Positions 1 to 64,000 of a DNA stretch of 64,000 bases are shown one piece after another. How positions within the stretch are numbered: position 1 is the stretch's first letter; every line of letters begins with the position of its first letter. Under the pieces are notes generated by a model. The model was not told where the DNA came from and did not search any database. It saw only the letters and a list, made by a program, of their open reading frames with translations. Both the position numbers and the translations under genes were made by a program. The stretch is from an uncultured virus (IMG/VR IMGVR_UViG_3300028805_000054) (taxonomy: Duplodnaviria > Heunggongvirae > Uroviricota > Caudoviricetes). The stretch lies in IMG/VR virus record IMGVR_UViG_3300028805_000054, one strand, 5' to 3'.

Positions 1-2
1 TA

Positions 3-464
3 ATGAAGATAGATCCTGGCCGTATAGGAAAGGCGGGAGAGTGTGATGTTCAATTGGTGAAGACATTTCATGAGTTAAAACAAAAAAGTCTACTTGATCG
101 TTTTAAGGCTTTATTTAGTGGAAAGGCTGTGGTAAATAGTTATCATGTTATTTTCAAATTCATCGTAACCTCAACCAGCGGAAAGCCTTACACAGTTTTC
201 ATTCGGACTGACCCTGATTATGACTTGAAGAATTGGGAGGAGAATGAATGTAAGGTTTTTTGTGGATGTCCTGATTTCAAATTCAGGAGTGCATATTCAT
301 TGTATCAGAAGGGAGCACTTTTCGTGAATAACAGGATAAGGATAGAATTGGGTCAAGCTATTACAGACAAACCAAAGCGTGAACCATCTCTCTTGTGTAA
401 ACATTCATATGCTGCTCTTCTCTGGTTGGTAAAAAATTATAGCAATGTCATGAAAACAATCTAA
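3..464 (+). CDS. SWIM zinc-finger protein (may extend upstream of the window)
   Basis: VFCGCPDF...LLCKH matches the CxC-xn-CxH SWIM pattern. Confidence 0.7.
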   Translation: MKIDPGRIGKAGECDVQLVKTFHELKQKSLLDRFKALFSGKAVVNSYHVIFKFIVTSTSGKPYTVFIRTDPDYDLKNWEENECKVFCGCPDFKFRSAYSLYQKGALFVNNRIRIELGQAITDKPKREPSLLCKHSYAALLWLVKNYSNVMKTI

Positions 465-465
465 A

Positions 466-771
466 ATGAAAAGAAGGTCAGATTTTTCTAGGAGGTATTT
501 GTTTTATAGAATGATACCTTTTTTCGAACCTACTGATGGAAATAGTTTTGATCCTTCGGTAGATACTAGATTGACACTTAAAACGGTAGCTTTAGTGAAA
601 CCTGAAGTAGTAAGATTCATTGGAGAGAAAGTTCTGAGAATAGTACAGAAAATACCAAAAGAACAACGTAAAAATGAATATTGGATAAAAGATTCCTTAG
701 AGAAAGAAGCCATTCGTTTGTTTGAGAGTTTTCATCCTAAGGAGATAAAAATAGAGCTTAGTTATGAGTAA
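466..771 (+). CDS. hypothetical protein
   Basis: Operon-packed ORF overlapping the next start. Confidence 0.6.
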   Translation: MKRRSDFSRRYLFYRMIPFFEPTDGNSFDPSVDTRLTLKTVALVKPEVVRFIGEKVLRIVQKIPKEQRKNEYWIKDSLEKEAIRLFESFHPKEIKIELSYE

Positions 772-3610
772 AATATTGGCAATAGCGGACATACATCTAC
801 ATGATTATCCGCAGCGTAATAGTTTTCAATTTCAACGATTATATCAAGGATCAAGAATTGTAGCTAAAAATATTATTGAAGTAGGGAAGAGGGAAGGAGC
901 GAATTACATAGCGATTTGTGGTGATCTGATAGAGAAATCGATAATCAGACCGTACGTTATGGCAGAAGCATACAATTTCCTTCATACCATCATGTCAGAG
1001 TTCAAAGAAGGTTGGATTATCTGGGGAAATCATGATATAGATGCTAAGTCGTCAGATCAAGTAATGACAGATTCTTGCTTAGCTTTATTCCTTCCTCCCA
1101 ATCTTAAGTATATGCATCAACAGCAGATAGAACTGGAGGGAAAGATTTTGGGTTTTAACAATTGGCAGCCCGACATAGATCTGAGTTGGGTAAAAGGTGA
1201 GTTAGATATGTTATTTACTCACGCTAGGATATGTTATCAGGAAGGTTCAGACTTATATCAATCACAGTACTTAGATGAATCAAAGTTTAAGATTGCATTC
1301 TGTGGTGATATACATAGACCAGGACAACTAGGAAAATATGTCAGCATTGGTATCCCTCAAAGATGTAAGATGTCGGATGGAGAAAAATCGACCGGCGTAT
1401 TGATAGATCTTGAAACGGGAGATTGGAAATGGGTAGACCTGAATCCTAAAGATAATCTAATGAAATTCCAGTATGTGACAGTTCCGGAGCAAGAAGGATG
1501 GAATGAAGCTTTTAAGACCTGGAATATCTATAAGCCAAGTACCGATAACATGATAGATCCCTCTGCAAACATAAAAGTATCGGGGTGGGAGAAAATTGAG
1601 TCTTTGGTAGATGATGCTATAAAAAAGGCGTCTCTAGTAGAAGTTCATCAGCAAGTTTTAGCCTCCATCCCAAACTTAGATGCAGGGGAAGTAGATTTCA
1701 ATTTCACCCCAGTCCGTTTCTATTGTAAGAATTGGAGAAGTATAGACGAAGTTGAAATGTTTTTTGAAGAGGGAGATAAAATCCTGATTGTTGGTGAAAA
1801 TGGATCTGGTAAGTCTAGTCTCCTATCTGCCATTAAATATGCGTTCTGTGATGTTCGTTCTACTTCTGGTCTTTCCTCACTAAAGCCATTCATTCAATTT
1901 GGTACTAAGGATTGTGTAACAGAAGTAGAGTTTATGTATCAGGGAAATCGTTGTAAGCTGAGACGTGGAACAAAAGAATATGGTCTCTGGATAAACGAGG
2001 AGCCTATGAAATATAATAGTAAGGCAGATTTTGAAGCTGATGCACGCCGTAGATTCCCATTCATTGAGTATATGGAGGTAATGATTCACGACCAAGACCA
2101 TAACCAATTTATAGGAAGTCTTACCGGCGAGAGATTAGCAGAAATAATCAGTAAAGCTTTTAAACTAGACCGCATTGATACCTATAATGATGCTGCTTCT
2201 CTTATGCTCACTCAATTGGTAAAAGGAGCTGCAGAGTGGGAATCAAAGATAGGGGAGTCAAAGAAGGTATTAGGATTTATAAACAGCAAACTAGAATCAA
2301 TTGTCTTACCTACCAAAACAAAAGAAGAGTTGACGAAGGAAAAGGATGTTATGGTTGAGCTGCAGAGGAAAAATCGAGAGTGGAATATCTTTGTGTCTAC
2401 TTCTTCACGTCTTCAAGCTGGTATAGAAAGTAGGGAAGGTGAGAAGACTGAATTGCTGGAGAAGAAACGAGCGCAAAGAGAACCGTCGATAATAGATGCG
2501 GAGATAGAGAACCTAAGAAAAGAGATTGGAGTAAAGCAGGAACGTCTTATTGAATTGGGCGGACTTAAGAATGCAATCAGGGTAAAGGAATCAGAATTAA
2601 CCCGCATAATCTCCGACGGTAAAAATCTGCGCTCGGAATTTACAGCAATAGATCCCACCAAGATTTCCTATTGTCCTACTTGTCGCCAGCAGATTATCCC
2701 CTCTCCAGAAACTATCGAAGCCTTAAAAACAAAGAAGGAAGAGATTGGAAAGAAGCTGGAGGAAAAGTTGGCTGAATATGGAAAGGTTAATCAGGAGTTA
2801 GAGCAGATGAAGAACGATTTTGGAAACTCAGACTCCGAAATTCAGGCTATCAACGGAGAGATAGGGGGATTGAATGGAGAGATTACAAAGAGGATGTCAG
2901 AAATACGAGTCGGGAAGGAAATTGAGGAGAGACTAGGGAGAGTAGAACGTGAGCTGACCGAATGGAAAACTAAATTAGCGAATCTTGGTGCTCCCGAAAA
3001 AGTTGAACTTCCTGATGATTTTATGGAGAAGATGTCAACAATAGAGTCTGGCTTATCATCATGGAACCTTTGGGAATCTGGGGTGAAAGACAAAGAGGAA
3101 CAAGAGAAGAAAGTTAAGGCCTATGAGAAAGAAGTGGAAGGTAATCGAGAACAACAGGATAAACTCAAGTCTTATATAAAACTGACAGGACCAACGGGAG
3201 TTATTTATGAGGAGGTAATGAAAAAACTAGTCTCCCAATTCAATGACAATACCGTATCCTATGAAGTTAATGTCAGAGAGTTTAGAAAGAAAGATCACCT
3301 CACTCTCGTACCACAATTCTTTAATAATGGAAATTGGGTATCTTATGAGGCTTGTAGTGGTGGTCAGAAAACGGTACTCGACATTCACTTCTTGAGCAAA
3401 ATTATAAATCGTGTTGGAATATTAATCTTGGATGAATTTTTGAAACACCTTGATCCTTCTAACCACGATCTCTGTCTCGATATGATTCAGAGTATGAGTA
3501 TTGGTTGTACCTTTGTCTCATCTCATATGGAATCTATCGCAGCATTCAATAATAAAACGTGTAGCTTGTCTCTTAATCAGTCAGGCCTCACGCAGATGAA
3601 ATTTAGTTAA
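764..3610 (+). CDS. Fused Mre11/SbcD nuclease - Rad50/SbcC ABC-ATPase
   Basis: N-terminal metallophosphoesterase motifs (ADIH, CGD, GNHD, THA, GDIH); Walker A GENGSGKS; coiled coil with zinc hook CPTC; signature CSGGQ; Walker B LILDE; H-loop SSH. Confidence 0.92.
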   Translation: MSKILAIADIHLHDYPQRNSFQFQRLYQGSRIVAKNIIEVGKREGANYIAICGDLIEKSIIRPYVMAEAYNFLHTIMSEFKEGWIIWGNHDIDAKSSDQVMTDSCLALFLPPNLKYMHQQQIELEGKILGFNNWQPDIDLSWVKGELDMLFTHARICYQEGSDLYQSQYLDESKFKIAFCGDIHRPGQLGKYVSIGIPQRCKMSDGEKSTGVLIDLETGDWKWVDLNPKDNLMKFQYVTVPEQEGWNEAFKTWNIYKPSTDNMIDPSANIKVSGWEKIESLVDDAIKKASLVEVHQQVLASIPNLDAGEVDFNFTPVRFYCKNWRSIDEVEMFFEEGDKILIVGENGSGKSSLLSAIKYAFCDVRSTSGLSSLKPFIQFGTKDCVTEVEFMYQGNRCKLRRGTKEYGLWINEEPMKYNSKADFEADARRRFPFIEYMEVMIHDQDHNQFIGSLTGERLAEIISKAFKLDRIDTYNDAASLMLTQLVKGAAEWESKIGESKKVLGFINSKLESIVLPTKTKEELTKEKDVMVELQRKNREWNIFVSTSSRLQAGIESREGEKTELLEKKRAQREPSIIDAEIENLRKEIGVKQERLIELGGLKNAIRVKESELTRIISDGKNLRSEFTAIDPTKISYCPTCRQQIIPSPETIEALKTKKEEIGKKLEEKLAEYGKVNQELEQMKNDFGNSDSEIQAINGEIGGLNGEITKRMSEIRVGKEIEERLGRVERELTEWKTKLANLGAPEKVELPDDFMEKMSTIESGLSSWNLWESGVKDKEEQEKKVKAYEKEVEGNREQQDKLKSYIKLTGPTGVIYEEVMKKLVSQFNDNTVSYEVNVREFRKKDHLTLVPQFFNNGNWVSYEACSGGQKTVLDIHFLSKIINRVGILILDEFLKHLDPSNHDLCLDMIQSMSIGCTFVSSHMESIAAFNNKTCSLSLNQSGLTQMKFS
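2452..2649. repeat. Ladder nested inverted-repeat element 1 (inside Rad50 coiled-coil CDS)
   Basis: attgctg 2452/cagcaat 2643; cgagcgca 2468/tgcgctcg 2628; accgtcg 2482/cgacggt 2614; atgcgg 2496/ccgcat 2602. Confidence 0.85.
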
Positions 3611-3611
3611 G

Positions 3612-4124
3612 GTGAATAAAAATATGAGTAAAGAAGAAATTTTGAGTGAGTATTTCTTGGTGGAATCCGAGAAGACTGATGAGATTAAAGGTTGGAAAGT
3701 GTTAGGAACTATTGAGGTTGGGGGCTATGCTTCATCTTCCGTTTCTACCATCTTCGAGTTTAAAACCGATGGAGAAAGCTGGTTATGTGATTTTAGGATT
3801 AAACTGCTTGGATGTGGTTTAGTTCTTGCCAGTCCGGAGTATGTAATAGATGAGGATGAACTGGTGATGGAGGCTGTGGAGAAAATCTGGGAAAACTGGG
3901 GAATAACACCTGAGGTCCTAGAGAAACAGATAAATGGGGAATTGTGGAAAGAGTATATAAAAACGAACCCTGGAACATGGACAACTACAACAACTTCTAG
4001 TTCTCAATGGTGGAATAATACGATAACTTGTTCAGATGCCACTACTAATTATTATGCTTCCTATCTCCCCTCCTCCGACGAATGTAAAGTAACTACTTGT
4101 ACATCAGAATATGTTACCAATTAA
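3612..4124 (+). CDS. hypothetical protein, Thr/Ser-rich C-terminus
   Basis: ORF in operon. Confidence 0.7.
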   Translation: MNKNMSKEEILSEYFLVESEKTDEIKGWKVLGTIEVGGYASSSVSTIFEFKTDGESWLCDFRIKLLGCGLVLASPEYVIDEDELVMEAVEKIWENWGITPEVLEKQINGELWKEYIKTNPGTWTTTTTSSSQWWNNTITCSDATTNYYASYLPSSDECKVTTCTSEYVTN

Positions 4125-4506
4125 TTACCAATCCTTCAGTTTCGCTCAGGTAGGGAATTTGGCTAACTTCTATAAAGGAGGTCAACCAGAGATTCCTAAG
4201 CTGAAACTGATTGTAGAAAATATAAAACTGCTCTTCAAATTACCATCGACTTGTGTCTTTGTTGAAGTGGCAGAAGGTGAGAGAGTATATAAGGTAGTAA
4301 TGATTATGCCTGGAGTTAAGAAAACATCTCTAGGCTACTTTGTATATCTCCCGAATGAACGAAGACTTGATGTATATTCCTCTGATAATCCAACCATACC
4401 TCTCTTACAATGGAAACAAAAGAGATTGGTTTATTGTGGATGTTCCTCGTTGTTAGAGAGGATAGGAGTTTCATCACTCTTTGGAAATTTTGTAAATGTT
4501 CTGTAA
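4111..4506 (+). CDS. hypothetical protein
   Basis: Overlapping operon ORF. Confidence 0.7.
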   Translation: MLPINYQSFSFAQVGNLANFYKGGQPEIPKLKLIVENIKLLFKLPSTCVFVEVAEGERVYKVVMIMPGVKKTSLGYFVYLPNERRLDVYSSDNPTIPLLQWKQKRLVYCGCSSLLERIGVSSLFGNFVNVL

Positions 4507-4835
4507 TGAGAGACGATCACAATAGAATTACGGTTGCTCAGTGGAATATGCTTAAGCCGTATTTGATGATGGAGCCAGATGGAGAGATGACTCCTACTTT
4601 TGGTGATGTCGTGGATAAATTTAGAGAGTTATGGGGAATTTATATCTCTGTATCTCCTGCTTCCAATGATGACATCCTGATCTATAAATATCGCTATGAA
4701 GTTTACCGATTAAAAGGAAATGATATTAAGGATCAATTTACTGGAAGTGATCATGCATATTATCTGGCTATGAGGAAAGGTATACAAAAGGCCTATGAAT
4801 TTGTTAGCGTATTGGAACCGAACCCTAAGATGTAA
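4506..4835 (+). CDS. hypothetical protein (start moved to TAATG overlap)
   Basis: Stop/start overlap at 4504-4508. Confidence 0.65.
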   Translation: MRDDHNRITVAQWNMLKPYLMMEPDGEMTPTFGDVVDKFRELWGIYISVSPASNDDILIYKYRYEVYRLKGNDIKDQFTGSDHAYYLAMRKGIQKAYEFVSVLEPNPKM

Positions 4836-4840
4836 AAAAA

Positions 4841-4882
4841 AAAGAACCTGGAAGGATTTAATTCCCTCCGGGTTTTCTTTTC
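4841..4882. terminator. Bidirectional intrinsic terminator between convergent operons
   Basis: A-run + aacctgga...tccgggtt stem + T-run. Confidence 0.7.
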
Positions 4883-4883
4883 T

Positions 4884-5294
4884 TCAAACTACAAACTCTT
4901 TCTTGATTCCCTCTGATACAAACTCATGCTGTATTTGATGAACCTTTAAGAATTTACCTGTTACATCTTTTCGTATTGAGTCATCAGAAAATTTTGAATT
5001 CCCAATAATACGCATTCCCCAGATTCCACCAAGGCTGTCATAAAGGGTAACGTTGTAAAATCCATCTCCAGCACTAATACTCCACTTATATGAATTGTCT
5101 TCTCTTTTAAATCCGTTCTTAAGAAGGAAATCCGGCGTTAAGGGGATTTGCTGTATCTGATCTAATCTTACCCAGCTTAATCTCCCCGGCCACTTATGAT
5201 ATCCTACTTTCTTTTGATGAACAGCTGCTATCTGGATCGGTTTTCCCTCTACCATAATCCAGTCTCCAATTTGATAATTCACACAATGCCTCAT
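4884..5294 (-). CDS. hypothetical phage protein
   Basis: IGDW start and IPLTPDFLLKNGF motif typical of small phage accessory proteins. Confidence 0.7.
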   Translation of the reverse strand: MRHCVNYQIGDWIMVEGKPIQIAAVHQKKVGYHKWPGRLSWVRLDQIQQIPLTPDFLLKNGFKREDNSYKWSISAGDGFYNVTLYDSLGGIWGMRIIGNSKFSDDSIRKDVTGKFLKVHQIQHEFVSEGIKKEFVV

Positions 5295-5536
5295 TTTCGT
5301 TCCAATATTCTAATCATCAATTCTTTACACGCCGTAGTATCTGATCTTGATATTGTCCGTCTAAATTCCCAAATAGACTGGTTAAATCCGTTATTGAAAG
5401 TACAAGAGTCTATAATAATATAGTCTTTGGTAATAGTAAGTTTCAAATCACCTTTCCCAGTTTTATAATTCACATCTCTTCCTCCATTGCAACTTATCAC
5501 TAGGAGACTAAAACAAAGGCATAATATTTTCTTCAT
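5291..5536 (-). CDS. putative lipoprotein
   Basis: MKK + hydrophobic stretch + ISC lipobox-like. Confidence 0.6.
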   Translation of the reverse strand: MKKILCLCFSLLVISCNGGRDVNYKTGKGDLKLTITKDYIIIDSCTFNNGFNQSIWEFRRTISRSDTTACKELMIRILERK

Positions 5537-5864
5537 TGTTTCCAGGTTTTATTAGTTCTTCGGCCATTTCCTCGATCCACTTCTCTGTTTCCTTTATGAT
5601 TTCCTCCAGTTCCACCTCTGTATGTAACATCGCTGGTCCTTTCCCATTAATCTGATCGTTGTTGAGCTCCTGATAAAACACCCTGATATCCCATTCAGTG
5701 CGATCAAAACAGTAAAGCTCAATAGGGACTCTCTTTTTCTTAGTCTCCGGATCTACACCATACGCATGAAGCTGCCAGTCACAATCTATAGCAGCGTCAA
5801 AATGAAGACCCCTGACCGTATATCTCAGATTTACAACACGAGTAGGGAATATATAATCAAACAT
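5508..5864 (-). CDS. hypothetical protein
   Basis: Operon ORF. Confidence 0.7.
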   Translation of the reverse strand: MFDYIFPTRVVNLRYTVRGLHFDAAIDCDWQLHAYGVDPETKKKRVPIELYCFDRTEWDIRVFYQELNNDQINGKGPAMLHTEVELEEIIKETEKWIEEMAEELIKPGNNEENIMPLF

Positions 5865-6285
5865 CTAAGGTCTTTAAGAATTTGTCCATCTCATTATAGA
5901 AAATAGTCTCATCATCTATCAGAGTTTGGCATGCTCTTTTTCCCCAACCAAATCTATCTTCCCTAAAATCTTCCAACCTAGCTTCTGATAGTTCTAGTTG
6001 ATTTTTGATACACTCTGAGAAAATGGAGAGCTCAGAATCTGTCACCTCCATATTAGTTCCTTCTTGGAGACGTTTTGCTAAAGAATTGAAATTTTTAATA
6101 TGATCAAGAGTTTCCTCCGCCATTTTTATTTTCTCATCTTTCTCTTTTCCATCCAATTCTTTTGCTTCCTCAATTAAATAGTTTACCTCCTTCATCTCAA
6201 AATCTCGGAAATTGTCCAGCTGATATCTAATCAAACTCTCCAATCTTTTCCAACCTTCTTCTTTTGGTATTTTAATTTGTTTCAT
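5857..6285 (-). CDS. hypothetical coiled-coil protein (start at MKQIKIP)
   Basis: Start lies just downstream of promoter motif 6311-6321; the longer track ORF runs through non-coding structure. Confidence 0.7.
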   Translation of the reverse strand: MKQIKIPKEEGWKRLESLIRYQLDNFRDFEMKEVNYLIEEAKELDGKEKDEKIKMAEETLDHIKNFNSLAKRLQEGTNMEVTDSELSIFSECIKNQLELSEARLEDFREDRFGWGKRACQTLIDDETIFYNEMDKFLKTLDV

Positions 6286-6310
6286 AAAGTAATATTTCAA
6301 ACTAGTATTA

Positions 6311-6321
6311 CGTATATAAGG
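6311..6321 (-). promoter_or_regulatory. Phage promoter-like motif CCTTATATACG
   Basis: Member of the recurrent CCTTATWNRTR motif at operon starts. Confidence 0.65.
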
Positions 6322-6322
6322 T

Positions 6323-6480
6323 TTTCCTGGTGTGGTTGGGTCGCGCAAGTATAAGAAACACACAAGATTTTTCACGGCTGTAATTATAAACTTGTGTAAA
6401 AATAAATACAGGAGAAAATTAACGGCCGTATTTTTAATCCTCCTGTAATTAAATTCTTGCGCAAAAAAAACACCAGGAAA
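6323..6480. repeat. Branched ladder element 2 (intergenic)
   Basis: tttcctggtgt/acaccaggaaa; gcgcaag/cttgcgc; arm acacaag-(acggctgt)-cttgtgt; arm tacaggag-(acggccgt)-ctcctgta. Confidence 0.9.
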
Positions 6481-6502
6481 TTTTAATCCCAGTGTTTTCG
6501 TT

Positions 6503-7213
6503 TTATTCTTCATATTCTTTAAGCTCTTCTATGACTTTTGGTAATTTCTCTTTATATTCGTTCTCTGGGTCAAGTCTTAACAGGTCTTCTATCAATATCT
6601 TCATTTTCTTTAAGTCACGATATCTTTGATCCTTAGGCTTAACGATTTTTGGTGGAGTTGGAGTATAAGCATTACATTTTTCCTCCACATTATCTTCCCA
6701 CTCAAATAAGAACCTCCACTCCTTCTTATCTTGACCAAACTTTATTGCATCCTTAAACATTTGCTCTTTTGTTAAGATTCTGTGATGGTCAAATAATTTA
6801 TGTTGAGGATTAGCCAATAAACAATGACCTATCTTACCACGATCAAGAGAGGTAATATCATCAATCAAAGCCTCGAAGGAATCAAAACCACAAACCTGAG
6901 CTCCGTGATCTGTATCAAAACCACAAGCCGGATACTCACCATGAATTAGCCTAACCGAATTCCATTTTTCCCTCTGGTTATCCTTATTCTCATTCAGTGC
7001 TCTCTCCAATTCTTCCCACGTTGTATCTCCTCTCTTAACCATTTTTCCTAAGAGCGGTTCATAATGGAGGAGACGTGAATATAAGTTGAGGTTAGATTCA
7101 AAACAGATATATAGCCTCTCTGCTCTTCTTCTACCATCATTAAAGCCATAGAAGCAAAGAACCTTATCCTTATCTTTCTTTAGGCTCTCTATCAATTTCT
7201 TCAGTTTTTCCAT
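6503..7213 (-). CDS. hypothetical protein
   Basis: 236-aa ORF in operon. Confidence 0.75.
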   Translation of the reverse strand: MEKLKKLIESLKKDKDKVLCFYGFNDGRRRAERLYICFESNLNLYSRLLHYEPLLGKMVKRGDTTWEELERALNENKDNQREKWNSVRLIHGEYPACGFDTDHGAQVCGFDSFEALIDDITSLDRGKIGHCLLANPQHKLFDHHRILTKEQMFKDAIKFGQDKKEWRFLFEWEDNVEEKCNAYTPTPPKIVKPKDQRYRDLKKMKILIEDLLRLDPENEYKEKLPKVIEELKEYEE

Positions 7214-7215
7214 AA

Positions 7216-7473
7216 TTAATTTTCCTTATAAACACATAACTCCAACATGCTCACTCCTCCTAAAGTATTTCCAGAAGAAGCGGTCAGAATTTCATGAGTA
7301 AATCCGCGTTTATCTTTCACGTAGATTTTCTTAATGACATAATTACTGCCTGTCTCAACCTTTACCTCTTTTGCTTTCTCTACGTTTTTATTAGGGCAGC
7401 ACGATATAGCAAGAGATAGGAATAATCCAAGAACAAGAAGCACCGTCATCATAATTATCCAGGTTTTCTTCAT
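7216..7473 (-). CDS. putative lipoprotein/membrane protein
   Basis: N-terminal hydrophobic helix followed by Cys. Confidence 0.6.
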   Translation of the reverse strand: MKKTWIIMMTVLLVLGLFLSLAISCCPNKNVEKAKEVKVETGSNYVIKKIYVKDKRGFTHEILTASSGNTLGGVSMLELCVYKEN

Positions 7474-8426
7474 AGTTCGAGTATTTTCTGGTTTAACATC
7501 TTATATTCCTCCAGTACTTTATCATCAGCTTCCTCTCCCCAAACACTATGAATCACAACACCATAAGGGCAATACTGAAATACTATTGGATCTACTGGCA
7601 TTTGTGAGATCTTGAATTCAGTAGAGAAGCAATTTCTAGGAGCAGCAATCATAAGATCCTCACTTCCCATCTTTTTTAATCCCAGTACAAAATCGTCAAT
7701 TGGTCCAAATTTAAGGCCATTTGGAAGAAACGCTTTATAAATCTCTTCTACTCTGTCTAATCTTATATCAGTTGATTCGCTATTATAATAAGAATCAAAA
7801 ATCGCAATTATATTTCCGATTTCTTCAACACGATTTTTAACCCTCTCACAATCACTTTTCTCTTCACCTCTTCTACATCTAACTCCCTCAATATAATAAA
7901 ATAGAGAGTATCTATTAATTTTATCTTGTCCGGGTTTGTTTAAGTAAAGGTCTTCGACGTTCTTAGTTCTACCTCTCATCCTCAGAGTATTAGTTATACA
8001 CTCAATCTCGGAAATGTTTGATGATGGAATGATACCAACATATCTATTTAAGAAATTAGTAACTAAACCATAATCTTTTAAAATTTTCTTAAACTGATCG
8101 AATGACACTAAATATGAGTTCGGAAATTCTTTCTTCATTTCAAGAACCCAGTCTAGCACGTTCTTTCCAAATTTCGACTTATCTTTTCTTGATTGTATCT
8201 CGTCCAGCTTAACCTTCAAGAGTTTAGCGTTTTCAGTATTCGACAAACCAAGACTTACTAACCTATTAAACTCTTTTTCTAAGTCTGGTTCTTCTTTTAC
8301 TAACACCATATCTCCCTTACACTGTTCTAGATAATTATTCATTAGGGAAAGAATAAGAACCTTAACTTTCATCTCTGGAGCTACAAAAATTTTCTCCTTA
8401 CTTTTCTTGCTAAATAATTTAAACAT
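7470..8426 (-). CDS. conserved hypothetical phage protein
   Basis: 318 aa; C-terminal DPIV...WG motif. Confidence 0.75.
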   Translation of the reverse strand: MFKLFSKKSKEKIFVAPEMKVKVLILSLMNNYLEQCKGDMVLVKEEPDLEKEFNRLVSLGLSNTENAKLLKVKLDEIQSRKDKSKFGKNVLDWVLEMKKEFPNSYLVSFDQFKKILKDYGLVTNFLNRYVGIIPSSNISEIECITNTLRMRGRTKNVEDLYLNKPGQDKINRYSLFYYIEGVRCRRGEEKSDCERVKNRVEEIGNIIAIFDSYYNSESTDIRLDRVEEIYKAFLPNGLKFGPIDDFVLGLKKMGSEDLMIAAPRNCFSTEFKISQMPVDPIVFQYCPYGVVIHSVWGEEADDKVLEEYKMLNQKILEL

Positions 8427-8445
8427 ATTCTTTTGATTTTAATTA

Positions 8446-8476
8446 CATATATAAGGATTTCAAAACCTTATTAATA
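8446..8476. promoter_or_regulatory. Back-to-back promoter motifs (8446-8456 minus; 8466-8476 plus)
   Basis: catatataagg and ccttattaata between divergent genes. Confidence 0.7.
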
Positions 8477-8733
8477 TGAAGGTGTATTGGGTTTATAAAG
8501 ATGGAAGGTGGACATCAGTATTTATTACAACCTCAGATCTACCTAAAAATGGGCTTGGAGATATAGAAGGTGAGATCTATAATATGAGGAGGAAATATTC
8601 TCATAAAAGGTTGAGATTATGTTGGAGAAATTTGAGGGAGAAGTCAGCAAATGAATTTAAGGGGATCGATATGTGGCCGAAAGTGTTAGAGGAGAAATAT
8701 GAGGGGCCGTTTGTAGTTGATTGGAAATATTAG
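8476..8733 (+). CDS. hypothetical protein
   Basis: ATG directly follows the promoter motif. Confidence 0.6.
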   Translation: MKVYWVYKDGRWTSVFITTSDLPKNGLGDIEGEIYNMRRKYSHKRLRLCWRNLREKSANEFKGIDMWPKVLEEKYEGPFVVDWKY

Positions 8734-8824
8734 TCCAATCTTTTATTTTTGGTTTCTCTCAATTCCTTATAAGTAAAAGATAAACTTAAATCGTTAATAT
8801 AAAATTAACTAAAAAGATAAAACA

Positions 8825-10018
8825 ATGATTATTAGAAGTAAATGTGAAAACGATGTTTACAAGTGGAACATGAGTTATCTTATGATGATGAAATTCCCTA
8901 ACATGAAAGTTCGGTTCAAGTTTAAAAATAGAAGACCGGGCGAAAAGTTTGATCAAAAGTTTATTGAGGACATGAAGTTAGAACTCGCAAAACTTAGAAT
9001 GTTGAAATTAAGTGACGCAGAGAAAGCTTTCATGAAAAAGAATTTCTGGTGGATTCCGGGATGGTACTTCGACTGGTATCAACATGCGGATATTTTTAGA
9101 CCAGAAGCAGTTAAAATGTGGCTGGATGAAAACTCAGAATTCCAATGTGAGGTGGAAGATCTTGGATATATTGTGACCTTCTGGGAAACAAACATACTTC
9201 CTATCTTTGCTGAACTTAGAAATAGGACCTACGGATATACTTATGATAAGATGAATGAATCCGAAGCCCTCGAGTTGGTAAGAGAGCAGATAAATCTCTC
9301 TAACGAGCATCAACTTAAGTTTTCTGAGTTTGGATTGAGAAGAAGATTCAGTGCAACCTGGCAAGATAAGGTGGATGATATTATTAAAGCTGAAGCTAAA
9401 TATTGTGTAGGTAATAGTAATGTTTATGAAGCTTATCGTTTAGGGCAGAAAATTAGCGGTACACAAGCTCATGAAATTTATATGGCCTATAATGCTATTT
9501 ATGGTTATCGTGAGGGTAATTATAAGTGCGTAAAGGATTGGATGGAAGTATTCAACGGACATGCTGGTATTCTTTTAGGAGATACTATTGGACTTGATTC
9601 TTTCCTGAAATGTCTTACTACTTTGTATGCTAAAGCTAGTTCTGGTTATCGTCATGATTCTGGACCTTGGGAAGAAGCTACAACAAAGTATATTAAACGA
9701 CTCAAGGAACTTTATGTCAATCCTCTTCACAAATCAATCATATATTCAAACAGCATTAATATGTGGGACCTTGATGATATTGGAAATAATGTGAGAGGTA
9801 GAGTCGGAGATTTTGCTGGTGGTATGGGTGGAGCATTTACAAATAATATTCCAAGCCTTAAGCTAGCGAATCCGAATATTGTAATGAAATCTGACATGGT
9901 TCAGCTTGATGCAAATTCCTTCCCAGCTAATACAGTGAAAGTACCTGATGAGCCGGGTAAAGAAATGGGGGATCCGAAAGAGGTTGAATACTGTAAATAT
10001 GTAACAGAGCGATTATGA
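8825..10018 (+). CDS. pncB: Nicotinate phosphoribosyltransferase
   Basis: DVYKWNM, EFGLRRRFS, GNSNV, GTQAHE (phospho-His motif), GYRHDSG. Confidence 0.88.
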   Translation: MIIRSKCENDVYKWNMSYLMMMKFPNMKVRFKFKNRRPGEKFDQKFIEDMKLELAKLRMLKLSDAEKAFMKKNFWWIPGWYFDWYQHADIFRPEAVKMWLDENSEFQCEVEDLGYIVTFWETNILPIFAELRNRTYGYTYDKMNESEALELVREQINLSNEHQLKFSEFGLRRRFSATWQDKVDDIIKAEAKYCVGNSNVYEAYRLGQKISGTQAHEIYMAYNAIYGYREGNYKCVKDWMEVFNGHAGILLGDTIGLDSFLKCLTTLYAKASSGYRHDSGPWEEATTKYIKRLKELYVNPLHKSIIYSNSINMWDLDDIGNNVRGRVGDFAGGMGGAFTNNIPSLKLANPNIVMKSDMVQLDANSFPANTVKVPDEPGKEMGDPKEVEYCKYVTERL

Positions 10019-10218
10019 TAATTCCAATTTTAATTACAACTTATTTAGTCTGTGGGGCTATTTTTGAAGTGCTTTCAGAGGATAGCCAGCCAAATGTTAT
10101 AAAAAATAGTAGGATACTAAGGTTAATCACAATAATAGTAGCATTCTTTTTGTGGCTTCCTTGGCTCATAATTAATATGTGTTTTCCAAAAAGAGATATT
10201 TGGTTTAAGAAGAAATGA
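10015..10218 (+). CDS. small membrane protein
   Basis: Two hydrophobic segments; ATGA overlap. Confidence 0.6.
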   Translation: MIIPILITTYLVCGAIFEVLSEDSQPNVIKNSRILRLITIIVAFFLWLPWLIINMCFPKRDIWFKKK

Positions 10219-10451
10219 ATAGCATAGAAGAATATAAGGTGAACTTTGAGGTTGAAATTATTAAAGCAAGAAATTCAGAAACTATTGAAGAAGCTGTAAA
10301 ACATCTAAAGGAAGCTAGATATTGGATAGGGGAGATTGAGAAAGCCATACCAGAGATGAAACAGATCGAACATGACTTAACTCAGGATCTCTATAATCGC
10401 CTGAAACCTAGCGAAAAACCTTATGTAAAAACGATTAAGTTTAGAAAATGA
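10215..10451 (+). CDS. hypothetical protein
   Basis: ATGA overlaps. Confidence 0.65.
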   Translation: MNSIEEYKVNFEVEIIKARNSETIEEAVKHLKEARYWIGEIEKAIPEMKQIEHDLTQDLYNRLKPSEKPYVKTIKFRK

Positions 10452-10639
10452 TAGATAACTTAATTCTTGAAAATCTAAACAATAAATTTACAAGAGAATT
10501 GGCTAAAGGAGATCTGGTAGAAGCGGAAAAAGTTGTGAAAAGGTTGGAAGATCTATACCACCAACACACCAATGATTCCTTAGGCACTACGATCTACTTT
10601 ACGATAAGAGGTATGAAAACGTTGCTAAAGAACCAATGA
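10448..10639 (+). CDS. hypothetical protein
   Basis: ATGA overlaps. Confidence 0.6.
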   Translation: MIDNLILENLNNKFTRELAKGDLVEAEKVVKRLEDLYHQHTNDSLGTTIYFTIRGMKTLLKNQ

Positions 10640-11226
10640 AAACTATATATCCAAACGAGAAGGTGAAATTGACTAGGGGAGGAAGAAATGCTGACAAAAT
10701 AACAGTCACAGAATTCAAGAACCTAATCAAAGCAATCTATGAGAAACTGAAGAGCAAGGATAATGAACTGGAAGACTATGAATGGAATAGCCCGGCATGG
10801 ATATTCTATTTCTGTGATCGCCTCCCTAAAATTGCCAAAGACTTAAAGATTGATTTTGACTTTGAGAATATCCTTGTCTACCAAAATAAAGAATATAGTT
10901 TCAAGGAGTCAGATATTAAGATCACCCGAGGAGGAACACCATATCTAGAACTTTGGTGTGGTGGAGATTGGGAGAAAGGATTAATTGTCTATCTTTACCC
11001 TTCCGATAACACCCTGAGAGCCTATATTCCGACTAAAGGAAATAATGTCAGGAAAGATCTTAAGTGTGTATTTGGTGGGGAATCAGAAATGTACTCGGAT
11101 GTCTCTCGTCTTGCATACCTGAAGAAATATGCGAAGGAAAGTTTAGACGGAGAGGGAATAGACACGAAAGAGAATCCTGACTGGTGTTTGGAAGATTTTG
11201 AAACAAGATTAGGAGAAACATTATGA
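10636..11226 (+). CDS. hypothetical phage protein
   Basis: GGDWE...LRAYIPTKGN motif. Confidence 0.7.
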   Translation: MKTIYPNEKVKLTRGGRNADKITVTEFKNLIKAIYEKLKSKDNELEDYEWNSPAWIFYFCDRLPKIAKDLKIDFDFENILVYQNKEYSFKESDIKITRGGTPYLELWCGGDWEKGLIVYLYPSDNTLRAYIPTKGNNVRKDLKCVFGGESEMYSDVSRLAYLKKYAKESLDGEGIDTKENPDWCLEDFETRLGETL

Positions 11227-11486
11227 GTAACAAAACAGACCTAGAGCTAATCCCGGAAGTTGCAAAGCTAAGGGAACTAATGAGAGGAACGAGATTAAGG
11301 GAAGGGAAGTTAGTGGTGAAAGATTTGCCAGCTTACGTGAATTCTTTGAAGAGCGTTATCCCAATCTACCAAGAACTGAAGGACCGAGAACATTATAAGA
11401 ATACAGCTAGATATGTAGGATTTAAATTAGAAATGATTACAGAAGTTTTAAAGAATAATTATGGAATCGAACTGGAGGAAAAATAA
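11223..11486 (+). CDS. hypothetical protein
   Basis: Operon ORF. Confidence 0.6.
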   Translation: MSNKTDLELIPEVAKLRELMRGTRLREGKLVVKDLPAYVNSLKSVIPIYQELKDREHYKNTARYVGFKLEMITEVLKNNYGIELEEK

Positions 11487-12066
11487 ACCATACCTTGCCT
11501 TTAACCCGTCAGAAACAAAAAAGACTGGAGATGGATATGGTTGGTTAGTGTCGAAAGAAGATTGTAGAACTTTGTATGACGGTAGATATTGTGCTGTCTC
11601 TGGATTCTTCTATGCGGTAGTTAATGGTCAATATTCTGTGTTAGCCGAAAAACGTGGGGAAGGAACGCCAGATTTTCAAGGATGTTGGTGTTGTCCCTGT
11701 GGTTTCTTGGAAGGTGATGAAAATGCTAAAGAAGGAATCAAACGAGAAACTTACGAAGAATGTGGAGTAGAAATAGGGTATGATAAGATTAAATTTGTAG
11801 AAGCTGAAACTGAACCTGCCCTCTGTAATAATGGAAATGTAACTCTAAGACACACCGGATTTTTAGGGAAGCAACCGAAGATAGAGAGACCTGACCTATT
11901 AGAAACGGAAGAACGAGGAGGAGAGAAGAAAGAAGTTGCGGAAGTAGCCTGGATTCCTATCTCCCATGTCAATCGTTATGAGTGGGCTTTCGGACATGGA
12001 GAGGTGATTAAAGAATATGCTGAGAATCGTTTTTGGAGGTGGATCTTAGAATTACTGTACAGATGA
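11461..12066 (+). CDS. Nudix hydrolase (ADP-ribose pyrophosphatase-like)
   Basis: Nudix box GFLEGDENAKEGIKRETYEECGV; C-terminal WAFGH. Confidence 0.85.
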   Translation: MESNWRKNKPYLAFNPSETKKTGDGYGWLVSKEDCRTLYDGRYCAVSGFFYAVVNGQYSVLAEKRGEGTPDFQGCWCCPCGFLEGDENAKEGIKRETYEECGVEIGYDKIKFVEAETEPALCNNGNVTLRHTGFLGKQPKIERPDLLETEERGGEKKEVAEVAWIPISHVNRYEWAFGHGEVIKEYAENRFWRWILELLYR

Positions 12067-12247
12067 TTAACCCATATTATTACGTCAAGGAGAAAGGGAG
12101 ATTGATTCTGAAGATAAACTTTTTTGAATGGATCGAACGAGTGAGAGAAGAGCATAAGAAATAATAAACTTTTGAAGGAGATTGATGAGAAGTAGCTCTA
12201 AGTAATTTTTATAATTACATTAGTTACGGTCAATCTCTTTTTTTTTA

Positions 12248-12464
12248 TTCCACCGTATTCTTCCCCCCGTATTTTCAACCAGCATAAATAAAAACACAAG
12301 ATAAAATACGGCCGTTAAGATTCTTGTGTAAGGATTTGCTGGAGTAATATTGGGAGGAGATTTAAGGTTGAAAAATTACGGCCAAGTTATTTTTATAATA
12401 ACGATAAAAAACCCAACCTTATCATAACTCCCAATTATATTATCACGGAGGATTAACGGTGGAA
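12248..12464. repeat. Branched ladder element 3 (between convergent terminators)
   Basis: ttccaccgt/acggtggaa; ccagca/tgctgg; acacaaga-(acggccgt)-tcttgtgt; attgggag/ctcccaat; taaggttg/caacctta. Confidence 0.9.
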
Positions 12465-12508
12465 ACATGAGTGATCACTGAAATTTATGGTATTGTCCGG
12501 AGTGTGAG

Positions 12509-12541
12509 AAAAAAAAAAGAGTAACTATTAAAGCCACTCTT
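12509..12541 (-). terminator. Intrinsic terminator
   Basis: Minus-strand AAGAGTGGC..GTTACTCTT stem with G-U pairs, then a long U tract. Confidence 0.7.
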
Positions 12542-12651
12542 GTCTATCCGGAATCCTAGCCAAAACTTTCATCCTGATTATTCCTCTCTTATTCCCGGTC
12601 TTAAGATATATCAACATAATCTTTTTGTTAATATTAATAATTCAATCATAT

Positions 12652-12972
12652 TCATGCCTTATGTTGCGTTTCGTTAAATTTAATATTTGCTTTACTCACG
12701 ATTCGTATCTTACGAATAGGTACAAGACTAAGTTCACGAAGATTAACCTTAAACTTTTCCTTCACAAACTCTCTGATTGAGTAAGAAGCTTCCAACATTT
12801 TACATTCAGAGCGACAATCTGTATTATACATACAATTCCCACACTGATGAAATTTCCACTCATTCACATCAACTACCAGAGTATATAAGATAGGTCGTTT
12901 ATGAGATTTGGCCACATCTACAATAATCTGTCGTTCCCCTGCTTCTCTTTCTCTAACTCTCAAAAATTTCAT
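12652..12972 (-). CDS. hypothetical protein with Cys cluster
   Basis: CGNC...C...C. Confidence 0.65.
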   Translation of the reverse strand: MKFLRVREREAGERQIIVDVAKSHKRPILYTLVVDVNEWKFHQCGNCMYNTDCRSECKMLEASYSIREFVKEKFKVNLRELSLVPIRKIRIVSKANIKFNETQHKA

Positions 12973-13303
12973 CTAGTTCTGCATCCTCTAAGCCTAATTC
13001 CTTCATTACTCTCTCTATAGCCTCATCTTCTAATCGGCTTGGTAAAACATAATCTTCTCCATCCCACCACCATACTGAAGGCTGGCCAAACAGGGAGGTC
13101 ATTAATTCAGGAGTTTCACACAGACTCAGAAAATTTTGTCGGATAAGGAGAATAATGTTGAATATTCTTTTCTTTCCTGGCCATAGCGTTTCTTTGAATA
13201 TCTTGACCAGTACCTCAACAAATCTGCTCAATATCTCCTCTCTCTCCATCCACCAAATATCCTCTTCTACGTTATAATTCATCCATATTTTGTTTTTATT
13301 CAC
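12953..13303 (-). CDS. hypothetical protein
   Basis: Follows promoter motif 13303-13313; exact start uncertain. Confidence 0.65.
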   Translation of the reverse strand: MNKNKIWMNYNVEEDIWWMEREEILSRFVEVLVKIFKETLWPGKKRIFNIILLIRQNFLSLCETPELMTSLFGQPSVWWWDGEDYVLPSRLEDEAIERVMKELGLEDAELDEIFES

Positions 13304-13316
13304 ACATATAAGGATT

Positions 13317-13471
13317 CCGCCGTATCCTCTTCCTTCCGTAATAAAAAAATAAACAGGGATCTTCTTTGCGTACGCCTGATTTTTCCTGTTTGATTAGTTC
13401 CCAGCATAAAGAAAAACGGCCGTAAAGAAATATGCTGGGGAAGAGAAACGGAAGATTTTATGAGACGGCGG
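13317..13471. repeat. Branched ladder element 4 (intergenic)
   Basis: ccgccgt/acggcgg; cttccgt/acggaag; aaacagg-(gcgtacgc)-cctgttt; cccagcata-(acggccgt)-tatgctggg. Confidence 0.92.
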
Positions 13472-13503
13472 GAAATAAAAAAGAGCAACTATTAAAGTCA
13501 CTC

Positions 13504-13956
13504 TTAATCATTGAAACCAGCTAAGTCCTCTTCTCCTTCTTCCCATCCATCATCTCCTACCTCAATTAGCTTGGTGAAACAGAAATAAGCGATTGTATTT
13601 CCGGGTTTATACTTTAGCTCCGTTTTCCCTAAGTTGATGATATGGATAAAAACCTGCGATCTATCTACTACCACCGACATATGAAGGATTGGATGGGTTT
13701 CACTGAGTTTTCCATTCCACATTTCCATAACATCACTTCCCTTATTCGGATATGTATGATGAATGGGTATAATAATGAAATCTTTAAAAAGTCTAGGAAA
13801 ATGAAGGCCGGTAGGAATTAGGGTATCATCTCCAGGCATTAACACACATTCAGGCAATCCATAAGGCATATAAATCTTGAGGGCATTTGTTCCAGTATCT
13901 TCCTCCGGGCCCTTAACACTCCAATTATCTAAGATTTCATATTTCACTCGTCTCAT
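13504..13956 (-). CDS. Degenerate trimeric dUTPase-like protein
   Basis: LMPGDDTLIPTGL, IHIINLG and KPGNTIA resemble the dUTPase scaffold; catalytic RSG and GxID motifs absent. Confidence 0.55.
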   Translation of the reverse strand: MRRVKYEILDNWSVKGPEEDTGTNALKIYMPYGLPECVLMPGDDTLIPTGLHFPRLFKDFIIIPIHHTYPNKGSDVMEMWNGKLSETHPILHMSVVVDRSQVFIHIINLGKTELKYKPGNTIAYFCFTKLIEVGDDGWEEGEEDLAGFND

Positions 13957-13982
13957 ATCTCTCCGTAAAATTAAAAATTTTA

Positions 13983-14405
13983 CTAACGTTCAATGTTTTC
14001 CTCAAGATTTCTTCCTTCGTCAGACAATCTTTCGTTCACGGCTTTTCTTCGTCTTTCTAATGTCCAACCACTTCCGAATTCTAGATCAAAAGGTATTCTC
14101 TTCTTTGTCTTCACCCAACCTTCCAAATATTTCTCTTCTCGACGTTTCCAAGGCCAACCAACTCTCCGAACTTGAATTTCTTTTTCCTCTGGCTCGTTTT
14201 CCCAATAGCCATAAGGAGTTCTGTGGGTATAGAGATCATAAACGATTTCAGTTCCGGTTATCCTTAGTGTTCCATTCTCTCCAGTCACCACCTTAACATT
14301 CTCTAAAAAATGGCCACCAAAAACCTGGAAGGAATAGATCGGATTATTAAACACTACCGCATCCTTATCCCTTACATAACCAAATTTATATTCTTCTGTT
14401 TTCAT
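13983..14405 (-). CDS. hypothetical protein
   Basis: Operon ORF. Confidence 0.65.
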   Translation of the reverse strand: MKTEEYKFGYVRDKDAVVFNNPIYSFQVFGGHFLENVKVVTGENGTLRITGTEIVYDLYTHRTPYGYWENEPEEKEIQVRRVGWPWKRREEKYLEGWVKTKKRIPFDLEFGSGWTLERRRKAVNERLSDEGRNLEENIER

Positions 14406-14965
14406 TTTGTCTTCTTGTATAAAACTTCTTTCGGATCTTCCTTGAATAAAATCATCATAGCCTTCTTTATCTTTCCGGGAGTTATAATAATTGATCTCCC
14501 ATTGAACATTCTATGCGTGTAACCTGTCCCTCTATTCCTGCACTCTTTTTTAATAGCATGATAGAAAGAAACTAAGCGGTCAATATTAGAAAACCCAGAC
14601 GTAAAATATTCTTTCTCCATGCTGGTTAAGTCAAAAATAGAATAACCAAAGAACATTAATAAATCTGAACGTGCATCATCAACTGGGTTTCCACGTCTTA
14701 GAAAACTTACCATCTTTTCTTCATCTACCTCCTTCCATTCAAGATTATTATCAACAATTCTATCTGAAGGAACTGAGTAAATCTTCTTTGTAACAATCGG
14801 CCAGTTATTTCTCATTAAGATTCTCTCTAATCCTATTCTCTTATTACCCTTCTCTACAGTATCGGTTAGGTAAAATTGTGAGAGACCTTCCACTGTTTCT
14901 AGTTTATAATATATCCTTAATTTTCCGTAAATCTTTATTACTGCATACCAATATCTTTTCTTCAT
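14402..14965 (-). CDS. hypothetical protein
   Basis: Downstream of promoter motif 14987-14997. Confidence 0.7.
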   Translation of the reverse strand: MKKRYWYAVIKIYGKLRIYYKLETVEGLSQFYLTDTVEKGNKRIGLERILMRNNWPIVTKKIYSVPSDRIVDNNLEWKEVDEEKMVSFLRRGNPVDDARSDLLMFFGYSIFDLTSMEKEYFTSGFSNIDRLVSFYHAIKKECRNRGTGYTHRMFNGRSIIITPGKIKKAMMILFKEDPKEVLYKKTK

Positions 14966-14986
14966 CGAGTAATATTCTTCTTATTA

Positions 14987-15033
14987 CACATATAAGGAAA
15001 TAAACGTTCCTTTTTCTAAAAACCTTATAAATA
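14987..15033. promoter_or_regulatory. Back-to-back promoter motifs (14987-14997 minus; 15023-15033 plus)
   Basis: cacatataagg / ccttataaata. Confidence 0.7.
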
Positions 15034-15034
15034 G

Positions 15035-15304
15035 ATGATAGTAGTTGAATGGAATGTTACGAGATTGTTCACTGGGGATCATTATGTTATTAGGTTTTGG
15101 ATTTACGACGAGGAGGAGAGGTCATATCATTGGAAGCAGCGGGAAATCAAGTCTATACATAAGTTGAGGGATCCTAAGCGTTTATTTCTAAGATATCCTG
15201 AGTATCCTTCTTGGAGTTCTCACCTAAGTTATACAAAGGATTATAAAGAGTTTGAGGTAACACGGACTGAATTAGAGAAGGGATTTCCAGGGATTGATTT
15301 ATGA
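15035..15304 (+). CDS. hypothetical protein
   Basis: Starts immediately after the promoter motif. Confidence 0.6.
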   Translation: MIVVEWNVTRLFTGDHYVIRFWIYDEEERSYHWKQREIKSIHKLRDPKRLFLRYPEYPSWSSHLSYTKDYKEFEVTRTELEKGFPGIDL

Positions 15305-15552
15305 TTATTAAGTCGGGAAGTAAGTGGTTATGTTTAGAGGATGTTAGGATGAATGTTGGATTTCTCTGGATAACTTATAAGAAGGGTAAAGTTTATGTAA
15401 GTGAGAATGATTCTTGTATAACTGATGAGAATTCTAACAAAGATCATAGATGGACAGATGAAGAGAAAATTAAGAGATATTTTAAATTTTTGCCGAAGAA
15501 TAAAGGATTTACCATTTACCGCGCGATCCGTCAATCCTCTTCGAGAGATTGA
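15301..15552 (+). CDS. hypothetical protein
   Basis: ATGA overlap. Confidence 0.6.
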   Translation: MIIKSGSKWLCLEDVRMNVGFLWITYKKGKVYVSENDSCITDENSNKDHRWTDEEKIKRYFKFLPKNKGFTIYRAIRQSSSRD

Positions 15553-15756
15553 CTTTAACAGAGCGAAGAATAGTCCAGCATAATCGTTTCTCGCTTATTT
15601 TTTTTGCTCCGCTGATTAATAAAGCGAGGGTAGGGGATGCTGGGAATAATGTGAAGGCGGAGAAAATCAAGTCGGAGTTTTTACGGCCGTCATTATTTTC
15701 CGACTTTAAAGATCCCGCCTCTGATTGTGTCTGCTCTGTGATTAAGTTCGCGCGGT
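15518..15756. repeat. Branched ladder element 5
   Basis: accgcgcga/tcgcgcggt; acagagc/gctctgt; ccagcat/atgctgg; ctcgctt/aagcgag; aggcgg/ccgcct; aagtcgga-(acggccgt)-tccgactt. Confidence 0.92.
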
Positions 15757-15814
15757 GTCAAAAATAAAATAAAAGAAAAGACTAGAATCGCTCCTAATCT
15801 TCTCTCTTTTTTTT

Positions 15815-16165
15815 TTAGATTTTTGTTTTAGCCCAGTCATAGATCGTCTTGAAAGCTTCCTGATAATCTTTTGTCATCCAATGTTTCTGCTTTATGATTT
15901 CCAGTGCTTTCTCAATCTCTTCATTACCTTTCGCTTCTTTCCGGGCTAACTCTATAATTTCTAGGGATCGGGTTTGGCATTCTTTTGTTAGCCACCATCC
16001 CTTATTCTCCAATGACGCTCCAAGGATTTCCATATCTTCCTTCAAACGTTCACCTTGTTTTTTCTTGTCCTTCACCTTAACCAGATGATAAAGGACTCCA
16101 GTTACGATAGTGGTTACAGCTGCTACGCCAACACCACCAATCATCCATAAATTTTTGTTGTTCAT
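15815..16165 (-). CDS. membrane-anchored hypothetical protein
   Basis: N-terminal TM helix; promoter motif at 16213-16223. Confidence 0.7.
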   Translation of the reverse strand: MNNKNLWMIGGVGVAAVTTIVTGVLYHLVKVKDKKKQGERLKEDMEILGASLENKGWWLTKECQTRSLEIIELARKEAKGNEEIEKALEIIKQKHWMTKDYQEAFKTIYDWAKTKI

Positions 16166-16253
16166 TTGACTTGTTTGTTTTTTTATTATTGAGAACTGTA
16201 TAAATTCTCTTCTATATATAAGGGTTTGAGACGAATGTAGGCGGTTAAAAAAT

Positions 16254-16511
16254 TTATTCTTCCTTCATTGATTGTTTTAAATTCTTTATTAACAGTAAAT
16301 TATCACAACCAAAATTTCCACCTCTATCATCCCATAATGGAATATTTTCTTCTTTAGAAAGAAATTCAACAACCTTTTCTAACATTTCTTCCCTTCCAAT
16401 CTCCACAGCCTTTCTTGCTTGGTCAGGGGTTAGCCAAGGAATATAATCAAATCCATCCTCATTGCTAAATTGATTCGTATTCTTTCTGATATACTCTTCT
16501 GCCTTACTCAT
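16254..16511 (-). CDS. hypothetical protein
   Basis: Start at MSKAEE overlaps the upstream stop. Confidence 0.6.
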   Translation of the reverse strand: MSKAEEYIRKNTNQFSNEDGFDYIPWLTPDQARKAVEIGREEMLEKVVEFLSKEENIPLWDDRGGNFGCDNLLLIKNLKQSMKEE

Positions 16512-17028
16512 ATTTCTGTGCTTTAAGTCCAAGTTCAAAGAAATGCTTGGCGGTTTCTTTTATATAGTCTATCTCCTCTTCATCATTTGGTAAACCTTCA
16601 AACAGCCAATCTGAAATACTTTTTTCCAAATCCACCTCTTTCAATTTAAGGTTTTGTTTTTCTATATCTTCAATAATAGATGATGTTAATTCTTTATATT
16701 TAACACCAGACTTAAAACCATATTTGTATGCAGTTTCTATTTGCTTGTCACTTCTGAAATCATCACCATGATTCTCGTGGTAGGTAAAAGATTGAACTAT
16801 TGCCTCTTCTAAATCTTCACTTACAGGCTCTTCTTTTATATAGTTATTATTCTTTTTCAGGGTGTTTATAACTCTTTCTGTAATAATCCTGTAATATTCA
16901 TTGGAATCAATACCATCTTCCTCCAATCCGCTATATTCACCACCATGTTCATTAAGTAGCCTATCTTCTTCAAACAATGTAAGATGCACAATATGGTCTA
17001 TAAAATCGTATTTCTCTTTGTCTGTCAT
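16504..17028 (-). CDS. hypothetical protein
   Basis: EEPVSEDLEEA and AKHFFELGLKA motifs typical of mosaic accessory phage proteins. Confidence 0.7.
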   Translation of the reverse strand: MTDKEKYDFIDHIVHLTLFEEDRLLNEHGGEYSGLEEDGIDSNEYYRIITERVINTLKKNNNYIKEEPVSEDLEEAIVQSFTYHENHGDDFRSDKQIETAYKYGFKSGVKYKELTSSIIEDIEKQNLKLKEVDLEKSISDWLFEGLPNDEEEIDYIKETAKHFFELGLKAQKYE

Positions 17029-17030
17029 AG

Positions 17031-17465
17031 TTATTCTCCTTTCTGTGATTTAAGTAAAAGTTCTTCACTAAACTCTGGTATAGGTCTCCATGCAATTATC
17101 CCATGAACAAGTTGCCCTGTACAGCCACCTTTTTGTTCAGACATCCATTTACCATTCTTTGTAAAATCTACTCTACATCCATATGAGGAATCCCATGCAA
17201 GAACCAAATCACTTTCTGTCCATTCACGATGTCCTTGTAAAGTGTCTGATGTTTGCTTTGTTTCTTGTGGCATTTGCTTTGTGCAATCAATCCAACCGTT
17301 GTTATATAAGTCCATCTCTTTCACTTCAAGGCTGTCGATGAAAGATTTTAATCCGAATAAGGCTATTACAATATCAGAATTAGAATTTCCTGATTCTTCT
17401 GTAAAAAATTGGATTCTTCTTTCTATCTCTGCTACTACAGCGGCTTTCAATATATACTGTTCCAT
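17031..17465 (-). CDS. hypothetical protein (DUF551-like C-terminus)
   Basis: WIDC...IIAWRPIPE. Confidence 0.65.
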   Translation of the reverse strand: MEQYILKAAVVAEIERRIQFFTEESGNSNSDIVIALFGLKSFIDSLEVKEMDLYNNGWIDCTKQMPQETKQTSDTLQGHREWTESDLVLAWDSSYGCRVDFTKNGKWMSEQKGGCTGQLVHGIIAWRPIPEFSEELLLKSQKGE

Positions 17466-17644
17466 ATTTATTATGTTTTAATTCTTCCATTAGATAGCAT
17501 ATATTGTTCATATTGTTTGTCATCGCCATTTGGAAATTCTTTGTGAAATTTGATTGTTAATTTACAACCATTAGTATCACCTGATCCATAATAGGGACAT
17601 CCATAACAATTATCATCCATTTTTAGATTACAATGTGCCATATC

Positions 17645-17914
17645 TTACTCTCCTTTCATATACTTTTTGAAATCTTCAACACAATCTTCTGTTCTATCAA
17701 ATTGAGCCAAAATTCCTTCAGCAAATTCTCCAGCATATTGATAGAAATTTTTATTCATCCAACACTCAAGTTTCTCAATAAAGACATCAGTGCGGATGTA
17801 TTCAATGTCTGTATCTTGTGTACTGACTTCATGCCAATGCTCACTTAATTGTTCGTTTTCTGGCAATGCTTCTATGTCAAAGTTAGATATATAAATCTTC
17901 TCTGGTACTTTCAT
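17645..17914 (-). CDS. hypothetical protein
   Basis: PEKIYI...DIEYIRTD motif. Confidence 0.65.
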   Translation of the reverse strand: MKVPEKIYISNFDIEALPENEQLSEHWHEVSTQDTDIEYIRTDVFIEKLECWMNKNFYQYAGEFAEGILAQFDRTEDCVEDFKKYMKGE

Positions 17915-18003
17915 AACTTTATTCTTTTAGTTTCTTGTTATTAATCCTAATAGCATACCAAAAAGTAATGCTAATATCAATATCTCTGGTGGTACGTGCA
18001 TAA

Positions 18004-20091
18004 CTATTCCTCCCTTAGTTTCTTTAACTGCTCATATAACCCCATAAGACAAGTACCGTCTTTCTCAGCAGCAAGTCTTAATACTTCAAGTTCGTTATCA
18101 CTCGGCTTCCAAGTGTATCTGTCTTTGATGGATTTGAGTTTTCTTACACAAGCAATTAAATCTGTATGTGATATGTTTCCCAAATGATTTTGCCTGTCTA
18201 AAATATCAATTACGATTTGAAATAAACGTTCATCCTCTTCACCCCACTCTTTACTTGGTACAAGTCCTAAAAGAAAGTTTGCTTGCTCTTTTATTGCATT
18301 TGTATCATTTGGATCTAATCCTGCATTTTGACCAAAGAAAGAGTCACCTATGTGCATCATTGTATTTTCAAAGACAGTCAAGTCACTTGTATTCTCTTGT
18401 TTCCATTCATATTGCAATCGTACTCTGTTTTCAATGGATTTGAGCCAGTTTTGTTCTTCCTTTGTACAATCAATATCCTCTATTAAACTAATACAATTAT
18501 CTAACAGACGAGCATCCTCTTCACTCCAAGCAGGCTTTTGTTTTATTAACAAAGAATATAATTCCTTACACATAGCATGTATATCATATCCTCGATTAGG
18601 GAGCTCTATATCATACTGTCTTGCCTTCAGTTCAAACGCTTCTTGGAAATCCTTTAAGGAAATAAGGGGTTTTTCTTCAGGGTTTTGCTCAATCTTCCTC
18701 AACTGCTTTAGTTCAACATCCCATTCATAGCCAGCTTCCGTAATTGCTTTTTCAAGTTGTTCATGTTGTTCTTTGGTAGCTGGATAAAAAGCAGTCTTAT
18801 TTTGTAAGGTATCTACATAAAAACTTGGATTAGAACCCATATAATGATATGTGCAATAACATTTAATATTCAAACCATCAATTTCTTTAAACAGCACTAA
18901 ACATTCATGAGCAGCAAGCACATCACCATCCTTTGCATCTTGGATTGTCCATTTGTGCCAATTCTTAATATCAGGAACATCTGCATAGTGGTCTCCAAAA
19001 TAGGCATGATAACCCCACTCGTGAATTTCATCAATTTTTCCAACAAGAATACCATTGGTAATTAAATCACCTATCTCAAACTTTGGTTCAACCTTATTAA
19101 CAGCTCCGATCTTATTTAATCGCTTATGTTCTGAGTCCCAATTATATCCTGCTTCTTTCATTTTCTGGAATAGGTGATCTCGTTGTTCCTTAGTGGCTGG
19201 AAAACTTCCCCTTATATTATGACTTCCAACCATATCAACAAACACATCGGAATCTAAATCTACATAACAGAAAGACCTAAATGTTGTTTCTGAATTTGGA
19301 GTGGGGCTTTGATAAATTGTAACATATCTAGAACCCTCAACGATTATGTCTCCAGGTCTTACATCATTAATTGTCCAGAGATGAATTTCATTTTCCCACT
19401 CGAAAGGTAAACACTCTTCTCCACTTACATATCCCTGCTCTGTTATCTCCTCTACCAAGAAAGGCTCATGACTACGATACTGTAACCAATCTCCCTTCTT
19501 GAACATTGGCTTAGTTTTTCCAAAGAGTTCAAATATATCGATCTCCTCACGCACCAGAGATGAATCCTTTATGAAAACCGTCTCATTCTCGTATTCATGA
19601 TATTCTGTGGCAAGGTAGCGAGTGAATACAAATCCTTTCTTAATCAGTTCTTCCGCATCGTTTAAAGAATACCAATGGAGCAGATCTTCTTTTCGGGAGC
19701 AGGATGAAAACCAATCACGCCCATCCTGTTTATATCTTTCGTCGTAATCCATTGGCAGATCTTTAGTCTTACATCCAACCAAAGATCCTATACCCTCTTC
19801 AAAACACCACTTCCCTTCACCATTATACCAAAGACCACAAGTTCCATCCTTATATTCCAAACGATATAGCCATTTAGGAGGAACCAAACCCTTAAGCCAA
19901 TCTATACATTCATCTATTTCAACAGTAGATGCATGATGAGATTTCTGTAGCTCCAAAAAATGAATACAATTTTCTTTTATTCTTTCCCTATCGTCTTTCT
20001 TTAGTTCTGGAAGGATCGTTTCTAAGGCTTCTCTATCTTCATCTGCCAAAACCCAACCTCTCATTACATTTATTGCTTCTTCTCTTGTCAT
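18004..20091 (-). CDS. Mosaic repeat-containing hypothetical protein
   Basis: Two copies of WTI.D...GD...PATKEQ...AGY.WD; WSEED/WGEED repeats. Confidence 0.8.
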   Translation of the reverse strand: MTREEAINVMRGWVLADEDREALETILPELKKDDRERIKENCIHFLELQKSHHASTVEIDECIDWLKGLVPPKWLYRLEYKDGTCGLWYNGEGKWCFEEGIGSLVGCKTKDLPMDYDERYKQDGRDWFSSCSRKEDLLHWYSLNDAEELIKKGFVFTRYLATEYHEYENETVFIKDSSLVREEIDIFELFGKTKPMFKKGDWLQYRSHEPFLVEEITEQGYVSGEECLPFEWENEIHLWTINDVRPGDIIVEGSRYVTIYQSPTPNSETTFRSFCYVDLDSDVFVDMVGSHNIRGSFPATKEQRDHLFQKMKEAGYNWDSEHKRLNKIGAVNKVEPKFEIGDLITNGILVGKIDEIHEWGYHAYFGDHYADVPDIKNWHKWTIQDAKDGDVLAAHECLVLFKEIDGLNIKCYCTYHYMGSNPSFYVDTLQNKTAFYPATKEQHEQLEKAITEAGYEWDVELKQLRKIEQNPEEKPLISLKDFQEAFELKARQYDIELPNRGYDIHAMCKELYSLLIKQKPAWSEEDARLLDNCISLIEDIDCTKEEQNWLKSIENRVRLQYEWKQENTSDLTVFENTMMHIGDSFFGQNAGLDPNDTNAIKEQANFLLGLVPSKEWGEEDERLFQIVIDILDRQNHLGNISHTDLIACVRKLKSIKDRYTWKPSDNELEVLRLAAEKDGTCLMGLYEQLKKLREE

Positions 20092-20136
20092 AAGTAATAT
20101 TTATTATTACGATTTACGATTATATTTTTATTCATC

Positions 20137-20147
20137 TATATATAAGG
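20137..20147 (-). promoter_or_regulatory. Promoter-like motif CCTTATATATA
   Basis: Recurrent motif upstream of an operon. Confidence 0.65.
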
Positions 20148-20177
20148 TGTTGGCGTCTCTTATAAAAGAAGACTATA

Positions 20178-20411
20178 CTGTGGGGAAGAAACAGAGGGAA
20201 AGTGGAGGGCGTGAAAATTTAGGGTGGGATTTTCAAGGAGGAATTTTTTGCATATGCCTTTTTCACCTCCTTATTCTTCCACCCTTTTCCCTTACGCCAA
20301 AATGTGATAGAGTCGGAAGAAAAACACAAGAAATAACTGTGTGCGAAGCGATAAAGAAACTTGTGTGAAAATCTCGACTCTCCATAAATCCCTCTGTAAA
20401 AATTCCCACAG
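20178..20411. repeat. Branched ladder element 6 (between divergent promoters)
   Basis: ctgtggg/cccacag; acagaggga/tccctctgt; ggcgt/acgcc; agggtgg/ccaccct; aaggagg-(gcatatgc)-cctcctt; agagtcg/cgactct; acacaag-(gcgaagc)-cttgtgt. Confidence 0.92.
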
Positions 20412-20429
20412 AAAATTTTACCTCGATTC

Positions 20430-20440
20430 CCTTATATATG
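20430..20440 (+). promoter_or_regulatory. Promoter-like motif CCTTATATATG
   Basis: Consensus copy 20 nt upstream of ATG 20460. Confidence 0.7.
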
Positions 20441-20459
20441 AAAATAAAAGAGAAAGAAA

Positions 20460-21473
20460 ATGAAAATAGAAAAATTTGAAGACCTAGTACCGTATATTGG
20501 AAGAGTGGTATGTTATTGGTATAAGGATGAAGGGAAAGCTGAATATCCTTTCATCGACAATATTACATCCTATATCAAGAAAGCGGCGGATGGACTTGGA
20601 ATTGATTATAACAGTCTATACAATGATCTAAAGTCTAACATGTCTTATTACTTTTCGGATCCATACCAAGGAGCAATGAAATCTAGTGAAGAGTTAACTC
20701 ATATTATAGACGATTCACGAGTTCTTTGGCTTACTGATGTTGCTTGGGATAATGAGACAGGAGAAGTAGTAAGGAAAAATCTAAAGAAGGTGGTAGCTAG
20801 ATTTGAAATTTCTCTTCTTTATGAGACCCCTTTCTCCAGTGATAAAGGAAAGGTTACTGGAGAATTAAAGCCAGCAAAGAATTATGGGAGTAAGAAGTCA
20901 AAGAAAATGGATTTACAAGATGTGGTTAGATTTTATCCAGAGCCAGATTCATCTTCTTTCGTTTCTCAAAGTACTATGATTTGGGAATATCCAGAGTTTT
21001 ATTCTCTATTTACTACAGAGGAAGAGGCCAAAAAATTCATAGATTCAGTAAAGCCTAAAGAGAAAAAGAAGCCAAAGGTAAAGAAAACCTATGAAAAATT
21101 CTTGGAGGAAGCTGATAAACTAGGAGCGGAGCAGATACAAGAATTGATAGAAGAGTTGGAGAAATTGTATGATAATAAGATAGATGAACTCGATTTAAAT
21201 CCTCTTCAAGTTGCTCTTACCTATCAAGACAAAGCAGATCAAGTTGATTCTTCCATTATAGGAGAAGAAACCGCGATAAGAGATTGGATAGATAAAAACA
21301 TGGATCCTTATCGATATGAAACTGTTGAGTATAGAAATATCTTAGATCGAATCCTGGAAGAATATGATGAAGGAGTCGAGTGGAAAGATATCAAAGAAGA
21401 AGATCAAGAGGTTATTTCAGAGATCGCCAATGAACTTAGAGGTGGATGTAAAGGATTTAAGTGGGATTGGTAA
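20460..21473 (+). CDS. hypothetical protein
   Basis: 337-aa ORF. Confidence 0.8.
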   Translation: MKIEKFEDLVPYIGRVVCYWYKDEGKAEYPFIDNITSYIKKAADGLGIDYNSLYNDLKSNMSYYFSDPYQGAMKSSEELTHIIDDSRVLWLTDVAWDNETGEVVRKNLKKVVARFEISLLYETPFSSDKGKVTGELKPAKNYGSKKSKKMDLQDVVRFYPEPDSSSFVSQSTMIWEYPEFYSLFTTEEEAKKFIDSVKPKEKKKPKVKKTYEKFLEEADKLGAEQIQELIEELEKLYDNKIDELDLNPLQVALTYQDKADQVDSSIIGEETAIRDWIDKNMDPYRYETVEYRNILDRILEEYDEGVEWKDIKEEDQEVISEIANELRGGCKGFKWDW

Positions 21474-21474
21474 T

Positions 21475-22371
21475 ATGACATTGTACGAATTTTTAATGCA
21501 GAGTCCGAAGCAAATTCAGGCTGCTTTTAGAGAGAAGGATTGGTTTGACACATATCATAAAGTTCCGGCCGATATTCCAAGCTGGTGTAAATGTTTTGGC
21601 CTTACACCGGACCATAGGATTACTTATTATGGAAATTGTAGAAGTGTTTATTTCTATATTGATGAAGAAATTCCTGGAAGCTGGTTTGGTCACATTGAAT
21701 ACGAACTTAGTCTTAGTGTGACAGGCCGAAATCATAAAATAGTAGTTCATTTCTTAGGTTTTAGCTGTGCCCATTCTACTTCAGATAGCCCGGACATAGG
21801 ATCAGATAAATATGTCCCCGGTTATGATCCAAAAAAGAATGAAGCATGTTACAATGATCTTGGTTTCGATATAGAGCCTGCCATGTTTTCTGATGGTTAC
21901 AAGAAAGATGGAGATTATAAGTTCTACACCTGGAAAGATGGAACACCTATAAAAGAATATCATGATCGACTTTTAAAGATCGTCAAAGATATTGAGCCAT
22001 ATTTCAAAGAAGTTTATGATTCTTTCCATTCTGGTTTGTTCAAGAAGTTGTGGAAAAAGTATTATACTCGTGAACTTGTAAAAGGAGATATGACTAATGA
22101 TGGATTTGGAGTAGGACTGAGAGGATTAGTCTGTCTTATGTACTTCGGAGAAAACGTGTTGGATAGAAAAATTAGTTTAGAGGAAGCTGTTGCACTGTCC
22201 TCGAAGGTTTATGGGAAAAATTTATTCCCTTTCCGTGATAAAGAGCCTAATAAAGATGAGGAGCTTCTTTGTAGTATCATGTTTTATTGCAGAGGTGGAT
22301 TTTTCAATGAAGATCTTAAGACAGTAACTCTCAAATGGTTTGAAACACAGATAAAGGGATGTATAAAGTAA
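21475..22371 (+). CDS. hypothetical protein (start at MTLYEF)
   Basis: Start immediately after the upstream stop. Confidence 0.75.
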   Translation: MTLYEFLMQSPKQIQAAFREKDWFDTYHKVPADIPSWCKCFGLTPDHRITYYGNCRSVYFYIDEEIPGSWFGHIEYELSLSVTGRNHKIVVHFLGFSCAHSTSDSPDIGSDKYVPGYDPKKNEACYNDLGFDIEPAMFSDGYKKDGDYKFYTWKDGTPIKEYHDRLLKIVKDIEPYFKEVYDSFHSGLFKKLWKKYYTRELVKGDMTNDGFGVGLRGLVCLMYFGENVLDRKISLEEAVALSSKVYGKNLFPFRDKEPNKDEELLCSIMFYCRGGFFNEDLKTVTLKWFETQIKGCIK

Positions 22372-22540
22372 AGAAGCGTGATGGTGAAACAATCGAAGAA
22401 TATCTGATAAGAAGATATAAAAGACATCAGAGGAAATTAAAAGGTTACTGCAGTATAGCCGAAACAGATAAACTTTGGAGTGCTATAGATGAACTTAGAG
22501 AAATTTTGGAGGGCCTTGGAATAAAAATAGAGTAGGAGAT

Positions 22541-22891
22541 TCAAACTCCTACTTTTTCTTTCTTTTTTACCTTATATCCTTTTGCACTAAGATATTCTTT
22601 TTCTTTTCTCTTAACATATTCTATAGCAACATCTAGAGACATTCCGCGTTTGCTCTCTATGTACAGTCCCATATCCTCTTGATCAGTTTGCCAAAGAAAA
22701 GGTAACCCTAAAAAACCATTTATTTCTACATTATAATCAACCTTTCCAGAGACATGAGTAATCTTTATTATTCTTCTCTTGTGAAAAATCATTTTATTTT
22801 TTAGAATAACACAAGAGGATTTAATAATAAAAACTACAATCGCTGCCAATAAGAATATTCCTATAATGCACAGATAACCACCGATCCTCAT
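22541..22891 (-). CDS. membrane-anchored hypothetical protein
   Basis: N-terminal TM. Confidence 0.65.
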   Translation of the reverse strand: MRIGGYLCIIGIFLLAAIVVFIIKSSCVILKNKMIFHKRRIIKITHVSGKVDYNVEINGFLGLPFLWQTDQEDMGLYIESKRGMSLDVAIEYVKRKEKEYLSAKGYKVKKKEKVGV

Positions 22892-23169
22892 TTCTTCATT
22901 TCATCTTTATAAACTACTATAGAATCTGTTACGACTCCATCTTTAACCGTATATTCTAAGGTTGTTTTACCCTGATATACTTCGATTGCTTTTGGCTCGT
23001 GATATTCCTTCACACCAAACCAGAACAAGAAAATTACCACAAAACCCAGACTAATACCAACCCCAACTGTTCCCGGCTCTCTGTGTGATGCTCCATATCC
23101 AACCAAGACTATAGCAACAAAGATCAGGATAGTCACGCTGAACCCTAAATATAATGCTAAGATGCCCAT
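22888..23169 (-). CDS. membrane protein
   Basis: Two TM segments + AIEVYQGKTTLE motif. Confidence 0.7.
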   Translation of the reverse strand: MGILALYLGFSVTILIFVAIVLVGYGASHREPGTVGVGISLGFVVIFLFWFGVKEYHEPKAIEVYQGKTTLEYTVKDGVVTDSIVVYKDEMKK

Positions 23170-23301
23170 TTTTCTTTGATCCAGTCTAAAAGTTCACCAT
23201 ATACTTCTCTCCGGATTCTCGCCTCTGAAGATCGTAAGAAAGTAAGATCTGATTTTCTTCTTTCAATCTCTTCTACCAACTCTTTAATTTGTTCATCCAT
23301 A

Positions 23302-23661
23302 CTATTTTTCAGTTTTTGATTTTATAAGTTCAAGTACTTTTTCAATCCATTCTTTAGGTTCATCCTCTAAAGGTCCATCACCGAGAGCATTCCAGGATAC
23401 CCAGATTGTCCCAGCATGTTCGTAGAAAGTATAGAAGTCTTCATCTGTTGGCACTACTTCATAATGTTTCTCCCAAAATTCATCAGAGCCATCATTCATA
23501 ACGCCATTTTCCAGTTTTACCATAAGGATAGCTAATTCTTTGTTCTCCTCTTTGGTAAACTCTAGATCACATACTCGATTTCCTGGTAGACCTTTTTCTT
23601 TTCTCGTCCGATCTTGCCACTTCTTCAATAATTTTGCTACTTCTTTAATTTGCTCGTTCAT
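23302..23661 (-). CDS. hypothetical protein
   Basis: Operon ORF. Confidence 0.7.
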   Translation of the reverse strand: MNEQIKEVAKLLKKWQDRTRKEKGLPGNRVCDLEFTKEENKELAILMVKLENGVMNDGSDEFWEKHYEVVPTDEDFYTFYEHAGTIWVSWNALGDGPLEDEPKEWIEKVLELIKSKTEK

Positions 23662-23663
23662 AT

Positions 23664-24263
23664 CTATATCTTATAATCATCTTTAGTAAATTCGATCGGG
23701 AAAGCTTTATAACCACTCCCCACATATTCTTTCATCAGGTTCATAAAATAGGAAACACTAAGATATCTAACCCTGACTCTACTTCTTGGTCCAGGTTTTA
23801 TATTCACTTCATCTATCTTCCCATTCTTCTTAAGATTATACCACAGGAAGACGGGATGTTGTTTTCCATTATACCCCACTCCAAAATTCTGCATAAAAAT
23901 TTCATATGGTTCTTTCAGGGCATAACATATGGGGACAGAATCAATGGGGTATTCTTTGTCCCCGGTCATTACAAAACCAAGCGCATGTTCTTTCTCATAT
24001 ACCCTAAGTCCTTCTAAGTTTCCGTCCTCTAATAACCGAGACTTGATATTATCCTTTCTCGTGTTGTAAGGAAAATCTAAGGTTATACCAGCTCCAATAA
24101 ATGCTCTCCTCATCGGTTCACCACACAAAAGAGCAGGCATATATTGAATCTCTAATATTATCTCCTCCGTTCTCCCTACATGATGCCAGAAACGACGAAA
24201 AACTGTGTCAAGGAAAAATTCTAAACTAATCTCCTGCCATTCCGATTTCTGTCCAGTCATCAT
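23664..24263 (-). CDS. hypothetical protein
   Basis: Operon ORF. Confidence 0.7.
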   Translation of the reverse strand: MMTGQKSEWQEISLEFFLDTVFRRFWHHVGRTEEIILEIQYMPALLCGEPMRRAFIGAGITLDFPYNTRKDNIKSRLLEDGNLEGLRVYEKEHALGFVMTGDKEYPIDSVPICYALKEPYEIFMQNFGVGYNGKQHPVFLWYNLKKNGKIDEVNIKPGPRSRVRVRYLSVSYFMNLMKEYVGSGYKAFPIEFTKDDYKI

Positions 24264-24552
24264 AAATTGGAATCTTGTATGTTTCTTTTGTTATCATATT
24301 TTCAAATACCAGCTCCTCAATACCCTCGTGATAATGGAACAGAATTTCTTTGGTAACTGAGTCTTTGAAAAATAATGTTCCTTCTCCGATTTTATATGGT
24401 TCTAGACGTTCAGGAGAGTAGGAGAATTTAAGACCGGAATCAAGCAGAAAACTAACCTCTATTCCTAATCCCTTCAAAAATTGGTTCACTCCTTCTGGTC
24501 CATCTACATCTGGCCATATTGGACGGTACAGAATAACTTCACCTTTCTGCAT
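24226..24552 (-). CDS. hypothetical protein
   Basis: Downstream of promoter motif 24585-24595. Confidence 0.7.
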   Translation of the reverse strand: MQKGEVILYRPIWPDVDGPEGVNQFLKGLGIEVSFLLDSGLKFSYSPERLEPYKIGEGTLFFKDSVTKEILFHYHEGIEELVFENMITKETYKIPIYDDWTEIGMAGD

Positions 24553-24599
24553 ATTTTTTTACTTCTACTCATAATTATTTTCATCATATATAAGGTCTT

Positions 24600-24717
24600 C
24601 ACGCCGGTCCATATTACAAGCGAGAACCGTCTAAATTACCACACAATTTTTGAACACGCGAAGCAAGAACCTAATTGTGTTTCTAAAGTAAATTTTCAAT
24701 TTACATATTCCGGCGTG
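24600..24717. repeat. Ladder element 7 (between divergent promoters 24585-24595 and 24724-24734)
   Basis: cacgccgg/ccggcgtg; acacaatt-(gcgaagc)-aattgtgt; gtaaatt/aatttac. Confidence 0.8.
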
Positions 24718-24777
24718 TCTATTCCTTATATTTGTACGTAGAGTTAAAATCATAAATTTTAACGAATAAAATTAACT

Positions 24778-24945
24778 ATGGAACAAGAAAGATTACAATT
24801 AGCGGGACAAGTTTTACAAGGATTACTAGAACGTGATACTGGTTGGACTTCGAAAATACTAGATGACGTTTTCTATGAGAGACTGGCCAAACATACAGTG
24901 AAAATTGTAGATGCTGTGTTGAAAGAGTTAAAAAGAGGAGTGTAA
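24778..24945 (+). CDS. small hypothetical protein (55 aa, not in ORF track)
   Basis: MEQERLQLAGQVLQGLL...VDAVLKELKRGV*; first gene after promoter 24724. Confidence 0.65.
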   Translation: MEQERLQLAGQVLQGLLERDTGWTSKILDDVFYERLAKHTVKIVDAVLKELKRGV

Positions 24946-24947
24946 TC

Positions 24948-25517
24948 ATGGAAGATTATTATAAAACTAAAGTAGGAATATTCTTAGGAAGTTTTGATCC
25001 TTTTCACACTGGACATAAGGAAGCAGTTTTGGAAGCCCTAAGACGTGGAATGGATTCGGTTTGGGTTGTGCCGTCTGTTTGGAATCCTTGGAAAGATAAG
25101 CAGCCAGTTCCCATCGATGAAAGATTCTGGATTGCTCACTATGAATTGGAGAAAATAGAAAACGCCAGAGTCTTAGCCGTTGTAACCGATCCTGACCCAA
25201 CCGACGGAAAATGGTATTCGGTAGATCAACTAAGGAAAATAATCAGGGGGTATGGATCTAAGAACTATGAATTTTGGATTATCGGCGGAAAAGATGTAAC
25301 CGAGGAAATAGAGAACTGGAAAGAAGGGGATTGGATCTTGGGAAACTTTAAAACCTTGGAAATAGAATTCAAACATCAAGGAGAAGAGGTTGAAAAAATT
25401 AGTAGTACCCAAATTAGAGAGTGGATTGGGAAACGAGAATGGGATAAACTGAAAGGATTAGTATGCCCAAAATCGATTAAGTACATTCGAAATCATGAAC
25501 TCTACGTTACTGGCTAA
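24948..25517 (+). CDS. nadD: Nicotinate/nicotinamide mononucleotide adenylyltransferase
   Basis: GSFDPFHTGH (HxGH), NPWK, IIGG, ISSTQIR. Confidence 0.88.
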   Translation: MEDYYKTKVGIFLGSFDPFHTGHKEAVLEALRRGMDSVWVVPSVWNPWKDKQPVPIDERFWIAHYELEKIENARVLAVVTDPDPTDGKWYSVDQLRKIIRGYGSKNYEFWIIGGKDVTEEIENWKEGDWILGNFKTLEIEFKHQGEEVEKISSTQIREWIGKREWDKLKGLVCPKSIKYIRNHELYVTG

Positions 25518-25905
25518 ACTGATCTATATTCCATTATTACAGACAGGACAAAAATTCGACACGTTCTATTCTCCCCTTATAGATGATTGGTGCTTGGATT
25601 TTATGGAGACTGGGTTATCTAATTATACAAGACGATTATTACACTCTTTCTATTATGAAACGATGGTATGTAAAACGCATGTCAACTGTAATCCGGGTAC
25701 CTTGGGTTTCGAACATCTAATTTTGTTGGACTGGGTAAGGTGGATAGAAGGAGATGCTGATAGACTAGAGGAGATTATAGATAGGTTATTCAAGTTTTAT
25801 ACAGAAGATCTTGGGGGACTTGATTGGTGGAAAACAGAAAAAGGATTACCATCAAGCCCAGAGGAAGCGTTGGAATGGTTTTTGGCATATGTTGAAAAAC
25901 TGTAA
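25495..25905 (+). CDS. hypothetical protein
   Basis: Operon ORF followed by a terminator. Confidence 0.7.
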   Translation: MNSTLLAKLIYIPLLQTGQKFDTFYSPLIDDWCLDFMETGLSNYTRRLLHSFYYETMVCKTHVNCNPGTLGFEHLILLDWVRWIEGDADRLEEIIDRLFKFYTEDLGGLDWWKTEKGLPSSPEEALEWFLAYVEKL

Positions 25906-25949
25906 GGGATTAGAGAATAAAACCTCTATCCCTCTTTATTTTTCCTGCC

Positions 25950-26200
25950 GTTGAGAAGCCAAAACCAAAGCTGCAACCCTAAAAGATTATGAAAGCTATA
26001 ACAAATGTGCCTATGCTTTTTACGTTACACAAAGCATTTCTCTGAGGTTAAGCCTTCCCGTGGCCACTTCGCTGTTACTCTCATTATTACTCTCTGCGCT
26101 CATAATAATTCGTTTCACTACGCTACGAACCCTTAACCTCTCAATTTCAATTACCCTTTCACTTCGTTTCAGGGATTAAAATTGAAAGATTCCCTATTTT
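25950..26200. other. Conserved structured non-coding element, copy 1 (upstream of helicase-like gene)
   Basis: Homologous to 53194-53481; stems atgcttt/aaagcat, gaggttaag/cttaacctc, tttcaatt/aattgaaa with variable interiors. Confidence 0.8.
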
Positions 26201-26285
26201 TCTAATTTCTAATTTTTAGAGTTATATAAGCATTAACGAAATTCTTACGTAAAATATAGAAAACTCTCCTATCAAGGCCTCAACT

Positions 26286-26296
26286 CCTAATATATG
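26286..26296 (+). promoter_or_regulatory. Promoter-like motif variant CCTAATATATG
   Basis: Same relative position as motif 53568-53578 in the paralogous locus. Confidence 0.55.
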
Positions 26297-26446
26297 TAAA
26301 AGGATCTCTACTGATGTTAGAGAAAAGAGAGCTAAAGTTTAAAATACGCTTTAGCGGATTTTGTGAAAGACTGTGATGTAATCCAGGCTTTCATTTGTTT
26401 CAAAACATTAATCGTTATAATAGAATTATAACTAAAATTAACAATT

Positions 26447-28597
26447 ATGGAAAAGAAAGATATTATTGTACCTAAAGGAATAAGGTACATTGGAAATTGG
26501 AAAGAGTTTGACCTTGATAAATATAACAGCCCTTATATAATAAATAAAACACTTACGGGTTGTGGATTTACAGAGCATTGCTTGACTAATGATAAAGATA
26601 TTGTACTAATATCTCCTAGACGGTTTCTTCTTGAAAATAAAGAAGAGCAACATTCTGGAGACGTCTACTATTTCAGAAATGATAATGAAGTTTCCGTTGA
26701 TTTTGAATTAGAAATTGATAAAGATGACGTTAAGTCTATCAAAGAAAAGGCAGAGGAAACTGAGGACTCTAAGAATAAAACTTTAGAGAATCTTGATCGT
26801 ATAAAGAGAAATCTGAGGAGTGCTTACTTAACTTTTAAAAAGAATAATCCAAGTAAGCCATTCAAGATACTTGTAACATATGACTCTTTCAAACATGTTA
26901 AGGATGTTCTTAAAAATATCAAGAAAGAAGGCAGTGTCTCATACTTTGATACGGACAAGGACAGTGTTGTAAAGGCTGAAACTGAATTTGATAATTTCTT
27001 TTGTGTGGTTGATGAATTTCAGTCTATTTTCATTGATGCACGTTTCAAATCAGAAGCTGAAATAACACTTCTTAAAGAATTGGATGGTTGTAAGAGATTA
27101 TGCTATGTAAGTGCTACTCCTATGCTCGACAAGTATCTAGAGATGCTACCAGAGTTTAAAGATCTTCCTTATTATGAGCTGGATTGGGCAACAGAAGACC
27201 CAGGACGAATAAAGAAACCAAAAATTGAAATTAAGTTTACAAGATCACTTAATGAAGAGGCCAAAGCAGTAATTCATAGTTATCAGAATAAAAGATATGA
27301 GACTCGATTAAACTCAGAGACCGGGGATTTAGTAGATTCTAAAGAGGCAGTTCTATTCTTCAACTCTGTGGCTGGTATTTGTCAGGTAATCAGGACAAAT
27401 AGATTACACCTAGAGGAATGTAATATTATATGTGCTGACACTTCAAAAAATCAAGAATCTATTAGGAAAGCTTTAAACTCTGTTCTTAAGAAGGATGCTG
27501 AAGAGAAGGGGGAAACTGTAAAATATTTTACAAAGAATGATAAAGTAGTAGGTAAAATTCCAGTCAAAGGAGAGAAACATAAATTATTCACATTCTGTAC
27601 TCGAACTGTATATCTTGGTGCAGATTTCTATTCAACTAATGCTAGAACCTTTGTATTCTCAGATGCTAATATAGACTGTTTGAGTGTAGATATTAGTATG
27701 GACTTAGAGCAGATATTAGGTAGACAAAGGCTTATAGAGAACCCTTGGAAAGATTATGCTAAAGTGTTTGTTCGGACTGTTTCTAAGAAAAATATAACTA
27801 CTGAAGGGGAATTTAAAAAGAAATTAAACGCTAAGGTTAAAAATACTGAGCGATTATTAAATTCCCATAAAGAAGTAAGTTTCGAAAATAAAAAAGCTTT
27901 GGCTGGAGTATATCTAGAAAGGGCTAAAGTACAACACTATCGAAACGATTATATTTCAGTAAGAGTTATAAAAGACTGGGAAACTAATGAAGTCAAAGAG
28001 CTTATCCCAGAATTCAACAATCTTATGATGATTTCTGATATGCGAGCTTTCGAGGTTCAACAGATAGATTATAAAGATAGATTCACTGTATTCTCTACTG
28101 TTAATCAGAATGGTATCGAGGGAGCAACAATTAAGTCATGCGAATTGGTAGAAGAGTTTAATAAAATTGGTGATACTACAAAAAGACTAAAATTTCTAGT
28201 TGACATTAGTGAAGATGATCTTTTAAACAAAGATGACATAGTAGCATTTTTAGAATTAATCCCATCTAAATACAAAGATTACTATTATGATGTTGGCCCT
28301 GAAGTTATAAAGAAATGTAGATGTTTCGAGTCAGAAGTTAAGAAAGAGTGGAGACGACAAAAATCTAATGGAAAAATAGAGGATCAAGTTGTTTCTAGAA
28401 CATATGATCTCTTTAAAGTTGGAAAGAAGTACTCTAATAAATATATTAAGGATAAACTTAAAGACTTATATCAAGAACTGGAGTACAATCAAAAAGCCAA
28501 AGCTACTGATCTTGAACTCTTATACATTGTAAAAGCCATTAAACTGCAAGAAGATGGTAAGTGGGTTAATGGTCTAGAGATATTAGGTAAGAGATAA
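26447..28597 (+). CDS. SF2 helicase-like protein, paralog A (716 aa)
   Basis: Motif I-like TLTGCGFT, Ia LISPRR, II VVDEFQ, III SATP, V TRTVYLGADF, VI EQILGRQR; C-terminal KAKATDL domain. Confidence 0.75.
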   Translation: MEKKDIIVPKGIRYIGNWKEFDLDKYNSPYIINKTLTGCGFTEHCLTNDKDIVLISPRRFLLENKEEQHSGDVYYFRNDNEVSVDFELEIDKDDVKSIKEKAEETEDSKNKTLENLDRIKRNLRSAYLTFKKNNPSKPFKILVTYDSFKHVKDVLKNIKKEGSVSYFDTDKDSVVKAETEFDNFFCVVDEFQSIFIDARFKSEAEITLLKELDGCKRLCYVSATPMLDKYLEMLPEFKDLPYYELDWATEDPGRIKKPKIEIKFTRSLNEEAKAVIHSYQNKRYETRLNSETGDLVDSKEAVLFFNSVAGICQVIRTNRLHLEECNIICADTSKNQESIRKALNSVLKKDAEEKGETVKYFTKNDKVVGKIPVKGEKHKLFTFCTRTVYLGADFYSTNARTFVFSDANIDCLSVDISMDLEQILGRQRLIENPWKDYAKVFVRTVSKKNITTEGEFKKKLNAKVKNTERLLNSHKEVSFENKKALAGVYLERAKVQHYRNDYISVRVIKDWETNEVKELIPEFNNLMMISDMRAFEVQQIDYKDRFTVFSTVNQNGIEGATIKSCELVEEFNKIGDTTKRLKFLVDISEDDLLNKDDIVAFLELIPSKYKDYYYDVGPEVIKKCRCFESEVKKEWRRQKSNGKIEDQVVSRTYDLFKVGKKYSNKYIKDKLKDLYQELEYNQKAKATDLELLYIVKAIKLQEDGKWVNGLEILGKR

Positions 28598-28608
28598 GAA
28601 TTTTAAAT

Positions 28609-29700
28609 ATGGAAGATAATAAATTGATAGATAAAATATTGGTTTATTATCTTCTTTTAATTTTAGTTTTAATTATGAAAAAGAAAAACACTTATTTATA
28701 CGTTATTCTTCTACCCCAAATGAATGAAGAATTAGAGTTAGGGTATATGATTAAGTTTGGTTATACTAAAGACTTCAAAGATAGAATGAGAGGTGGTTAT
28801 AATCAATATCATAGATATGTGAAAGTATTACATATATATGAAGGAGAATTTACTATGATGGATGAATCTAAGCTTAAGCAGTATTTTAGGGATAATAATT
28901 TAGTATTATGCAAAGATGAATACTTAAAGAATTGTAATGAAGTTCTCGAATTTTTTAATACTTATGATACCTCAGAGAAACTTAAAGAGAAGATTGACAC
29001 TATTCCTTATAAACCAATGCCTAGAAAATATTATAAAGTTGATCTTAATTATATTGAATATATCATCTTCAAAATATATTCAAGCCTAACCGAACTTTTA
29101 GATATTCAGAGAAAGAGGGATGAGATATTTAAAGAGTTGAGAGAATTTAGTGAAAAAGAGCAGCTTATTCATATCAAGACAAAATATGGTATTACAGAAG
29201 AGGAGTTGGAAGGGTATGTATTGAAAGTAACTCCAAAAAACTCTACAGAAAAAGCTTGTGAAATGGCTATTGAATTTAATAATATTGGTGATACTTCAAA
29301 AAAACTTAGGATGTTAGTTGATCTGAGAGAAGTAGATGGAGCAACTGAGAAGGATATCAATTCTTTCTTAGAATTAATTCCACCTAAGTTTAAAGAGTAC
29401 TATACTATCATGGGTCCTGATTTTATCAAACAGTTCTCTTGCAATGAAGCTGAAATTAAAAAAGAATGGATTAAGCAGAGATCCAATAAAACGATAGATA
29501 TTGCTTCTGAGATTTATAAAATATTTGAAGTTGGAGAAAGATATACTAAGGCTGATATCAAAGCCACTTTAAAGAAATTATATTCTGAGGTTGGATACCA
29601 GAAGACAGCAAAAGCATCAGATCTTCAGGAATATTTTGAAGTAAAAGGAATCCTAACCTCTGATAAAAAGAATGGATTTGAATTACTAAAAAAGAAATAG
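28609..29700 (+). CDS. GIY-YIG/T5orf172-like nuclease fused to the C-terminal domain of the helicase-like paralogs (start may be 28675)
   Basis: YLYVI...IKFGYTKDFKDRM; last ~150 aa align by eye with the end of 26447..28597. Confidence 0.65.
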   Translation: MEDNKLIDKILVYYLLLILVLIMKKKNTYLYVILLPQMNEELELGYMIKFGYTKDFKDRMRGGYNQYHRYVKVLHIYEGEFTMMDESKLKQYFRDNNLVLCKDEYLKNCNEVLEFFNTYDTSEKLKEKIDTIPYKPMPRKYYKVDLNYIEYIIFKIYSSLTELLDIQRKRDEIFKELREFSEKEQLIHIKTKYGITEEELEGYVLKVTPKNSTEKACEMAIEFNNIGDTSKKLRMLVDLREVDGATEKDINSFLELIPPKFKEYYTIMGPDFIKQFSCNEAEIKKEWIKQRSNKTIDIASEIYKIFEVGERYTKADIKATLKKLYSEVGYQKTAKASDLQEYFEVKGILTSDKKNGFELLKKK

Positions 29701-29722
29701 GTATTACCATTAAAGGTTTTAC

Positions 29723-30631
29723 CTATTTTTTATTTCTCCACCCATTCACAAAGTCATTCCCTGTGATAGGTCCTTTTTCTCCCGCCCTCCATAATGTTTT
29801 TATTCCAAGCCAACAATCTCCGGTCATTATATAAAGATCTTTCCCAATGATTAATTCTGTTCCGGGTTCATTCTTTTTATTTGATATCATCCCATCTATC
29901 CAAGCATCCAATATTTTACATTCTTGTCCAAACACGAGAGATAGTGCTCCGGGTTTTGGTGATAATCCTCTTATAAAATCCAGTACACCCAACGCAGGTT
30001 CTCCCCAATCTATCCAAGTATTTGCTCTTGTCAATTTTGGTGCGATCTTTTCTTTCCCTGTTGTTTCCTGTATTGTTCCCTCACCGTCTCCGCATAATAT
30101 TTTAGTAATAGTAGTAATACAGAAGGTGCCAGCATAGAGGGACATGTTTTCATAAAGTTTTCCAAAGTTGAAGTAGGGATTAATGATGAATTTAACCTGA
30201 TGTATTATTCTCCCAGTATCTATCCCTGAGTCTAGCCAAAATGCGGATAATCCAGTTTCTATTTCTCCATTTATTATAGCCCAATTAATAGGTGCTGCTC
30301 CTCTATAATCTGGAAGATATGAGGCATGGATATTAAAGGTCCCTAGTTTTGGAAAATCATAGACGGTTGGTGGTAGAATTTTGAAAGCTACTACGATTCC
30401 TAAGTTTGGTTTAGTTTGTTTAAGTTTTTCAATCAATCCTTCATCATTCTTTGGGTCTTTAGTTTGGTAGATAGGGAGGAACAGTCTTTTAGCTTCTCTC
30501 TTGACTGGTGTATTTTCTATTCCTGTCACTACTAATACCACCTTTATATCTCTTTCTACCAACTCAGACAAAACTGGGACGGAAAAACTCGGACTACCAT
30601 AAAATACTACTCTTAATTCTTCTTTTTTCAT
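29723..30631 (-). CDS. fmt: Methionyl-tRNA formyltransferase-like
   Basis: RVVFYGSPSFSV, NIHASYLPDYRGAAPINWAI, IDTG, IRGLSPKPGA. Confidence 0.88.
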   Translation of the reverse strand: MKKEELRVVFYGSPSFSVPVLSELVERDIKVVLVVTGIENTPVKREAKRLFLPIYQTKDPKNDEGLIEKLKQTKPNLGIVVAFKILPPTVYDFPKLGTFNIHASYLPDYRGAAPINWAIINGEIETGLSAFWLDSGIDTGRIIHQVKFIINPYFNFGKLYENMSLYAGTFCITTITKILCGDGEGTIQETTGKEKIAPKLTRANTWIDWGEPALGVLDFIRGLSPKPGALSLVFGQECKILDAWIDGMISNKKNEPGTELIIGKDLYIMTGDCWLGIKTLWRAGEKGPITGNDFVNGWRNKK

Positions 30632-30645
30632 CTCGTCTATAAGGA

Positions 30646-30729
30646 GTTGGGGAGATTATGCAAGATTCTCACACAAGCTCTTCACCCTCCGTCTTGTGTC
30701 CGTTTCCTCTTGCATTAAAAATCCCCAAC
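30646..30729. repeat. Ladder element 8 (between terminator and promoter 30634-30644)
   Basis: gttgggga/tccccaac; atgcaaga/tcttgcat; acacaag/cttgtgt. Confidence 0.88.
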
Positions 30730-30752
30730 AAAAAAAAAGACGAGGAAAGTTT

Positions 30753-31178
30753 TTATTTCCCCGTTTTCTTTCTATCTCTGACCCAGACTTTTGGTTTTCC
30801 CAGTAGTATAAGAGGTTCTGTCAAGGTCCACTCTTTGATATGATTCGAGTCCACCGGTTTTCCTCCTTTCTCTGGATTTACTCCTAGTGTTATGTGTTTA
30901 TGTTTATTCCTTGTTGGAGCACTACACATAACTTTAACCGCTGCCACTCTATCATCCATTCCAAAGTGTGTAACAATCAAGAACAGAGTCTTATCTTTAT
31001 TCTGTTCATACCAATACTTTTCTGAGCCAGTAAGTTCCACATCAGGTCCTGTATTGAATACTATTGTCATATGGTGGCAAAATATTCTCCAGCCCTCATG
31101 TTCGCCAAATTTCTGTTTTAGGATGTCTTGGCTTTCTTTGTCAAGTTCCACCCCATAGTATAATATATTTTTATCCAT
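30753..31178 (-). CDS. 2H phosphoesterase (cyclic phosphodiesterase-like)
   Basis: Two HxT motifs: HMT and HIT. Confidence 0.7.
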   Translation of the reverse strand: MDKNILYYGVELDKESQDILKQKFGEHEGWRIFCHHMTIVFNTGPDVELTGSEKYWYEQNKDKTLFLIVTHFGMDDRVAAVKVMCSAPTRNKHKHITLGVNPEKGGKPVDSNHIKEWTLTEPLILLGKPKVWVRDRKKTGK

Positions 31179-31233
31179 GTTGTTGAAATTTAAACTCCCC
31201 GTCCTACTAATAAGGATTTCGGGGAGCGTGAAC

Positions 31234-31623
31234 CTACAAAATCTGATACTTACCTTTTGGTTCTCCTAGATAATGTACTTTTAATGCTACAACGTCTTTT
31301 ACTCTAGTTACAGTCATCGAGCTCATTTCCAGGAGTCTATTTAGGTCTTCACATATGTCATCAGATATTTTGTCTTTCATTCTTTTTACTTCTCTGTCGT
31401 TTTCTCCTACCTTTCTTATTTCATTCAGGTAATCAGAGAAATCGATACTTACATCTCCACCAAACAGAATTTCTCCTTCTTCAATCCATCCGGTGAATTT
31501 TCCTTCAATACTTTCCAACTGTAAGGCCACTATCTGAAAAGGTTGACCATACTTTGGATCTTCGGAGTGATAGTACTTATGTTTCATCACTTCCGTTCCT
31601 AGCCATAATTTTCTTTGTCCCAT
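31234..31623 (-). CDS. hypothetical protein (start at MGQRKL)
   Basis: Track start lies inside promoter motif 31684-31694. Confidence 0.65.
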   Translation of the reverse strand: MGQRKLWLGTEVMKHKYYHSEDPKYGQPFQIVALQLESIEGKFTGWIEEGEILFGGDVSIDFSDYLNEIRKVGENDREVKRMKDKISDDICEDLNRLLEMSSMTVTRVKDVVALKVHYLGEPKGKYQIL

Positions 31624-31715
31624 GTTTGTTTGTTTTAAAAAAATTAAAAAGAGCCCCAATAATTTCTTTAGGAGCTCTTCTCTCATTAATAAGGGTTTCA
31701 GGCTTTCTCAGACGG

Positions 31716-32156
31716 TCAACTTTTCCGATATTTCCAGAGTGAGCATTCGGGGTTACATTCCATAAAGCATTCATTCTGGCAGTGACATTCTAGATCGGAT
31801 AAGGTTTGTACTTCCTCATGTACCTCTTCTATTCGTTTCAGGTATTTAGAAGCGGTATATCTAACTCTCAACATATTCTCCCCCGTCTTAGGATCTTTAG
31901 AGAGGGTCATTATAGTACACGTGTTAGCCTCCGGAAAAGTTTGGATAGGGATATTGGCCAGCATTGATTTTTTAGCCACATTATTCTCCATATGTTTCCC
32001 GATTTCTATGGGTGGTTTGACGGCGAGTAGGATTCCATTTTCTCTATTCTTCTCGTCGTATACCAAATCTCCCATCATCAGTTTCTCATCACCTTTTCCC
32101 TTAACTCCTCTTTTTGATAATACTCTTACACCCTTTAATATATCAATTTCTTCCAT
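31716..32156 (-). CDS. hypothetical protein with C-terminal Cys cluster
   Basis: CHCQNECFMECNPEC. Confidence 0.7.
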   Translation of the reverse strand: MEEIDILKGVRVLSKRGVKGKGDEKLMMGDLVYDEKNRENGILLAVKPPIEIGKHMENNVAKKSMLANIPIQTFPEANTCTIMTLSKDPKTGENMLRVRYTASKYLKRIEEVHEEVQTLSDLECHCQNECFMECNPECSLWKYRKS

Positions 32157-32751
32157 ATATTGTTCTGGATAGTTCGGTTAGGCTTTTCTTTCCCATTCCG
32201 TTCTTCCATTCAATATTAAGGATTTGGGTTATATCTTCATCTACATCTTTCCATTCCCACCCTGACCATCTAGCTTCCGACAATTTTACAAGGATAGCGT
32301 GTTCTGGTGTTGGTGAATTAAACTGTGAAACCTGCTCGAGAACCTTCCAGAAAAAATCAGACTGGAAAAGTACGGCCGGAGATTTTAAGGCAGCTCTCCA
32401 TATTCCTTCTATTCTCCAAGCCACTCCATTCCAATCTCCCGGTTCTATTCCCCTTAATATTCCTTCGGTTGGTTTTTGTTCAGTTAAGGTCAAGAATTCA
32501 AAGTCAGTTTTAGTCGCATCATCTCTTCCTTCTCCCGTTGTTCCTGCCACAAAAGATTTCTCGGCCGTTATAAAATCCCAGTCTAAGATCCTGGAAGAAT
32601 GGGTGAGCAGGGAATAATTGGCTTTAGTATCTTTCATTTCCATCACCACCTCTATTTCCCCTTGTCCTATTTCAAGTTCTTCCAATAATAGTATGAGTGA
32701 TTCTTTATCTCTCAGTGTTACTTTTATTTTCCTAGTTGTATTGTCTTCCAT
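32143..32751 (-). CDS. hypothetical protein
   Basis: Operon ORF. Confidence 0.7.
   Translation of the reverse strand: MEDNTTRKIKVTLRDKESLILLLEELEIGQGEIEVVMEMKDTKANYSLLTHSSRILDWDFITAEKSFVAGTTGEGRDDATKTDFEFLTLTEQKPTEGILRGIEPGDWNGVAWRIEGIWRAALKSPAVLFQSDFFWKVLEQVSQFNSPTPEHAILVKLSEARWSGWEWKDVDEDITQILNIEWKNGMGKKSLTELSRTIYGRN
32331..32611. repeat. Ladder element 9 (inside CDS)
   Basis: cctgctc 32331/gagcagg 32605; cttccag 32344/ctggaag 32591; agactgg 32359/ccagtct 32578; acggccg 32372/cggccgt 32562; ggcag 32389/ctgcc 32544. Confidence 0.88.
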
Positions 32752-33944
32752 GAGTTTTTCTCCTGTTCTGCATAAATTACTTCTCCGTTTGTTTGGGGAT
32801 CTAGGTTTACCACATTTCTATATTTGTGCGTATTCCAATCTCCGTAGTATTTGCAATGAGCATGAACTGACCACCACCCTGAACCTGAAGTATGGGCAGC
32901 AAATTCTTTATCTACTTTATTCATGTCTCTATTTCCGTATATAACATTCCCTATAAACTTTGGAGATATTTGTTCGATATATTTAAGTCCGGAATGAGTG
33001 CAAACATACTTTAGTTTTCCAGTATCAATTATAACGAATAGCTTAAGAATTCTGTTCAGCCTGTCTAGATATGTTTTTGCTTGTTCCGGATTTAAGTCCA
33101 TAAATTCTTTGTAGGTTGTCTTGAAATAATCGGCGGGAATAGATTCATATAATAATTCTCTTACCTCTCTATTTCTTCCCCCTACATTCAACATGATAAG
33201 TCCGAGTTGTTTTCTGAGTCTTAGTTCGTGATTTCCTTCAAGCCAGACGATCCCACTTCTCGCTCCTCTCCGTATTACCTCATCAATCATTGCCCTACTT
33301 CCTCCTTCCTCTGGTCCATCTATATAATCACCATGAAAGATAGTCAGTCCATAATCTTTGAAGTTGGGGAGTAGTTTAAAGAGTGAGTAGTTGGAGTGGA
33401 TATCAGAGACATGTAGTATTTTCTTTCCTTGTCCCCCTATCCAATTTTCTCGTTTGGCTTTTTTCTCCCAATACAACTCTACATCTCGGTATTTCTTTAT
33501 CACGTGTTTTCCTTCCTCTGTAAAATCAAGGTGTTCTACAACCTCTCTCTTTATTTCATCTTTTCGTTTTGGGATATAGTAGGGGAGGCCATAAGCTTTT
33601 TGATTCTTCATGTAATCTTTAGGGATGGATTGGTAGACATAGAAAATAGTATAACCGAATATGAAGGCCAATGATTCAAAGACCTTAAGGCATTCATTTT
33701 CTGGATCCAACACAATCAGACATCCTTTACTCAGTTTTGTTATGAAGACCTTGAGAAATTCCGAATAGACTGTATCACCGTAAGACCTATTTAGCACCTC
33801 CTTAAATGGTACCAAGAGTTCAGGGCTAGAGTACAGTTTTTTCAGGACATCTATATCAAGGAAAAAATTCTTAAGTCCTTCCCTTTCTACCCACCTAAGT
33901 TTTTCAGTTTTAGCAACACCTTTCAATATGATTAGTGATTTCAT
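32724..33944 (-). CDS. Pnkp-like protein: degenerate P-loop kinase + calcineurin-like phosphatase
   Basis: LIILKGVAKTEK; SDIH, HGDYIDG, GNHE, THSG, HAH. Confidence 0.7.
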   Translation of the reverse strand: MKSLIILKGVAKTEKLRWVEREGLKNFFLDIDVLKKLYSSPELLVPFKEVLNRSYGDTVYSEFLKVFITKLSKGCLIVLDPENECLKVFESLAFIFGYTIFYVYQSIPKDYMKNQKAYGLPYYIPKRKDEIKREVVEHLDFTEEGKHVIKKYRDVELYWEKKAKRENWIGGQGKKILHVSDIHSNYSLFKLLPNFKDYGLTIFHGDYIDGPEEGGSRAMIDEVIRRGARSGIVWLEGNHELRLRKQLGLIMLNVGGRNREVRELLYESIPADYFKTTYKEFMDLNPEQAKTYLDRLNRILKLFVIIDTGKLKYVCTHSGLKYIEQISPKFIGNVIYGNRDMNKVDKEFAAHTSGSGWWSVHAHCKYYGDWNTHKYRNVVNLDPQTNGEVIYAEQEKNSWKTIQLGK

Positions 33945-33946
33945 AA

Positions 33947-34516
33947 TTATCCTGGGAGTTGCATTTGCTGAAGATCTTGAAATTTTTGGATATAAGAACC
34001 AGCGCAAAGTATGACATCCTTAACCGAAGTTTTACCGGTAAGAAGAGGAACACCATACTTCTCACAATAAAGATGAATCTGAGAATACATCTGATTACCT
34101 TCCCCGCATCTAACCACCAATTTTCCTGACGTGACTAGAGACCCGAATTCTAAGATTGGGGTGGGAGATACAGATTTATTCATAATGTTTAAGAATACAA
34201 AATCAGCCATATCCATCATCGCCATTCTCCACTGCATGGTCGCAACAAATTCGGGGTTTTCCAACGTCGGGGCTAATCTATTGGTGGGAGGAACATGCGG
34301 GTTGAAAATAATCCAGTTAGCTCCCTTAATCATCAGCAAACCTTTTAGAGGATCAGACAATTTTTCCAATCCCTCTACAAATTTAGTCTGCCAATCATTC
34401 TCGGAGGAACCAAAATCCATAGTACCACCGAGATAAACTTTAATAGCGTCATTTGTAACCACCGGCAGCTGATCGCCAGGGTACAAGACGGTAATTTTCT
34501 CACTTACTTGCAACAT
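33947..34516 (-). CDS. Nucleoside 2-deoxyribosyltransferase-like protein
   Basis: VYLGGTMD...DWQ...IFNP...SPTPILEFG...KLVVRC. Confidence 0.75.
   Translation of the reverse strand: MLQVSEKITVLYPGDQLPVVTNDAIKVYLGGTMDFGSSENDWQTKFVEGLEKLSDPLKGLLMIKGANWIIFNPHVPPTNRLAPTLENPEFVATMQWRMAMMDMADFVFLNIMNKSVSPTPILEFGSLVTSGKLVVRCGEGNQMYSQIHLYCEKYGVPLLTGKTSVKDVILCAGSYIQKFQDLQQMQLPG
34103..34301. repeat. Ladder element 10 (inside CDS)
   Basis: cccgcat/atgcggg; ccaccaa/ttggtgg; gacgt/acgtc; cccgaatt/aattcggg. Confidence 0.8.
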
Positions 34517-35799
34517 AATACTTCCTCAAGGATACCCACTGCTTTAGCTGTGGGAGGAATTGAGGTTGATTCCTTCTTTTTGTTATACATAATTAATCTA
34601 CTAGATATCCTACAAAGTCTGAGATTCTTGTAAGAGGTACCTAATTTATTTCCATCAAATGTGCGAATATCAAAATAACCACAGCTTCTTCTACCACCTA
34701 TATAGTATTGTCCTCCTTTATATCTAACAATATCATTTAGCCTATAACCACAAACTTTATATGAAGCTTGATTCTTTTTAAGTTTACCTCCTTTTAAAAT
34801 TTTAAACTTATGAATTTGACGATTATGTCTCCTAACCTGTTTCATAATATATCTATAATCTAACAGCTTAGCTCCAAAATTCTCACTAATTACAAAAGCA
34901 TCATTGTCATGATCCTTAGAGATACTATTCTGAATACGATTATATTTTGTAATATATCCCCAAGTATAGAAAACATTACTATATCTTATTCCAGATTCCC
35001 TAAGAAGATAATTCTTCATAATATTCATTACTGCTGCATCACGAAGAGATCTGGATCTCTTAAAAGACAACTTAATCTTACCTTCATGATAATCCTTGTG
35101 ACAAGTTTTACACAAAGTAATCAGGTTTCCTGGAGAGTTACCCCCTATCTTTCTTGATACAATATGATGTACATTTAAGATCTTATCACCAGACCTACCT
35201 TTACAATGTTGACAGGTGTGATTATCCCGGGACAAAATATACTCTCTAATATTCCAGAAATCTTTTTGCGGCCCCTCCTGATATTGTACTCCACTAATAC
35301 TAGGGTTATTTATCTTCTGAGGATCAAAAGAACCAACTTCAATAATAAGTTTTGTGATTGGAAGAATAGAGTAGACTAGATCTATCAGTTTAAAGTGAAA
35401 TTGTATCTTATTCTGTATAGAGGGTGCTATCCAACCAGGTTTCTTAGTTTTTATTCTATTCAGAAATCTAGCCTCTCTGTGACGAAGTCTTCCTCTTCTA
35501 GTTCTTCTAACTTCTCTCCTAGTTGAAAGGAGATTTACTATATCTGTTCTTAATTCACCTATCCCACAAAATAATTCTTCTTTTGAAGTAGTAGCAGATA
35601 GGCCAACATGTTTTGACCCACTGTCTACGCCAAGAGTAATATTTTGTGTATATCTTTTCTTTTCTGTGGTCAACTGGATTGTGAATGGTTCTTTTCTTAC
35701 CACCACTGCTTGACCTGTTTTAAGTAGCCACCTGACATGTCCTAATCTTTTAGTAGGCATTAAAGGCGTGCCATCATAGTTCAATACATATACAATCAT
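34504..35799 (-). CDS. iscB: RNA-guided endonuclease IscB
   Basis: PLMP domain; RuvC-I LGVDSG; Arg-rich RRTRR bridge helix; RuvC-II IIEV; HNH CQHC..HHIV..N..TLCKTCH; RuvC-III HDNDA. Confidence 0.95.
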   Translation of the reverse strand: MIVYVLNYDGTPLMPTKRLGHVRWLLKTGQAVVVRKEPFTIQLTTEKKRYTQNITLGVDSGSKHVGLSATTSKEELFCGIGELRTDIVNLLSTRREVRRTRRGRLRHREARFLNRIKTKKPGWIAPSIQNKIQFHFKLIDLVYSILPITKLIIEVGSFDPQKINNPSISGVQYQEGPQKDFWNIREYILSRDNHTCQHCKGRSGDKILNVHHIVSRKIGGNSPGNLITLCKTCHKDYHEGKIKLSFKRSRSLRDAAVMNIMKNYLLRESGIRYSNVFYTWGYITKYNRIQNSISKDHDNDAFVISENFGAKLLDYRYIMKQVRRHNRQIHKFKILKGGKLKKNQASYKVCGYRLNDIVRYKGGQYYIGGRRSCGYFDIRTFDGNKLGTSYKNLRLCRISSRLIMYNKKKESTSIPPTAKAVGILEEVLCCK

Positions 35800-36140
35800 A
35801 ATAATTAAATTTAATTAATAACTTCATTCCCCTAAGGGAAGTTAGGCTCCCATCGTCAATGTTATTATGTGGTTTAATTGTTATCAACACTTTCCCTACC
35901 CCATAGGAATGTTTAATCAATAACCGTAGAGCTACAGACTTGGAAGAATTTACATCCGTAGGTACCTATTGTATAGAAGGTTGAATACAAAACAACTCCT
36001 CTACATTCACACATAACGTAGTTCATCTCTTTCTATCATCTCGTGATACATAGAGACTTCACTTAGACTAATCAGCATAGGGCATTTACATTCCCTCGAC
36101 CAGATATTTTTATAATATCGTTCAGTCGTGGGTTACTGAC
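34504..36140 (-). mobile_element. Non-autonomous IS200/IS605-family IscB (OMEGA) element
   Basis: Begins GTCAGTAACCCACGACTGAA on the minus strand; ends with subterminal hairpin CCCACAGCTAAAGCAGTGGG; no tnpA. Confidence 0.85.
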
Positions 36141-36160
36141 TTACTTGTAACATTATATTA
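35810..36160 (-). ncRNA. omega-RNA (HEARO-like) scaffold with 5' guide of about 16-20 nt (36141-~36160)
   Basis: Non-coding region upstream of iscB with typical motifs (GTCAGTAACCC, GATTAGTCTAAG, CTACGTTA, GCTCTACGG, ACATTGACGATGGG). Confidence 0.8.
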
Positions 36161-36164
36161 AAAC

Positions 36165-36175
36165 CAAATTTAAGG
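36165..36175 (-). promoter_or_regulatory. Promoter-like motif CCTTAAATTTG driving guide/omega-RNA
   Basis: Motif variant that also contains the Bacteroidota -7 consensus TAnnTTTG. Confidence 0.6.
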
Positions 36176-36209
36176 AGAAAGGAAACTATCCTCTCTCCGA
36201 TTTCACATT

Positions 36210-36791
36210 CTAGCACCAATCTTCCAAAACCAATTTTCCTTCGTAGATATCCCTGAGAGACTTTAGATCTCCCTTGAATAACATGATAGAGGCTTCAGAA
36301 TATTCGTGCGTTCCATATTCTACCATAGCCTGATGAAAAATATACTTCCTTTCCCCTGACATAGCTTTATACTCTGAGAAATCTTTTATAATACAAAGTT
36401 TTCTCTTATTCTTCACTGCTTCCTGTATATCCTTCTGTAGTTCTTCTTTCGGATAACCATGGAGAGGTATAAATTCGGTAGTCTTCAGTTCTTTCTTTAG
36501 GGCACATTCCAAGAAAGAGTTAATGATACCCTGAAAAACATTCATACTATTTTCATTTATCCCAATCGCCATCTTATTTTCCGAAGCCTTAATGATTGAT
36601 CCTCCATTATCTATTGGGAATGTGATTATGGCAGTTCTATCATTAAACCATTCAACTTCAGTATCTTTAGGAACACTAGGATTATCAGTGACCATGCCAG
36701 AGAAATTATTGAAATATCTCATCATCAAGTAAGTTTCAACACTTAAGGTAATTCTTCTCTTCTCTGGGTTATATCCAGGCTGTACATTCAT
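36210..36791 (-). CDS. hypothetical protein
   Basis: Follows promoter motif 36817-36827. Confidence 0.75.
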   Translation of the reverse strand: MNVQPGYNPEKRRITLSVETYLMMRYFNNFSGMVTDNPSVPKDTEVEWFNDRTAIITFPIDNGGSIIKASENKMAIGINENSMNVFQGIINSFLECALKKELKTTEFIPLHGYPKEELQKDIQEAVKNKRKLCIIKDFSEYKAMSGERKYIFHQAMVEYGTHEYSEASIMLFKGDLKSLRDIYEGKLVLEDWC

Positions 36792-36828
36792 AAGCTAAAC
36801 GATTTTTATTATTTAACATGTATAAGGA

Positions 36829-37425
36829 TTACAGGGGTCGGTTTACGTGATTTCTTATGTTTACCAAGAAATCGAAGACTCCCGGACTTTCTAAGGGTTT
36901 CATTTTTCTCATCTCCGCACATAAGGCTCTAAATTCTTTCTTCTGTACGCTTCCTTTTTCCAGGTGTGATATTCGGTAAGTCTTGATTCCTATTCCCTCC
37001 AAGTATAAATCTCTCAGTCCGTCTTTCTTACCGTTGTGATATTCCGAATCTAGTTCTACGGCAAGTCTTAGGGTGGGGAAATAATAGTCTAGGAGAAAGA
37101 AACCACCCTCTACTCCAGCCGTTCTTTTCAGATTCGAGATTACAACGGGGAATTCACGGACTACAACTAATGGATCCCAAAAGCCGATATTAATCAAGAA
37201 ATCAAAGAACTTAGCTTGGAGAGATCGTTTCTTTAGTTGCTTCATCCGGGTAAAACGTTTGATTGAAGTTGGGGATGGGTAGACTGTATTTTTGAAATTA
37301 TAGACTCTTCCCTTCTCAGACACCGAATAAACAGGATAAGGCTGCCATGGAATATCTGGGAAGGTGAAAGTCTCTAAGTAATTTTTCTCCTTCATATCTT
37401 CATTATAAAAAGAGAGGAGTGACAA
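36829..37425 (-). CDS. DUF559/Vsr-like PD-(D/E)xK endonuclease (start may be 37395)
   Basis: LLDYYFP..LAVELDSEYH...D..RD..L...GIKTYRI. Confidence 0.75.
   Translation of the reverse strand: MSLLSFYNEDMKEKNYLETFTFPDIPWQPYPVYSVSEKGRVYNFKNTVYPSPTSIKRFTRMKQLKKRSLQAKFFDFLINIGFWDPLVVVREFPVVISNLKRTAGVEGGFFLLDYYFPTLRLAVELDSEYHNGKKDGLRDLYLEGIGIKTYRISHLEKGSVQKKEFRALCAEMRKMKPLESPGVFDFLVNIRNHVNRPL
37016..37162. repeat. Ladder element 11 (inside CDS)
   Basis: agtccgt/acggact; ccgttgt/acaacgg; cgaatct/agattcg; acggc/gccgt; agggtgg/ccaccct. Confidence 0.88.
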
Positions 37426-37470
37426 CCTTTTCTTTAGATCATCACTTCCTCCTTTATTTAGTCTTTACTC

Positions 37471-39153
37471 TTAATTTACAGCCTTAACTTCGAATACACC
37501 AGGCTCAACCTCCACTGACTCATAACCTTCCTGAACGAACGATACTTCTCCACCAGGCTCTGACATAGAATGAGCAGGATCGAAACCATAGAATTTACCA
37601 CCAAATACCTTGATGTTAGCAGTTCCGGCAGTATAAGCATCGTCCTTACAGTTCAACAGATATTTCTTATCCTCAGTGCTAACCTTGAATTCACCACCAT
37701 AGATTTCAATGATACCCTTCTCAGCATATACAGCATGAGTTTGAGCAATGAAAATACCACCATAAATTTTCAGGTCACCAGTTGCATAAGCCTTCCAAAT
37801 ACCATAACCTTTCGGATTCTCCCAAATACCATTACCCTCAAAGTAAACATTAACAGCAGAACGAGTCAGACAAATAGCATTCTTGTTTTCACCTACCATA
37901 TAAGCATTGTTGTTGAATTTGTAATTACCAGAAGCAAAGGCACCAAAAACGATACAGTTGGTCGAAGTACAATCCTCAGTGATCTCATAAATACCAGGAT
38001 CACTAGTCAAGTCAGTACCTTCAGCGGGAACATATTTGGTATATGGCTTGATAGTACAGCCCTCAGCCAATTCTATCTCATCATAGTTCTGCTCAGGGAA
38101 ACAGTTATAAACAACCACATTACCTGAATTAACCTTTAGCTTATTAACATGACACTTAGCACCAATGTATAAGGTATGAGTAGAAACAGTTGCCTCTACC
38201 TCACCCCACTGACCATTCAAAGTAACAGTAGCACGAGGAGCAGTAATATTCAGACTCTCAAGAACAGTAGTATCCGAAGCATTCTGGATAGAGAGCTTGT
38301 TTGTGCTGTAGCTGATTACTTCTACAGGATCGTTCCAGTCAGCATTTACACTTAAGTTGCCCTTTCCTTCCAGTTCAGTGTCAAACGTTACAGACTGAAT
38401 CTTAGCACCTGAAGCACTTACTGTCTTAGAATTAGCCCATACATTGTTGAAATTACCCTTCAAAGTAATCGATGCATTCTCAGAGTTAATCACAATGTCA
38501 ACAGGATCACCAGTATTGTTAATGGTAATACTCTTTGCACCATCATTAGTAATTGTAGCACCATCCTGGAAAGCACTATTGATAGTTACAGCCTTTGGAG
38601 TCTCGGCAGGAATAGTTAGGTTGTTCGCAATACCATCCAAAGTAATAGAATAAGTTCCACCCTGTATCTGCTGCTCAACATTATCCTCAATTACTTGCTG
38701 CTCTGGGGTATTTTCATTCTCGGCAGGCTTCTCAGGACCAATTTTACCGTCGAGAGTAACAAAAACACTAATCACATCACTAATCTCAGAAGCGGGTTTA
38801 GAGACTGTGATATCTGTATTTCCTTCAGCGGTAGCATAAACAATACCATCCTGATTTATCCAAGCAACTTCAGGTTTAGAGCTCTCCCAACAGAGTTCCG
38901 GGAGATTAGCAAGTTCTGGATTCTGTTCTACATTCAATTTTACCGATCCACCAACCTGAAGAACAGGAGCAGGAGTGGTGATCTTAATACTTTCAAGCTT
39001 AGCGGGGTCATAAATCTCAGAATCTTTTTTCCAAGGTATAACATCATAAGCTTTTCTAGAAGCCATACCATTGTGAGATTTCTTTAGTACATCTTCCGGA
39101 GTCACACCAGTTTCGTACAAGTTAACCTCAGGCTCATTAATCATTTCATCCAT
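37471..39153 (-). CDS. Ig-like (Big_2) domain protein with beta-rich C-terminus, probable virion/structural protein
   Basis: LQVGGSVKL...WESSKPEVA.I...G.V.A..EG...ITV; repeated IxIYGGxF strands. Confidence 0.7.
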   Translation of the reverse strand: MDEMINEPEVNLYETGVTPEDVLKKSHNGMASRKAYDVIPWKKDSEIYDPAKLESIKITTPAPVLQVGGSVKLNVEQNPELANLPELCWESSKPEVAWINQDGIVYATAEGNTDITVSKPASEISDVISVFVTLDGKIGPEKPAENENTPEQQVIEDNVEQQIQGGTYSITLDGIANNLTIPAETPKAVTINSAFQDGATITNDGAKSITINNTGDPVDIVINSENASITLKGNFNNVWANSKTVSASGAKIQSVTFDTELEGKGNLSVNADWNDPVEVISYSTNKLSIQNASDTTVLESLNITAPRATVTLNGQWGEVEATVSTHTLYIGAKCHVNKLKVNSGNVVVYNCFPEQNYDEIELAEGCTIKPYTKYVPAEGTDLTSDPGIYEITEDCTSTNCIVFGAFASGNYKFNNNAYMVGENKNAICLTRSAVNVYFEGNGIWENPKGYGIWKAYATGDLKIYGGIFIAQTHAVYAEKGIIEIYGGEFKVSTEDKKYLLNCKDDAYTAGTANIKVFGGKFYGFDPAHSMSEPGGEVSFVQEGYESVEVEPGVFEVKAVN

Positions 39154-39242
39154 ATTTTTATCGCGATTTTATGGGTTACAAAAAAGAGAGAACCAGACTT
39201 ATATCTAGTTTCTCTCTATCAATTCTTATTCTTCTCTCGTTA

Positions 39243-39842
39243 TTAAGGATTTGAGGTCTCTTCCGACGTGAAATCCGGCTTTGGAGTAGGTTTCCAATTA
39301 GTTAAGAAATCTGGCCCCTCTATCTTAGAAATCAATTCCGCTGAGTATGCAAGTTGTACTAAACAATCCTTACACATACAGACACTTGATTCGCTCGATA
39401 TGAAAGCAAGTGATTCATCTTCCGGGTCCATATTTTTGTCATGTGATCCAACATAGAATACAGGTTTGCCACATATAGGACACTTATCTTCTCCTTCTCC
39501 TGCCACCGAACTTATTGTCTCTGGTTTCTCAATAAAAGCATGCATCAGGTGTCTCATAAATCTACCATATTGAAGACTCCTATAAGCTTCCACCAAGATA
39601 CAGGCTTCCTCAGGATTTACGGATATCAAACCCTTAATGTCTATTCCATGAGATTTCCGATAGTTCATTATAATACTAGGCAATTCATAGTCCCCAATTT
39701 TTCTCGGGTAACAATAGGAATAGACTAGTAGCTTATCAATATCTCCAATCTTCTGAGAACCCATTATCAACTCTTTCCCTTTCTCCTCATCTATCCCACT
39801 CTTCAGGAGATAGTCGGTAAAAACACTTAATTCTTCAACCAT
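39243..39842 (-). CDS. hypothetical Zn-binding protein
   Basis: CPIC...CKDC. Confidence 0.7.
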   Translation of the reverse strand: MVEELSVFTDYLLKSGIDEEKGKELIMGSQKIGDIDKLLVYSYCYPRKIGDYELPSIIMNYRKSHGIDIKGLISVNPEEACILVEAYRSLQYGRFMRHLMHAFIEKPETISSVAGEGEDKCPICGKPVFYVGSHDKNMDPEDESLAFISSESSVCMCKDCLVQLAYSAELISKIEGPDFLTNWKPTPKPDFTSEETSNP

Positions 39843-40038
39843 AGTATTGTGTAAAGTAAGATGGACAAACTGTATTTTCCTGTTTTGTCTTCTTCAGATT
39901 TACCACCTTAATGATATCAACCTTCTGAGTTTTCTCTTTCTCTTTCTCAGGTTCTCCAATAACTTTCACTGATATCAATTCTTCTCTCAATGCATCTGGC
40001 CTTACAAAACCAACTTCTGTTTCAATAATATTCTTCAT
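39835..40038 (-). CDS. hypothetical protein
   Basis: Follows promoter motif 40058-40068. Confidence 0.6.
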   Translation of the reverse strand: MKNIIETEVGFVRPDALREELISVKVIGEPEKEKEKTQKVDIIKVVNLKKTKQENTVCPSYFTQYYG

Positions 40039-40054
40039 TTTGTTTTAGATTTTA

Positions 40055-40351
40055 CTACATATATAAGGATGTCGGGGCCTCTTGAAAGATATGTACCTCT
40101 GTGATCTTATGAAAACCCGAGACAGGAGTAGGGAGACGTGTAGTGAGGGAATTCCAACCAGGCCATCCAGAATATAGAAGGTCAGGTCTAGGGTCTCCGT
40201 CTTTTATGTGATTTGGGGTAGGGAAATAACCAGAATTCTTTTCTATCTCCTTTACCAAACCCCACATCTCGAAGGCTTCACGTTCTCCAATCTCAGTCAA
40301 CCAGCAACTTTCCTCGCCTTCTCTCGCATCTACTTTTATAAGAATGTACAT
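40055..40351 (-). CDS. hypothetical protein
   Basis: Operon ORF. Confidence 0.65.
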   Translation of the reverse strand: MYILIKVDAREGEESCWLTEIGEREAFEMWGLVKEIEKNSGYFPTPNHIKDGDPRPDLLYSGWPGWNSLTTRLPTPVSGFHKITEVHIFQEAPTSLYM

Positions 40352-41607
40352 GTTTTTGCTAACTCTTTAAATTTATCTTCTCCAATATAATCAAGAACAT
40401 TATAAACATCACATCCATAATATCGGTAGATAGGTTTATTGTTCTTTATATAGGTTAACAATTTCTCTGGATTTTGTGCTGTTGAGAGATCCATTTGGGG
40501 TGTTGAAGATCCATAACTTCTTCCTCTCTTACCTCTAACGTAGGATTCAATTTTATCCTTCATCTCTTTATCCAACTTCTTCTTATCTTCCTCCTTAAGA
40601 TCATCATACTTAACCAATAATTCATGTCCAGTCACTTTTGGATATCGAGTTGTATAGAAGTCAGTAATCAAAGTTTTCATATCTTTCTCATCGTCCTCAA
40701 AGATTTTCTCAATTTCTATAGCTGAATGTGTAGATCTTCTCATAGTCCTTAGATTATTTCTATAGACTCCATAACCATTAATGGCGAGGTAAGATAAGTA
40801 GGAGATAATGAATACAGAAATCCAACCATTCTTTGCTTCTTTCAATAAATCTTTCTCATCTTGTCCTAGGTTTGTTGTGTCTAAGATTAAGGCTAAAGTT
40901 TCCGAGGTTTTATTTACAGTACAAGAGAATCCGGTAGGTAGAGAATCACCAAAGCCACTTCCATATGCAGGTCTTAGCCACCCTCCCTTGATATCTCCCA
41001 AGTAAATAAAGGTTCTTTCTGTCTTTGTAACGTACTGATAACCTACCTTCCACTTAGTAGTTCCTTTACCTTCCGAAATAATCTTGCCTATTCCTTTCCC
41101 CTCTTCCATCTTTTTATCGGACGGGTCTTCTATATCAAAAACAGTATGCCAAATTCCTGAAGTACCACTAACATGAATACAACAGAATTTACCAGACAAT
41201 TCCCCTTCCAATATATTTCTAGACTTAGCCATCAGAGAGACTAGATTTCTACTTTCCATATAGGTAGCAATTGTAAAAGGATATTTGGCCAATTCCGGAT
41301 GCTCAAGTTTTACTAGATGAACATCACAGTAAGATTTGGCGTAATAGTGATAACGTGGTTCTTCATAATTTGGGAATAATGAAATTGTAAAACCTGAATT
41401 TGGAATCACTACTTTCTCCCATACTATCTTATTACCCTTCGGAAGAAACATATCTTTGTATCTGATATACTCCTTATCCTTTCTCCACTTCAGGGTATCA
41501 ATCGGAAGAACTACCACTATTCCTTTTGATCCAACCATTCCCCAACTTTCCATAGTCGGTAACATCATCGCAACATTTTTTCCGATGCTTTTCATATTTA
41601 ATTTCAT
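40336..41607 (-). CDS. hypothetical protein
   Basis: 423-aa ORF after promoter motif 41647-41657. Confidence 0.8.
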   Translation of the reverse strand: MKLNMKSIGKNVAMMLPTMESWGMVGSKGIVVVLPIDTLKWRKDKEYIRYKDMFLPKGNKIVWEKVVIPNSGFTISLFPNYEEPRYHYYAKSYCDVHLVKLEHPELAKYPFTIATYMESRNLVSLMAKSRNILEGELSGKFCCIHVSGTSGIWHTVFDIEDPSDKKMEEGKGIGKIISEGKGTTKWKVGYQYVTKTERTFIYLGDIKGGWLRPAYGSGFGDSLPTGFSCTVNKTSETLALILDTTNLGQDEKDLLKEAKNGWISVFIISYLSYLAINGYGVYRNNLRTMRRSTHSAIEIEKIFEDDEKDMKTLITDFYTTRYPKVTGHELLVKYDDLKEEDKKKLDKEMKDKIESYVRGKRGRSYGSSTPQMDLSTAQNPEKLLTYIKNNKPIYRYYGCDVYNVLDYIGEDKFKELAKTCTFL

Positions 41608-41646
41608 TTCTTAACCCTCCCTTCATTATCTGAGGAGGGCTTTTTG

Positions 41647-41677
41647 CATTAATAAGGATTTGAAACTCTTATTAGTG
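41647..41677. promoter_or_regulatory. Back-to-back promoter motifs
   Basis: cattaataagg (minus) / tcttattagtg (plus). Confidence 0.65.
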
Positions 41678-41695
41678 TGAAAAGAATATAAAAAT

Positions 41696-41989
41696 ATGAA
41701 TAAAAATCAAAAAGTAACGTTATTTAGGGCGATCTTAAAGTCAGTATTCATCTTTATTACCGTCTCCTTTATTTTCTGGGGCGGTTGGAATTTAGTGTTT
41801 GTTGAGGAGCTTGAAATAGGGAATAAAGTTGAGGTTGAGAGATTTTGGGTGTTTGGTTTTCCTACTCTCCTGTTCTTCTACTTTCTCCGTCTCTTATCTC
41901 CTGCTTGGTTTGTTCTGCTTAAGGTATCCGATTTTATCATTTACACTATGATCATCCTCGCGTGGTTAGCTTTGATTTGGTGGTTGTAA
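41696..41989 (+). CDS. membrane protein
   Basis: Three hydrophobic segments. Confidence 0.65.
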   Translation: MNKNQKVTLFRAILKSVFIFITVSFIFWGGWNLVFVEELEIGNKVEVERFWVFGFPTLLFFYFLRLLSPAWFVLLKVSDFIIYTMIILAWLALIWWL

Positions 41990-42062
41990 AGAGAAATCTG
42001 GACACACGACTTTAATTCTTCCTTCGGGTTGGGTTTAGGTCGTGTTTTTATTATCACGCGAG
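41957..42062. repeat. Small ladder element 12 abutting promoter 42065-42075
   Basis: ctcgcgtg/cacgcgag enclosing acacgac/gtcgtgt (inner hairpin may double as a terminator). Confidence 0.6.
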
Positions 42063-42101
42063 ATCCTTAATAGTGTGGAAATCAAAATCGGGAAATAAAA
42101 A

Positions 42102-42884
42102 TTGAATCAGAATATGGAATACAAGTTTACAGATTTCATGAAGAGCCTAACGGGAAAATTAGACTCAATACACGGAAATAGAGGAAATGTGCCGGAAGAT
42201 AGTTATTACCTTTACGAAATGGATCTTAAAGCAGATGCCACAGAGTTAGAGAAAGCAGAACATATAGCAAAAGAAAAACTCTGGCTGGTTGATAAGGGAG
42301 AATCTTTTGTGTATGATTTTATGAGAGGGCACAATGGAGAAGACTTAGGAAACGGAGACGAGAGATATAATTTTGAACAAGACGTTAGATTTTATTGTTT
42401 GAGAGGACTTGGAATTTATATGAATGTTCGTCGTATTGTTCTCCCTCCAAAGAAAACCGTTGAAGTTGGGAAAACAAAAAGGTTATATGTACTAAGAGAC
42501 GGAAGAGAATTTTGGAAAACACCATCTCTTCTATTCCCATCCTCTCCTAAAGATTTGTTGAAGTGGTTGAGAAAGAAAAAGAAAATTAGTTTAGGGAAAG
42601 ATACGGAAATTTGGAATCACAACGAAACTCTTGATACGATGGTCCATACTTATACCCCCATGAAGAATATTAAGAGTGAAGAAGATTTGTCAGATTATAA
42701 TGTATGGATTGAAACCGAATATAGGGACTGGATTGAGAACGTTCATAATAAATTTTGGACTAGAGTGTGTGTAATGGATAAATCTAAGGCGGTAAAAATT
42801 AATCCAAAAGAGCTAAAGATTACACAAGAAGATATCACCCAATTTGTAATTGACTATAATAATCGCTTTAAGATTGAGAGATGA
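42102..42884 (+). CDS. hypothetical protein
   Basis: 260-aa ORF. Confidence 0.75.
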   Translation: MNQNMEYKFTDFMKSLTGKLDSIHGNRGNVPEDSYYLYEMDLKADATELEKAEHIAKEKLWLVDKGESFVYDFMRGHNGEDLGNGDERYNFEQDVRFYCLRGLGIYMNVRRIVLPPKKTVEVGKTKRLYVLRDGREFWKTPSLLFPSSPKDLLKWLRKKKKISLGKDTEIWNHNETLDTMVHTYTPMKNIKSEEDLSDYNVWIETEYRDWIENVHNKFWTRVCVMDKSKAVKINPKELKITQEDITQFVIDYNNRFKIER

Positions 42885-42980
42885 CTGGCCTTTAATTGGG
42901 CTGGTCTTCTTTTTGGTTAAATTGATGAAACGCACTCCTCAAACCCTGACAACCTTATATAAGTAATAAACTTAAAAAAT

Positions 42981-43667
42981 ATGAAAACAAGACAAGAAAT
43001 ATTGAAAGAAAGATATGGATTTGATAAAGGTTCATATCAGTACGTTCCTAGAGGTGCTGAGATTTTGAAGATGATCGGCCAAAATGTGATAAAGGTAGAG
43101 TATGATAAAAAAGAAGATGGAACTTGGGATACTCACTTTGGACCTGCTTTCTTAGTTTCTATCTCTGACTTTGATCCGGTAAACATGTCTTATAAATGTG
43201 TCTATCGTGAATCAATCGAGGGAGGAGATCAAGAATTTAGAATGATTCCAGAAGGTTATTCCTGGGCAGATTCAGAGGATGTAACTCATATTATTCGACT
43301 TCTTCCTGGTTCTATGCATTGTCAACTTATGGAAGATGAACTTTTCTATGGGAGGATGAAGCAGTTGTGGGAGACAAGAGATACCTTAGACTTTACTGCT
43401 CTCGCCGGTTTAGCCTCTTCAAAAGATAAGGATACAACTCTCAGATATTCTCGTCATCTCGCTTGCTTGATTCGTCTAGAGGGTGAGGAGAACGTACTAT
43501 ATTTCAGAATTCATAAGCTGGGTCTAAAACATAAGGCTGGTAAACAATATGCACTTTCTTTGTGGGATGGTGAAGATAATCCGGTAAAGGCATTGATAGA
43601 GAGTGACCAGAAAGAATATGATTTTGAACTCGGAACAGGAACTTTTAAAATTATTGATCTATGTTAG
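42981..43667 (+). CDS. hypothetical protein
   Basis: After promoter motif 42953-42963. Confidence 0.75.
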   Translation: MKTRQEILKERYGFDKGSYQYVPRGAEILKMIGQNVIKVEYDKKEDGTWDTHFGPAFLVSISDFDPVNMSYKCVYRESIEGGDQEFRMIPEGYSWADSEDVTHIIRLLPGSMHCQLMEDELFYGRMKQLWETRDTLDFTALAGLASSKDKDTTLRYSRHLACLIRLEGEENVLYFRIHKLGLKHKAGKQYALSLWDGEDNPVKALIESDQKEYDFELGTGTFKIIDLC

Positions 43668-44011
43668 AAGCGAATCAAATCGAAATTCCCGACATGATTT
43701 TTCAAGGTTGGGAAGAGCCAGAAGCAATTGAGGTGTTTTACTATAGCGATCCGGAGACAGGAAATAAAGTATCATCTGGTTTCTCCGTGACTTTTCCAAT
43801 TTCTAAGGAGGGATTAATGACCGATGAATTCTTGGATAAACTGGAGAAAATAAATCTAGAGAAAGTAATTTTAGTGGATCATAATGAGGGGATTGGAGAC
43901 TTGGAGACAACTTACTTAGGCCTAACAAGTTCTGGAGTTGAGGTTGAAGATTCTATTACCTTTAGCTTCTCCTCTGAATCATCCCTCACTTATATTAAAC
44001 CTGCATTCTAA
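43661..44011 (+). CDS. hypothetical protein
   Basis: Operon ORF. Confidence 0.65.
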   Translation: MLEANQIEIPDMIFQGWEEPEAIEVFYYSDPETGNKVSSGFSVTFPISKEGLMTDEFLDKLEKINLEKVILVDHNEGIGDLETTYLGLTSSGVEVEDSITFSFSSESSLTYIKPAF

Positions 44012-44015
44012 AAAT

Positions 44016-44285
44016 ATGAGGGTAGTCAAAGAAAGATATAAGCTAGTATTGAGAGAGCCAGATAAAGATGAAAAAATATTGTGGAAAGGAAGTAAGAGGG
44101 AGTGTGAAAAGAAAAAACTCGATTTTAGCTTCTCCCATAATAAAGAGTGGCTGGTTATCGAAGAAGGGGATCCAGAAGTTAAAGAAGTTGGAATTGGATT
44201 GTCGAGTATCTTAGGATTTTTGGCTATAGCAAGTTTAATGTATCTTAGTTGGTTTAATGAAAAGAAAATACATATTACTGATTAA
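44016..44285 (+). CDS. C-terminally anchored membrane protein
   Basis: Start at MRVVKE; C-terminal TM. Confidence 0.6.
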   Translation: MRVVKERYKLVLREPDKDEKILWKGSKRECEKKKLDFSFSHNKEWLVIEEGDPEVKEVGIGLSSILGFLAIASLMYLSWFNEKKIHITD

Positions 44286-44538
44286 CGACGAACAGGCTGG
44301 AACTGTTTGTTGGAAGGGAGAAGGAACGGTTGGCCAAGTTAAGGGTGATATAGAGGAACTGGTAGGAAAGGAAGGTATCGAGCCAGAAATGCTTGAGGTT
44401 ATTCCCGTTATAGGTTCTCGTCTAGATCCTTGGAAAATTGGTGCTGTTCTTGGATTGATGGGTTTAATAGCAGCAGTAGGTTATGAAAGTCTACGTAAAA
44501 GAGCTAGGGAAAGACGAAGAGAACATCCAAGTACTTAA
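44257..44538 (+). CDS. C-terminally anchored membrane protein
   Basis: Same layout as the preceding gene. Confidence 0.6.
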   Translation: MKRKYILLINDEQAGTVCWKGEGTVGQVKGDIEELVGKEGIEPEMLEVIPVIGSRLDPWKIGAVLGLMGLIAAVGYESLRKRARERRREHPST

Positions 44539-44911
44539 CACCTCGACCGACAAATTCTTCATGCCTCGGATTGGGGATAATGTGCTGGTTTCTTATACGG
44601 TTGTCAAGGTAGAGTGGATTTCGTTCAGAAGCGGGAATGAGACAGCAGTTATATGGGTTGTCAAAAGAAAAGATAATCTAGTAAAGGTGACTGTTATGGA
44701 GAGGCTGAAAGATGGATTCCGAAAAACTAAAGATCGATTATTGGTAGAAACAAGCATAGAAAGAACCCAACTACCTGAAGCTCTTATCCCTAGAATTTCT
44801 GAAAGAATGGAAGTTGAGGGAAGAGTATATGAGGTTTTGGAAGTTACAAAGGTCGGTAGTTTATTCAATTTTAGTGAACTTAGGGTAGTTGTTCATGAGA
44901 TATCCGGATAA
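44483..44911 (+). CDS. hypothetical protein with internal PRI duplication
   Basis: MPRIGD / IPRISE. Confidence 0.65.
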   Translation: MKVYVKELGKDEENIQVLNTSTDKFFMPRIGDNVLVSYTVVKVEWISFRSGNETAVIWVVKRKDNLVKVTVMERLKDGFRKTKDRLLVETSIERTQLPEALIPRISERMEVEGRVYEVLEVTKVGSLFNFSELRVVVHEISG

Positions 44912-45120
44912 TCAAGGTCAGAAGTTTGGTTGTCAGGTTAGTGGATGTTTAGCTTGGTTGTTTATTCTGTTTATCCTACTTTGCATATTCAGAACAACCA
45001 TAACTATACAACGTGAGAGTCCTTGGGTTAAGATTGAGTTTAGGAGTTTTTGATGTGTTTTGTTCCAGGCCTTCATTTTATAACGATGGGGACCTGGATT
45101 TTACTTTTGAAAAAAAGATT

Positions 45121-45633
45121 ATGGATAAATTTTTAAAAGATTTATGTTATCGTCTTCCATATCGGCTTAGAGGAAGATTGGAAGATACAGAAGGAGAATT
45201 AGTGGGAATAAATCTTAAGGACCCACAGAAACCTACCGTAGATGTCTTAGTCCCAGGTTTTAAATCTCCCTGGACTTGTGACTATACTATGTTTCACCCT
45301 TTCCTCAAACCACTATTCCCTACTATCTATGAGAAACAACCCGATGGAAGAGTACCTTGGCTTGAATATAAGAAAAGATGGTACGATGAAGGGTTAATTG
45401 GGACTGGAAAAACTGGATCCGAATTTCTGAATAATTTGGTGAGCTGGGAATTCAAAAGAAAACAGGATAAGTGGTGGCATTTTGAAGGGAAGATAAGATA
45501 CGGCGATAAGGTTGGTGATATCTTTGAAACTGCTACCTTCTATCATCACCTCGCTTATCAAGTTGCCTACGAGATGGGAATTGATGTGAACAGTTTGATT
45601 GATGAAGGGAGAGCTATCTTATGGACACACTAA
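45121..45633 (+). CDS. hypothetical phage protein (KDLCxRLPY family)
   Basis: Start MDKFLKDLCYRLPY; C-terminal D.N.LI..G.AI. Confidence 0.7.
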   Translation: MDKFLKDLCYRLPYRLRGRLEDTEGELVGINLKDPQKPTVDVLVPGFKSPWTCDYTMFHPFLKPLFPTIYEKQPDGRVPWLEYKKRWYDEGLIGTGKTGSEFLNNLVSWEFKRKQDKWWHFEGKIRYGDKVGDIFETATFYHHLAYQVAYEMGIDVNSLIDEGRAILWTH

Positions 45634-45971
45634 AAGGATTTATATATCTAGAGACTTTATCTATGGGATTAGACAGAAGAGAAGAGGCTTGGTGTTTAGC
45701 GGTGGAAAATCCTAAAAATTCAATGGAGTCTATAGTTGTTAGGTGTAGGGCTAAGAAAACCTGTGGTGGTGATTATTATTATTTTGAAAAAACTAATAGT
45801 AAGAAAAGGGGAGGCCATTGGAAGTTTAAGGCTTTCAGATTTAACGGAAATATAGAAAAGATTGAAGCTAGTAAGAAACCTGTAACAAAAATAATTCCCA
45901 GCCTCCCCGAATCTTGTTATAGTCAAATTCCACTATCAGAACTTAAAAAACTAGACGGATGGACAGATTAA
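45621..45971 (+). CDS. hypothetical protein
   Basis: Operon ORF. Confidence 0.65.
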   Translation: MDTLKGFIYLETLSMGLDRREEAWCLAVENPKNSMESIVVRCRAKKTCGGDYYYFEKTNSKKRGGHWKFKAFRFNGNIEKIEASKKPVTKIIPSLPESCYSQIPLSELKKLDGWTD

Positions 45972-46258
45972 AAGCTTTATCAATGTACTATGGTTATAAG
46001 ACCCTAGTAATGAGAGATGGTTCAATACATCCCCTTAATATTGCTGATCTTGCTCACGCGGATGACTCAGATTGGGATGTTAAATTAGTTTTATACCCTC
46101 TCCAAGATCCTTCCCTTTGCCCAGGAACTTTAGAAGAGGCAGCAGGATTTTTTGAAGGATTGAAAACGGCTCATATAGATTTCCTAAACTTAATAGAACA
46201 AGGATATGCAATTTCCGTGGACTCTCTCGAAGAAGATCCTTATTGTAGCACACCGTGA
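45959..46258 (+). CDS. hypothetical protein, distant paralog of 45121..45633
   Basis: HIDFLNLIEQGYAI C-terminal motif. Confidence 0.65.
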   Translation: MDRLKALSMYYGYKTLVMRDGSIHPLNIADLAHADDSDWDVKLVLYPLQDPSLCPGTLEEAAGFFEGLKTAHIDFLNLIEQGYAISVDSLEEDPYCSTP

Positions 46259-46580
46259 TTGTCTGAGGAGTAACACTGAAAGACTGATATTCTCTTATAT
46301 CGGAAAAAATTGGGAACTAACTCTCTACTACTATCGGAAAGACGGAAGAATCATGAGGAGAAAGAAACGACACTCAAGAATTTCAAGTCGGAGATGGGAA
46401 ATGTATGATATAACTGCGGAAAGGTTTAAGTCAAGTCTGGAAGGTTATAGATTCATAAAAGTAGAGAGGAAAACTATTTTAGAGATTTGCCGGTTTTGGA
46501 ATAGATATCTGGGAAATCTAGGAATAATAGATTCAAAACTAATAGGAGATGTTAATAAAGATAGCATACAGAATAAATAA
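46206..46580 (+). CDS. hypothetical basic protein
   Basis: Operon ORF; start uncertain. Confidence 0.55.
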   Translation: MQFPWTLSKKILIVAHRDCLRSNTERLIFSYIGKNWELTLYYYRKDGRIMRRKKRHSRISSRRWEMYDITAERFKSSLEGYRFIKVERKTILEICRFWNRYLGNLGIIDSKLIGDVNKDSIQNK

Positions 46581-46872
46581 AGGAACAGGAAATGATGAGA
46601 TGATGTTTGGAATGGAAGGGACAAATTATAGACTCATTTCTTATAACCACGGGAATTGGAATCATAAACGCCGAACACATGTCCCACTCAACCGATGGAT
46701 TTCACGAGGTTCTATCTCAATTTCTATCTACCGTACTCCAATGCATGCTCCGGGTCATATAATGGAAATAAAGAAAGGAGTGGTCAGAAAAATCCTATCT
46801 AACTATCGGGCATACTTGGAAAAATGTGGAATAAAAAATTTCAGGAGGATAGAAGATGTTATACTTGATTAG
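46549..46872 (+). CDS. hypothetical basic protein
   Basis: Operon ORF. Confidence 0.6.
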   Translation: MLIKIAYRINKGTGNDEMMFGMEGTNYRLISYNHGNWNHKRRTHVPLNRWISRGSISISIYRTPMHAPGHIMEIKKGVVRKILSNYRAYLEKCGIKNFRRIEDVILD

Positions 46873-47341
46873 ATCTTTCACACGCACTGGAACATTCTTA
46901 AAGGTAGGATACACAGAGAACATAGAAAGAAGAATGGGAGAATATCTGGTGGAAAATCCGGGACGAGAGTTGATATCTATACGCGCGGGAGATTTAACGG
47001 AGGAAACTAGAATGCACCTTTATCTTACGGCGTGTGGATTTAAAGCGGATTTTTTAGAGGAGTGGTTCCAAGATTGTCCTGAAGTTCTCCTTGGTTTTCA
47101 TCAGGCTCAGGAGAAAATGAATAAAATGATATGGAGGAAGCGTGAATTAATTTTTACTTCCTTCGATTTTTCACGCCGTTCTCTCAAGGTGCAAATATAT
47201 GAAGAACTCCGTTTCCTTCATCGCGCGGAAAACTTGAATGCCTTAATGATAGATAAAGAATGGAGAAAATGGAACCTAAAGAAAGACCTAAAAACGTGGC
47301 AGAATATTTTGAACGATGGAGAGGTGATGTTTTTGAAGTGA
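46856..47341 (+). CDS. GIY-YIG/T5orf172-like protein
   Basis: MLYLI...LKVGYTENIERRM..Y...NP...E..MH...EWF. Confidence 0.75.
   Translation: MLYLIRSFTRTGTFLKVGYTENIERRMGEYLVENPGRELISIRAGDLTEETRMHLYLTACGFKADFLEEWFQDCPEVLLGFHQAQEKMNKMIWRKRELIFTSFDFSRRSLKVQIYEELRFLHRAENLNALMIDKEWRKWNLKKDLKTWQNILNDGEVMFLK
46982..47227. repeat. Ladder element 13 (inside CDS)
   Basis: cgcgcg/cgcgcg; aacggag/ctccgtt; tgcacctt/aaggtgca; acggcgtg/cacgccgt. Confidence 0.88.
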
Positions 47342-47712
47342 TGGCATATGCAGGAAAAATAGTAACTGCAGACAAAGCTCATTATTCTCACTGCCTAATA
47401 ATCCCACTTCCACCAGATTTTAAATTCCCAGATGACATTAGAAGATTCCCTAATTCTATCCTGATTACAGAAAATACAAAAAGAAGAAAGAGAAAAGGGA
47501 AGAAATATTTTAAACCTTTGGGACCATTCTTAGGAGGTAGATTGGGAACTACATCAGCATTAATAACAACATTTACCGGAGAATTTGGACCTAGAAGTAA
47601 AGTTTGGATCAATGAGGAGACGTTTATGCGAATAACTAAGCGAAATCTTTATGTTGACGAATTCTATGCAGCCAGAATATTTAAAGGACGAAATATTAAA
47701 GGACAAATATGA
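47341..47712 (+). CDS. hypothetical protein
   Basis: TGATG overlap start. Confidence 0.6.
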   Translation: MAYAGKIVTADKAHYSHCLIIPLPPDFKFPDDIRRFPNSILITENTKRRKRKGKKYFKPLGPFLGGRLGTTSALITTFTGEFGPRSKVWINEETFMRITKRNLYVDEFYAARIFKGRNIKGQI

Positions 47713-48350
47713 AAAGATTAACACTAGAATCAATAGCAGAAACAATCCTAGGAAACGGGTTGTGCTTTAAAGATGTCTATTACCCAGAACTTACCGATTG
47801 TGTGGATGAGCTGACCGAATTTATAAAGAAAAAAGTACCGGGAGGATTAACTCGGGTAATGATTGAGAGGAACGGTTATAAGAAATGGGGTCCGTGTCTG
47901 AAGGAAGCACCAAGTCTTGACAGCGACTTTGGAAGGATTGTGTTAAACGCTTGGATTAGTTTCTTCTTTGAGTACCCTGATCTTATGGAGCTTGTTGGGA
48001 TAATTGCGGAACAGGAAAACCCAAACGCAGATCCGGAGGTAATCAAAGAAATGAGAGCCTTGAAGACCGGAACTCTAGTAACAAAGTCGAACAAACGAGG
48101 ACCACTAACAGGAATGAAGGTTGTTTTTACAGGAGCGTCGTCATATTTCAAAGGAGAGAATATGGAGAGATTCCTGGAGAAGAACGGTGCAATAACTTCT
48201 CACACAGTTACCTCCTCTACTGAACTCCTCATAACCGGAAGTCGACCCGCATCTAGTAAACTTGTGAGAGCTAAGAACAACGGAGTCAGGATCATCACAG
48301 AGGAAGATTTTATGAAGGAGTTTAAAGGTCAGCTAGTCGGATTGCCATGA
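47709..48350 (+). CDS. BRCT-domain protein (NAD-ligase-type BRCT)
   Basis: LTGMKVVFTG...GA....VT.ST.LLITG....SSKL.RA...GVRIITEEDF. Confidence 0.85.
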   Translation: MKRLTLESIAETILGNGLCFKDVYYPELTDCVDELTEFIKKKVPGGLTRVMIERNGYKKWGPCLKEAPSLDSDFGRIVLNAWISFFFEYPDLMELVGIIAEQENPNADPEVIKEMRALKTGTLVTKSNKRGPLTGMKVVFTGASSYFKGENMERFLEKNGAITSHTVTSSTELLITGSRPASSKLVRAKNNGVRIITEEDFMKEFKGQLVGLP

Positions 48351-48700
48351 TCGAATTAATAGAAGTACCTGTTCATTCAGCTGACGAGGGAGAAAATTGT
48401 TATAGAAAATCTCTTGTTATCTTACTCCCTAATTTTAGAGAACGGAATAAAGTGTTAATGCTGAAATCTAGACGATTATATTCTTCTCCCGTCTCAAAGA
48501 AAAGATGGAACCTGATTAAGAAATTTAAAAAAGAGGGATGTAGACTAATGAGATCAGCTTTATTTATTAATCCATCTAAAAAATACAGGAAACGATATAG
48601 GATGAGTCTGGATCAAGTAATTGAATTAGGGCACATCTATGATAGTAATATTGTGGAAGAGTTGAGACAGGTAGATTATAAAGAATATAAAAAGAGCTAA
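48347..48700 (+). CDS. hypothetical protein
   Basis: Operon ORF followed by a terminator. Confidence 0.6.
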   Translation: MIELIEVPVHSADEGENCYRKSLVILLPNFRERNKVLMLKSRRLYSSPVSKKRWNLIKKFKKEGCRLMRSALFINPSKKYRKRYRMSLDQVIELGHIYDSNIVEELRQVDYKEYKKS

Positions 48701-48750
48701 GGTTAAATCCCTAGCCCTTTTATTTTTATTCGCAAAATCGTTTCAAGATT

Positions 48751-49104
48751 TTACTTAACTTCAATCTTCCTTTGACCTTCTTTACTCTTCGGAACAATAA
48801 TATACAAAATTCCATTCTCTACCTTAGCCTCAATGTTTTCGATGTCAATTCCGGAAGGTAGTTGGAGGCGAGTATCAAAACAGTCCTTCCAAAATTCATG
48901 TCTACTGTAATCTTCTTTCTTTTCAGCCTCCCTATTACCAGCCTTAATCCATAAAACATCTTCACCTTTATACTCAATCTGAACATCCTCTTTCGTCAGT
49001 CCAGCAGCTCTAAACTCAATCTCCCATTCCCCATCACTCTCTTTAACATTCATTGGGTGATTCTCAGGCATTCCATAGTAAAAATTATTGAATAACATAA
49101 TCAA
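48751..49104 (-). CDS. Small heat-shock protein (Hsp20)
   Basis: NVKE...AGLTKEDVQI...LPSGIDIENIEAKVENGILYIIVPK. Confidence 0.9.
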   Translation of the reverse strand: MIMLFNNFYYGMPENHPMNVKESDGEWEIEFRAAGLTKEDVQIEYKGEDVLWIKAGNREAEKKEDYSRHEFWKDCFDTRLQLPSGIDIENIEAKVENGILYIIVPKSKEGQRKIEVK

Positions 49105-49208
49105 AGTCTCCTATTATTTAATTGTTCTTGGTCCTTCATTGTCCAGACCCTTCACCATATATATTGCAAATCTCATGCCTATCAGAAAAAGAATGACATA
49201 GTGACAGC

Positions 49209-49595
49209 CTAAATTGTCAAAATGTCATAATCTGTTAATAATCCTTCTCTAATCATATCATCTCCATTTATAAAGTTTAACCACTCTTCTCTTAATAGGT
49301 CTTGGAAAGTAGCAAATCTGAGCCGGGTTTTAAAATCTTTGGATAAATCGGTATAACAAACGAAAGGAAACTCGGAGATAAATATTTGTTCCATCTTTAT
49401 TCCTTCCGGATTTCCAAAACGCCTAGATATTATCATCCCAGCATCTAAACATTCTCTTGCTCCGTTCCTAATCCACCACCAACATCCTCCTTCCGTTTTC
49501 GCCCAACTAATGAAAGGACCGGATAATGGAGGTAACGGATTTTTATTTTCATCAATCTTAATTCCAACTAACATCTCAAACGTTATCTCTCTCAT
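49209..49595 (-). CDS. hypothetical protein, tandem paralog 1
   Basis: EITFEML...W...EG..WWI..GA.E shared with the next gene. Confidence 0.7.
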   Translation of the reverse strand: MREITFEMLVGIKIDENKNPLPPLSGPFISWAKTEGGCWWWIRNGARECLDAGMIISRRFGNPEGIKMEQIFISEFPFVCYTDLSKDFKTRLRFATFQDLLREEWLNFINGDDMIREGLLTDYDILTI

Positions 49596-49918
49596 TAGAA
49601 TGGAAGGCTTTGAAGAAATTTATATTCATCCTTTATAGTTTTTACTAATTTCTCATCACTGTTCAAAAATCGTAACCAAACCTCCACTAACATATCTTTA
49701 TAATCTGAGGGGACTTTGATGAATGGGAGCTCTTTGATTATAACTTTTGGATCATATTTCCCATCCGCAAGTTCAACAGCTCCTCCCCAAATCCAATAAA
49801 ACTCTCCTTCCTCCTGAGACCACACCAAGAAGTCATCCACTAAGAAGGAATGTTTCTCACCTAGCGGATTATAACTTTCGTATATCTTGTCCAACATCTC
49901 ATAGGTTACTTCACTCAT
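49595..49918 (-). CDS. hypothetical protein, tandem paralog 2
   Basis: EVTYEML...W..EEG..YWI.GGA.E. Confidence 0.7.
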   Translation of the reverse strand: MSEVTYEMLDKIYESYNPLGEKHSFLVDDFLVWSQEEGEFYWIWGGAVELADGKYDPKVIIKELPFIKVPSDYKDMLVEVWLRFLNSDEKLVKTIKDEYKFLQSLPF

Positions 49919-50132
49919 ATGGTATTAACTTGAATTCTCGACCTTCAAAAATTAGTGATCCTTCTTCTCTTTGATATCGCTGAAAGAATCCTAGACTAAC
50001 AATCTCACCTTCTTCCTGACGTCTTGAAGCTGATCTTTCTCCCCATGTTATTCTCTTCAGATAGACACCAGATTTTCTTTTTGGTCGACCTATCACAACC
50101 CTTACTCTAACAAGCTTTTCCAAGTTGATCAT
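49911..50132 (-). CDS. hypothetical basic protein
   Basis: Operon ORF. Confidence 0.55.
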   Translation of the reverse strand: MINLEKLVRVRVVIGRPKRKSGVYLKRITWGERSASRRQEEGEIVSLGFFQRYQREEGSLIFEGREFKLIPYE

Positions 50133-50403
50133 AAAATTCTTCCCAAGTTAATACCTGAATCCCTAACTTCTTTTTTACTACCTCATCTCCTATCTCTCCT
50201 TCTATCCATCCCTCAGCACTAACACATCTAGGAATGAGAGGGTCTTTGTAGGATGAGTGATTAATTTGACGAGTGAAGATTGAACGAGGGTGGAATCTTT
50301 TATGACGACCTCTCTTAGGAAACCAATAGTAGACGACCTGCCCTAATACCCTAAGACTTAAATAAACTCCTCCACGATTTAATTTCCACCTGATTTTTAC
50401 CAT
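50107..50403 (-). CDS. hypothetical basic protein
   Basis: Operon ORF. Confidence 0.6.
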   Translation of the reverse strand: MVKIRWKLNRGGVYLSLRVLGQVVYYWFPKRGRHKRFHPRSIFTRQINHSSYKDPLIPRCVSAEGWIEGEIGDEVVKKKLGIQVLTWEEFYDQLGKAC

Positions 50404-50714
50404 CCAATGATCAGGAGAATAAAACCTTCAACTTCTGGATTTTCATATAGATCAACAACAAATCCATTCTCACTAAAATGCTTTCTCAACTCTTCTACCA
50501 AATCCTTCTTGTAATCTGGATAAGTTGAAGTTAAGATCCTAAAACCAGAGGAAGATTTGGATTTTATGGAGTCCTCAATATCGTTCACTTCTCTCTCGAG
50601 TACCTCCTGAAAAGTAACTCCTCTAAATCCATACTTCAAAATGTTTCGAGCTTCTTCTGCACTCAAAAACTTTTTCTCATGCTTAAAAAATAAAAGCTTC
50701 ATAATATAATTCAT
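50397..50714 (-). CDS. hypothetical protein
   Basis: After promoter motif 50722-50732. Confidence 0.7.
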   Translation of the reverse strand: MNYIMKLLFFKHEKKFLSAEEARNILKYGFRGVTFQEVLEREVNDIEDSIKSKSSSGFRILTSTYPDYKKDLVEELRKHFSENGFVVDLYENPEVEGFILLIIGW

Positions 50715-50721
50715 TCGTTTT

Positions 50722-50787
50722 CATGTATAAGGAAATTAAGTCAGGAAAAATTCAACCGTCTCTGATCGCCTCAAAGCCTTATATGTG
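50722..50787. promoter_or_regulatory. Divergent promoter motifs (50722-50732 minus; 50777-50787 plus)
   Basis: catgtataagg / ccttatatgtg. Confidence 0.7.
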
Positions 50788-50875
50788 TAATAAAAGCCTG
50801 CCTCGTAATAAAGGTGGGCTTTTTCAACATTAATCGTTTATAATAGAATTATAACTAAAATTAACAAACAAACTT

Positions 50876-51370
50876 ATGGATATAGAAGAAAAAATATTTA
50901 AGAAAGGAATTAAATTCTTTTCCCTGTGGTTTTTGTGTATGGCTCTATTTGTATGGGAAACGCCGAAACCTAGGGAATGGAAAACAGAAGAAACTGAGTA
51001 TTCTTGTGTTCCGGATGAATATGATGAGGAAGATTGGAATAAGGTGACAGTAACCGTATACAATCCTGTGGTAGAACAATGTGATTCTACTCCTTACACA
51101 ACAGCCGACAATTCAGAGATAAACATGGCTAAACTAAAGCAAGGAAAGCTAAAGTGGGTTGCCGTTAGTAGAGATCTCCTGAAAAACGGAAAGGTTAAGT
51201 ATGGAGGAAAAGTCAAGATCAATTGTAAAGAAGATCCTACCCTAAGTGGAATTTATACAGTTCATGACACAATGCACCCGAGATGGACAAAGCATGTGGA
51301 TATCTTAACTCATCAAGATAATAGAACAACCGGAATGTATAAGGACGTAGAAGTAGAGTACCTGGATTGA
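50876..51370 (+). CDS. 3D-domain (double-psi beta-barrel) lytic-transglycosylase-like protein
   Basis: N-terminal TM; TVYNP..QCD..P..TAD...VAVSRDL...VHDTM...VDIL. Confidence 0.8.
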   Translation: MDIEEKIFKKGIKFFSLWFLCMALFVWETPKPREWKTEETEYSCVPDEYDEEDWNKVTVTVYNPVVEQCDSTPYTTADNSEINMAKLKQGKLKWVAVSRDLLKNGKVKYGGKVKINCKEDPTLSGIYTVHDTMHPRWTKHVDILTHQDNRTTGMYKDVEVEYLD

Positions 51371-51453
51371 TTCATGTCTTTCCAGGTTTTTCGAGATAAC
51401 AACAGTCCAACCATGAAGGAAGGACACAATATTAACAAAACAAATTAAAAAAA

Positions 51454-51726
51454 ATGAAAGCAACAATTTATTTAAGCGAGGAAAATCATAACCCGATTAA
51501 CCTCGACGGAACCTTAGCCGAATTAATGCAGGGTTCAGAAGGCTTGACTGTTGTAATGTCAGGCGGTGAGAATAACAAAAAACTTAATGGCCTTTTTACT
51601 GAGATACGTGAAAAGGAAGAAACAAAAACGATGAAGGGGCTAATAGAAGGAGCAATCTGTATTTTGAACACAGATGGAACAGAAACTCTCTACTTCCCAG
51701 CCCCAGTTAGAATTCATGCCATTTAA
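51454..51726 (+). CDS. hypothetical protein
   Basis: A-rich leader. Confidence 0.65.
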   Translation: MKATIYLSEENHNPINLDGTLAELMQGSEGLTVVMSGGENNKKLNGLFTEIREKEETKTMKGLIEGAICILNTDGTETLYFPAPVRIHAI

Positions 51727-51730
51727 AAAG

Positions 51731-51994
51731 ATGGAAGAACTGAAAAATTTATTAATCAATTCCACGCTGATAAAGCTGGAAAAAGATCTCGCATACTTAC
51801 AGAGAATGTATCGCGAGGAAAAAGAGAAGGTGGTGAAAATCGTGTCAGAAAAGAAACTGATTGAAGCATTCACCTTTGTAGAAAATGTGAAAGGAGAAGA
51901 CCTATTAAAGAAACCCTGGGAACCTGACTCGGATCTTAGGGTAAAACTCAATATCTTCTACCTTTATTACTACATGATTAAAGAGGCGGTCTAG
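51731..51994 (+). CDS. hypothetical protein
   Basis: Start MEELKN; terminator follows. Confidence 0.6.
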   Translation: MEELKNLLINSTLIKLEKDLAYLQRMYREEKEKVVKIVSEKKLIEAFTFVENVKGEDLLKKPWEPDSDLRVKLNIFYLYYYMIKEAV

Positions 51995-52046
51995 AAACTG
52001 TCTCTTTTTTTTGCCCTCTGAAAGAACTGAAAGACTTAATAATGAT

Positions 52047-52682
52047 ATGATGAAAATGAAAAAGAGACTGAAGATTGAAGAAAGATTTGATCAGGTTTAT
52101 GTTTATGACTTAGAGAAACCTGAACCTGATATCGATGAATACTTTAGGGCGGAAGCAGAACAACATCGATCAGAGTTTAGGTTTATGGTGGTCAGATGTA
52201 AAACCGAAGAAGAAAAATTTGAGTTTGAATATTACCGCAACTTGAAGGAATTGCTGTGTCATTATAAAACTTGTAAGATGTTCACTAAATCAGATCGTAG
52301 CTCTTTCAAATATTGGTTCTCTCATTGGGCTGGTTTTCAATTGACGGCTCTAAATCTTGGAATCTGGAAACCTAAATACCTCTTCCATGATATCGAAAAA
52401 CCATGGCTGAAGTTGTGGTGGAGAGGAGATTATGGGAGAGTACAGAAGTGGCATAGAGAACATAATAAACATCACCTGGAATATGGATTAAAACACGGAT
52501 GGAATAAGATAGATTGGATTGCTCTTATGATCGACTGGGAATGCTGCGGATTATCAAAACAAGAAGCACAACTAGACGCAAGAGAGACAATGCTATATGA
52601 GATAGAAACGGAGAAGTGGATGCCCTATAAAAAAGAAATTGTTGGACACCTTCTCCCAATATTAAACATGTATAAACTATGA
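52047..52682 (+). CDS. HD-like metal-dependent hydrolase (DUF5662-like)
   Basis: LFHDIEK, HREHNKHH, MIDWE. Confidence 0.65.
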   Translation: MMKMKKRLKIEERFDQVYVYDLEKPEPDIDEYFRAEAEQHRSEFRFMVVRCKTEEEKFEFEYYRNLKELLCHYKTCKMFTKSDRSSFKYWFSHWAGFQLTALNLGIWKPKYLFHDIEKPWLKLWWRGDYGRVQKWHREHNKHHLEYGLKHGWNKIDWIALMIDWECCGLSKQEAQLDARETMLYEIETEKWMPYKKEIVGHLLPILNMYKL

Positions 52683-53071
52683 AAAAGATTGAAGAAAATG
52701 TTAGTCCAGAAGGTAGTAAAGTGAATTCAGAAGAAAATTCACGATGGACTTATGCAGGGGCGGAAAACCTGGAAACCGCAACAAAATTGAAAGAGGGAGA
52801 GGTTTGTAAAGTGACGGGAGTGGGAAATAGTATGACACCAATCCTGAAATCTAGACAAGCCGTAATTTGTGAACCAGTGACCGAAGAAACAGTACTGGAG
52901 AAGAAAGATATCGTTCTGTGTAAAGTTAAAGGGCATTTCTATCTTCACTTGATCTGGGCAACTAGAGTGGATGGTGAGAAACAAATGTACTTAATAGGAA
53001 ATAATCACGGCCATGCAAACGGATGGATTCCTAGGTCACAAGTCTTCGGAAAAGTGGTGGAAATCTTGTAA
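52679..53071 (+). CDS. S24/S26 peptidase-like protein
   Basis: GNSMTPIL; DIVLCKV..HFYLHLI; GNN...NGW.....FGKV. Confidence 0.7.
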   Translation: MKKIEENVSPEGSKVNSEENSRWTYAGAENLETATKLKEGEVCKVTGVGNSMTPILKSRQAVICEPVTEETVLEKKDIVLCKVKGHFYLHLIWATRVDGEKQMYLIGNNHGHANGWIPRSQVFGKVVEIL

Positions 53072-53193
53072 AAATTAATGGGGAAAATGAAATTCCCTCT
53101 TTTATTTTACATTTTTTTTGTTCCTGATCCTTGAAAACTGACAGATCAAAATAACGAAATTATTTCGTAAAAAATTGGAAATAAAATTCCACA

Positions 53194-53481
53194 GTTGAGA
53201 GGCCGAAATAAAAGCTGTAACCCTAAAAGATTATGAAAGCTGAAACAAAAGCTATAGCTTAGTTTTATCATAAAGATAAAAATGTCTATGCTTTTTGCGT
53301 TACACAAAGCATTTTTCTGAGGTTAAGCCTCCCCGTAGCCACTACGCTATTCCGTAATTCATCGTGAACTCAGAATTACTACATTAACGCTTCGGACCCT
53401 TAACCTCTCAATTTCAATTACCCTACGCTCGTTCGTAAAGCTCACTAAGCTTCGGGATTAAAATTGAAAGATTCCCTATTT
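53194..53481. other. Conserved structured non-coding element, copy 2
   Basis: Homologous to 25950-26200 with the same outer stems and divergent inner stems. Confidence 0.8.
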
Positions 53482-53567
53482 CTTATTTTCTTATTTTAGA
53501 CCTCTATATTAGCTAATCGACATTCTCAAGTTTAAATTAAGAAAACTCCCCTCATAAAGGCTGAAAG

Positions 53568-53578
53568 CCTTATGAGTG
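53568..53578 (+). promoter_or_regulatory. Promoter-like motif CCTTATGAGTG
   Basis: Recurrent motif. Confidence 0.6.
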
Positions 53579-53747
53579 TAGATAATATCTGGTCCTCAAT
53601 TGTGATGACCTAGATCTCTACTCTTCAAAGAGAGAAGAAGATAAAGAGAACTAATACGTTTAAAATACGCTTTAGCGGATTTTGTGAGAGACTGTGTTCG
53701 AAGAACCAGGCTTTCATTTGTTTCAACATATAAAAATTATATTAACA

Positions 53748-55898
53748 ATGGAAAAACATAAAATTATAGTACCGAAAGGAATTAGGTATATAGGTGATTG
53801 GAAGGATTTTGATCTTGAGAATTATGAAGGTCCTTATATTATCAATAAAACTCTCACAGGATGTGGATTTACTGAACATTGTCTTACTAATGATAAAGAT
53901 ATAGTTCTGATATCCCCAAGGCGTTTCCTCTTAGAGAATAAGGAGGAACAACACCCAGGAGATGTCTACTATTTCAGAAATGATAATGAAGTATCCGTTG
54001 ATTTTGAGTTAGATATTGAGAAAGATGACGTTAAGGCTATTCAGGAGAAAGCCGAGGAAACAGAAGACTCAAAGAATAAGACCCTGGAAAATCTTGATCG
54101 GATAAAGAGGAATCTGGGGAATACTTATTTGACATTTAAACATGATAATCCAGATAAACCTTTTAAGATTCTTGTTACTTACGACTCTTTCAAGCATGTC
54201 AAGAATGTGCTTAAAGATCTTAAGAAGGAAGGTAGTGTCTCATACTTTGATACAGACAAGGACAGTATTGTAGAGGCTGAAACTGAATTTGATAATTTCT
54301 TCTGTGTGGTAGACGAATTTCAATCTATCTTCATTGATGCTAGATTCAAATCAGAGGCAGAAATAACGCTTCTCAAGGAGTTGGATGGATGTAAGAGATT
54401 ATGTTTTGTTTCAGCTACTCCAATGCTTGATAAATATCTGGAGATGCTTAAAGAATTTAAAGACTTACCATATTATGAATTAGACTGGAGTGCTGAGGAT
54501 CCAGGTCGAGTAGTAAAGCCAAAGATTGAGATTAAATTTACAAAGAGTCTTAATGAGGAGGCAAGAATGGTAGTTAATAGTTATAAGAATGGGAAGTATG
54601 ATGTGCGAATTGATCCTGACACTAAAGAAATTATAGAGTCTAGAGAAGCAGTCTTATTCTTTAACTCAGTGGCTGGTATTTGTCAAGTGATTAGAACTAA
54701 TAAACTTCACCTAGAGGATTGTAATATTATATGTGCAGATACTTCTAAGAATAAGGAGGCAGTTAAGAAAGCCTTAAATTCAGTTCTTAAGAAGGAGGCA
54801 GAAGAAAAAGGATTAACTCCAAAATATTTCACTAAGAATGATAAGGTGATTGGAAAAATTCCTGTGAAGGGAGAACCGCATAAGATGTTCACTTTCTGTA
54901 CTCGAACTGTATATCTAGGAGCTGATTTCTATTCAACAAACGCTAGATCTTTTATATTCTCAGATGCTAATATAGATTGTCTGAGCGTAGATATTAGTAT
55001 GGACTTAGAACAAATCCTAGGTAGACAGAGACTTTTAATCAACCCCTGGAAAGATTATGCTAAAGTATTTATTCGTACTCTTTCAAAGAAAAATACTAAA
55101 ACTGAAGGGGAATTTAAAAAGAGGCTAAACACTAAGATCAAGAAGACAGAAAATCTTTTAGCTTCATATACAGAAGTTGATCCGAGTAGAAGAAAAGATT
55201 TAGCAGAAAACTATCTTACTGTTGCTAAGATGTGTCACTATAGAAATGATTATGTATCAGTAAGAGTTGAAAAAGATTGGGAGACTAAAAAAATTATTTC
55301 AATGACTCCAGAATTCAATGAGCTGATGATGATTTCTGACATGAGAGCCTTTGAAGTCCAGCAGGTAGATTACAAAGATCGATTTACAGTATTCTCAGCA
55401 GTTAATCAAAGCGGAATAGAAGGTGCTACCATCAAGTCATGTGAGCTAGTAGAAGAATTCAATCATTACGGAGATACTACATCAAGACTTAAGATGCTAG
55501 TTCAGATTAGTGAAGATAAGAGTCTGACTAGTAGTGACATTGGTGCCTTCTTAGAAATGATACCACCAAAATATAAAGATTATTACCTAATAGTTGGACC
55601 AGATATTATTAGGGCTTGCGGTTGTTTTGAATGTGAAGTTAAGAAAAGATGGAGAAAAGAAGTTGAGGGTGATGACTATAACGAACAAGTTATTTCCAGG
55701 ATGGGAGATATGTTCAGGATTGGTCATAAGTATTCAAAATCTGGCATAAAAGAATCACTGAAAAAATTATATCAGGAGTTAGATTACAAGAAGACAGCTA
55801 AAGCCACTGATCTAGAAGTTATATATGTTACGAAAGCCATCAAACTACAGGAAGATGGTAAATGGGTAAATGGCTTTGAGATATTAGGTAAACGATAA
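53748..55898 (+). CDS. SF2 helicase-like protein, paralog B (716 aa from MEKHKII)
   Basis: Colinear with, and the same length as, 26447..28597; same motifs. Confidence 0.78.
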   Translation: MEKHKIIVPKGIRYIGDWKDFDLENYEGPYIINKTLTGCGFTEHCLTNDKDIVLISPRRFLLENKEEQHPGDVYYFRNDNEVSVDFELDIEKDDVKAIQEKAEETEDSKNKTLENLDRIKRNLGNTYLTFKHDNPDKPFKILVTYDSFKHVKNVLKDLKKEGSVSYFDTDKDSIVEAETEFDNFFCVVDEFQSIFIDARFKSEAEITLLKELDGCKRLCFVSATPMLDKYLEMLKEFKDLPYYELDWSAEDPGRVVKPKIEIKFTKSLNEEARMVVNSYKNGKYDVRIDPDTKEIIESREAVLFFNSVAGICQVIRTNKLHLEDCNIICADTSKNKEAVKKALNSVLKKEAEEKGLTPKYFTKNDKVIGKIPVKGEPHKMFTFCTRTVYLGADFYSTNARSFIFSDANIDCLSVDISMDLEQILGRQRLLINPWKDYAKVFIRTLSKKNTKTEGEFKKRLNTKIKKTENLLASYTEVDPSRRKDLAENYLTVAKMCHYRNDYVSVRVEKDWETKKIISMTPEFNELMMISDMRAFEVQQVDYKDRFTVFSAVNQSGIEGATIKSCELVEEFNHYGDTTSRLKMLVQISEDKSLTSSDIGAFLEMIPPKYKDYYLIVGPDIIRACGCFECEVKKRWRKEVEGDDYNEQVISRMGDMFRIGHKYSKSGIKESLKKLYQELDYKKTAKATDLEVIYVTKAIKLQEDGKWVNGFEILGKR

Positions 55899-55913
55899 AC
55901 ACCTTATATATAT

Positions 55914-56087
55914 ATGAAGAAAAAGAAAGTGATGAACGTTAAGACCTTGGCAGAAAAGGTACGGCGTGAAAACGAGTTAAAGGATTATGGGAGGATCTTA
56001 AGTCTTCGTCCTTCCATAGTTCACACTGATAAGACAAAATACAACCGGAAGACTAAACATCGTAATCAAGAGGAGGATGAAGCATGA
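55914..56087 (+). CDS. Small basic protein (57 aa, not in ORF track), ArfA-like tail
   Basis: MKKKKV...SLRPSIVHTDKTKYNRKTKHR; promoter motif 55902-55912; ATGA overlap with the next gene. Confidence 0.65.
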   Translation: MKKKKVMNVKTLAEKVRRENELKDYGRILSLRPSIVHTDKTKYNRKTKHRNQEEDEA

Positions 56088-56734
56088 ACCTAGGACAGAA
56101 GATTGACCTGGATAATAACGACAGGAATAGGAAGATTTGGTTTATGTCTGATCTTCACTACAACCACAGGAATATACTTTGGATTAACCAGTCGACAAGA
56201 GGAGATAGGTTTAAGGATTTGGAAGAGATGAACCAATATATCCTGAGTGAGTTAAGGGCGAAAGTTAAGGAGGGGGATATTCTATTTGACCTTGGAGACC
56301 TGATATGGAAAGAAGGACCACCCGAGATTAAATTATTCAGCGAGGTTCTTCCCGTTAGATCTCACCGTGTATTAGGCAACCACGATGGAAGAAATCTAGA
56401 AGCATGGGGAAAATGTTGGTGTAGTATTTCTGATCTCCTTGACTTGATTGTGAAATACCAGGGAGAGGATATTCGGATTACTCTTTCCCATTACCCCTTA
56501 CTAGACTGGAATCATAGATATCGTGGGTCTTGGAATATACACGGTCATTGTCACGGGAATCTCGACTTGCTGAATAATGAGAGCGGAGAGTTAAGGATGG
56601 ATATAGGTTTTGATTCTGAGATTGCTTCGCGTGTTGGTTCTTTCCTGATACCTTTCGAGAGTATATTGGTTGAGATGAAGAAGCGAACAGGTGGGAAAGG
56701 ATTTAGAGACTGGGCAAAAGAAAGGTTTAATTGA
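56084..56734 (+). CDS. Calcineurin-like metallophosphoesterase
   Basis: SDLHYNH, LGD, GNHD, SHYP, HGHCH. Confidence 0.9.
   Translation: MNLGQKIDLDNNDRNRKIWFMSDLHYNHRNILWINQSTRGDRFKDLEEMNQYILSELRAKVKEGDILFDLGDLIWKEGPPEIKLFSEVLPVRSHRVLGNHDGRNLEAWGKCWCSISDLLDLIVKYQGEDIRITLSHYPLLDWNHRYRGSWNIHGHCHGNLDLLNNESGELRMDIGFDSEIASRVGSFLIPFESILVEMKKRTGGKGFRDWAKERFN
56332..56578. repeat. Ladder element 14 (inside CDS)
   Basis: attattcagc/gctgaataat; ttcccgt/acgggaa; accgtgtat/atacacggt; ccacgat/atcgtgg; tctag/ctaga. Confidence 0.9.
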
Positions 56735-56906
56735 CTATGATAGGTTTCATTAAATTTGGATTGGCGAAAAGTGGAGCATTATTTCCTATCTGTGAAGTTC
56801 TCCTCTTGATAGATCTTCTAATTCTTATTCTGCGCTTAGGAAATGTGTGGACTTGGATTTATAGGATATAATATTTTGTTGGTGATTGAATATTTAAAGC
56901 AAAGTT

Positions 56907-57263
56907 ATGGAGAAAGAAGAGTATAAAAAGTTGAAGGTTGGGGATATTGTTTACCTATTCAAACTTGATATCTCCAGGAATGCTTATCGTGTTAATTTTG
57001 GAGTAGCAGCCGAACTTAAGATGATAGGAAAAGATGAATTTGAAGTCACTAAGCTCATCAATGGCAAACACTTCAAGATTGGCGAAACAGTAAAAATAGA
57101 TGACCTAAGCTGGAGAAGTAAATTCAGATCTCTTAATCTCTGGAAAAAGTTGGAGGATGGTGTAGCGTCTTGGAATGCAGTTATCATAAATGCAGAAGAC
57201 CTGTTAACCTCTACTTACGAAACTAGAAAGAAAGGACTAATAAAACGATTAATTCAGGTATGA
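56907..57263 (+). CDS. hypothetical protein, tandem paralog 1
   Basis: KEEY..LK.GD...SWN..I....LTSTYE. Confidence 0.7.
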   Translation: MEKEEYKKLKVGDIVYLFKLDISRNAYRVNFGVAAELKMIGKDEFEVTKLINGKHFKIGETVKIDDLSWRSKFRSLNLWKKLEDGVASWNAVIINAEDLLTSTYETRKKGLIKRLIQV

Positions 57264-57613
57264 CAAAAGAAGAATATAATGGATTGAAACCTGGAGATCA
57301 TGTTTGGGTTTCTAAGGTATCTTTCAGTGACCGTGGAACAATGACCTTAGGATTATTTGCGGAACTTGAGAAAGAGAAGGGAGGAGGCTTTTTGGTAGTG
57401 AAGGTAGAGAAAGGAACGACACTGAAAGAAGGTAGATCTGTTTGTGCTACTTATTGGAGTTCTCCTTTTGGATATTCAGACCTACACAAAACCAGGAAAG
57501 ATGCTCTGGAGTCTTGGAACCGGAATATCTATAACACTATCGATCGCTTAACTTCTACCTACGAACAGACAATAAAGCGAATTAGGAAGAAGATAATTAG
57601 TGATGAAGTCTAA
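57260..57613 (+). CDS. hypothetical protein, tandem paralog 2
   Basis: Same motifs. Confidence 0.7.
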   Translation: MTKEEYNGLKPGDHVWVSKVSFSDRGTMTLGLFAELEKEKGGGFLVVKVEKGTTLKEGRSVCATYWSSPFGYSDLHKTRKDALESWNRNIYNTIDRLTSTYEQTIKRIRKKIISDEV

Positions 57614-57637
57614 TGTTATTTTAGAGGAGGAAGTGAC

Positions 57638-58177
57638 ATGATATTATGGTTGAAATTTATATGTCCGATTCTTATTCTGATTGCCTTATGGTTTTGGAAT
57701 CATCGGAAAAGGTACCAGAAATTAGTAATGGAAAAGATGGTAGTCCCGCATTATGAGTTTGGGATGTTAGATGAGGGAACCAAAGAGAAGATTTCTGTAC
57801 TCCCTGGCATTGGAACTGTGTTAGAAGGACTGGGGAATACGGTCAAAGTTTATCAGGTTGTCGAAGATGAAAAGGTTATTGCTGCTATCTTATTCTCCTG
57901 GCCTTCCTCTTTATGGCGTTTCAGGGAGGAGCGTGGAGAAACTGAAACTTTAGGCTCTTACTCTCATATATATTGGGTAGAAGTCTTAGAGTTACATCGA
58001 GGAAAGGGTCACTTAAGTCGGCTCCTGGATATGGTAATTTCAGACACTCACCGGATATCTGAAGGTATTACTATTGACATTGAGGACCCGGAGATTAAAG
58101 GACTATTTAGACGGAAGTTCGAATTTAAGGATATGGGAAATAATAAATTGGTATTGAGTTATGACAATTGGAGTTGA
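57638..58177 (+). CDS. GNAT-like protein with N-terminal TM
   Basis: VEVLELHRGKGH motif A. Confidence 0.6.
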   Translation: MILWLKFICPILILIALWFWNHRKRYQKLVMEKMVVPHYEFGMLDEGTKEKISVLPGIGTVLEGLGNTVKVYQVVEDEKVIAAILFSWPSSLWRFREERGETETLGSYSHIYWVEVLELHRGKGHLSRLLDMVISDTHRISEGITIDIEDPEIKGLFRRKFEFKDMGNNKLVLSYDNWS

Positions 58178-58622
58178 TTTTGATAATACGATAGTTATAG
58201 ATGAGTGGCCAGAAATAGGAGCCCTCATTCCCGGAGCCATAGAAACATTGAAAGAATTACAGGCGAGGGGTCATCGGATAATTCTTTACACACAGCGGAC
58301 GGATGACTATTATTGTTATTGTCCGGAGTTGATAGAGTATGGGAAGAAACACGGGAAGAGTTTTAAAGATACGGTGAATTTATTGGAACCCGCTGTGAAA
58401 CTCTTATCCGATAATGGAATCTCGCCTGATGCTATCAATTCAAATCCTTGGTGGGAAGCGGAGTGTCAGGATTATGGAAGGAAAGTTTATTTTGATGTCC
58501 TGATAGATGACCATAACGCAGGGATAACCAGGAAGACCGTTAAGAACAGTAAAGGAGAGTGGTGTGAAGTTGTAGATTGGGATGCTCTCCGGGAATGGTT
58601 AAAGAAAGAGGGAATATTATGA
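58161..58622 (+). CDS. HAD-superfamily hydrolase
   Basis: IGVDFDNTIV, ILYT.R, RKV..D.LIDD. Confidence 0.85.
   Translation: MTIGVDFDNTIVIDEWPEIGALIPGAIETLKELQARGHRIILYTQRTDDYYCYCPELIEYGKKHGKSFKDTVNLLEPAVKLLSDNGISPDAINSNPWWEAECQDYGRKVYFDVLIDDHNAGITRKTVKNSKGEWCEVVDWDALREWLKKEGIL
58260..58428. repeat. Ladder element 15 (inside CDS)
   Basis: caggcgag/ctcgcctg; atcggataa/ttatccgat; cacagcgg/ccgctgtg. Confidence 0.85.
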
Positions 58623-58840
58623 GCATCTGGAAAACGCTAAGACAAGAGAAGCCTAAAGATTATCACAACTTATTTATTCTCACTAGATCTAATAAGGTAA
58701 TAAGAGGATTTTATTGCTCAGAAAATAAAAAATTTTATTACAGAGACGGTTGGGTTAAGCCAGTCGTATATAAGAGGTGGTGTTATGAAGAAGATCTTGT
58801 GGCTAACATCTTGGAAGAAATTAAAAAGGATAAGCATTAA
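58619..58840 (+). CDS. hypothetical protein
   Basis: ATGA overlap; WCY.EDL motif. Confidence 0.6.
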   Translation: MSIWKTLRQEKPKDYHNLFILTRSNKVIRGFYCSENKKFYYRDGWVKPVVYKRWCYEEDLVANILEEIKKDKH

Positions 58841-59127
58841 AACTTATCCTTCTTTTTCTTTTCTCTTCCTAATGGTCCGAGAGGTTGCCATCCGACTATT
58901 TTATCTCTTCCTTCAAACTCATTATCACCTTTCATTTCCCACAACATACTACAGAGATCATCATTCCACAATCTACAGATGGGATTACTATTGAATGGAC
59001 ATTTTTCACAACGAGTATTATCGGAAGGGATTAAGGTAAAAGATATTCGGCCTCTTTTGTTTGTCCACCTCATAGAAGCCTTTAATCTACCTCCACTCTC
59101 CCACCATATATCAACTTGTCTGGCCAT
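58837..59127 (-). CDS. hypothetical protein with Cys cluster
   Basis: CEKCPF...C...C. Confidence 0.55.
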   Translation of the reverse strand: MARQVDIWWESGGRLKASMRWTNKRGRISFTLIPSDNTRCEKCPFNSNPICRLWNDDLCSMLWEMKGDNEFEGRDKIVGWQPLGPLGREKKKKDKF

Positions 59128-59789
59128 AATTCTTTCAGTTCTTCCAGAGACCACCAACATTCAGGATCCTCGGCTTCTTGGAGATGTTTATTATAAGTTT
59201 CCTCGTCTATCCCATCATATGTAATATCCTTAGTCTCATAGTCTTCTCTCACTTTGGTCACTTTTCCATCTTTCACTTTCCATTCAGCATAAACCCAAAG
59301 AGGATCACCCTGTTCAACGAGATATGTAGTAAAGTCAAGGAAAGGCCAAGTTTCTGCTACCTTCTTCAGATCTTCTTCCAGCTCATCTTCATCAACTCCA
59401 TATTTACCTCCCCATAATAGACCACCAACATCTCCTTCTGGGCTAATCCATCCATGAGGTCCGTTCACAGAGCAACAAGATATCCAATGGTTTAATAGGT
59501 GATGAAGACCAAGACATCCCCATTCTTTTGTTTTCCATTCATCATAAACTCGAATCTTATCTAGTATGCCATCTCCTTCTAACATATACCCATAGTCAAG
59601 GTCGCAGCAGGAATGATCTCTTTCGATAGCTTCAAAATCTGCTCTAACTCCTGATAACTTGTAGAGAAGACGATTAAATTTATGATTATTTCCATTCCAC
59701 ATTTTCTCATAAAATGCATCGGTTCTTCTTATAATCTCGATCGCATCTTCCTTACTAACCTTCTTTCCACTAACCACTATATATTCCAT
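59082..59789 (-). CDS. conserved hypothetical phage protein
   Basis: EIIRRTD; NHWISC...GPHGW. Confidence 0.75.
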   Translation of the reverse strand: MEYIVVSGKKVSKEDAIEIIRRTDAFYEKMWNGNNHKFNRLLYKLSGVRADFEAIERDHSCCDLDYGYMLEGDGILDKIRVYDEWKTKEWGCLGLHHLLNHWISCCSVNGPHGWISPEGDVGGLLWGGKYGVDEDELEEDLKKVAETWPFLDFTTYLVEQGDPLWVYAEWKVKDGKVTKVREDYETKDITYDGIDEETYNKHLQEAEDPECWWSLEELKELWPDKLIYGGRVEVD

Positions 59790-60061
59790 TCTTCAAACCA
59801 ATCATAAAAAATAGTGGGATCAAAATTTAAGATTCTTTTATTCCAATAGTCTTTTAGTAAGATTTGTCCGGTACATATCTTTCTACCATCTCTTGTTTCA
59901 ATCCACATACCATACAAAAGGGAATCAATCTCTCTAACCTCTAATTTTCCAAGATTGTCCAAAAATGCTGAAATTTCTTTAGAGCTTAAATCATATCCAA
60001 ATTCTAAAGCTTCATAGCACTTCTTTCTTCGTTTATTAGATCCTTTTCTTCCTACCAGCAT
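59777..60061 (-). CDS. hypothetical protein
   Basis: Operon ORF. Confidence 0.6.
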   Translation of the reverse strand: MLVGRKGSNKRRKKCYEALEFGYDLSSKEISAFLDNLGKLEVREIDSLLYGMWIETRDGRKICTGQILLKDYWNKRILNFDPTIFYDWFEEWNI

Positions 60062-60290
60062 CCTTAAATTTTCTAGGTGGGATAATCATGTCAACCAGCA
60101 ATTCTTTATCTGGCTTTTGGTACTTATTTTTCGGATTTTCTTTCTTCAATGTTGTTCTCATGAATAATCTCTTTAAGTTGACTTTCTTTCTCCCCTTAAC
60201 TGTTGCAAAAGAATAAAACAAAGGACTCACCCGAAATGCAAAACTCCTTATTCCGTTCTCCCCTAAGTACTCATATATTTTTACCTTCAC
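60036..60290 (-). CDS. basic hypothetical protein, tandem paralog 1
   Basis: VKG.K.V.L.RL..RT....NP..KY..PD. Confidence 0.65.
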   Translation of the reverse strand: MKVKIYEYLGENGIRSFAFRVSPLFYSFATVKGRKKVNLKRLFMRTTLKKENPKNKYQKPDKELLVDMIIPPRKFKDAGRKKRI

Positions 60291-60320
60291 ATTAATAAGG
60301 AAAATAAAGGAGCAAGAAAT

Positions 60321-60572
60321 TTAATTCTGCTTCATAATTCTTTTGAAAATTTTATCTTGAATATAAAACTTCTTAACTTCATCTGGATTTGAGTATTTAA
60401 TTCTAGGATTAACTCTAGAGAAATGAGTTCTAAGGATGAGTCGACTTAATTTTACTCTCTTATTACCCTTCACATTAATCTCAGATCCAAAAACCTTCAT
60501 GATAAAAAATCTATATTGCCTATAGTGTCTATAATCTTTTCTTCTGTAAATCCAAACTATTACTTTCACCAT
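60321..60572 (-). CDS. basic hypothetical protein, tandem paralog 2
   Basis: Same motif. Confidence 0.65.
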   Translation of the reverse strand: MVKVIVWIYRRKDYRHYRQYRFFIMKVFGSEINVKGNKRVKLSRLILRTHFSRVNPRIKYSNPDEVKKFYIQDKIFKRIMKQN

Positions 60573-60921
60573 TCAAGATTTTTATCATATCTGTATAGCC
60601 ATATTCACCCGGACCTAACACAGAATAACCAAGCTTTTCATACCAGCCTATCAGATCTTTATTCCAGGACTCAACGCATAAACAAATTTCTTCCTCCCCA
60701 ATTTCATCCTGCACTATTCTCTCTGCTTCCTTCACTAATTCCGTTCCTATTCCACGGTTTCGGTTTTCAGGAAGGACAGATAAACCAGACAATACAACAC
60801 CTTCCTCCAAATCTTGACTCACTTTGATTATTCCACTTCCGTCATCACACACTATCACCCAAGTTTTACCCCAGATCCATTCATTCCGATGTACTATAAA
60901 ACGTCTTTCATTTTTTCCCAT
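60529..60921 (-). CDS. GNAT acetyltransferase
   Basis: LSVLPENRNRGIGTELV; WYEKLGY. Confidence 0.85.
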   Translation of the reverse strand: MGKNERRFIVHRNEWIWGKTWVIVCDDGSGIIKVSQDLEEGVVLSGLSVLPENRNRGIGTELVKEAERIVQDEIGEEEICLCVESWNKDLIGWYEKLGYSVLGPGEYGYTDMIKILNGESNSLDLQKKRL

Positions 60922-61304
60922 AATGTCTTCGGATTTTTGCCTTTATTTGGTTTTCTCTTTGGCTTGACACTTAAAGGTCCATCCCCTGCAACCATTTTTA
61001 TTTCAGAACCAATGTGGAGGGAATTGTAGTGATCTTTTATTTTCCAATCTCTGAAGCCTTTATAATCTCTAAATCTTTCTTCGGGAGGTAGGTGGATTGG
61101 TTTTTCTCCGGAGTATAAGTGTTGTTCATCGCCAAAGTAATCGTTCACACATATCAGCCATAATCCTGTTTCCTCTTCAGCTTCCACTATCTCAATCCTA
61201 ACCGTTCCTTCTTCCGGTTTTAGGTCGATGCAATTAGGAATCCACATCTCATAGCCCATAGGAGTGTCTGGAGGGTAACCATATTTTCCATTCTCTTTCT
61301 TCAC
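60894..61304 (-). CDS. hypothetical protein
   Basis: Operon ORF. Confidence 0.6.
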   Translation of the reverse strand: MKKENGKYGYPPDTPMGYEMWIPNCIDLKPEEGTVRIEIVEAEEETGLWLICVNDYFGDEQHLYSGEKPIHLPPEERFRDYKGFRDWKIKDHYNSLHIGSEIKMVAGDGPLSVKPKRKPNKGKNPKTLWEKMKDVL

Positions 61305-61391
61305 CGGTTTTAAAGGCTGATAATAAAATATCTCCAGAAGGGTCGCCAGTATTAGTAACCCATAATTTATCTTTGGCTATTCCCATAACTT

Positions 61392-61811
61392 TCAGTGTTT
61401 ACGTTTCTCCAGTTCATCCTTCATAAAATTTGTAATGCCAATCTTAATATTATCTTGCTCATCGCTCCATTTTTCTAGCTCTTCCCAATATTCTAGAGTT
61501 GGGTCATCACATTCTAACATCCAAAGGTCGAAATAATGTTGAATCACTTTAATAGGGTATGATTTTCCTGCAGATGTTCTTTCTTGTAACATAACCATCT
61601 CACCTTTCGGAAGATTGGACCTAAGATACTCAACATCAATAGAGCATTCAATTTCTAAGTCAGGATCAAACCGAATTTCCCACCATCCTATATTCTGACT
61701 ATCCTCTAAGCCAGTAATAGGATAAAATTCATTTCCTATCTTTACAATTACCTTAGCACTATTTTCTTCACTCTCCAACTTCCTTAATATATCGTCACTC
61801 CAAATTATCAT
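61392..61811 (-). CDS. hypothetical protein
   Basis: Operon ORF. Confidence 0.65.
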   Translation of the reverse strand: MIIWSDDILRKLESEENSAKVIVKIGNEFYPITGLEDSQNIGWWEIRFDPDLEIECSIDVEYLRSNLPKGEMVMLQERTSAGKSYPIKVIQHYFDLWMLECDDPTLEYWEELEKWSDEQDNIKIGITNFMKDELEKRKH

Positions 61812-62527
61812 CTCTTTATAACCACTTCGAAAAGATGTCCATAAATACTATAAACTCGTAACCTAACCCCGGCCGGAAATCCACACTTCTTTATATACCG
61901 CTTGAATTTCCTCCGCGTGATTGGTCCCTTTATCGTTTCCGTATTAGTATTCCATTCCCGACACTCTAACCAATGATGCCACTTTCCCGTTTCTTCACTA
62001 TACATCCAGTCAGTATCCTCAACCTGAACATTCAACCTTAAGTTTCTTTGTCTAATACGCGGAAAAGAACCAAGCGGAAGAATCTTGAAGTGTGAGGAAG
62101 CGGCCGGTCTAACATAACTATCAAATTCTGAGTTTCTCGCTTTAATTTCTTCATAATCACTATATTGTTGTTTGAGTCTCCTCTGTATGAAATCGATTGG
62201 ACAATACCTGATCAACCATACATCAAAGTAAGTAGGCGTATTCCATAAGACCAGCTCACCTTTTCCGTTCGGGTCTGGTTCCCAATCTTCTCCGAGTGCA
62301 TCTTTGGCTTCTTGTACATGCTTAGGATCTTTATAATAATTCCGATATCTCTCCTTCTGTGCTTCAATTCTCTCCTTAAATTCGGCTTCTTCATATTCTG
62401 CCACCCAATCAATCGGAGCAAAGACATTACCAAAATCATCCGTTACCGTCCCTACACTTTTGGCCCAATCATACGCTGCCTTGTAATCTTCCCAACAAGT
62501 TACATAAGTCTTATCTATTCCTGCCAT
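61808..62527 (-). CDS. hypothetical phage protein
   Basis: MAGIDKTY...LWNTP..FD.WLIR.CP. Confidence 0.75.
   Translation of the reverse strand: MAGIDKTYVTCWEDYKAAYDWAKSVGTVTDDFGNVFAPIDWVAEYEEAEFKERIEAQKERYRNYYKDPKHVQEAKDALGEDWEPDPNGKGELVLWNTPTYFDVWLIRYCPIDFIQRRLKQQYSDYEEIKARNSEFDSYVRPAASSHFKILPLGSFPRIRQRNLRLNVQVEDTDWMYSEETGKWHHWLECREWNTNTETIKGPITRRKFKRYIKKCGFPAGVRLRVYSIYGHLFEVVIKR
61869..62107. repeat. Ladder element 16 (inside CDS)
   Basis: ccggccg/cggccgg; cacacttc/gaagtgtg; ccgcttg/caagcgg; tccgcgt/acgcgga. Confidence 0.88.
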
Positions 62528-62569
62528 AGTCGTAAACTCCTATCTTTTTCTCCTACGTCGAACAATAAC

Positions 62570-62851
62570 TCACTCATGATTCACGGTCTTGTTTTCTTGT
62601 TTGCGTCTCTCTTTACAAAACTTACAATTTCCTTTATGAGACATTAGACCAAAACTATAACCACTTCTTATTAAATACTCACAAGAATCGATCTCAATAA
62701 CTCGAAATCCCTTGAACTTAGCTTCCATGATTGAATCTTGTTTGGCCTTCTCTTTCTTGGCTAGATAATCTCGATATCTTTGTTCCTCTGTTCGGCTTTC
62801 ACATCCAAACATTAAAATAACCGCTAATATAATCAATATCTTTTTCATCAT
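62570..62851 (-). CDS. putative lipoprotein
   Basis: Signal + FGC lipobox; IDSCEY...HKGNC..C. Confidence 0.7.
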   Translation of the reverse strand: MMKKILIILAVILMFGCESRTEEQRYRDYLAKKEKAKQDSIMEAKFKGFRVIEIDSCEYLIRSGYSFGLMSHKGNCKFCKERRKQENKTVNHE

Positions 62852-62999
62852 ATATAAGGTTTTTGATTTAGAATTTTTACCATAAAGGGAAAAAAGGAGG
62901 GTTTAATTCCTCAGTTAGCTTTTTAAGTTAACAAGTCCAAAATAAGTAAATTTCATATTTACGTTAAGTTTGGCAAAAATATGAAAATTTTGTTATGAT

Positions 63000-64000
63000 A
63001 TGAGTGAAATAAGAAACTTAACTAGAAATGGAGAAACCTTTTATCCATTGACTTGTACCGAAGGCTTAGTTAATAGAGATGGTGATATTGTAGGTGAAAT
63101 CAATGATATTTTTGATGTCTCCGAATATAATGCCTATGGTACTCCTCCTACTCTAGCTAAATATACATCTTTGTCCTTAGCTTTAGCTGCAGTACCTTCT
63201 AGTAAGCAAAAAGGAGGTATGACTATTAGATATGTACAGACTTCTGACAATAAGTATGTACAGTATAGGTTGATGTCAAACTCTTGGAGTAGCAATGTGG
63301 GAGATTGGCAAGGAGTTGATGATGTACCAGAAAAAGGTAGTAAAAACCTGATTGAAAGTGGTGCGGTGTTTGATGCTTTAACTACAATTATGTCTGATAC
63401 GAAAGCTCAGTATGATCAGTATTCTCCTTATATCAGAAATGTCTATTTGATTCCTATTTCTAATTCTGGTGTAACCCTATTAAAAACATTAGAGAACAAT
63501 AATACTAAAATTAAAATCACATATCTTGGCATAAATAGTTCCGCAATCTCTTCAACATCCGTATTTGGACTTCAATTTAAAATAGGTGATGATAACATCG
63601 CATTTTATATTAAAAATGTTCCAAATTTTTCTGAATCAAGAATTTTTGAACTTGGCAATGTTGGCTATCATAGTGGAGGACTTGAAACAATGTTTAAATG
63701 TTTTGTTGAATTTAATGAAATGGCAGATTTTACTCCAATGGTTTTATATAATCTGCCTTCTACCTATATTAAGGTATTAAGTTCAACACAATTATCATTT
63801 CTTGCATCTTACTACAAATTATTAAAAATAGATAATAGTCCATCTTCATATTCAAGTAATGTTGTTGCAGGAAATGGAATATTTGGAATGACAAATACAA
63901 TATTTGCTCCTAATAAAGAACAGGAAGATAAATATTCACCTTATATAAAGAACATATTTTTAGTTCCTACTACTTCTGTAAAATTTAATTCTTTAAAACA
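63000..64000 (+). CDS. Partial large ORF (runs off the window), probable tail/virion protein
   Basis: MSEIRNL...KGGMTIRYVQTSDNKYVQYRLM...WQGVDDVPEKGSKNLIESG; repeated YSPYI(R/K)N unit. Confidence 0.65.
   Translation, partial: MSEIRNLTRNGETFYPLTCTEGLVNRDGDIVGEINDIFDVSEYNAYGTPPTLAKYTSLSLALAAVPSSKQKGGMTIRYVQTSDNKYVQYRLMSNSWSSNVGDWQGVDDVPEKGSKNLIESGAVFDALTTIMSDTKAQYDQYSPYIRNVYLIPISNSGVTLLKTLENNNTKIKITYLGINSSAISSTSVFGLQFKIGDDNIAFYIKNVPNFSESRIFELGNVGYHSGGLETMFKCFVEFNEMADFTPMVLYNLPSTYIKVLSSTQLSFLASYYKLLKIDNSPSSYSSNVVAGNGIFGMTNTIFAPNKEQEDKYSPYIKNIFLVPTTSVKFNSLK

Follow-up and report, generated by a model that had tools for sequence, protein, structure and literature searches.

Ladders of nested inverted repeats dispersed in a rumen phage genome, with evidence for selected pairing and a possible action on single-stranded DNA

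The window, a 64,000-nucleotide stretch of an uncultured virus genome, raises the question of whether short inverted repeats (IRs) nested around common axes constitute a genuine element and, if so, in which molecule they are read. The first-pass annotation had listed 16 such loci, and all 16 were found to hold nested perfect IRs, located at or no more than about 30 nt from the starts given there. Loci 30646 and 41957 each possess one more outer rung, starting at 30632 and 41928, respectively. A density of about 16 ladders per 64 kb, around half of them lying within ordinary genes, applies to this large rumen phage and to its nearest relatives.

Occurrence and geometry of the ladders

An objective scan for perfect IRs of at least 7 bp (span up to 320, gaps of 2–25 nt, asymmetry up to 6) retrieved five ladders of depth 4 and five of depth 3, hence 10 with at least three rungs. 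For these depths, the averages over 40 local dinucleotide shuffles were 0.025 and 0.425, or about 0.45 expected. Within ORFs, 8 ladders were observed versus 0.12 (maximum 1) in 40 synonymous-codon shuffles preserving every protein. The comparison with shuffled sequences proposed in the annotation thus placed the ladders far above both controls: they are non-random, and are neither chance arrangements nor a by-product of coding.

A second scan, restricted to rungs with a GC content of 42% or higher and to a depth of at least 2, yielded 14 loci versus 1.1 ± 1.0 in 30 shuffles. Thirteen were already listed and one was new (19672–19755), a weak candidate with two rungs (CCAATGGA and CAGGATG) in ORF 18004–20091 (- strand). 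Loci 12248, 24600 and 41957 were absent from this list; the first two consist of outer rungs surrounding separate inner hairpins, and the third, whose outer rung begins at 41928, belongs to the ten ladders of the first scan (depth 3). The excess of GC-rich IRs was confined to spans of 100–300 nt (78 vs 36.0 and 60 vs 37.6), none being seen below 100 or above 300 nt. Even spacing of the ladders along the genome was not robust, since the coefficient of variation was 0.55 (P=0.02) for the original list and 0.75 (P=0.29) for the objective one.

Rungs measured 6–11 bp, mostly 7–8, and were separated by internal loops of about 6–9 x 6–9 nt, most of them falling within 4–10 x 5–10 nt, with 13–18 nt between rung starts and total spans of 85–281 nt, in agreement with the geometry first described (spans, stems of 6–10 bp, stacking every 13–17 nt). 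The apical region extended over 90–185 nt in seven of the eight intragenic ladders. As also reported initially, stems were GC- and CpG-rich: CpG-containing IRs with spans of 100–200 numbered 39 versus 17.4, in a genome whose CpG observed/expected ratio is 0.60, and ACGG/CCGT was enriched in rungs (11 vs 1.4). Enrichment was limited to perfect Watson-Crick rungs, as 4+1+4 stems with a G.U pair (6 vs 3.5 ± 1.6) or an A.C mismatch (4 vs 4.2) were not in excess. Loops stayed unpaired even in non-coding modules, a hand count of eight equal-length loops giving 7 Watson-Crick positions out of 55. All 16 loci folded better than shuffles as RNA (sense z between -2.1 and -7.9), both strands folding roughly equally, with no consistent sense/antisense difference (sense better in 5/8). 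With DNA parameters, the two loci tried gave z values of -3.15 (ladder 56332) and -1.93 (module 24600).

Intergenic modules

Transcription context was approached through the motif CTTATAHDYG, a putative promoter found 15 times versus 2.3 expected, eight of these copies being located 7–42 nt ahead of an ORF. Shine-Dalgarno sequences are missing at gene starts, an indication of a Bacteroidota-type host.

Module 6323..6480 (RNA z -6.91) comprises rungs of 11 and 7 bp around two hairpins, ACACAAG..CTTGTGT and TACAGGAG..CTCCTGTA, the latter with a ACGGCCGT loop. A promoter motif, CTTATATACG, stands 2 nt past it on the - strand, and the ORF call at this place (5857–6513) probably starts too early. 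Two modules separate convergent genes. In module 12248..12464 (RNA z -5.24), immediately preceded by a predicted - strand terminator (12541–12517), two multi-rung hairpins, of which one has a ACGGCCGT loop, lie within an outer rung of 9 bp (TTCCACCGT..ACGGTGGAA). In module 15518..15756 (RNA z -5.03), preceded by a predicted - strand terminator at 15808–15771, a 9-bp outer rung (ACCGCGCGA) is followed by ACAGAGC and by inner hairpins CCAGCAT/CTCGCTT and AGGCGG/AAGTCGGA, the last one again with a ACGGCCGT loop. Module 13317..13471 (RNA z -3.87) is intergenic and lies exactly between a predicted terminator (13505–13481 plus T run) and a promoter motif (13312–13303); its rungs CCGCCGT and CTTCCGT enclose two hairpins whose loops are the palindromes ACGGCCGT and GCGTACGC.

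Module 20178..20411 (RNA z -7.87) is flanked by divergent genes whose promoter motifs point outward, and carries rungs CTGTGGG and ACAGAGGGA and an inner hairpin ACACAAG..CTTGTGT tipped by a GCGAAGC mini-hairpin. Similarly, module 24600..24717 fills the gap between divergent promoter motifs at 24594–24585 (-) and 24725–24734 (+), with outer rung CACGCCGG and inner hairpin ACACAATT..AATTGTGT, also with a GCGAAGC tip; it is the weakest of the 16 (RNA z -2.66, DNA z as above). Module 30632..30744 (RNA z -4.79), between two - strand genes, is a four-rung hairpin (CTCGTCT, GTTGGGGA, ATGCAAGA, ACACAAG) with a 15-nt tip; a predicted terminator (30764–30740) overlaps its first arm and the next gene starts at 30631. 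Finally, module 41928..42091 (RNA z -5.53) covers the 3' end of a small ORF (41696–41989) upstream of gene 42102, with rungs CCGATTTT, ACACTAT and CTCGCGTG and an inner hairpin ACACGAC..GTCGTGT whose tip, CCTTCGGG, reads CGAAG on the - strand.

The annotation had held that copies share almost no primary sequence, which proved overstated: besides the ACGG/CCGT enrichment, ACACAA-N12-32-TTGTGT occurred five times versus 0.10 expected, ACGGCCGT occupied the loops of four hairpins, and CGAAG mini-hairpins recurred. These common stems and loop motifs mark the intergenic modules as members of a diverged repeat family; in the paralogous modules 12248 and 13317, the outer rung differs by an A-T to G-C swap. 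The recurrence of ACGGCCGT and of the ACACAA/TTGTGT pair near promoters could also designate operators, the IRs being paired half-sites for dimeric proteins and read in duplex DNA. This explanation is highly improbable for the ladders, given that ACACAA and TTGTGT stand 15 to 29 nt apart depending on the copy, each locus has its own rung sequences, whose complementarity is preserved by compensatory change, and half of the ladders are inside genes.

Modules 12248, 13317, 15518 and 30632 thus come after predicted hairpin-plus-T-run terminators, and modules 20178 and 24600 are each flanked by promoter motifs that face outward. These intergenic modules are predicted to occupy untranscribed spacers, a placement that favours action on single-stranded DNA over RNA. 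The whole terminator scan gave fewer matches than shuffles (7 vs 12.2, 7 vs 12.9 and 8 vs 13.1), so that the spacer assignment rests on individual predicted sites and the inferred promoter motif rather than on mapped RNA ends.

Intragenic ladders and conservation of pairing

Ladder 2452..2649 (sense RNA z -4.21; rungs ATTGCTG, CGAGCGCA, ACCGTCG and ATGCGG; apical region of 100 nt) resides in an SbcD-SbcC fusion gene (764–3610, +), the SbcCD-like enzyme already recognised in the annotation. Ladder 32331..32611 (CCTGCTC, CTTCCAG, AGACTGG, ACGGCCG) is in ORF 32143–32751 (-), and its two inner rungs are identical in the orthologue of relative L071. Ladder 34103..34301 (CCCGCAT, CCACCAAT, CCCGAATT) belongs to a nucleoside 2-deoxyribosyltransferase-like gene (33947–34516, -); L071 keeps its outer rung, and its second rung with one compensatory change. 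Ladder 46982..47227 (CGCGCG, AACGGAG, TGCACCTT, ACGGCGTG) is in ORF 46856–47341 (+), which has a weak T5orf172 match. The four-rung ladder 37016..37162, in a PvuRts1I-like gene (36829–37425, -), has no counterpart in the orthologues of L071 (81% amino acid identity) and L082 (z -5.47 in the window, +1.37 and +0.51 in these relatives), and is therefore lineage-specific. Ladder 58260..58428 (three rungs; ORF 58161–58622, +) persists in L068 with a single compensatory change and has decayed in L070; L071, L074 and L075 lack it.

Two four-rung ladders allowed covariation to be followed, in small alignments of four and seven sequences related to each other. In ladder 61869..62107 (ORF 61808–62527, -), rungs 1–3 persist through compensatory changes in relatives as divergent as L076 (47.5% protein identity); both sides had changed in 7 of 31 pairs, a value matched by 0/500 shuffles, and 90% of cells pair versus 40–53% with slid partners. 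Ladder 56332..56578, in a metallophosphoesterase gene (56084–56734, +), is kept in L067–L071, its rungs overlapping the GNHD and GHxH motifs, with 92.6% pairing versus 28–47%. The RNAalifold consensus fold was the ladder in both sets. At the latter ladder, rung synonymous sites were frozen in the ladder-bearing clade (14/18 vs 25/90, p=0.0001) and not in the ladder-less clade (2/13 vs 15/53, p=0.49), and rung codons were frozen across six sequences with 66–91% protein identity. From these alignments, ladder pairing is selected, and rung codons are under synonymous constraint in ladder-bearing relatives only. The stem covariation called for at the outset was thus found, and the proposal that the fold, and not a particular sequence, carries the signal is supported, since pairing outlasts sequence change and rung codons are constrained; its companion claim on primary sequence is not supported in the form given.

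Beyond these two, ladders turn over between lineages and others are lineage-specific. Relatives L070 and L071 contain 4 ladders in 11.9 kb (shuffle mean 0.07) and 5 in 20.6 kb (0.30). More distant family records (400 kb and 254 kb) show no ladders: counts were 3 versus 2.0 expected, none of depth 3, in the 400-kb relative G001, and 1 versus 0.7 in G002, both of which have the promoter motif. The average over 127 other loci was 1.7 per 64 kb. The ladders may tentatively be regarded as a recent invention of one sub-clade within a family of roughly 250–400 kb rumen phages.

Such comings and goings among close relatives, together with the perfect Watson-Crick rungs and the several adjacent bases that differ at once in some of them, can be the consequence of a mutational process, in which short template switches or arm homogenisation write and re-copy inverted patches devoid of function. 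Template switching has been argued to be able to create and maintain perfect hairpins (PMC8794818, PMC8604942, PMC5453318). However, independent switches would not give one symmetry axis or a 13–18-nt rung period, and extension from an existing rung should yield contiguous palindromes, yet loops are unpaired. Additionally, the frozen rung codons argue against it, as does the PvuRts1I-like gene, which changed in both arms, with L071 differences not concentrated in rungs (17/56 vs 137/493). We regard this origin as rather improbable.

Possible mode of action and comparison with known elements

Our preferred reading, itself tentative, is that the ladders are selected, shape-coded cis elements acting on single-stranded DNA, the acting molecule and the reader of the fold both being inferred. 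Two arms of about 55 nt, 90–190 nt apart, would pair through three to four short GC-rich rungs with unpaired loops, a fold possible only in the single-stranded state. Upon duplex opening at a replication fork or in a recombination intermediate, either strand could fold into the ladder; intragenic tips of 90–185 nt cannot extrude as cruciforms, so that fork or recombination single strands would be needed, a demand that counts against this reading; the compact intergenic modules may perhaps be opened by negative supercoiling between divergent promoters. A protein would recognise the shape and not the sequence. One candidate is a factor for priming, fork restart or the initiation of recombination, comparable to those of plasmid sso/ssi sites; another is the SbcCD-type nuclease that the phage itself encodes. 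With rungs of 7–8 bp, no single duplex would be long enough to act like a long palindrome or to serve as a nuclease substrate, and the interrupted helix would make the element compatible with a reading frame, as long operons without spacers may require. The appearance and loss of ladders between genes of close relatives is compatible with a requirement of the whole genome and not of any individual gene. The restriction of enrichment to perfect Watson-Crick rungs, the comparable folding of both strands and the formation of the ladder with DNA parameters were likewise counted for DNA.

A somewhat less probable alternative is that ladders are clamps folding in the transcript. Intragenic ones would staple 100–300 nt of long, Shine-Dalgarno-less polycistronic mRNA, possibly blocking exonucleases, Rho or R-loops while being opened rung by rung by ribosomes and having too many interruptions to suit RNase III; those between genes would represent structures of 3'-UTRs or of read-through RNA. 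Long-range closing helices are known in mRNAs, such as hok mRNA end-pairing, and the RNAalifold consensus, the cUUCGg-type tip readable on one strand at 41928 and the containment of all eight intragenic ladders within single ORFs (expected about 0.76 each, about 0.11 for all) are consistent with this. Tolerated one-sided changes comprised 9 G.U versus 3 A.C events on the sense strand (background 44 vs 41; rung flanks 15 vs 9), a lean that gives weak support to mRNA, or to just the sense strand of the DNA, against the DNA reading, but is not significant (about p=0.07, binomial). Against the transcript stand the lack of G.U-rung enrichment in the window, the inconsistent sense/antisense z values, the translation that would keep opening intragenic structures, and at least five intergenic modules situated after predicted terminators or between divergent promoters.

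Spans of 100–300 bp resemble the invertons of gut Bacteroidota, in line with the host type suggested by the gene starts, and two 7-bp boxes on either side of an unpaired spacer resemble a folded attC. DNA inversion (intragenic invertons, shufflon-like) or attC-like recombination nevertheless deserves very little credence: inverting between rung pairs adds stop codons in 23/30 cases, 4/8 ladders having no open option, and rungs of 7–8 bp without common sequence leave a recombinase without any recognition site. Scans of the window proteins (53 against Pfam, 99 against PHROGs) yielded neither an integrase nor an invertase family, and among the matches listed for contigs aligned to 44000–63900, none had a joint with a change of strand at a ladder.

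The ladder element is real and unusual, and no known element fits it. Membership failed for attC and sso/ssi sites on the features open to checking, and likewise for REP/PeSL, Rickettsia palindromic elements, invertons, terminators and Rfam families. Integron attC sites, which act as folded single-stranded DNA, keep structure over sequence through two 7–8-bp boxes, an unpaired central spacer and a variable tip, and share with the ladders this nested pairing. However, attC has a conserved R-box core, lies at cassette ends and needs the IntI integrase, whereas ladders have three to four rungs without common core, half of the ladders are embedded in conserved enzyme genes, and no integrase was seen among the window proteins scanned. 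Plasmid single-strand origins (sso) and the ssi priming signals of phages and plasmids (G4, phiX174 and M13 types) are imperfect hairpins of 70–300 nt with internal loops, read as folds in SSB-coated single strands and little conserved in sequence between types, like the ladders; they are non-coding, strand-specific and one or few per replicon, in contrast to the density and half-coding location of ladders with symmetric arms and regular rungs. Long-range mRNA closing helices, including the genome-scale ordered RNA structure of RNA viruses, also pair distant segments, coding ones among them, with covariation support. They are single gene-specific helices or diffuse structure, not genome-wide periodic rungs of 7–8 bp, and none is known from dsDNA phages.

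Dispersed intergenic hairpins are described as REP/BIME and, in T4-like phages, as PeSL promoter-terminator cassettes (PMC2839356, PMC4122927); like the latter, the intergenic modules form a diverged repeat family between terminators and promoters. The REP and PeSL copies described there are single simple hairpins with a clear consensus, whereas the modules are multi-rung folds of 110–240 nt whose outer rungs vary between copies, and the intragenic ladders have no counterpart in those descriptions. Hairpin-forming DNA inside protein-coding genes is, as for intragenic ladders, a feature of Rickettsia palindromic elements and intragenic REPs (PMC3733652). Both are inserted repeats that add a peptide loop; ladder stems, without insertion relative to homologues, are written into existing codons, including those of catalytic motifs.

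Ladder geometry and controls

The first-pass annotation had claimed a dispersed family of at least 16 ladders, in which short perfect stems (rungs) are nested around one axis, and correctly nested perfect inverted repeats were present at all 16 loci. A rule-based scan of the window recovered five ladders of depth 4 and five of depth 3, compared with means of 0.025 and 0.425 in 40 local dinucleotide shuffles. After GC filtering, 14 loci with a depth of at least 2 were observed versus 1.1 ± 1.0 in shuffled sequence. Codon-preserving controls had been proposed together with dinucleotide shuffling: when synonymous codons were shuffled within each gene (n = 40), leaving proteins and codon usage unchanged, 0.12 intragenic ladders were obtained (maximum 1) versus the eight observed. 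Chance or composition as a source of the ladders was thus ruled out by the dinucleotide, GC-filtered and synonymous-codon shuffles; the ladders are real, with strong statistical support.

The anatomy of the ladders was very regular. Rungs measured 6–11 bp, mostly 7–8, started at intervals of 13–18 nt and were separated by unpaired loops of mostly 4–10 × 5–10 nt; the interior of seven of the eight intragenic ladders consisted of 90–185 nt without another rung. GC-rich perfect repeats were in excess only at spans of 100–300 nt (78 vs 36.0 and 60 vs 37.6), with no excess at shorter or longer spans, and a search for deeper or longer-range ladders up to 3 kb revealed none beyond about 300 nt relative to shuffles. 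All loci beat shuffles in RNA folding (z from -2.1 to -7.9), and DNA-parameter folding of two loci gave z values of -3.15 and -1.93. Even genomic spacing was dropped as evidence (P = 0.02 for the first-pass list, P = 0.29 for the objective list), and respect of gene boundaries was not significant, 8/8 ladders lying within ORFs for an expectation of about 0.76 each.

The eight ladders wholly within ORFs, named like all others by their start, were 2452, 32331, 34103, 37016, 46982, 56332, 58260 and 61869; the only sequence common to them was a bias towards ACGG/CCGT. No insertion relative to homologues was found: the metallophosphoesterase (56084–56734) showed none in an alignment of 28 proteins, and its rungs spanned the GNHD and GHxH motifs, overlapping invariant catalytic residues. 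On these grounds, a Rickettsia palindromic element or an intragenic REP was rejected.

The phage genome, its relatives and ladder turnover

The window is dense and phage-like, with 36% GC; its ORFs, about 120 in number, are grouped in blocks that alternate in strand. Recognised genes included an SbcD-SbcC fusion (764–3610) and Hsp20. NAD-salvage-type genes lay at 8825–12066 and 24948–25517 (NAPRTase, Nudix hydrolase and a cytidylyltransferase-like gene of NMNAT type), and the window further contained a formyltransferase (29723–30631), a nucleoside 2-deoxyribosyltransferase-like gene and a weak PvuRts1I-like match; as a set, they hint at a metabolism devoted to nucleotides or DNA modification. 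An IscB-like RRXRR-HNH ORF (34504–35799, minus strand; Pfam RRXRR, 6.6e-55) had upstream of it a HEARO element of the omega-RNA type (35841–36140, minus strand; 92.3 bits for a gathering score of 83, E = 1.7e-17), which was the single Rfam match at gathering score in the 64 kb, no ladder being matched. Judging from these matches, 34504–36140 (minus strand) is an OMEGA-type RNA-guided nuclease module within a huge phage. Two plus-strand paralogues located 27 kb apart (26447–28597 and 53694–55898; 716 and 734 aa, 78% identity) had no match in Pfam or PHROG; from their DEFQ and SAT motifs they look like SF2 helicases. Most ORF starts had AT-rich upstreams and no Shine-Dalgarno sequence, the coding strand was purine-rich, and GC and AT skew tracked gene orientation. 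The absence of Shine-Dalgarno sequences at most starts and the purine-rich coding strand point to a Bacteroidota-type host.

Megablast of positions 26000–34000 against the phage collection gave no match, and no relative was found when the SbcCD fusion was used as single-protein query of viral_contigs. Relatives of the phosphoesterase (47–91% identity) were found in metagenomes, and the sequence 53000–62900 was present in sheep-gut DNA runs and in metatranscriptome runs. Summed contig depth in DNA runs reached 68 at 53296–53959 and 63 at 62592–63900, i.e. 3–4 times that of neighbouring bins (about 15–20); these partly intergenic stretches are probably common to several strains or repeated. Two more distant family members, a complete record of 400,901 bp that has terminal repeats (G001) and one of 254 kb (G002), encode SbcCD proteins 49% identical to that of the window.

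Ladders were equally enriched in the closest relatives, two metagenome loci with four ladders in 11.9 kb (L070) and five in 20.6 kb (L071), for shuffle means of 0.07 and 0.30, among them orthologues of 56332, 61869 and 32331. Further ladders lay in other genes of these relatives: L071 displayed a five-rung ladder in ORF 17327–18625 and a CGGCCG-bounded one in ORF 19036–20247 (ladders at 18209–18482 and 19295–19501), and L070 displayed two neighbouring intergenic ladder hairpins at 9445–9642, one with a GCCGAAGGC tip. The distant family members had no ladder excess (3 vs 2.0 expected in G001, all shallower than depth 3; 1 vs 0.7 in G002), and 127 unrelated loci had a mean of 1.7 ladders per 64 kb, chiefly in extreme-GC sequence.

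Stem covariation among orthologues, which had been suggested as a check on the fold, was found in ladder 61869: seven pairs were altered on both sides, a number reached by none of 500 column shuffles. In this ladder, 90% of cells were paired versus 40–53% with slid partners, and it persisted down to 47.5% protein identity; ladder 56332 was 92.6% paired across seven sequences versus 28–47% when slid. Codons of invariant amino acids were nucleotide-identical in 14/18 cases within rungs versus 25/90 elsewhere among the relatives carrying ladders (p = 0.0001), and in 2/13 versus 15/53 cases in the ladder-less clade (p = 0.49). Other ladders were less stable. Ladder 37016 was missing in an orthologue of 81% identity, with a fold z-score of -5.47 in the window versus +1.37 and +0.51 in two orthologues, and both arms of the window copy had changed, synonymously as well as in amino acids, for the most part towards G/C. 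Ladder 58260 was present, decaying or absent depending on the relative. Substitutions were concentrated in rungs in the gene starting at 58161 (p = 0.003) but not in that starting at 36829 (p = 0.75).

Ladders other than the conserved ones are young. Compensatory changes, frozen rung codons, and gain and loss among relatives together indicate that pairing is selected while individual ladders turn over; the trait is maintained in evolution yet lineage-specific. The core of the first-pass reading, a fold-coded element, gains support from the frozen rung codons and from complementarity that was kept despite differing rung sequences. Template switching, which published work invokes for perfect hairpins, may assist the origin of rungs. 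However, a purely mutational origin leaves unexplained why the rungs share one axis of symmetry, why loops recur periodically and stay unpaired, even in non-coding modules, and why rung codons are frozen; a non-functional mutational by-product is considered quite improbable.

Intergenic modules and the folding molecule

The other eight loci were composite multi-hairpin modules located between genes. Ladders had initially been described as devoid of shared sequence, and rung sequences did all differ, but the statement was overstated for these modules. The arrangement ACACAA-N12-32-TTGTGT occurred five times versus 0.10 expected, and in only three of 182 other loci; the palindrome ACGGCCGT centred the 20–25-nt AT-rich loops of four hairpins, and a CGAAG-type mini-hairpin tipped three modules. 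Modules 12248 and 13317 had both ends in common, their outer rung differing by an A-T to G-C swap. Overall column identity was 45%, and rungs were generally rich in ACGG/CCGT (11 vs 1.4) and other CpG words.

The motif CTTATAHDYG, most commonly cCTTATATATG, was found in 15 copies versus 2.3 expected (e.g. 8446–8455, 20431–20440, 24585–24594, 24725–24734 and 62849–62858), with an ORF start 7–42 nt downstream of eight of them. It was also frequent in G001 and G002 (19 and 28 strict copies) and is probably the phage promoter; it resembles the Bacteroidota TAnnTTTG element. Two outward-facing copies flanked modules 20178 and 24600. Modules 13317, 12248, 15518 and 30632 came directly after short hairpin-plus-T-run sites, predicted to be terminators (13505–13481, 12541–12517, 15808–15771 and 30764–30740, respectively), and module 13317 exactly filled the interval from its terminator-like site to the next promoter motif. 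The terminator scan as a whole was not above its own shuffles, and these terminators are to be read as individual predicted sites. Two of them (13505–13481 and 12541–12517, minus strand), each just before a module, were near-identical (AAGAGTGRC..GTTRCTCTT followed by a T run), suggesting that terminator and module were duplicated as a single cassette. The mechanical starts of two minus-strand ORFs extended into module 6323–6480 (ORF 5857–6513) and into a promoter motif (ORF 12953–13303, GTG at 13303); in both, translation probably begins further downstream.

Lying between predicted terminators or outward promoter motifs, most intergenic modules would occupy untranscribed spacers, which favours a role at the DNA level. 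Perfect Watson-Crick rungs were the only enriched class, stems with one mismatch showing no enrichment, and sense and antisense strands folded alike in energies and z-scores; both observations fit DNA, or a thermodynamic threshold. We therefore lean, tentatively, towards ladders being single-stranded-DNA landmarks. A clamp acting in the transcript is somewhat less likely. In its favour, one-sided tolerated changes on the sense strand gave G.U in 9 cases versus A.C in 3 over an even background, and rung flanks G.U in 15 versus A.C in 9, both suggestive but not significant; the predicted lack of transcription of most intergenic modules argues against it. Sheep-gut and metatranscriptome contigs displayed no joint at a ladder among the matches listed for 44000–63900. 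Minor alternatives jointly account for the remaining probability.

With somewhat more hesitation, we envisage a shape-only cis element: a periodic stem ladder that could be written into any sequence, enzyme catalytic motifs included, through synonymous substitutions and amino-acid replacements made in concert. It would be a recent innovation of a single sub-clade of huge rumen phages and would provide landmarks across the genome for a single-strand process (priming, fork restart, recombination initiation or transcript protection), read by a putative shape-recognising protein. If ladders do function as landmarks, a dsDNA phage can carry on top of its protein-coding sequence another code that consists of structure alone, and can re-create that code rapidly in new genes; this would bear on the de novo origin of multi-stem structures and on how uncultured huge phages organise replication, recombination or RNA metabolism. 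Genome annotation would be affected as well, since repeat finders and motif searches miss ladders. Ladder-rich and ladder-free relatives sharing one promoter motif constitute a natural experiment that could help to find the fold-reading protein.

Comparison with known elements

In the portions of the literature searched, ladders of periodic nested repeats within phage genes were not described. A recoding intragenic inverton, in which inversion keeps a reading frame and both orientations occur, was rejected, as 23 of 30 rung inversions introduced stops; among the contig matches listed, none had a strand-changing joint at a ladder. No tRNA was found at ladders. Intrinsic terminators, which are GC-rich short-loop hairpins with a U run behind them, were rejected as well, no ladder itself preceding a T run and the terminator-like hairpins being separate, short and adjoining the modules, as were duplex half-sites, since every rung sequence differs while complementarity persists.

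Copies of REP/BIME elements or PeSLs have a consensus; the intergenic modules share the ACACAA..TTGTGT arrangement, the palindromic loops and, in modules 12248 and 13317, both ends. The plasmid sso/ssi sites, one of the roles proposed initially, support primer synthesis on ssDNA and are non-coding and strand-specific, whereas half of the ladders lie in coding sequence and both strands fold comparably. Integron attC sites, another initial candidate, have core boxes R''/R' with the consensus RYYYAAC/GTTRRRY. By inspection, these boxes were absent from all rungs listed at the 16 loci, whose outer rungs all differ. In integrons, attC marks the 3' end of gene cassettes and is accompanied by an IntI integrase, whereas eight ladders are mid-ORF, and neither the 53 window proteins scanned with Pfam nor the 99 scanned with PHROG included an integrase family. 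Identity with attC was rejected on these three grounds, i.e. core, position and integrase. The two folds are alike in geometry, attC having paired boxes and an unpaired central spacer and ladders rungs of 7–8 bp with unpaired spacers of 6–9 nt, but attC has two boxes and ladders have 3–4 rungs.

Follow-up and report, generated by a model that had tools for sequence, protein, structure and literature searches.

Branched ladder palindromes with a shared tip word in the intergenic DNA of an uncultivated large gut phage

The Locus and Its Features

The window, that is, the whole 64,000-nt stretch of DNA that was analysed, belongs to an uncultivated large gut phage lineage in which a family of branched palindromes occupies the spacers between transcription units. 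Two of these palindromes, elements 3 and 4, lie among the following features.

12174-12246, plus strand: long-hairpin intrinsic terminator (RNA fold −21.5 kcal/mol, then a T9 run)
12248-12464: element 3, branched ladder; outer stem TTCCACCGT/ACGGTGGAA at 12248-12256 and 12456-12464
12279-12342: element 3 arm 1; rungs CCAGCA/TGCTGG and ACACAAGA/(T)CTTGTGT, tip ACGGCCGT at 12308-12315
12349-12435: element 3 arm 2; rungs ATTGGGAG/CTCCCAAT and TAAGGTTG/CAACCTTA
12517-12541, minus strand: intrinsic terminator of the minus-strand genes 12652-13282; near-copy of 13481-13505
13274-13282, minus strand: 109-aa gene start (ATGAATTAT), which is the right-hand member of the imperfect direct repeat flanking the terminator-ladder-promoter block
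13307-13313, minus strand: promoter-like motif CCTTATA(TA), 3 nt downstream of the element 4 outer stem
13317-13471: element 4, branched ladder; outer stem CCGCCGT/ACGGCGG at 13317-13323 and 13465-13471
13351-13391: element 4 arm 1; rung AAACAGG/CCTGTTT, tip GCGTACGC at 13368-13375
13400-13439: element 4 arm 2; rung CCCAGCATA/TATGCTGGG, tip ACGGCCGT at 13416-13423 with 7-nt A-rich spacers on either side
13481-13505, minus strand: intrinsic terminator of the 150-aa gene (13504-13956); G-U pairs only in the minus-strand RNA
13503-13511, minus strand: ATGATTAAG, left-hand copy of the flanking direct repeat

The terminator at 12174-12246 ends the plus-strand NUDIX/small-ORF operon and is the left border of element 3. 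As originally predicted, element 3 lies between two convergent terminators, the other being the minus-strand one at 12517-12541. Element 4 had been placed between a terminator and a promoter, and this arrangement was recovered with the terminator at 13481-13505 and the promoter-like motif CCTTATATA, a putative promoter. The order of the block is terminator (13481-13505), ladder, CCTTATA (13307-13313) and the ATG at 13282. To judge from the empty site in a related locus, L004, the ATGATTAAG copy looks like a remnant of the start of the next gene.

It was found that TATATAAGG is present in 13 copies against 1.4 expected, located 0-60 nt upstream of the ATGs of first genes and paired at divergent gene starts. 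The CCTTATATA motif is probably a phage promoter. It has no -35 box, and sigma-70-like sites are not enriched (68 versus 63.5 in shuffles). A ladder outer stem ends 0-6 nt upstream of 7 of the 34 CCTTATA copies, compared with 523 of 5000 random positions; the arms are at least 7 bp in six of those seven ladders, and the adjacency is just modestly above background once 6-bp arms are counted. The ladders lie outside the predicted transcription units, either behind terminators, 1-6 nt before CCTTATATA or between convergent terminators, and they are found in tandem, convergent and divergent spacers alike.

Architecture of the Ladder Family

Elements 3 and 4 are members of a family of branched ladder palindromes of approximately 110-235 nt. 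Perfect G+C-rich rungs of 7-10 bp alternate with non-pairing A/T-rich spacers, the lengths of which are matched on the two sides of the ladder. Each ladder consists of outer stems and one or two hairpin arms, and every element is closed by outer stems of 7-11 bp, which constitute terminal inverted repeats. In the subfamily of elements 3 and 4 the outer stems read CCRCCGT...ACGGYGG, with a second rung CCGT/ACGG. The hairpin tips carry words from a small common set, chiefly ACGGCCGT. No T-run follows the outer stems and separate terminators adjoin them, so the ladders do not qualify as intrinsic terminators themselves.

The description of elements 3 and 4 as branched ladders was upheld, as both fold into two outer stems around two hairpin arms. 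The second rung of element 3 is imperfect (12263-12270 with 12445-12451) and encloses the two arms, of which arm 2 ends in a tip variant (12378-12405) made up of ACGGCC and then a 6-bp mini-hairpin. In element 4, the second rung CTTCCGT/ACGGAAG pairs 13333-13339 with 13448-13454, and G+C-rich boxes recur every ~16-17 nt. Arm 2 reads cccagcata-AAGAAAA-acggccgt-AAAGAAA-tatgctggg at 13400-13439, exactly as had been reported. Further members were located in the window:

6323-6480: two outer rungs and two arms, tips ACGGCTGT (6374) and ACGGCCGT; fold z −4.08; abuts a minus-strand CCTTATA at 6315-6321
15558-15739: between convergent genes; arms CCAGCAT/ATGCTGG and AAGTCGGA/TCCGACTT, the latter with tip ACGGCCGT at 15683
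20150-20385: two members between divergent CCTTATA motifs; tips GCATATGC (20250) and GCGAAGC (20343), the latter borne by an ACACAAG/CTTGTGT hairpin
24603-24710: between divergent CCTTATA motifs; outer stem CACGCCGG/CCGGCGTG, inner hairpin ACACAATT/AATTGTGT with tip GCGAAGC
30632-30748: four concentric rungs, the innermost ACACAAG/CTTGTGT, around a minus-strand CCTTATA

The ladders in the window have only words of 7-9 nt in common and near-identical copies are absent within it; the closest pair across genomes shares 89.7% identity. Counts of stem clusters at first equalled those in simulations, and a difference appeared only once concentric order was required. The initial scan based on fold energy overlooked some ladders.

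Tip Words

Within the 64-kb window, ACGGCCGT is found four times (6422, 12308, 13416 and 15683) against 0.07 expected, and none of 100 shuffles reaches four copies. A tip was defined as ACGGCCGT lying between the two halves of a perfect inverted repeat of 6-10 bp, with A/T-rich spacers of 3-10 nt between tip and repeat; such a repeat flanks 1133 of 20,000 random window positions. All four window copies are hairpin tips by this definition, as are all six copies in related metagenome loci, among which L004 and L005 are near-duplicates. The four positions agree with the original prediction, as does GCATATGC at 20250, and the enrichment of ACGGCCGT at ladder tips on which that prediction depended is present. 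The word is borne by seven different stem sequences. It is retained in L001, L003, L004 and L005, and in L001 and L003 a single element carries it on each of its two arms. Among 6-mer palindromes CGGCCG is over-represented the most (nine copies versus 3.9), and eight of the nine lie within ladders; GGCC and other palindromes show no marked depletion of the kind expected from restriction-site avoidance. Several hairpins have A-rich spacers before and after the tip on the same strand; as these cannot pair together, the tip is held unpaired.

The apices had also been described as self-complementary, and this stood only in part. ACGGCCGT is kept in relatives, but GCGTACGC reads GCATACGC in L004 and L005, so this palindrome is not conserved. 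Moreover, GCGTACGC has a single copy, at 13368 (expected 0.01; one of 100 shuffles has one), on which the claim of a palindrome is based. The tip ACGGCTGT at 6374 is a non-self-complementary variant, the non-palindromic GCGAAGC is found at two ladder tips, and ACGGCC with a mini-hairpin at three (window 12378-12405 and twice in L002). This suggests that self-complementarity of the tip is not general across ladders.

The original prediction proposed that the identical palindromic tips of distant elements kiss and thereby loop or organise the genome. The same 8-mer is indeed exposed in large unpaired loops at four sites within 9.3 kb, and relatives keep it. However, in a double-stranded genome the tips pair with the other strand unless they are extruded, and self-complementarity is lost in the homologous tips GCATACGC, ACGGCTGT, ACGGCC with its mini-hairpin and GCGAAGC. 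Kissing between distant elements is thus very improbable. Kissing loops are a less likely use of the tips in general, and looping of the genome through them is purely conjectural.

Another reading treats the ladders as duplex operator or enhancer sites, where the palindromic ACGGCCGT would be bound by a phage regulator acting as a dimer, the A/T flanks would aid bending and the CCTTATATA promoters would be controlled. The word does have a palindromic G+C-rich core with A/T flanks, six ladders abut promoter motifs, and the distance from tip to motif is 101-103 nt in two elements (6422 versus 6321; 13416 versus 13313). In L001, however, the distances are 70 and 143 nt. Element 3 and the ladder at 15558-15739 lie between convergent terminators and have the tip but no promoter, and the L004 copy of element 4 is followed by no promoter motif. 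Binding to the duplex would also leave the complementarity and co-variation of many different rungs unexplained. Control of this kind is quite improbable. A recognised tip as such agrees with the enrichment of the word, its location at tips, its unpaired state and its conservation in the nearest relative, in which the spacers drift.

Folding, Strand Symmetry and Transcription

Both elements fold better than shuffled sequence. As single-stranded RNA, element 4 reaches −52.3 kcal/mol (z −3.64; none of 200 shuffles as good), and as single-stranded DNA −23.2 (z −2.47; 2 of 200 as good). Element 3 has a z-score of −3.61 as RNA and folds at −33.4 as DNA (z −5.03; none of 200 as good). Together with 6323-6480, these elements span z-scores of −2.5 to −5.0. 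The region 15560-15780 as a whole folds weakly (z −1.62; 13 of 200 shuffles as good). In all 11 elements the folds of the plus and minus strands differ by at most ~7 kcal/mol, and each ladder fold contains 0-8 G-U pairs among ~20-70 pairs, without strand bias. The neighbouring terminators, in contrast, require G-U pairs, and on one strand only. The equal folding of both strands, taken together with the few and unbiased G-U pairs, points to DNA rather than to one RNA.

The ladders might nevertheless act as RNA, through read-through or unrecognised promoters, as processing sites, as 3' or 5' stabilisers or as small structured RNAs, possibly with tips that kiss within an element. Strong RNA folds, with energies of −46 to −65 kcal/mol and z-scores of about −3.6 to −4.1, are in keeping with this, and a conserved loop on a co-varying stem is a classic RNA signature. 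Tips within one element could pair, since L001 and L003 have ACGGCCGT on both arms and the two tips of 6323-6480 could pair 7+1. In addition, a contig from the RNA library X3, in which 30 of 30 bins were covered, runs from 11805 through the plus-strand terminator to 12357; it spans the left half of element 3 and covers arm 1 without differences. The X3 contigs, however, reveal neither strand nor ends, and the library may contain carried-over DNA. For element 4 no cover was listed, which carries no weight in either direction. No transcript over the ladders is obvious either, given the intrinsic terminators before them and the outward-facing promoter motifs after them, and the ladders lack the strand preference and the G-U pairs of the adjacent terminators. 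A search of the whole window against Rfam at gathering score gave HEARO at 35841-36140 as its sole match and none for ladders, and 12000-13700 had no match at E up to 1. A function as RNA is, on this balance, unlikely.

Eight ladder hairpins were also observed within genes, written into synonymous codons. Their sense and antisense folds differ to the same degree as those of control coding segments (−8.9, sd 8.3) and so are uninformative about the strand.

Conservation and Rearrangement among Relatives

The comparison sample comprised six related loci, of which L004 and L005 are near-duplicates. When element 4 was aligned with its copy in L004, all 70 bases of the rungs and the ACGGCCGT tip were identical, while 16 of 88 spacer and loop positions differed (Fisher p = 6e-5). 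The rung and tip of arm 2 are unchanged in both L004 and L005. Selection thus acts on the rungs and the ACGGCCGT tip and not on the spacers. The minus strand of element 3 and L001-L003 align to one branched consensus in which both sides have changed in 7 of 38 pairs, and the homologous rungs ACACAAG, ACACAAT, ATACAAG and ACACAAAAA each have their exact complement. The rung changes are compensatory.

The relatives also differ in gene order. In L004 and L005 the 150-aa and 109-aa genes are joined directly, and a copy of element 4 (89.7% identical) lies behind the second gene instead. The borders of this copy are exactly those in the window, with homology from the T-run and outer stem to just after ACGGCGG; in L004 no promoter motif follows the ladder. 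At filled sites an imperfect direct repeat of the gene start, 9-12 nt long, flanks the block on both sides, so that terminator, ladder and promoter all lie between its two copies, rather than just the ladder. At one site the terminator-ladder-promoter block is present or absent as a unit. L001 and L002 diverge directly past ACGGCG.AATCCTTATA, and L004 fuses window position 62913 with 15004, between promoter motifs. In this sample, homology between relatives breaks at promoter motifs and at the ends of ladders. At least one indel of a gene, window 13983-14405, which L004 lacks, lies at a junction free of any cassette. The ladder around 61869-62107 was considered as a discrete transferred unit and rejected, because sliding identity showed that the tract of high identity to L004 runs past it.

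Hairpin modules, too, have been exchanged between ladders of different loci. A DNA contig from run X4 contains a ladder in which arm 2 of element 3 is joined to the tip module found at 6360-6383 of the window, and the module of ACGGCC and mini-hairpin, which occurs twice in L002, is reversed in orientation there relative to element 3 arm 2.

Such mosaics invite the explanation that the ladders are selfish, non-autonomous hairpin repeats of the REP/BIME, MITE or mitochondrial-hairpin type, which would spread or persist in the spacers as the only neutral DNA of the phage and be of no use to it, their rungs and tip being conserved because a transposase or nickase would read the folded strand. The ladders occupy every spacer type. 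They are discrete units with terminal inverted repeats, one of them in two genomic contexts, and their modules recombine among copies. Hairpins are nested, one asymmetric tip module has opposite orientations in homologous arms, and a direct repeat flanks one insertion. However, recent transposition would leave near-identical copies, whereas the copies in the window share 7-9 nt words only, and the flanking duplication encloses the whole block instead of the inverted repeats of the ladder itself. Pfam searches of the 96 ORFs of the 64-kb window found only IscB, with no other transposase, recombinase or reader protein and no HUH, RAYT or tyrosine recombinase domain. The ends of IscB/omega-RNA, tried as a source of the hairpins, bear no resemblance to them, and no ACGGCCGT hairpin surrounds the IscB unit. 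The tip-variant module is also absent from 185,579 species genomes. A selfish origin is a possible but rather doubtful explanation.

Relatives were sought in other collections as well. No match was obtained when 11000-15000 was compared by megablast with 50,697 phage records, neither the NUDIX protein nor the 239-aa protein led to relatives in protein-guided scans of IMG/VR, and a scan of the species genomes with the alignment of the 150-aa family found none. The exact pattern of the element 4 arm had no match in IMG/VR. A looser hairpin pattern matched 32 loci there, which were discarded as chance matches, all being on G+C-rich contigs without A/T spacers.

Possible Function and Significance

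We tentatively favour, at somewhat less than even confidence, the reading that the ladders are DNA-level boundary and recombination modules with a recognised tip, akin to PeSL cassettes as far as the published accounts describe them (PMC2839356, PMC4122927). The ladders would act as DNA, whether in the form of cruciforms or of hairpins in a single strand while replication or recombination is under way. They would bound portable regulatory cassettes and serve as preferred recombination joints at which gene blocks are reshuffled, and the conserved tip would be the word read by a putative protein. Several observations weigh against this. The Pfam search of the 96 ORFs yielded no reader protein, recombinase or partner transposase in the window, and the X3 contig over arm 1 of element 3 leaves room for transcription of the ladder. 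By keeping the self-complementary 8-nt tip open within a loop of 20-24 nt, the spacers do what a presented RNA or single-stranded DNA loop would require. A cruciform must sacrifice all base pairs of the spacers. Since ladder-type hairpins lie within genes too, untranscribed DNA is not the only place for this architecture. Furthermore, the breakpoints come from six loci, two of them near-duplicates, with at least one indel junction that has no cassette, and the adjacency to promoters is modest when 6-bp arms are included.

A broader, unlikely proposal combines the in-gene and intergenic ladders into one genome-wide DNA-marking system, with a ladder about once per 4 kb, that dedicated machinery would read as single-strand folds. 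It might start or resolve recombination-dependent replication; intergenic tips such as ACGGCCGT would be bound by protein or paired tip-to-tip inside two-armed elements, locking the three-dimensional fold. The phage genome includes a gene for a fused SbcD-SbcC hairpin nuclease.

Large uncultivated gut phages still count mostly as dark matter, with hardly any study of their non-coding DNA. Here they yield a well-defined family of structured repeats in which pairing and one tip word are clearly under selection, and which lies exactly at operon borders and at the seams between differing related genomes. Should the ladders prove to be boundary or recombination modules, portable regulatory cassettes would extend beyond the T4-like phages to a very different lineage and in a far more elaborate structure. 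If the tip is read by a protein or as part of a folded strand, it would represent a new recognition system. With the in-gene ladders, a dsDNA phage would provide one of the rare cases in which strong nucleic-acid structure has been imposed on coding sequence.

Comparison with Known Systems

REPs are 20-40 nt long, contain a conserved GTAG and have RAYT as partner gene, and MITEs combine continuous terminal inverted repeats with target duplications. The ladders resemble REP/BIME and MITE elements as dispersed, intergenic, imperfect palindromes that form hairpins, are assembled as modular nested mosaics, carry a short conserved recognition word and are tolerated only outside genes. They differ from REP/BIME elements in size and word, and no HUH or RAYT domain is encoded among the 96 ORFs of the 64 kb. 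Like MITEs they have terminal inverted repeats, but not many near-identical copies; they pair only in short rungs, between which long spacers stay unpaired, and copies share words only.

The attC site of integrons is an imperfect palindrome that is read as a folded single strand, with two paired boxes per side and an unpaired spacer; its terminal structure is variable and sometimes branched, and it borders mobile gene cassettes. The ladders share the paired boxes, the unpaired spacers and the position at cassette borders. However, the attC core words are absent (the outer stems are CCRCCGT/ACGGYGG), no integrase or attI was seen in the window, and the ladder cassettes carry their own terminator and putative promoter. 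The ssoA origins of rolling-circle plasmids and the hairpin promoters of phage N4 are long imperfect DNA hairpins with a conserved tip word that work only when folded. There is one ssoA per replicon, N4 has a few such early promoters, and both are strand-specific, whereas the ladders are many-copy and equivalent on both strands. The retroviral kissing-loop dimerisation site, at which dimers form in dependence on the loop, presents a self-complementary G+C-rich word with purine flanks in a small hairpin loop, once per RNA genome. The ladders, in contrast, occur at several sites of a double-stranded DNA genome, with loops of 20-24 nt and non-palindromic variants.

The repetitive hairpin-forming elements and G+C clusters of mitochondria are G+C-rich hairpins that have spread into the A/T-rich DNA between the genes of a compact genome (PMC2800124). 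The ladders are likewise G+C-rich hairpin repeats, but those elements are short single or double hairpins of another host system, whereas the ladders are 150-nt, branched and placed at operon borders.

A literature search on the tip word and on hairpin repeats of jumbo phages found nothing pertinent beyond the PeSL papers. PeSL (promoter-early stem-loop) cassettes of T4-like phages are composite terminator/promoter motifs of ~100 bp, each having a sigma-70-like promoter and a single, simple G/C stem-loop (PMC2839356, PMC4122927). Mini-circles that arise by recombination between cassettes are a further mark of PeSLs. The ladders are instead branched, multi-rung palindromes of 110-235 nt with common tip words, set between a separate terminator and CCTTATATA; this motif is not sigma-70-like, unlike the early promoter of a PeSL. 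Some ladders have no promoter at all, and the ladder phage is not established as T4-like. In both systems a terminator hairpin and a (putative) promoter are combined in intergenic DNA directly before the next gene, and the location is between small, poorly conserved genes. PeSLs are found at indel and replacement junctions, and their authors propose a role as recombination linkers (PMC2839356, PMC4122927); among the six loci sampled here, the ladders likewise stand at insertion, deletion and replacement junctions of related phages.

Structure of the Ladders

The ladders are branched imperfect palindromes with perfect G+C-rich rungs, A/T-rich non-pairing spacers and a tip word in the hairpin loop. 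All strings and coordinates quoted in the original prediction are present in the window, and the enrichment that it expected of the main shared tip word, the 8-mer ACGGCCGT, at ladder tips was borne out: four copies occur against 0.07 expected, each at a hairpin tip. Every copy has A/T-rich spacers of 6–10 nt on either side and is enclosed by a perfect inverted repeat of 8–9 bp. Six ACGGCCGT copies in related loci have the same layout; such a repeat is found at 5.7% of random positions. At least eight intergenic elements belong to the family.

Intergenic ladder elements of the window
6323–6480, ladder
12248–12464, ladder (element 3; arm 1 at 12279–12342, arm 2 at 12349–12435)
13317–13471, ladder (element 4)
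15558–15739, ladder
20150–20300, ladder
20305–20385, ladder
24603–24710, ladder
30632–30748, ladder

Elements 3 and 4 fold into branched structures, with two hairpin arms within two outer rungs, and fold better than shuffled sequences both as RNA and as DNA. By direct reading, element 4 has G+C-rich boxes of 7–9 nt every ~16–17 nt over all 155 nt. Short rung words are common to the ladders: ACACAAG/CTTGTGT occurs at 6360, 12294, 20324 and 30671, and as ACACAATT in the 24603–24710 element, and CCAGCAT/ATGCTGG at 12279, 13401 and 15575. The tip words are ACGGCCGT (four times), GCGAAGC (twice) and ACGGCTGT, GCATATGC and GCGTACGC (once each). Since rung and tip words are combined differently from ladder to ladder, stems and tips can be regarded as combinatorial modules.

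The heptamer GCGAAGC forms an unusually stable DNA mini-hairpin. At 20343 and 24658 it caps two ladder hairpins with ACACAA stems; these are two of its three window copies, a total that is not enriched (1.15 expected). Provided that this stability is correctly attributed, such tips are compatible with folding as DNA. The most over-represented 6-mer palindrome in the window is CGGCCG (9 versus 3.9 expected). Eight of its copies lie within ladders, as four tips (6423, 12309, 13417, 15684) and four paired rungs of two in-gene ladders (32373, 32562, 61870, 62101); the ninth is at 21566.

Position Relative to Terminators and Putative Promoters

The motif CCTTATATA (opposite strand TATATAAGG) occurs 13 times versus 1.4 expected. 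In gene blocks without a Shine-Dalgarno it precedes the first ATG by 0–60 nt, and where genes start divergently two copies face each other (examples of the motif: 8450/8765, 14991/15023, 20141/20430, 24589/24724, 50726/50777, 55902 and 62853). Judged from sequence, the motif probably serves as a promoter specific to the phage; the window shows no enrichment of sigma-70-like sites. Two copies stand only 1–5 nt before the ATG, and some of the mRNAs from this motif are possibly leaderless.

As predicted, element 3 lies between convergent terminators (plus strand, 12174–12246; minus strand, 12517–12541), and element 4 between a terminator (minus strand, 13481–13505) and the putative promoter motif at 13307–13313. 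Each of the remaining ladders follows a terminator, separates two divergent promoter motifs or occupies the gap between convergent gene ends. From these positions, all members lie outside predicted transcription units. In 7 of 34 copies of CCTTATA, the core of the promoter-like motif, a ladder outer stem ends 0–6 nt upstream, versus 10.5% of random positions. Beside this proximity stands the reading of the ladders as duplex operator sites, which we consider quite improbable. The two minus-strand terminators are near-identical and stand behind different genes; their loop is common (TTTAATAG), and stem positions differ but are compensated. Homologous terminators of four related loci (L001–L003 and L006) co-vary too.

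Gene Content and Ladders inside Genes

The window is phage-like, with numerous short ORFs arranged as alternating blocks, and it encodes a structural Ig-domain protein. The sequencing runs that contain it are labelled ruminant gut metagenome, and the source is taken to be an uncultivated, presumably large gut phage. Searches of 50,697 phage records, of IMG/VR and of 185,579 species genomes gave no close relatives. Metagenome protein sets contain 23 relatives of the 150-aa protein adjoining element 4, including one on a contig listed at 391,873 bases.

Selected genes of the window
764–3610, plus strand, fused SbcD-SbcC nuclease, one 948-aa ORF with SbcD-like (Metallophos) and SbcC-like (SMC/ABC ATPase) parts
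8825–10018, 11461–12066, 24948–25517, 29723–30631 and 33947–34516, auxiliary nucleotide/cofactor gene set
34504–36153, minus strand, IscB-type protein unit (RRXRR + HNH, 431 aa)
35841–36140, HEARO/omega RNA of the IscB-type gene

In Rhizobium phage RHph_TM39, the best phage match to SbcD-SbcC, the two parts are adjacent, unfused genes. The auxiliary set comprises a nicotinate phosphoribosyltransferase, a NUDIX hydrolase, a cytidylyltransferase-like protein, a formyltransferase and a nucleoside 2-deoxyribosyltransferase-like protein; it may serve NAD salvage and perhaps DNA base modification. A 15-nt direct repeat (14/15 identical) is found just 5' of the HEARO/omega RNA scaffold (36139–36153) and at the downstream gene start (34502–34516). 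The IscB unit seems to be placed exactly where the deoxyribosyltransferase-like gene begins, and its upstream repeat occupies the site at which a guide would be expected. Two 716-aa ORFs (26447–28597 and 53748–55898, the latter resembling a Psychrobacter phage gene for a DEAD-like helicase) have near-same upstream sequences that fold (26338–26380 and 53680–53720), and are probably a duplicated gene plus its leader.

Chains of three or more concentric rungs, each 7 bp or longer and containing 3 or more G/C, with spacing matched on both arms, number nine in the window, compared with one chain in 40 Markov simulations. Two phage controls, 50 kb from Bacillus phage G and 42.5 kb from a Rhizobium phage, contained none. 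Of the nine window chains, eight are within ORFs.

Ladder hairpins inside genes
2452–2649, window
32344–32597, window
34103–34301, window
37016–37162, window
46996–47213, window
56332–56578, window
58260–58428, window
61869–62107, window
1916–2128, L006, a distant relative
2734–2956, L006

These have 3–4 perfect G+C-rich rungs of 7–10 bp, a period of ~14–16 nt and a core of 100–150 nt. The genes concerned include SbcD-SbcC, a gene conserved in the related locus L004, and one whose nucleoside deoxyribosyltransferase-like domain spans the ladder. Synonymous-codon shuffling within genes abolished all eight chains in 30 of 30 replicates. No sequence similarity was found among the eight, and no strand preference was demonstrated by sense versus antisense folding. 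The rung-and-spacer architecture is therefore lineage-wide and also present in transcribed DNA, which leaves room for DNA and RNA readings alike.

Module Exchange and Conservation of Pairing

Six related DNA loci from metagenome contigs (L001–L006; L004 and L005 are near-duplicates) were compared. In the window, L002 and L003, a terminator, ladder and promoter block lies between the 150-aa gene and a 109-aa gene, and on each side of the block (by eye) the start of the second gene is imperfectly repeated over 9–12 nt. In L004/L005 the two genes are joined directly and an element-4 copy follows the second; there, homology to the window sets in with the T-run and outer stem and breaks off immediately past ACGGCGG. 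L001 and L002 share a ladder and then carry different genes directly past the outer stem and promoter motif. In a DNA contig from one sequencing run (X4), the tip module of 6360–6383 is connected to element 3 arm 2 via 32 other letters that provide matching rungs, which shows module exchange among ladders. An asymmetric tip module (ACGGCC plus mini-hairpin) is flipped between element 3 and L002.

Gene order also differs between the window (60656–62913 and 14410–15004) and L004 (1–3009), where a joint lying between two promoter motifs connects 62913 with 15004; ~48 kb of window sequence is thus elsewhere or absent in L004. The 140-aa gene at 13983–14405 is absent from L004 and the junction is plain, without a cassette: cassettes mark some, not all, indels. 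Selfish hairpin repeats would be a somewhat unlikely account of the ladders.

The L004/L005 copy of element 4 is 89.7% identical overall. Rung and ACGGCCGT bases are unchanged (70/70), versus 16 changes in 88 spacer/loop positions (Fisher p = 6e-5). One of these turns GCGTACGC, the tip of arm 1, into GCATACGC, so this palindrome is not conserved. It had been proposed that identical tips pair over distance; long-range kissing loops are judged highly improbable. Element 3 (minus strand) and the L001–L003 ladders align to one branched consensus, in which 7 of 38 pairs still pair after changes on both sides. Homologous rungs read ACACAAG, ACACAAT, ATACAAG or ACACAAAAA, with the exact complement opposite every time. 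Judged from only four to five genomes, the kept features are the pairing and the ACGGCCGT word.

DNA or RNA, and Comparison with Known Cassettes

In each of 11 elements, plus- and minus-strand fold energies lie within ~7 kcal/mol, and G-U pairs (0–8 per fold) are without strand bias; in the terminators adjoining ladders, G-U pairs are available on one strand only. Rfam gave no family match for the ladders. An RNA-library contig (X3; 11805–12357) crosses the plus-strand terminator into element 3 without differences, which counts against a DNA reading, although such libraries may contain DNA, and neither strand nor ends are readable from contigs. Overall, we lean towards the ladders acting as DNA, and RNA elements appear unlikely.

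The explanation that we tentatively prefer, with less than even confidence, is that the ladders work at the DNA level as boundary modules of portable terminator-ladder-promoter cassettes. As such they would be favoured recombination joints, and the tip word would be recognised by a putative factor. Membership in the promoter-early stem-loop (PeSL) family of T4-like phages was considered and rejected: the ladders differ from PeSL cassettes in promoter type and structure, and a T4-like affiliation of the phage is not established. The likeness lies in the proposed role as recombination joints (PMC2839356, PMC4122927).

Follow-up and report, generated by a model that had tools for sequence, protein, structure and literature searches.

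A repeated module of a folded non-coding element and a helicase-like protein gene in phage genomes

Two copies of the module in the window

The window analysed here is a 64,000-nt stretch of DNA from an uncultured virus of the Caudoviricetes (IMG/VR record IMGVR_UViG_3300028805_000054). It contains two copies of a module, a half-kilobase folded non-coding element joined to a helicase-like protein gene, which is a unit undescribed before. Positions 25950-28597 and 53194-55898 are homologous from a GTTGAGA boundary to the stop codon. Both genes lie on the + strand: ORF A (26447..28597; protein P0001, a putative SF2-like ATPase) and ORF B (53748..55898) each comprise 2151 nt and encode 716 aa from an ATG, their starts are 27301 nt apart, and their proteins align over 716 aa without gaps at 78% identity (pairwise alignment). 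The flanking genes of the two copies are not the same. These results bear out a sequence-only reading of this DNA, which had described homologous units with ORFs of equal length about 27 kb apart in unrelated gene contexts. A program-made ORF list starts ORF B earlier, at a GTG at 53694.

The upstream block of copy A (25950..26446, + strand; structured non-coding element plus leader) is homologous to that of copy B (53194..53747, + strand; core domain S3 at 53316-53410 and leader at about 53658-53733). The two blocks can be aligned from GTTGAGA (25950 and 53194) to the ATG with indels, the mean column identity being 77% over the aligned stretch including flanks, and the conserved sub-blocks reach 88-97% identity, with 97% between 26337-26375 and 53658-53696. 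On the 5' side of GTTGAGA the copies are unrelated, and the terminator of a different upstream gene is found there in each of them. Inside the blocks, no ORF is common to copies A and B, and no family of direct repeats of at least 30 nt lies within either block: the families touching the blocks only join copy A to the outside, nearly always to its counterpart in copy B. The sequence-only reading had also placed a promoter in the module. This was not verified: sigma-70 scans gave nothing common to the two copies, and the only candidate is a phage-type motif, CCTAATATATG, at 26286 in copy A. In addition, no conserved promoter was found 5' of GTTGAGA.

The protein belongs to a family of 2106 cluster representatives that has no Pfam model. 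ORF A has no match in Pfam, NCBIfam or PHROG; sequence and profile searches of the PDB returned nothing relevant to the protein, and the ESM Atlas returned viral hypothetical clusters only for the protein and nothing for its C-terminal domain. No description of the family was found in the literature, with subscription journals and supplements lying outside the search. Among 88 diverse members (P0001, copy B and 86 relatives), K34, D189-E190, S222-A223 and Q422..G425-R426..R428 are invariant, and T224 is nearly so. The SF2 motifs II (D-E-x-x), III (S-A-T) and VI (Q-x-x-G-R-x-x-R) are present in the family. Motif I (Walker A, G-x-G-K-T) is not matched, the site reading T-G-C-G-F-T-E with F in the place of the lysine; K34, found in 88/88 proteins four residues before the first glycine of the P-loop, may be the displaced Walker-A lysine. 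No Pfam helicase model scored above its cut-off in the 88 proteins, and sub-threshold matches were obtained to DEAD in four of them (best 25.5 bits vs a cut-off of 26), to ResIII in one and to PADLOC Cas3 in one (5e-5). On these motifs and sub-threshold matches the protein can be called SF2-like. The SF2 fold of the sequence-only reading, with two RecA-like domains, is putative. Moreover, a BT4734-like AEP primase domain (E 1e-13 to 1e-17) is fused to the protein in four relatives of about 940 aa, one of which also has PriCT_1, and the AEP-fused relatives also gave a PADLOC PrimPol match (1e-19).

ORF A is followed by a neighbour ORF of 363 aa (28609..29700, + strand), which combines a weakly MUG113/T5orf172-like N-terminus (both below cut-off: MUG113 E 0.007, 17.4 bits vs 22.3; T5orf172 E 0.27, 12.2 vs 20) with a C-terminal domain in common with ORF A, the last 157 aa being 48% identical to P0001 residues 560-716. 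Five short relatives of this ORF carry a precomputed PF13455 assignment. The window also holds an IscB + HEARO/omega RNA pair (34504-36140, - strand), whose HEARO segment (35841-36140) is the only gathering-level Rfam match in the window.

Covariation in the upstream element

The sequence-only reading had called the upstream block structured. Single-sequence folding did not support this (z of -0.36 in copy A, -2.07 in copy B) and was dropped as evidence of structure; the term is upheld by covariation across relatives. Run on the full MAFFT alignment of 696 columns, RNAalifold did not recover the long-range stems, owing to register shifts, and the modules of the block were therefore analysed separately. 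The features below are given for copy A, on the + strand.

At the 5' end lies a boundary motif, (A/C)GTTGAGAA (25949..25958), proposed as the 5' arm of a long-range closing helix and complementary to TCTCTACT at 26305-26312. Conservation sets in sharply at this motif in 17 of the 26 aligned relatives, which have many different upstream contexts. Within the window's clade, the count support for the closing helix is weak (shuffled arms reach 9 pairs in 59.5% of trials), and there is some covariation (GAGAAC/GTTCTC vs GAGAGT/ACTCTC). Unlike in the window's clade, the helix is clear in the IMG/VR clade, whose own block has a closing helix of 12-17 bp with arms about 450-500 nt apart.

The next feature is a conserved hairpin, ATGCTTT...AAAGCAT (26013..26037), with compensatory variants (ATGTTAT/ATAACAT and ATACTTT/AAAGTAT) and variable inserts. 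The core domain S3 (26041..26143) is formed by a stem GAGGTTAAG/CTTAACCTC around a conserved GCCTTCCCnnnGCCAC junction and is described by covariance model R1, which scores 81.2 bits (E 1e-18) on copy A and 82.1 bits on copy B. On the model alignment, 278/279 cells (99.6%) of the S3 core are paired and compensatory changes occur in 8 of the 9 pairs; none of 500 shuffles matched the S3 pairing, and slid controls were 25-54% paired. The exact reverse complement of the 8-nt arm is found 80-124 nt downstream in 26 of 27 sequences, and eight variants of the arm exist, with very different ones in distant clades. For stem S4 (TCAATTT...AAATTGA, 26141..26185), RNAalifold kept 9 pairs in 12/12 sequences, one pair being A-U in eight sequences and G-U in four.

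A T-rich spacer (26196..26219), which occupies the same position in all aligned relatives, may be an unwinding element or a linker. The conserved segment AAAACTC ... CCTAATATATG (26260..26296), in which AAAACTC is invariant in 12/12 sequences, ends in 11 nt that fit the phage's intergenic promoter-like motif with one mismatch, and a related AAACTC..TAATTAATGA adjoins the closing helix in the IMG/VR clade. The leader (26337..26405) consists of hairpin H1, a long hairpin H2 and a T-rich run; RNAalifold gave 20 pairs, including G-U pairs, with compensatory changes in six. The combination of hairpin and T-run is found in most, not all, members, 30-70 nt before the ATG. Neither block belongs to a family of Rfam 15: the scan (E<=10) returned chance-level snoRNA/miRNA matches only, and no covariance model of HEARO, GOLLD, ROOL, introns, riboswitches or ribozymes matched either of them.

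Relatives, copy number and spacing

Judged by sequence comparison, the two window repeats are not a private duplication but members of a wider family. The locus L084 shares synteny with the window over 49.8-58.2 kb and encodes a protein 89% identical to that of ORF B; the L084 block is 85% identical to that of copy B. Scans of IMG/VR with a single protein or with an exact 20-nt pattern gave no matches, and relatives were found by a profile scan; one IMG/VR record was searched whole. By blastn, the block was detected upstream of the gene in 25 loci, and in 28 when the copy B block was added as query. At least 350 nt of ORF-free DNA lies upstream in 71 of the 76 IMG/VR loci with a measurable neighbour, many of which are orthologs. 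The block is thus generally present upstream of homologs, so the possibility that they generally lack it, which would have spoken against the unit proposed in the sequence-only reading, does not apply.

Among the paralogs of one genome, upstream homology extends over 412-671 nt at 71-75% identity. Taken over all the genomes compared, the window included, paralogs are 39-78% identical. Upstream and protein similarity are correlated (Spearman 0.73 over 28 non-independent pairs, from eight of the nine full-length copies of one genome with the split copy left out); block and gene diverge together, in line with the earlier view that the protein and its upstream structure are one unit.

The sequence-only reading had also called for a count of copies genome-wide and in relatives. 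Nine copies are present on one circularly assembling phage-like contig of 376,162 bp (141-bp end overlap) and seven on a 292-kb record, and the copies are evenly spaced in both genomes. On the 376-kb contig, the spacing is 28-60 kb (internal gaps 28-47 kb), which is more regular than expected by chance (P of 2.6e-4 for the minimum gap and 1e-5 for the CV), and seven of the nine copies have upstream gaps of at least 440 nt. Together the nine cassettes of about 2.7 kb make up about 6% of this genome, and no other dispersed multi-copy family exists among its 469 ORFs. Model R1 has no match in this contig, where the blocks are of a different sequence type and related among themselves. Segmental duplication was considered as a cause of the spacing and rejected, there being no other dispersed families.

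A position upstream of an SbcCD-like gene is common to clades that are about 40% identical. Two cultured phages carry single-copy homologs with long non-coding gaps upstream, located at divergent junctions; these gaps are AT-rich, contain scattered short repeats, have no Rfam match and cannot be aligned to the block. Throughout the family, the arrangement is that of a candidate initiator gene next to a conserved non-coding site.

Proposed function and comparison with known systems

The reading that we favour, tentatively and with somewhat less than even confidence, is that a sense-strand structured RNA and its cognate SF2-like protein act in cis, probably at replication start sites of the R-loop or primosome type. 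The 0.4-0.6-kb element would fold as a single strand of sense polarity, most likely as the 5' part of the gene's own transcript, into a domain closed by the long-range helix and followed by the two-hairpin leader with its U-rich run. The SF2-like ATPase would bind this element and recognise or remodel it in cis. The cassettes are old paralogs, duplicated and inherited as units and kept at regular intervals along huge-phage chromosomes. Such intervals suggest that the locus itself has a position-dependent job, and the start of DNA synthesis appears the most likely one because relatives of the protein are fused to primase. Each site would have its own initiator gene alongside and would work through an R-loop or primer made by the transcript, comparable to the R-loop origins of phage T4, or through the loading of a primosome.

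The polarity of the element is consistent with RNA: each of the 30 R1 matches with E<1e-6 has the orientation of its gene and precedes it by 381-638 nt. At low depth, 26118-26304 and parts of ORF A are covered by contigs of an RNA library, and parts of the block are left uncovered; these contigs show no strand, ends or level and may include DNA, so no conclusion on expression is drawn from them. An origin-plus-initiator cassette was one of the two options offered by the sequence-only reading. The AEP-primase fusions, the even spacing in two genomes and the upstream gaps at divergent junctions in cultured phages support it indirectly. What speaks against it is that the element looks like a folded single strand, probably RNA, instead of an iteron origin in double-stranded form, and that the nine modules show neither a GC-skew nor an AT-skew step, the residual GC skew being flat after removal of the gene-strand effect (a weak test in phages).

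The strongest alternative, which we nevertheless regard as unlikely, is that the block serves only as an extended, structured 5' UTR that lets the helicase-like protein sense how active it is. The protein would control its own synthesis by attenuation at the last hairpin and U-run or via mRNA stability, the locus would have no cis role on DNA, and the many copies would be an expanded gene family with a trans-acting job. In all cases the element directly precedes the ORF and is encoded on its strand, block and protein co-diverge, and the apparent order of a closed domain, then a hairpin and a T-rich run shortly before the ATG, is riboswitch-like. Moreover, alignments of several members allow an alternative local pairing between the 3' arm of the closing helix and the TAGAGA that follows it. 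There is also a precedent in Escherichia coli deaD, whose 838-nt 5' UTR is needed for negative feedback (PMC7430678). However, this explanation does not account for a trans-acting enzyme's need for seven to nine diverged, evenly spaced copies, nor for their status as the only dispersed family; no promoter was found upstream of the block, and conservation of the junction motif across clades with only about 40% protein identity suggests more than a generic substrate.

The other option of the sequence-only reading was a self-propagating unit. As a selfish mobile cassette, block and gene, sometimes with a GIY-YIG-like helper, would pass from one co-infecting phage to another, or into further intergenic sites, by a mechanism that is homing-like or unknown. 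A search for empty sites, as that reading had suggested, located two presence/absence sites within the 64 kb of the window, which lack the cassette there and have one in close relatives. At site 1 (8730..8779), L097 and L093 carry a 2.75-kb cassette, with L097 231-2985 replacing window 8730-8779 between flanks of 84-94% nucleotide identity. At site 2 (41990..42978), the window has an unrelated insert of about 950 nt (ORF 42102-42884), and L094 and L109 have a 2.9-kb cassette, with flanks of 74-86% identity. Both cassette ends are sharply defined, one about 10 nt ahead of the 5' motif and the other directly behind the terminator after the stop codon, and like morons or free-standing homing genes the cassettes are placed between a terminator and a promoter. 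The module borders coincide with an inversion breakpoint relative to L091, and the neighbour ORF, with its MUG113/T5orf172 likeness, has the C-terminal domain in common. Even spacing could also come from insertion immunity of a mobile element; with d at about 28 kb, the gaps of 28-60 kb range roughly from d to 2d.

Against mobility, searches of the main ORF revealed no domain of a transposase, recombinase or nuclease. In line with the sequence-only reading, neither transposase, terminal inverted repeats nor target duplications were found at the window copies, and the two recent insertion junctions in relatives (L097, L093, L094 and L109) likewise lack terminal repeats and target duplication. 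The inserted copies are only about 55% identical to those of the window, which indicates old paralogs whose gain or loss came about by recombination and not by fresh transposition; the 39-78% identity among paralogs argues against a recent burst, and several positions are syntenic across distant clades. We consider a selfish cassette improbable, the presence/absence sites lending it weak support. The marks of a transposable element of the IS, IS200/IS605-like, Helitron-like or MITE kind, namely a transposase or Rep gene, terminal repeats or end hairpins, a target duplication and near-identical copies, were not found for the cassettes. Close relatives differ by gains or losses of cassettes, so each single copy is dispensable.

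Quite unlikely too, in our judgement, is a structure of single-stranded DNA, in which the block would be a large primosome-assembly or helicase-loading site, exposed on unwinding, to be recognised by the SF2-like protein encoded next to it. A parallel is offered by the SF2 helicase PriA, which recognises hairpin sites in single-stranded phage DNA. All pairs of S3 are Watson-Crick, no G-U pair occurring among 279 cells, and one variable position of the IMG/VR closing helix has seven G-U pairs and four A-C mismatches (wobble-vs-mismatch test); both observations would also fit single-stranded DNA. The primase-fused relatives, the T-rich spacer within the block and the failure to find an upstream promoter point the same way. 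On the other side, TTCG loops closed by 4 bp number 10 on the sense strand and 2 on the antisense strand, G-U pairs occur in the leader and in S4, and the element is always in gene polarity and abuts the start codon. GNRA-type loops number only 49 vs 34, and two loop types favour the other strand.

It is possible, if rather doubtful, that the replication of huge phages starts at many sites placed at even distances, each consisting of a large structured origin transcript (or folded single strand) and its own cis-acting SF2-type initiator. This would be a bacterial-virus chromosome with multiple origins and one initiator per origin, based on undescribed RNA and protein families. To our knowledge, the replication and organisation of 300-400-kb phage genomes are largely unknown. 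Here, a covarying non-coding structure absent from Rfam is paired with a protein family absent from Pfam, in copies spaced as regularly as origins would be. As an origin-initiator pair, the unit would make replication in uncultured megaphages directly accessible to study; as an RNA-protein machine or a mobile cassette of a new kind, it would add to the large structured RNAs a new class that has its own ATPase partner.

Several known systems resemble the module in part. Like the IscB + HEARO/omega RNA pair, it has a structured non-coding RNA (here a putative one) directly 5' of a protein gene and co-inherited with it; unlike that pair, its protein is ATPase-like and not a nuclease, no RNA sequence or model is in common, and neither a guide segment nor transposon ends are evident at the modules. 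In large phages, free-standing homing endonuclease genes and morons are likewise intergenic, have their own terminator and are present or absent between close relatives, and a GIY-YIG-like neighbour is found here as well. In contrast to them, the main ORF of the module has no detectable nuclease, and the copies are ancient and evenly spaced, each with a large structured element. The deaD gene shares the arrangement of a helicase gene behind a very long leader, but it is a single cellular gene for a canonical DEAD-box protein, and its abstract reports no conserved closed fold; the module protein falls below all Pfam cut-offs, its leader shows covariation, and the unit occurs in many dispersed copies.

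The closest parallels to the proposed replication role are origins. As described in the T4 work cited, the transcript at oriF and oriG forms a primer R-loop, on which the UvsW helicase acts (PMC3016281). In terms of that account, the likenesses are a locus transcript serving as cis-acting nucleic acid (here proposed), an SF2 helicase acting on it, an AT-rich stretch downstream and several origins per phage genome. However, T4 origins are about 100 bp long, without a large conserved fold or a dedicated initiator gene beside each, and UvsW is the product of a single gene and removes R-loops, whereas a paralogous protein gene accompanies each site here, the modules have a 0.4-0.6-kb covarying structure and their origin role is putative. 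Sulfolobus chromosomes have multiple origins, each beside its own initiator gene, Orc1/Cdc6 or WhiP. The modules resemble these in that several cis sites per chromosome each stand beside a diverged paralog of the (candidate) initiator; Sulfolobus uses AAA+ initiators on double-stranded boxes, whereas the phage modules would employ an SF2-like protein on a folded single strand.

A duplicated module with a helicase-like protein

Two copies of a module consisting of a non-coding block and a downstream gene lie in the window: copy A (block 25950-26446, ORF A 26447-28597) and copy B (block 53194-53747, ORF B 53748-55898, counted from the ATG). As the sequence-only reading had stated, they are homologous from a GTTGAGA motif (25950 and 53194) onward, and both ORFs are 2151 nt long (716 aa); their products are 78% identical without gaps. 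The upstream regions can be aligned from GTTGAGA to the start codon with several indels (88-97% identity in sub-blocks), while 5' of this motif the copies are unrelated and contain terminators of different preceding genes. No conserved small ORF was found in the upstream block. In addition, an exact 30-nt repeat (26415-26444 and 50838-50867) abuts the ATG of ORF A and of the ORF at 50876-51370; compared with the rest of the family, copy A carries it as an insertion, suggestive of an initiation region that was copied recently.

The product of ORF A had no match in Pfam, NCBIfam, PHROGs, PADLOC, PDB sequences or PDB profiles. Nevertheless, more than 4885 relatives were obtained by word-index search, and an exhaustive profile search gave 2106 cluster representatives at E<=1e-3. 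Residues invariant in 88 diverse members (K34, T144/D146/S147, D189/E190, D197, S222/A223, W247, T385/G391/D393, D415 and Q422/I423/G425/R426/R428) correspond to SF2-type motifs II, III and VI. A P-loop-like T-G-C-G-F-T-E lacks the usual lysine, and an invariant lysine is located four residues upstream. None of the 88 scanned proteins reached the cut-off of a helicase model (sub-threshold DEAD in four, ResIII in one). In all four scanned relatives of ~940 aa, the complete helicase-like body is followed by a BT4734-like AEP primase domain (E 1e-13 to 1e-17); one of them also has PriCT_1, and both of those scanned against PADLOC matched PrimPol at 1e-19. A passage of PMC5862659 places the BT4734-like family in the archaeo-eukaryotic primase superfamily.

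The C-terminal domain also occurs separately. The ORF directly 3' of copy A (28609-29700) shares its last 157 aa with residues 560-716 of the ORF A product (48% identity), and its N-terminus shows a weak MUG113/T5orf172 likeness below cut-off; precomputed PF13455 was present in five of the ~340-aa relatives found via this domain. Such a C-terminal-only ORF follows the full-length gene in 21 of 80 IMG/VR loci, two of seven copies in genome G001 and three of nine copies in contig G002:C18. Copy B is followed by an unrelated phosphoesterase ORF. In G002:C18, C-terminal-domain ORFs were also observed away from any full-length copy (173457-173933 and 285162-286022), and one of the nine copies (346017-347992) is split into two frames at ~346784.

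Copy number, spacing and genomic setting

Copies were counted genome-wide, as the sequence-only reading had proposed. G001 (292 kb, 74% complete) has seven full-length copies, and G002:C18 (376,162 bp), which assembles as a circle because of a 141-bp end overlap, has nine. The midpoint gaps in the latter are 44, 36, 38, 37, 44, 42, 28 and 47 kb, with 60 kb across the ends; a minimum gap at least as large has a probability of 2.6e-4, and a CV at least as low 1e-5. This is the only dispersed family among the 469 ORFs of the contig, the others having at most three members, mostly in tandem. Of the genes within 4-8 kb of a module, 90-94% run in the module's own direction, and skew shows no step at these sites.

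The window was compared with loci of relatives, numbered with the prefix L. L084 is syntenic with copy B across 8 kb. L113 is 97% identical to the first kilobase of the window. In L113 and in several IMG/VR genomes, the homolog of window 1-2300 is preceded by a copy at a distance of 3.6-5 kb; thus, a third copy is probably located shortly before the start of the window, in a place common to distant clades. The empty sites that had been suggested as a check do exist: at window 8730-8779, L097 and L093 contain a 2.75-kb cassette. Where L094 and L109 have a 2.9-kb cassette, the window has an unrelated 950 nt (41990-42978), in which a 260-aa ORF with a TTG start and its own terminator (42102-42884) was observed, without a family match; this intergenic slot appears to exchange cassettes. 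The inserted unit begins ~10 nt 5' of the boundary motif and ends with the terminator that follows the stop codon. Its junctions in relatives show neither repeats nor a duplication, which agrees with the earlier statement that no terminal repeats or target duplication are visible. The left flank of the L091 module is the inverted homolog of window 31.9 to 29.9 kb and its right flank is the homolog of 56.2-58.6 kb; the ~23.5-kb segment between the window modules (29700-53190) is in effect inverted, with breakpoints at module borders. In many IMG/VR records (L046-L048, L051, L053, L022, L033, L035 and L044), one copy starts at a constant 4.7-5.5 kb from the contig end, suggesting that these genomes end at a fixed point or that assemblies break close to a module.

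The window appears to belong to a very large phage. Encoded there are an SbcCD-like fusion, Hsp20, NAD-salvage-type genes (nicotinate phosphoribosyltransferase, 8825-10018; NUDIX hydrolase, 11461-12066; a cytidylyltransferase-like, NMNAT-like ORF, 24948-25517) and IscB with HEARO RNA, and most of its ORFs have no Pfam match. At 34504-36140 on the minus strand, the IscB-type ORF of 431 aa (RRXRR + HNH) and, immediately 5' of it, a HEARO/omega RNA that exceeds the gathering score with 92.3 bits form an RNA-guided nuclease pair in a huge-phage-like genome. The motif CCTTATATATG has 18 sites at 0-1 mismatch, such as 8446-8456(-), 20430-20440(+), 24585-24595(-), 40058-40068(-) and 62849-62859(-), and 50 matches vs 29 expected at up to two mismatches. 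Most of its sites are oriented like the gene and precede a start codon by 0-25 nt, frequently with a GC-rich patch in front. The motif probably serves the phage as a promoter or initiation signal.

Distribution and fold of the upstream block

The upstream block characterises the family as a whole: homologs in general carry it, as the idea of a module requires. At least 350 nt without ORFs of >=80 aa were present upstream in 71 of the 76 IMG/VR loci with a measurable neighbour (83 loci examined, many of them orthologs; two had no ORF call and five no neighbour in the locus). The window's own block was located by blastn directly upstream of the gene in 28 metagenome-set loci; the proteins encoded there share 45-77% identity with ORF A. 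Between paralogs of one genome, upstream homology extends over 412-671 nt (71-75% identity). In G002:C18, upstream gaps are >=440 nt in seven of nine copies, the upstream regions fall into two sequence types matching two protein subfamilies, and upstream and protein similarity correlate (Spearman 0.73, 28 non-independent pairs). Two cultured phages with distant single-copy homologs have 0.9-1.35 kb of CDS-free sequence upstream, at divergent junctions, which could not be aligned to the block.

According to the alignments, the block opens with a sharply delimited 5' motif, the boundary motif. Next come a hairpin that shows compensatory variants, the core domain S3, whose stem encloses the conserved junction GCCYYCCCnnnGCCAC, another stem (S4), a spacer rich in T, and a segment AAAACTC...CCTTAnnnnTG that is likewise conserved. 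The last parts are the complement of the boundary motif and a leader in which two hairpins precede a T-rich run. The 8 nt in front of the S3 junction have an exact reverse complement further 3', at a distance of 80-124 nt, in 26 of 27 sequences, and eight arm sequences are represented; RNAalifold gave nine pairs for S3, seven of them compensatory. On an alignment of 31 sequences fitted to the covariance model, 99.6% of 279 cells were paired, with double changes at eight of nine pairs (52 cells); none of 500 shuffles reached this pairing, and slid controls paired at 25-54%. A search of 1.03 Mb with the S3 model gave 38 matches (E<=1). All 30 matches at E<1e-6 (three outside the seed) have the orientation of the gene and precede it by 381-638 nt, and the only matches within the window are copies A and B. 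The leader has 20 pairs, six compensatory. The block of the IMG/VR clade has another sequence and the same plan, with stem-closed TTCG loops and a closing helix of 12-17 pairs with arms ~450-500 nt apart; in the window's clade this helix, the boundary motif with its complement, is only suggestive, since shuffled arms equal it by count. Neither block had an Rfam match. Summed contig depth over the S3 core (window 25972-26155, DNA run X1) was ~80 vs 14-16 in the flanks, consistent with many related core copies within one metagenome.

Possible role of the cassette

The folded form of the block is likely to be RNA. Constant polarity and location relative to the start codon, G-U pairs in the leader and S4, and stem-closed TTCG loops (10 sense vs 2 antisense in 91 dereplicated blocks) argue for sense-strand RNA. 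On the other side, counted as contrary or neutral, are zero G-U pairs in S3, A-C mismatches beside G-U at one closing-helix position, GNRA-type loops at only 49 vs 34, and the absence of a conserved promoter 5' of the block boundary. RNA-library contigs overlap the block; such contigs cannot prove transcription.

The data establish that the non-coding structure and the gene are functionally tied, ancient and kept regularly spaced. The sequence-only reading had offered either a self-propagating unit or an origin-plus-initiator cassette. We tentatively favour the possibility that the sense-strand RNA would be recognised in cis by its own SF2-like protein and that the two would initiate DNA synthesis right where the module lies. 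This choice is based on the relatives fused to a primase, on the spacing, on the fact that site and protein are linked in cis, and on the precedent of T4 origins, described in a passage of PMC3016281 as transcript-primed and acted on by a helicase. An autoregulatory leader without a role on DNA, for which deaD (PMC7430678) provides a precedent, is rather unlikely. A selfish cassette with insertion immunity, and the same site acting as folded single-stranded DNA, are each improbable.

In the openly accessible full texts searched, neither the family nor an even spacing of helicase cassettes along phage genomes was found to be described, and neither the block nor the protein falls in a curated family. 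To our knowledge, there is no other case of such a system-level pattern.
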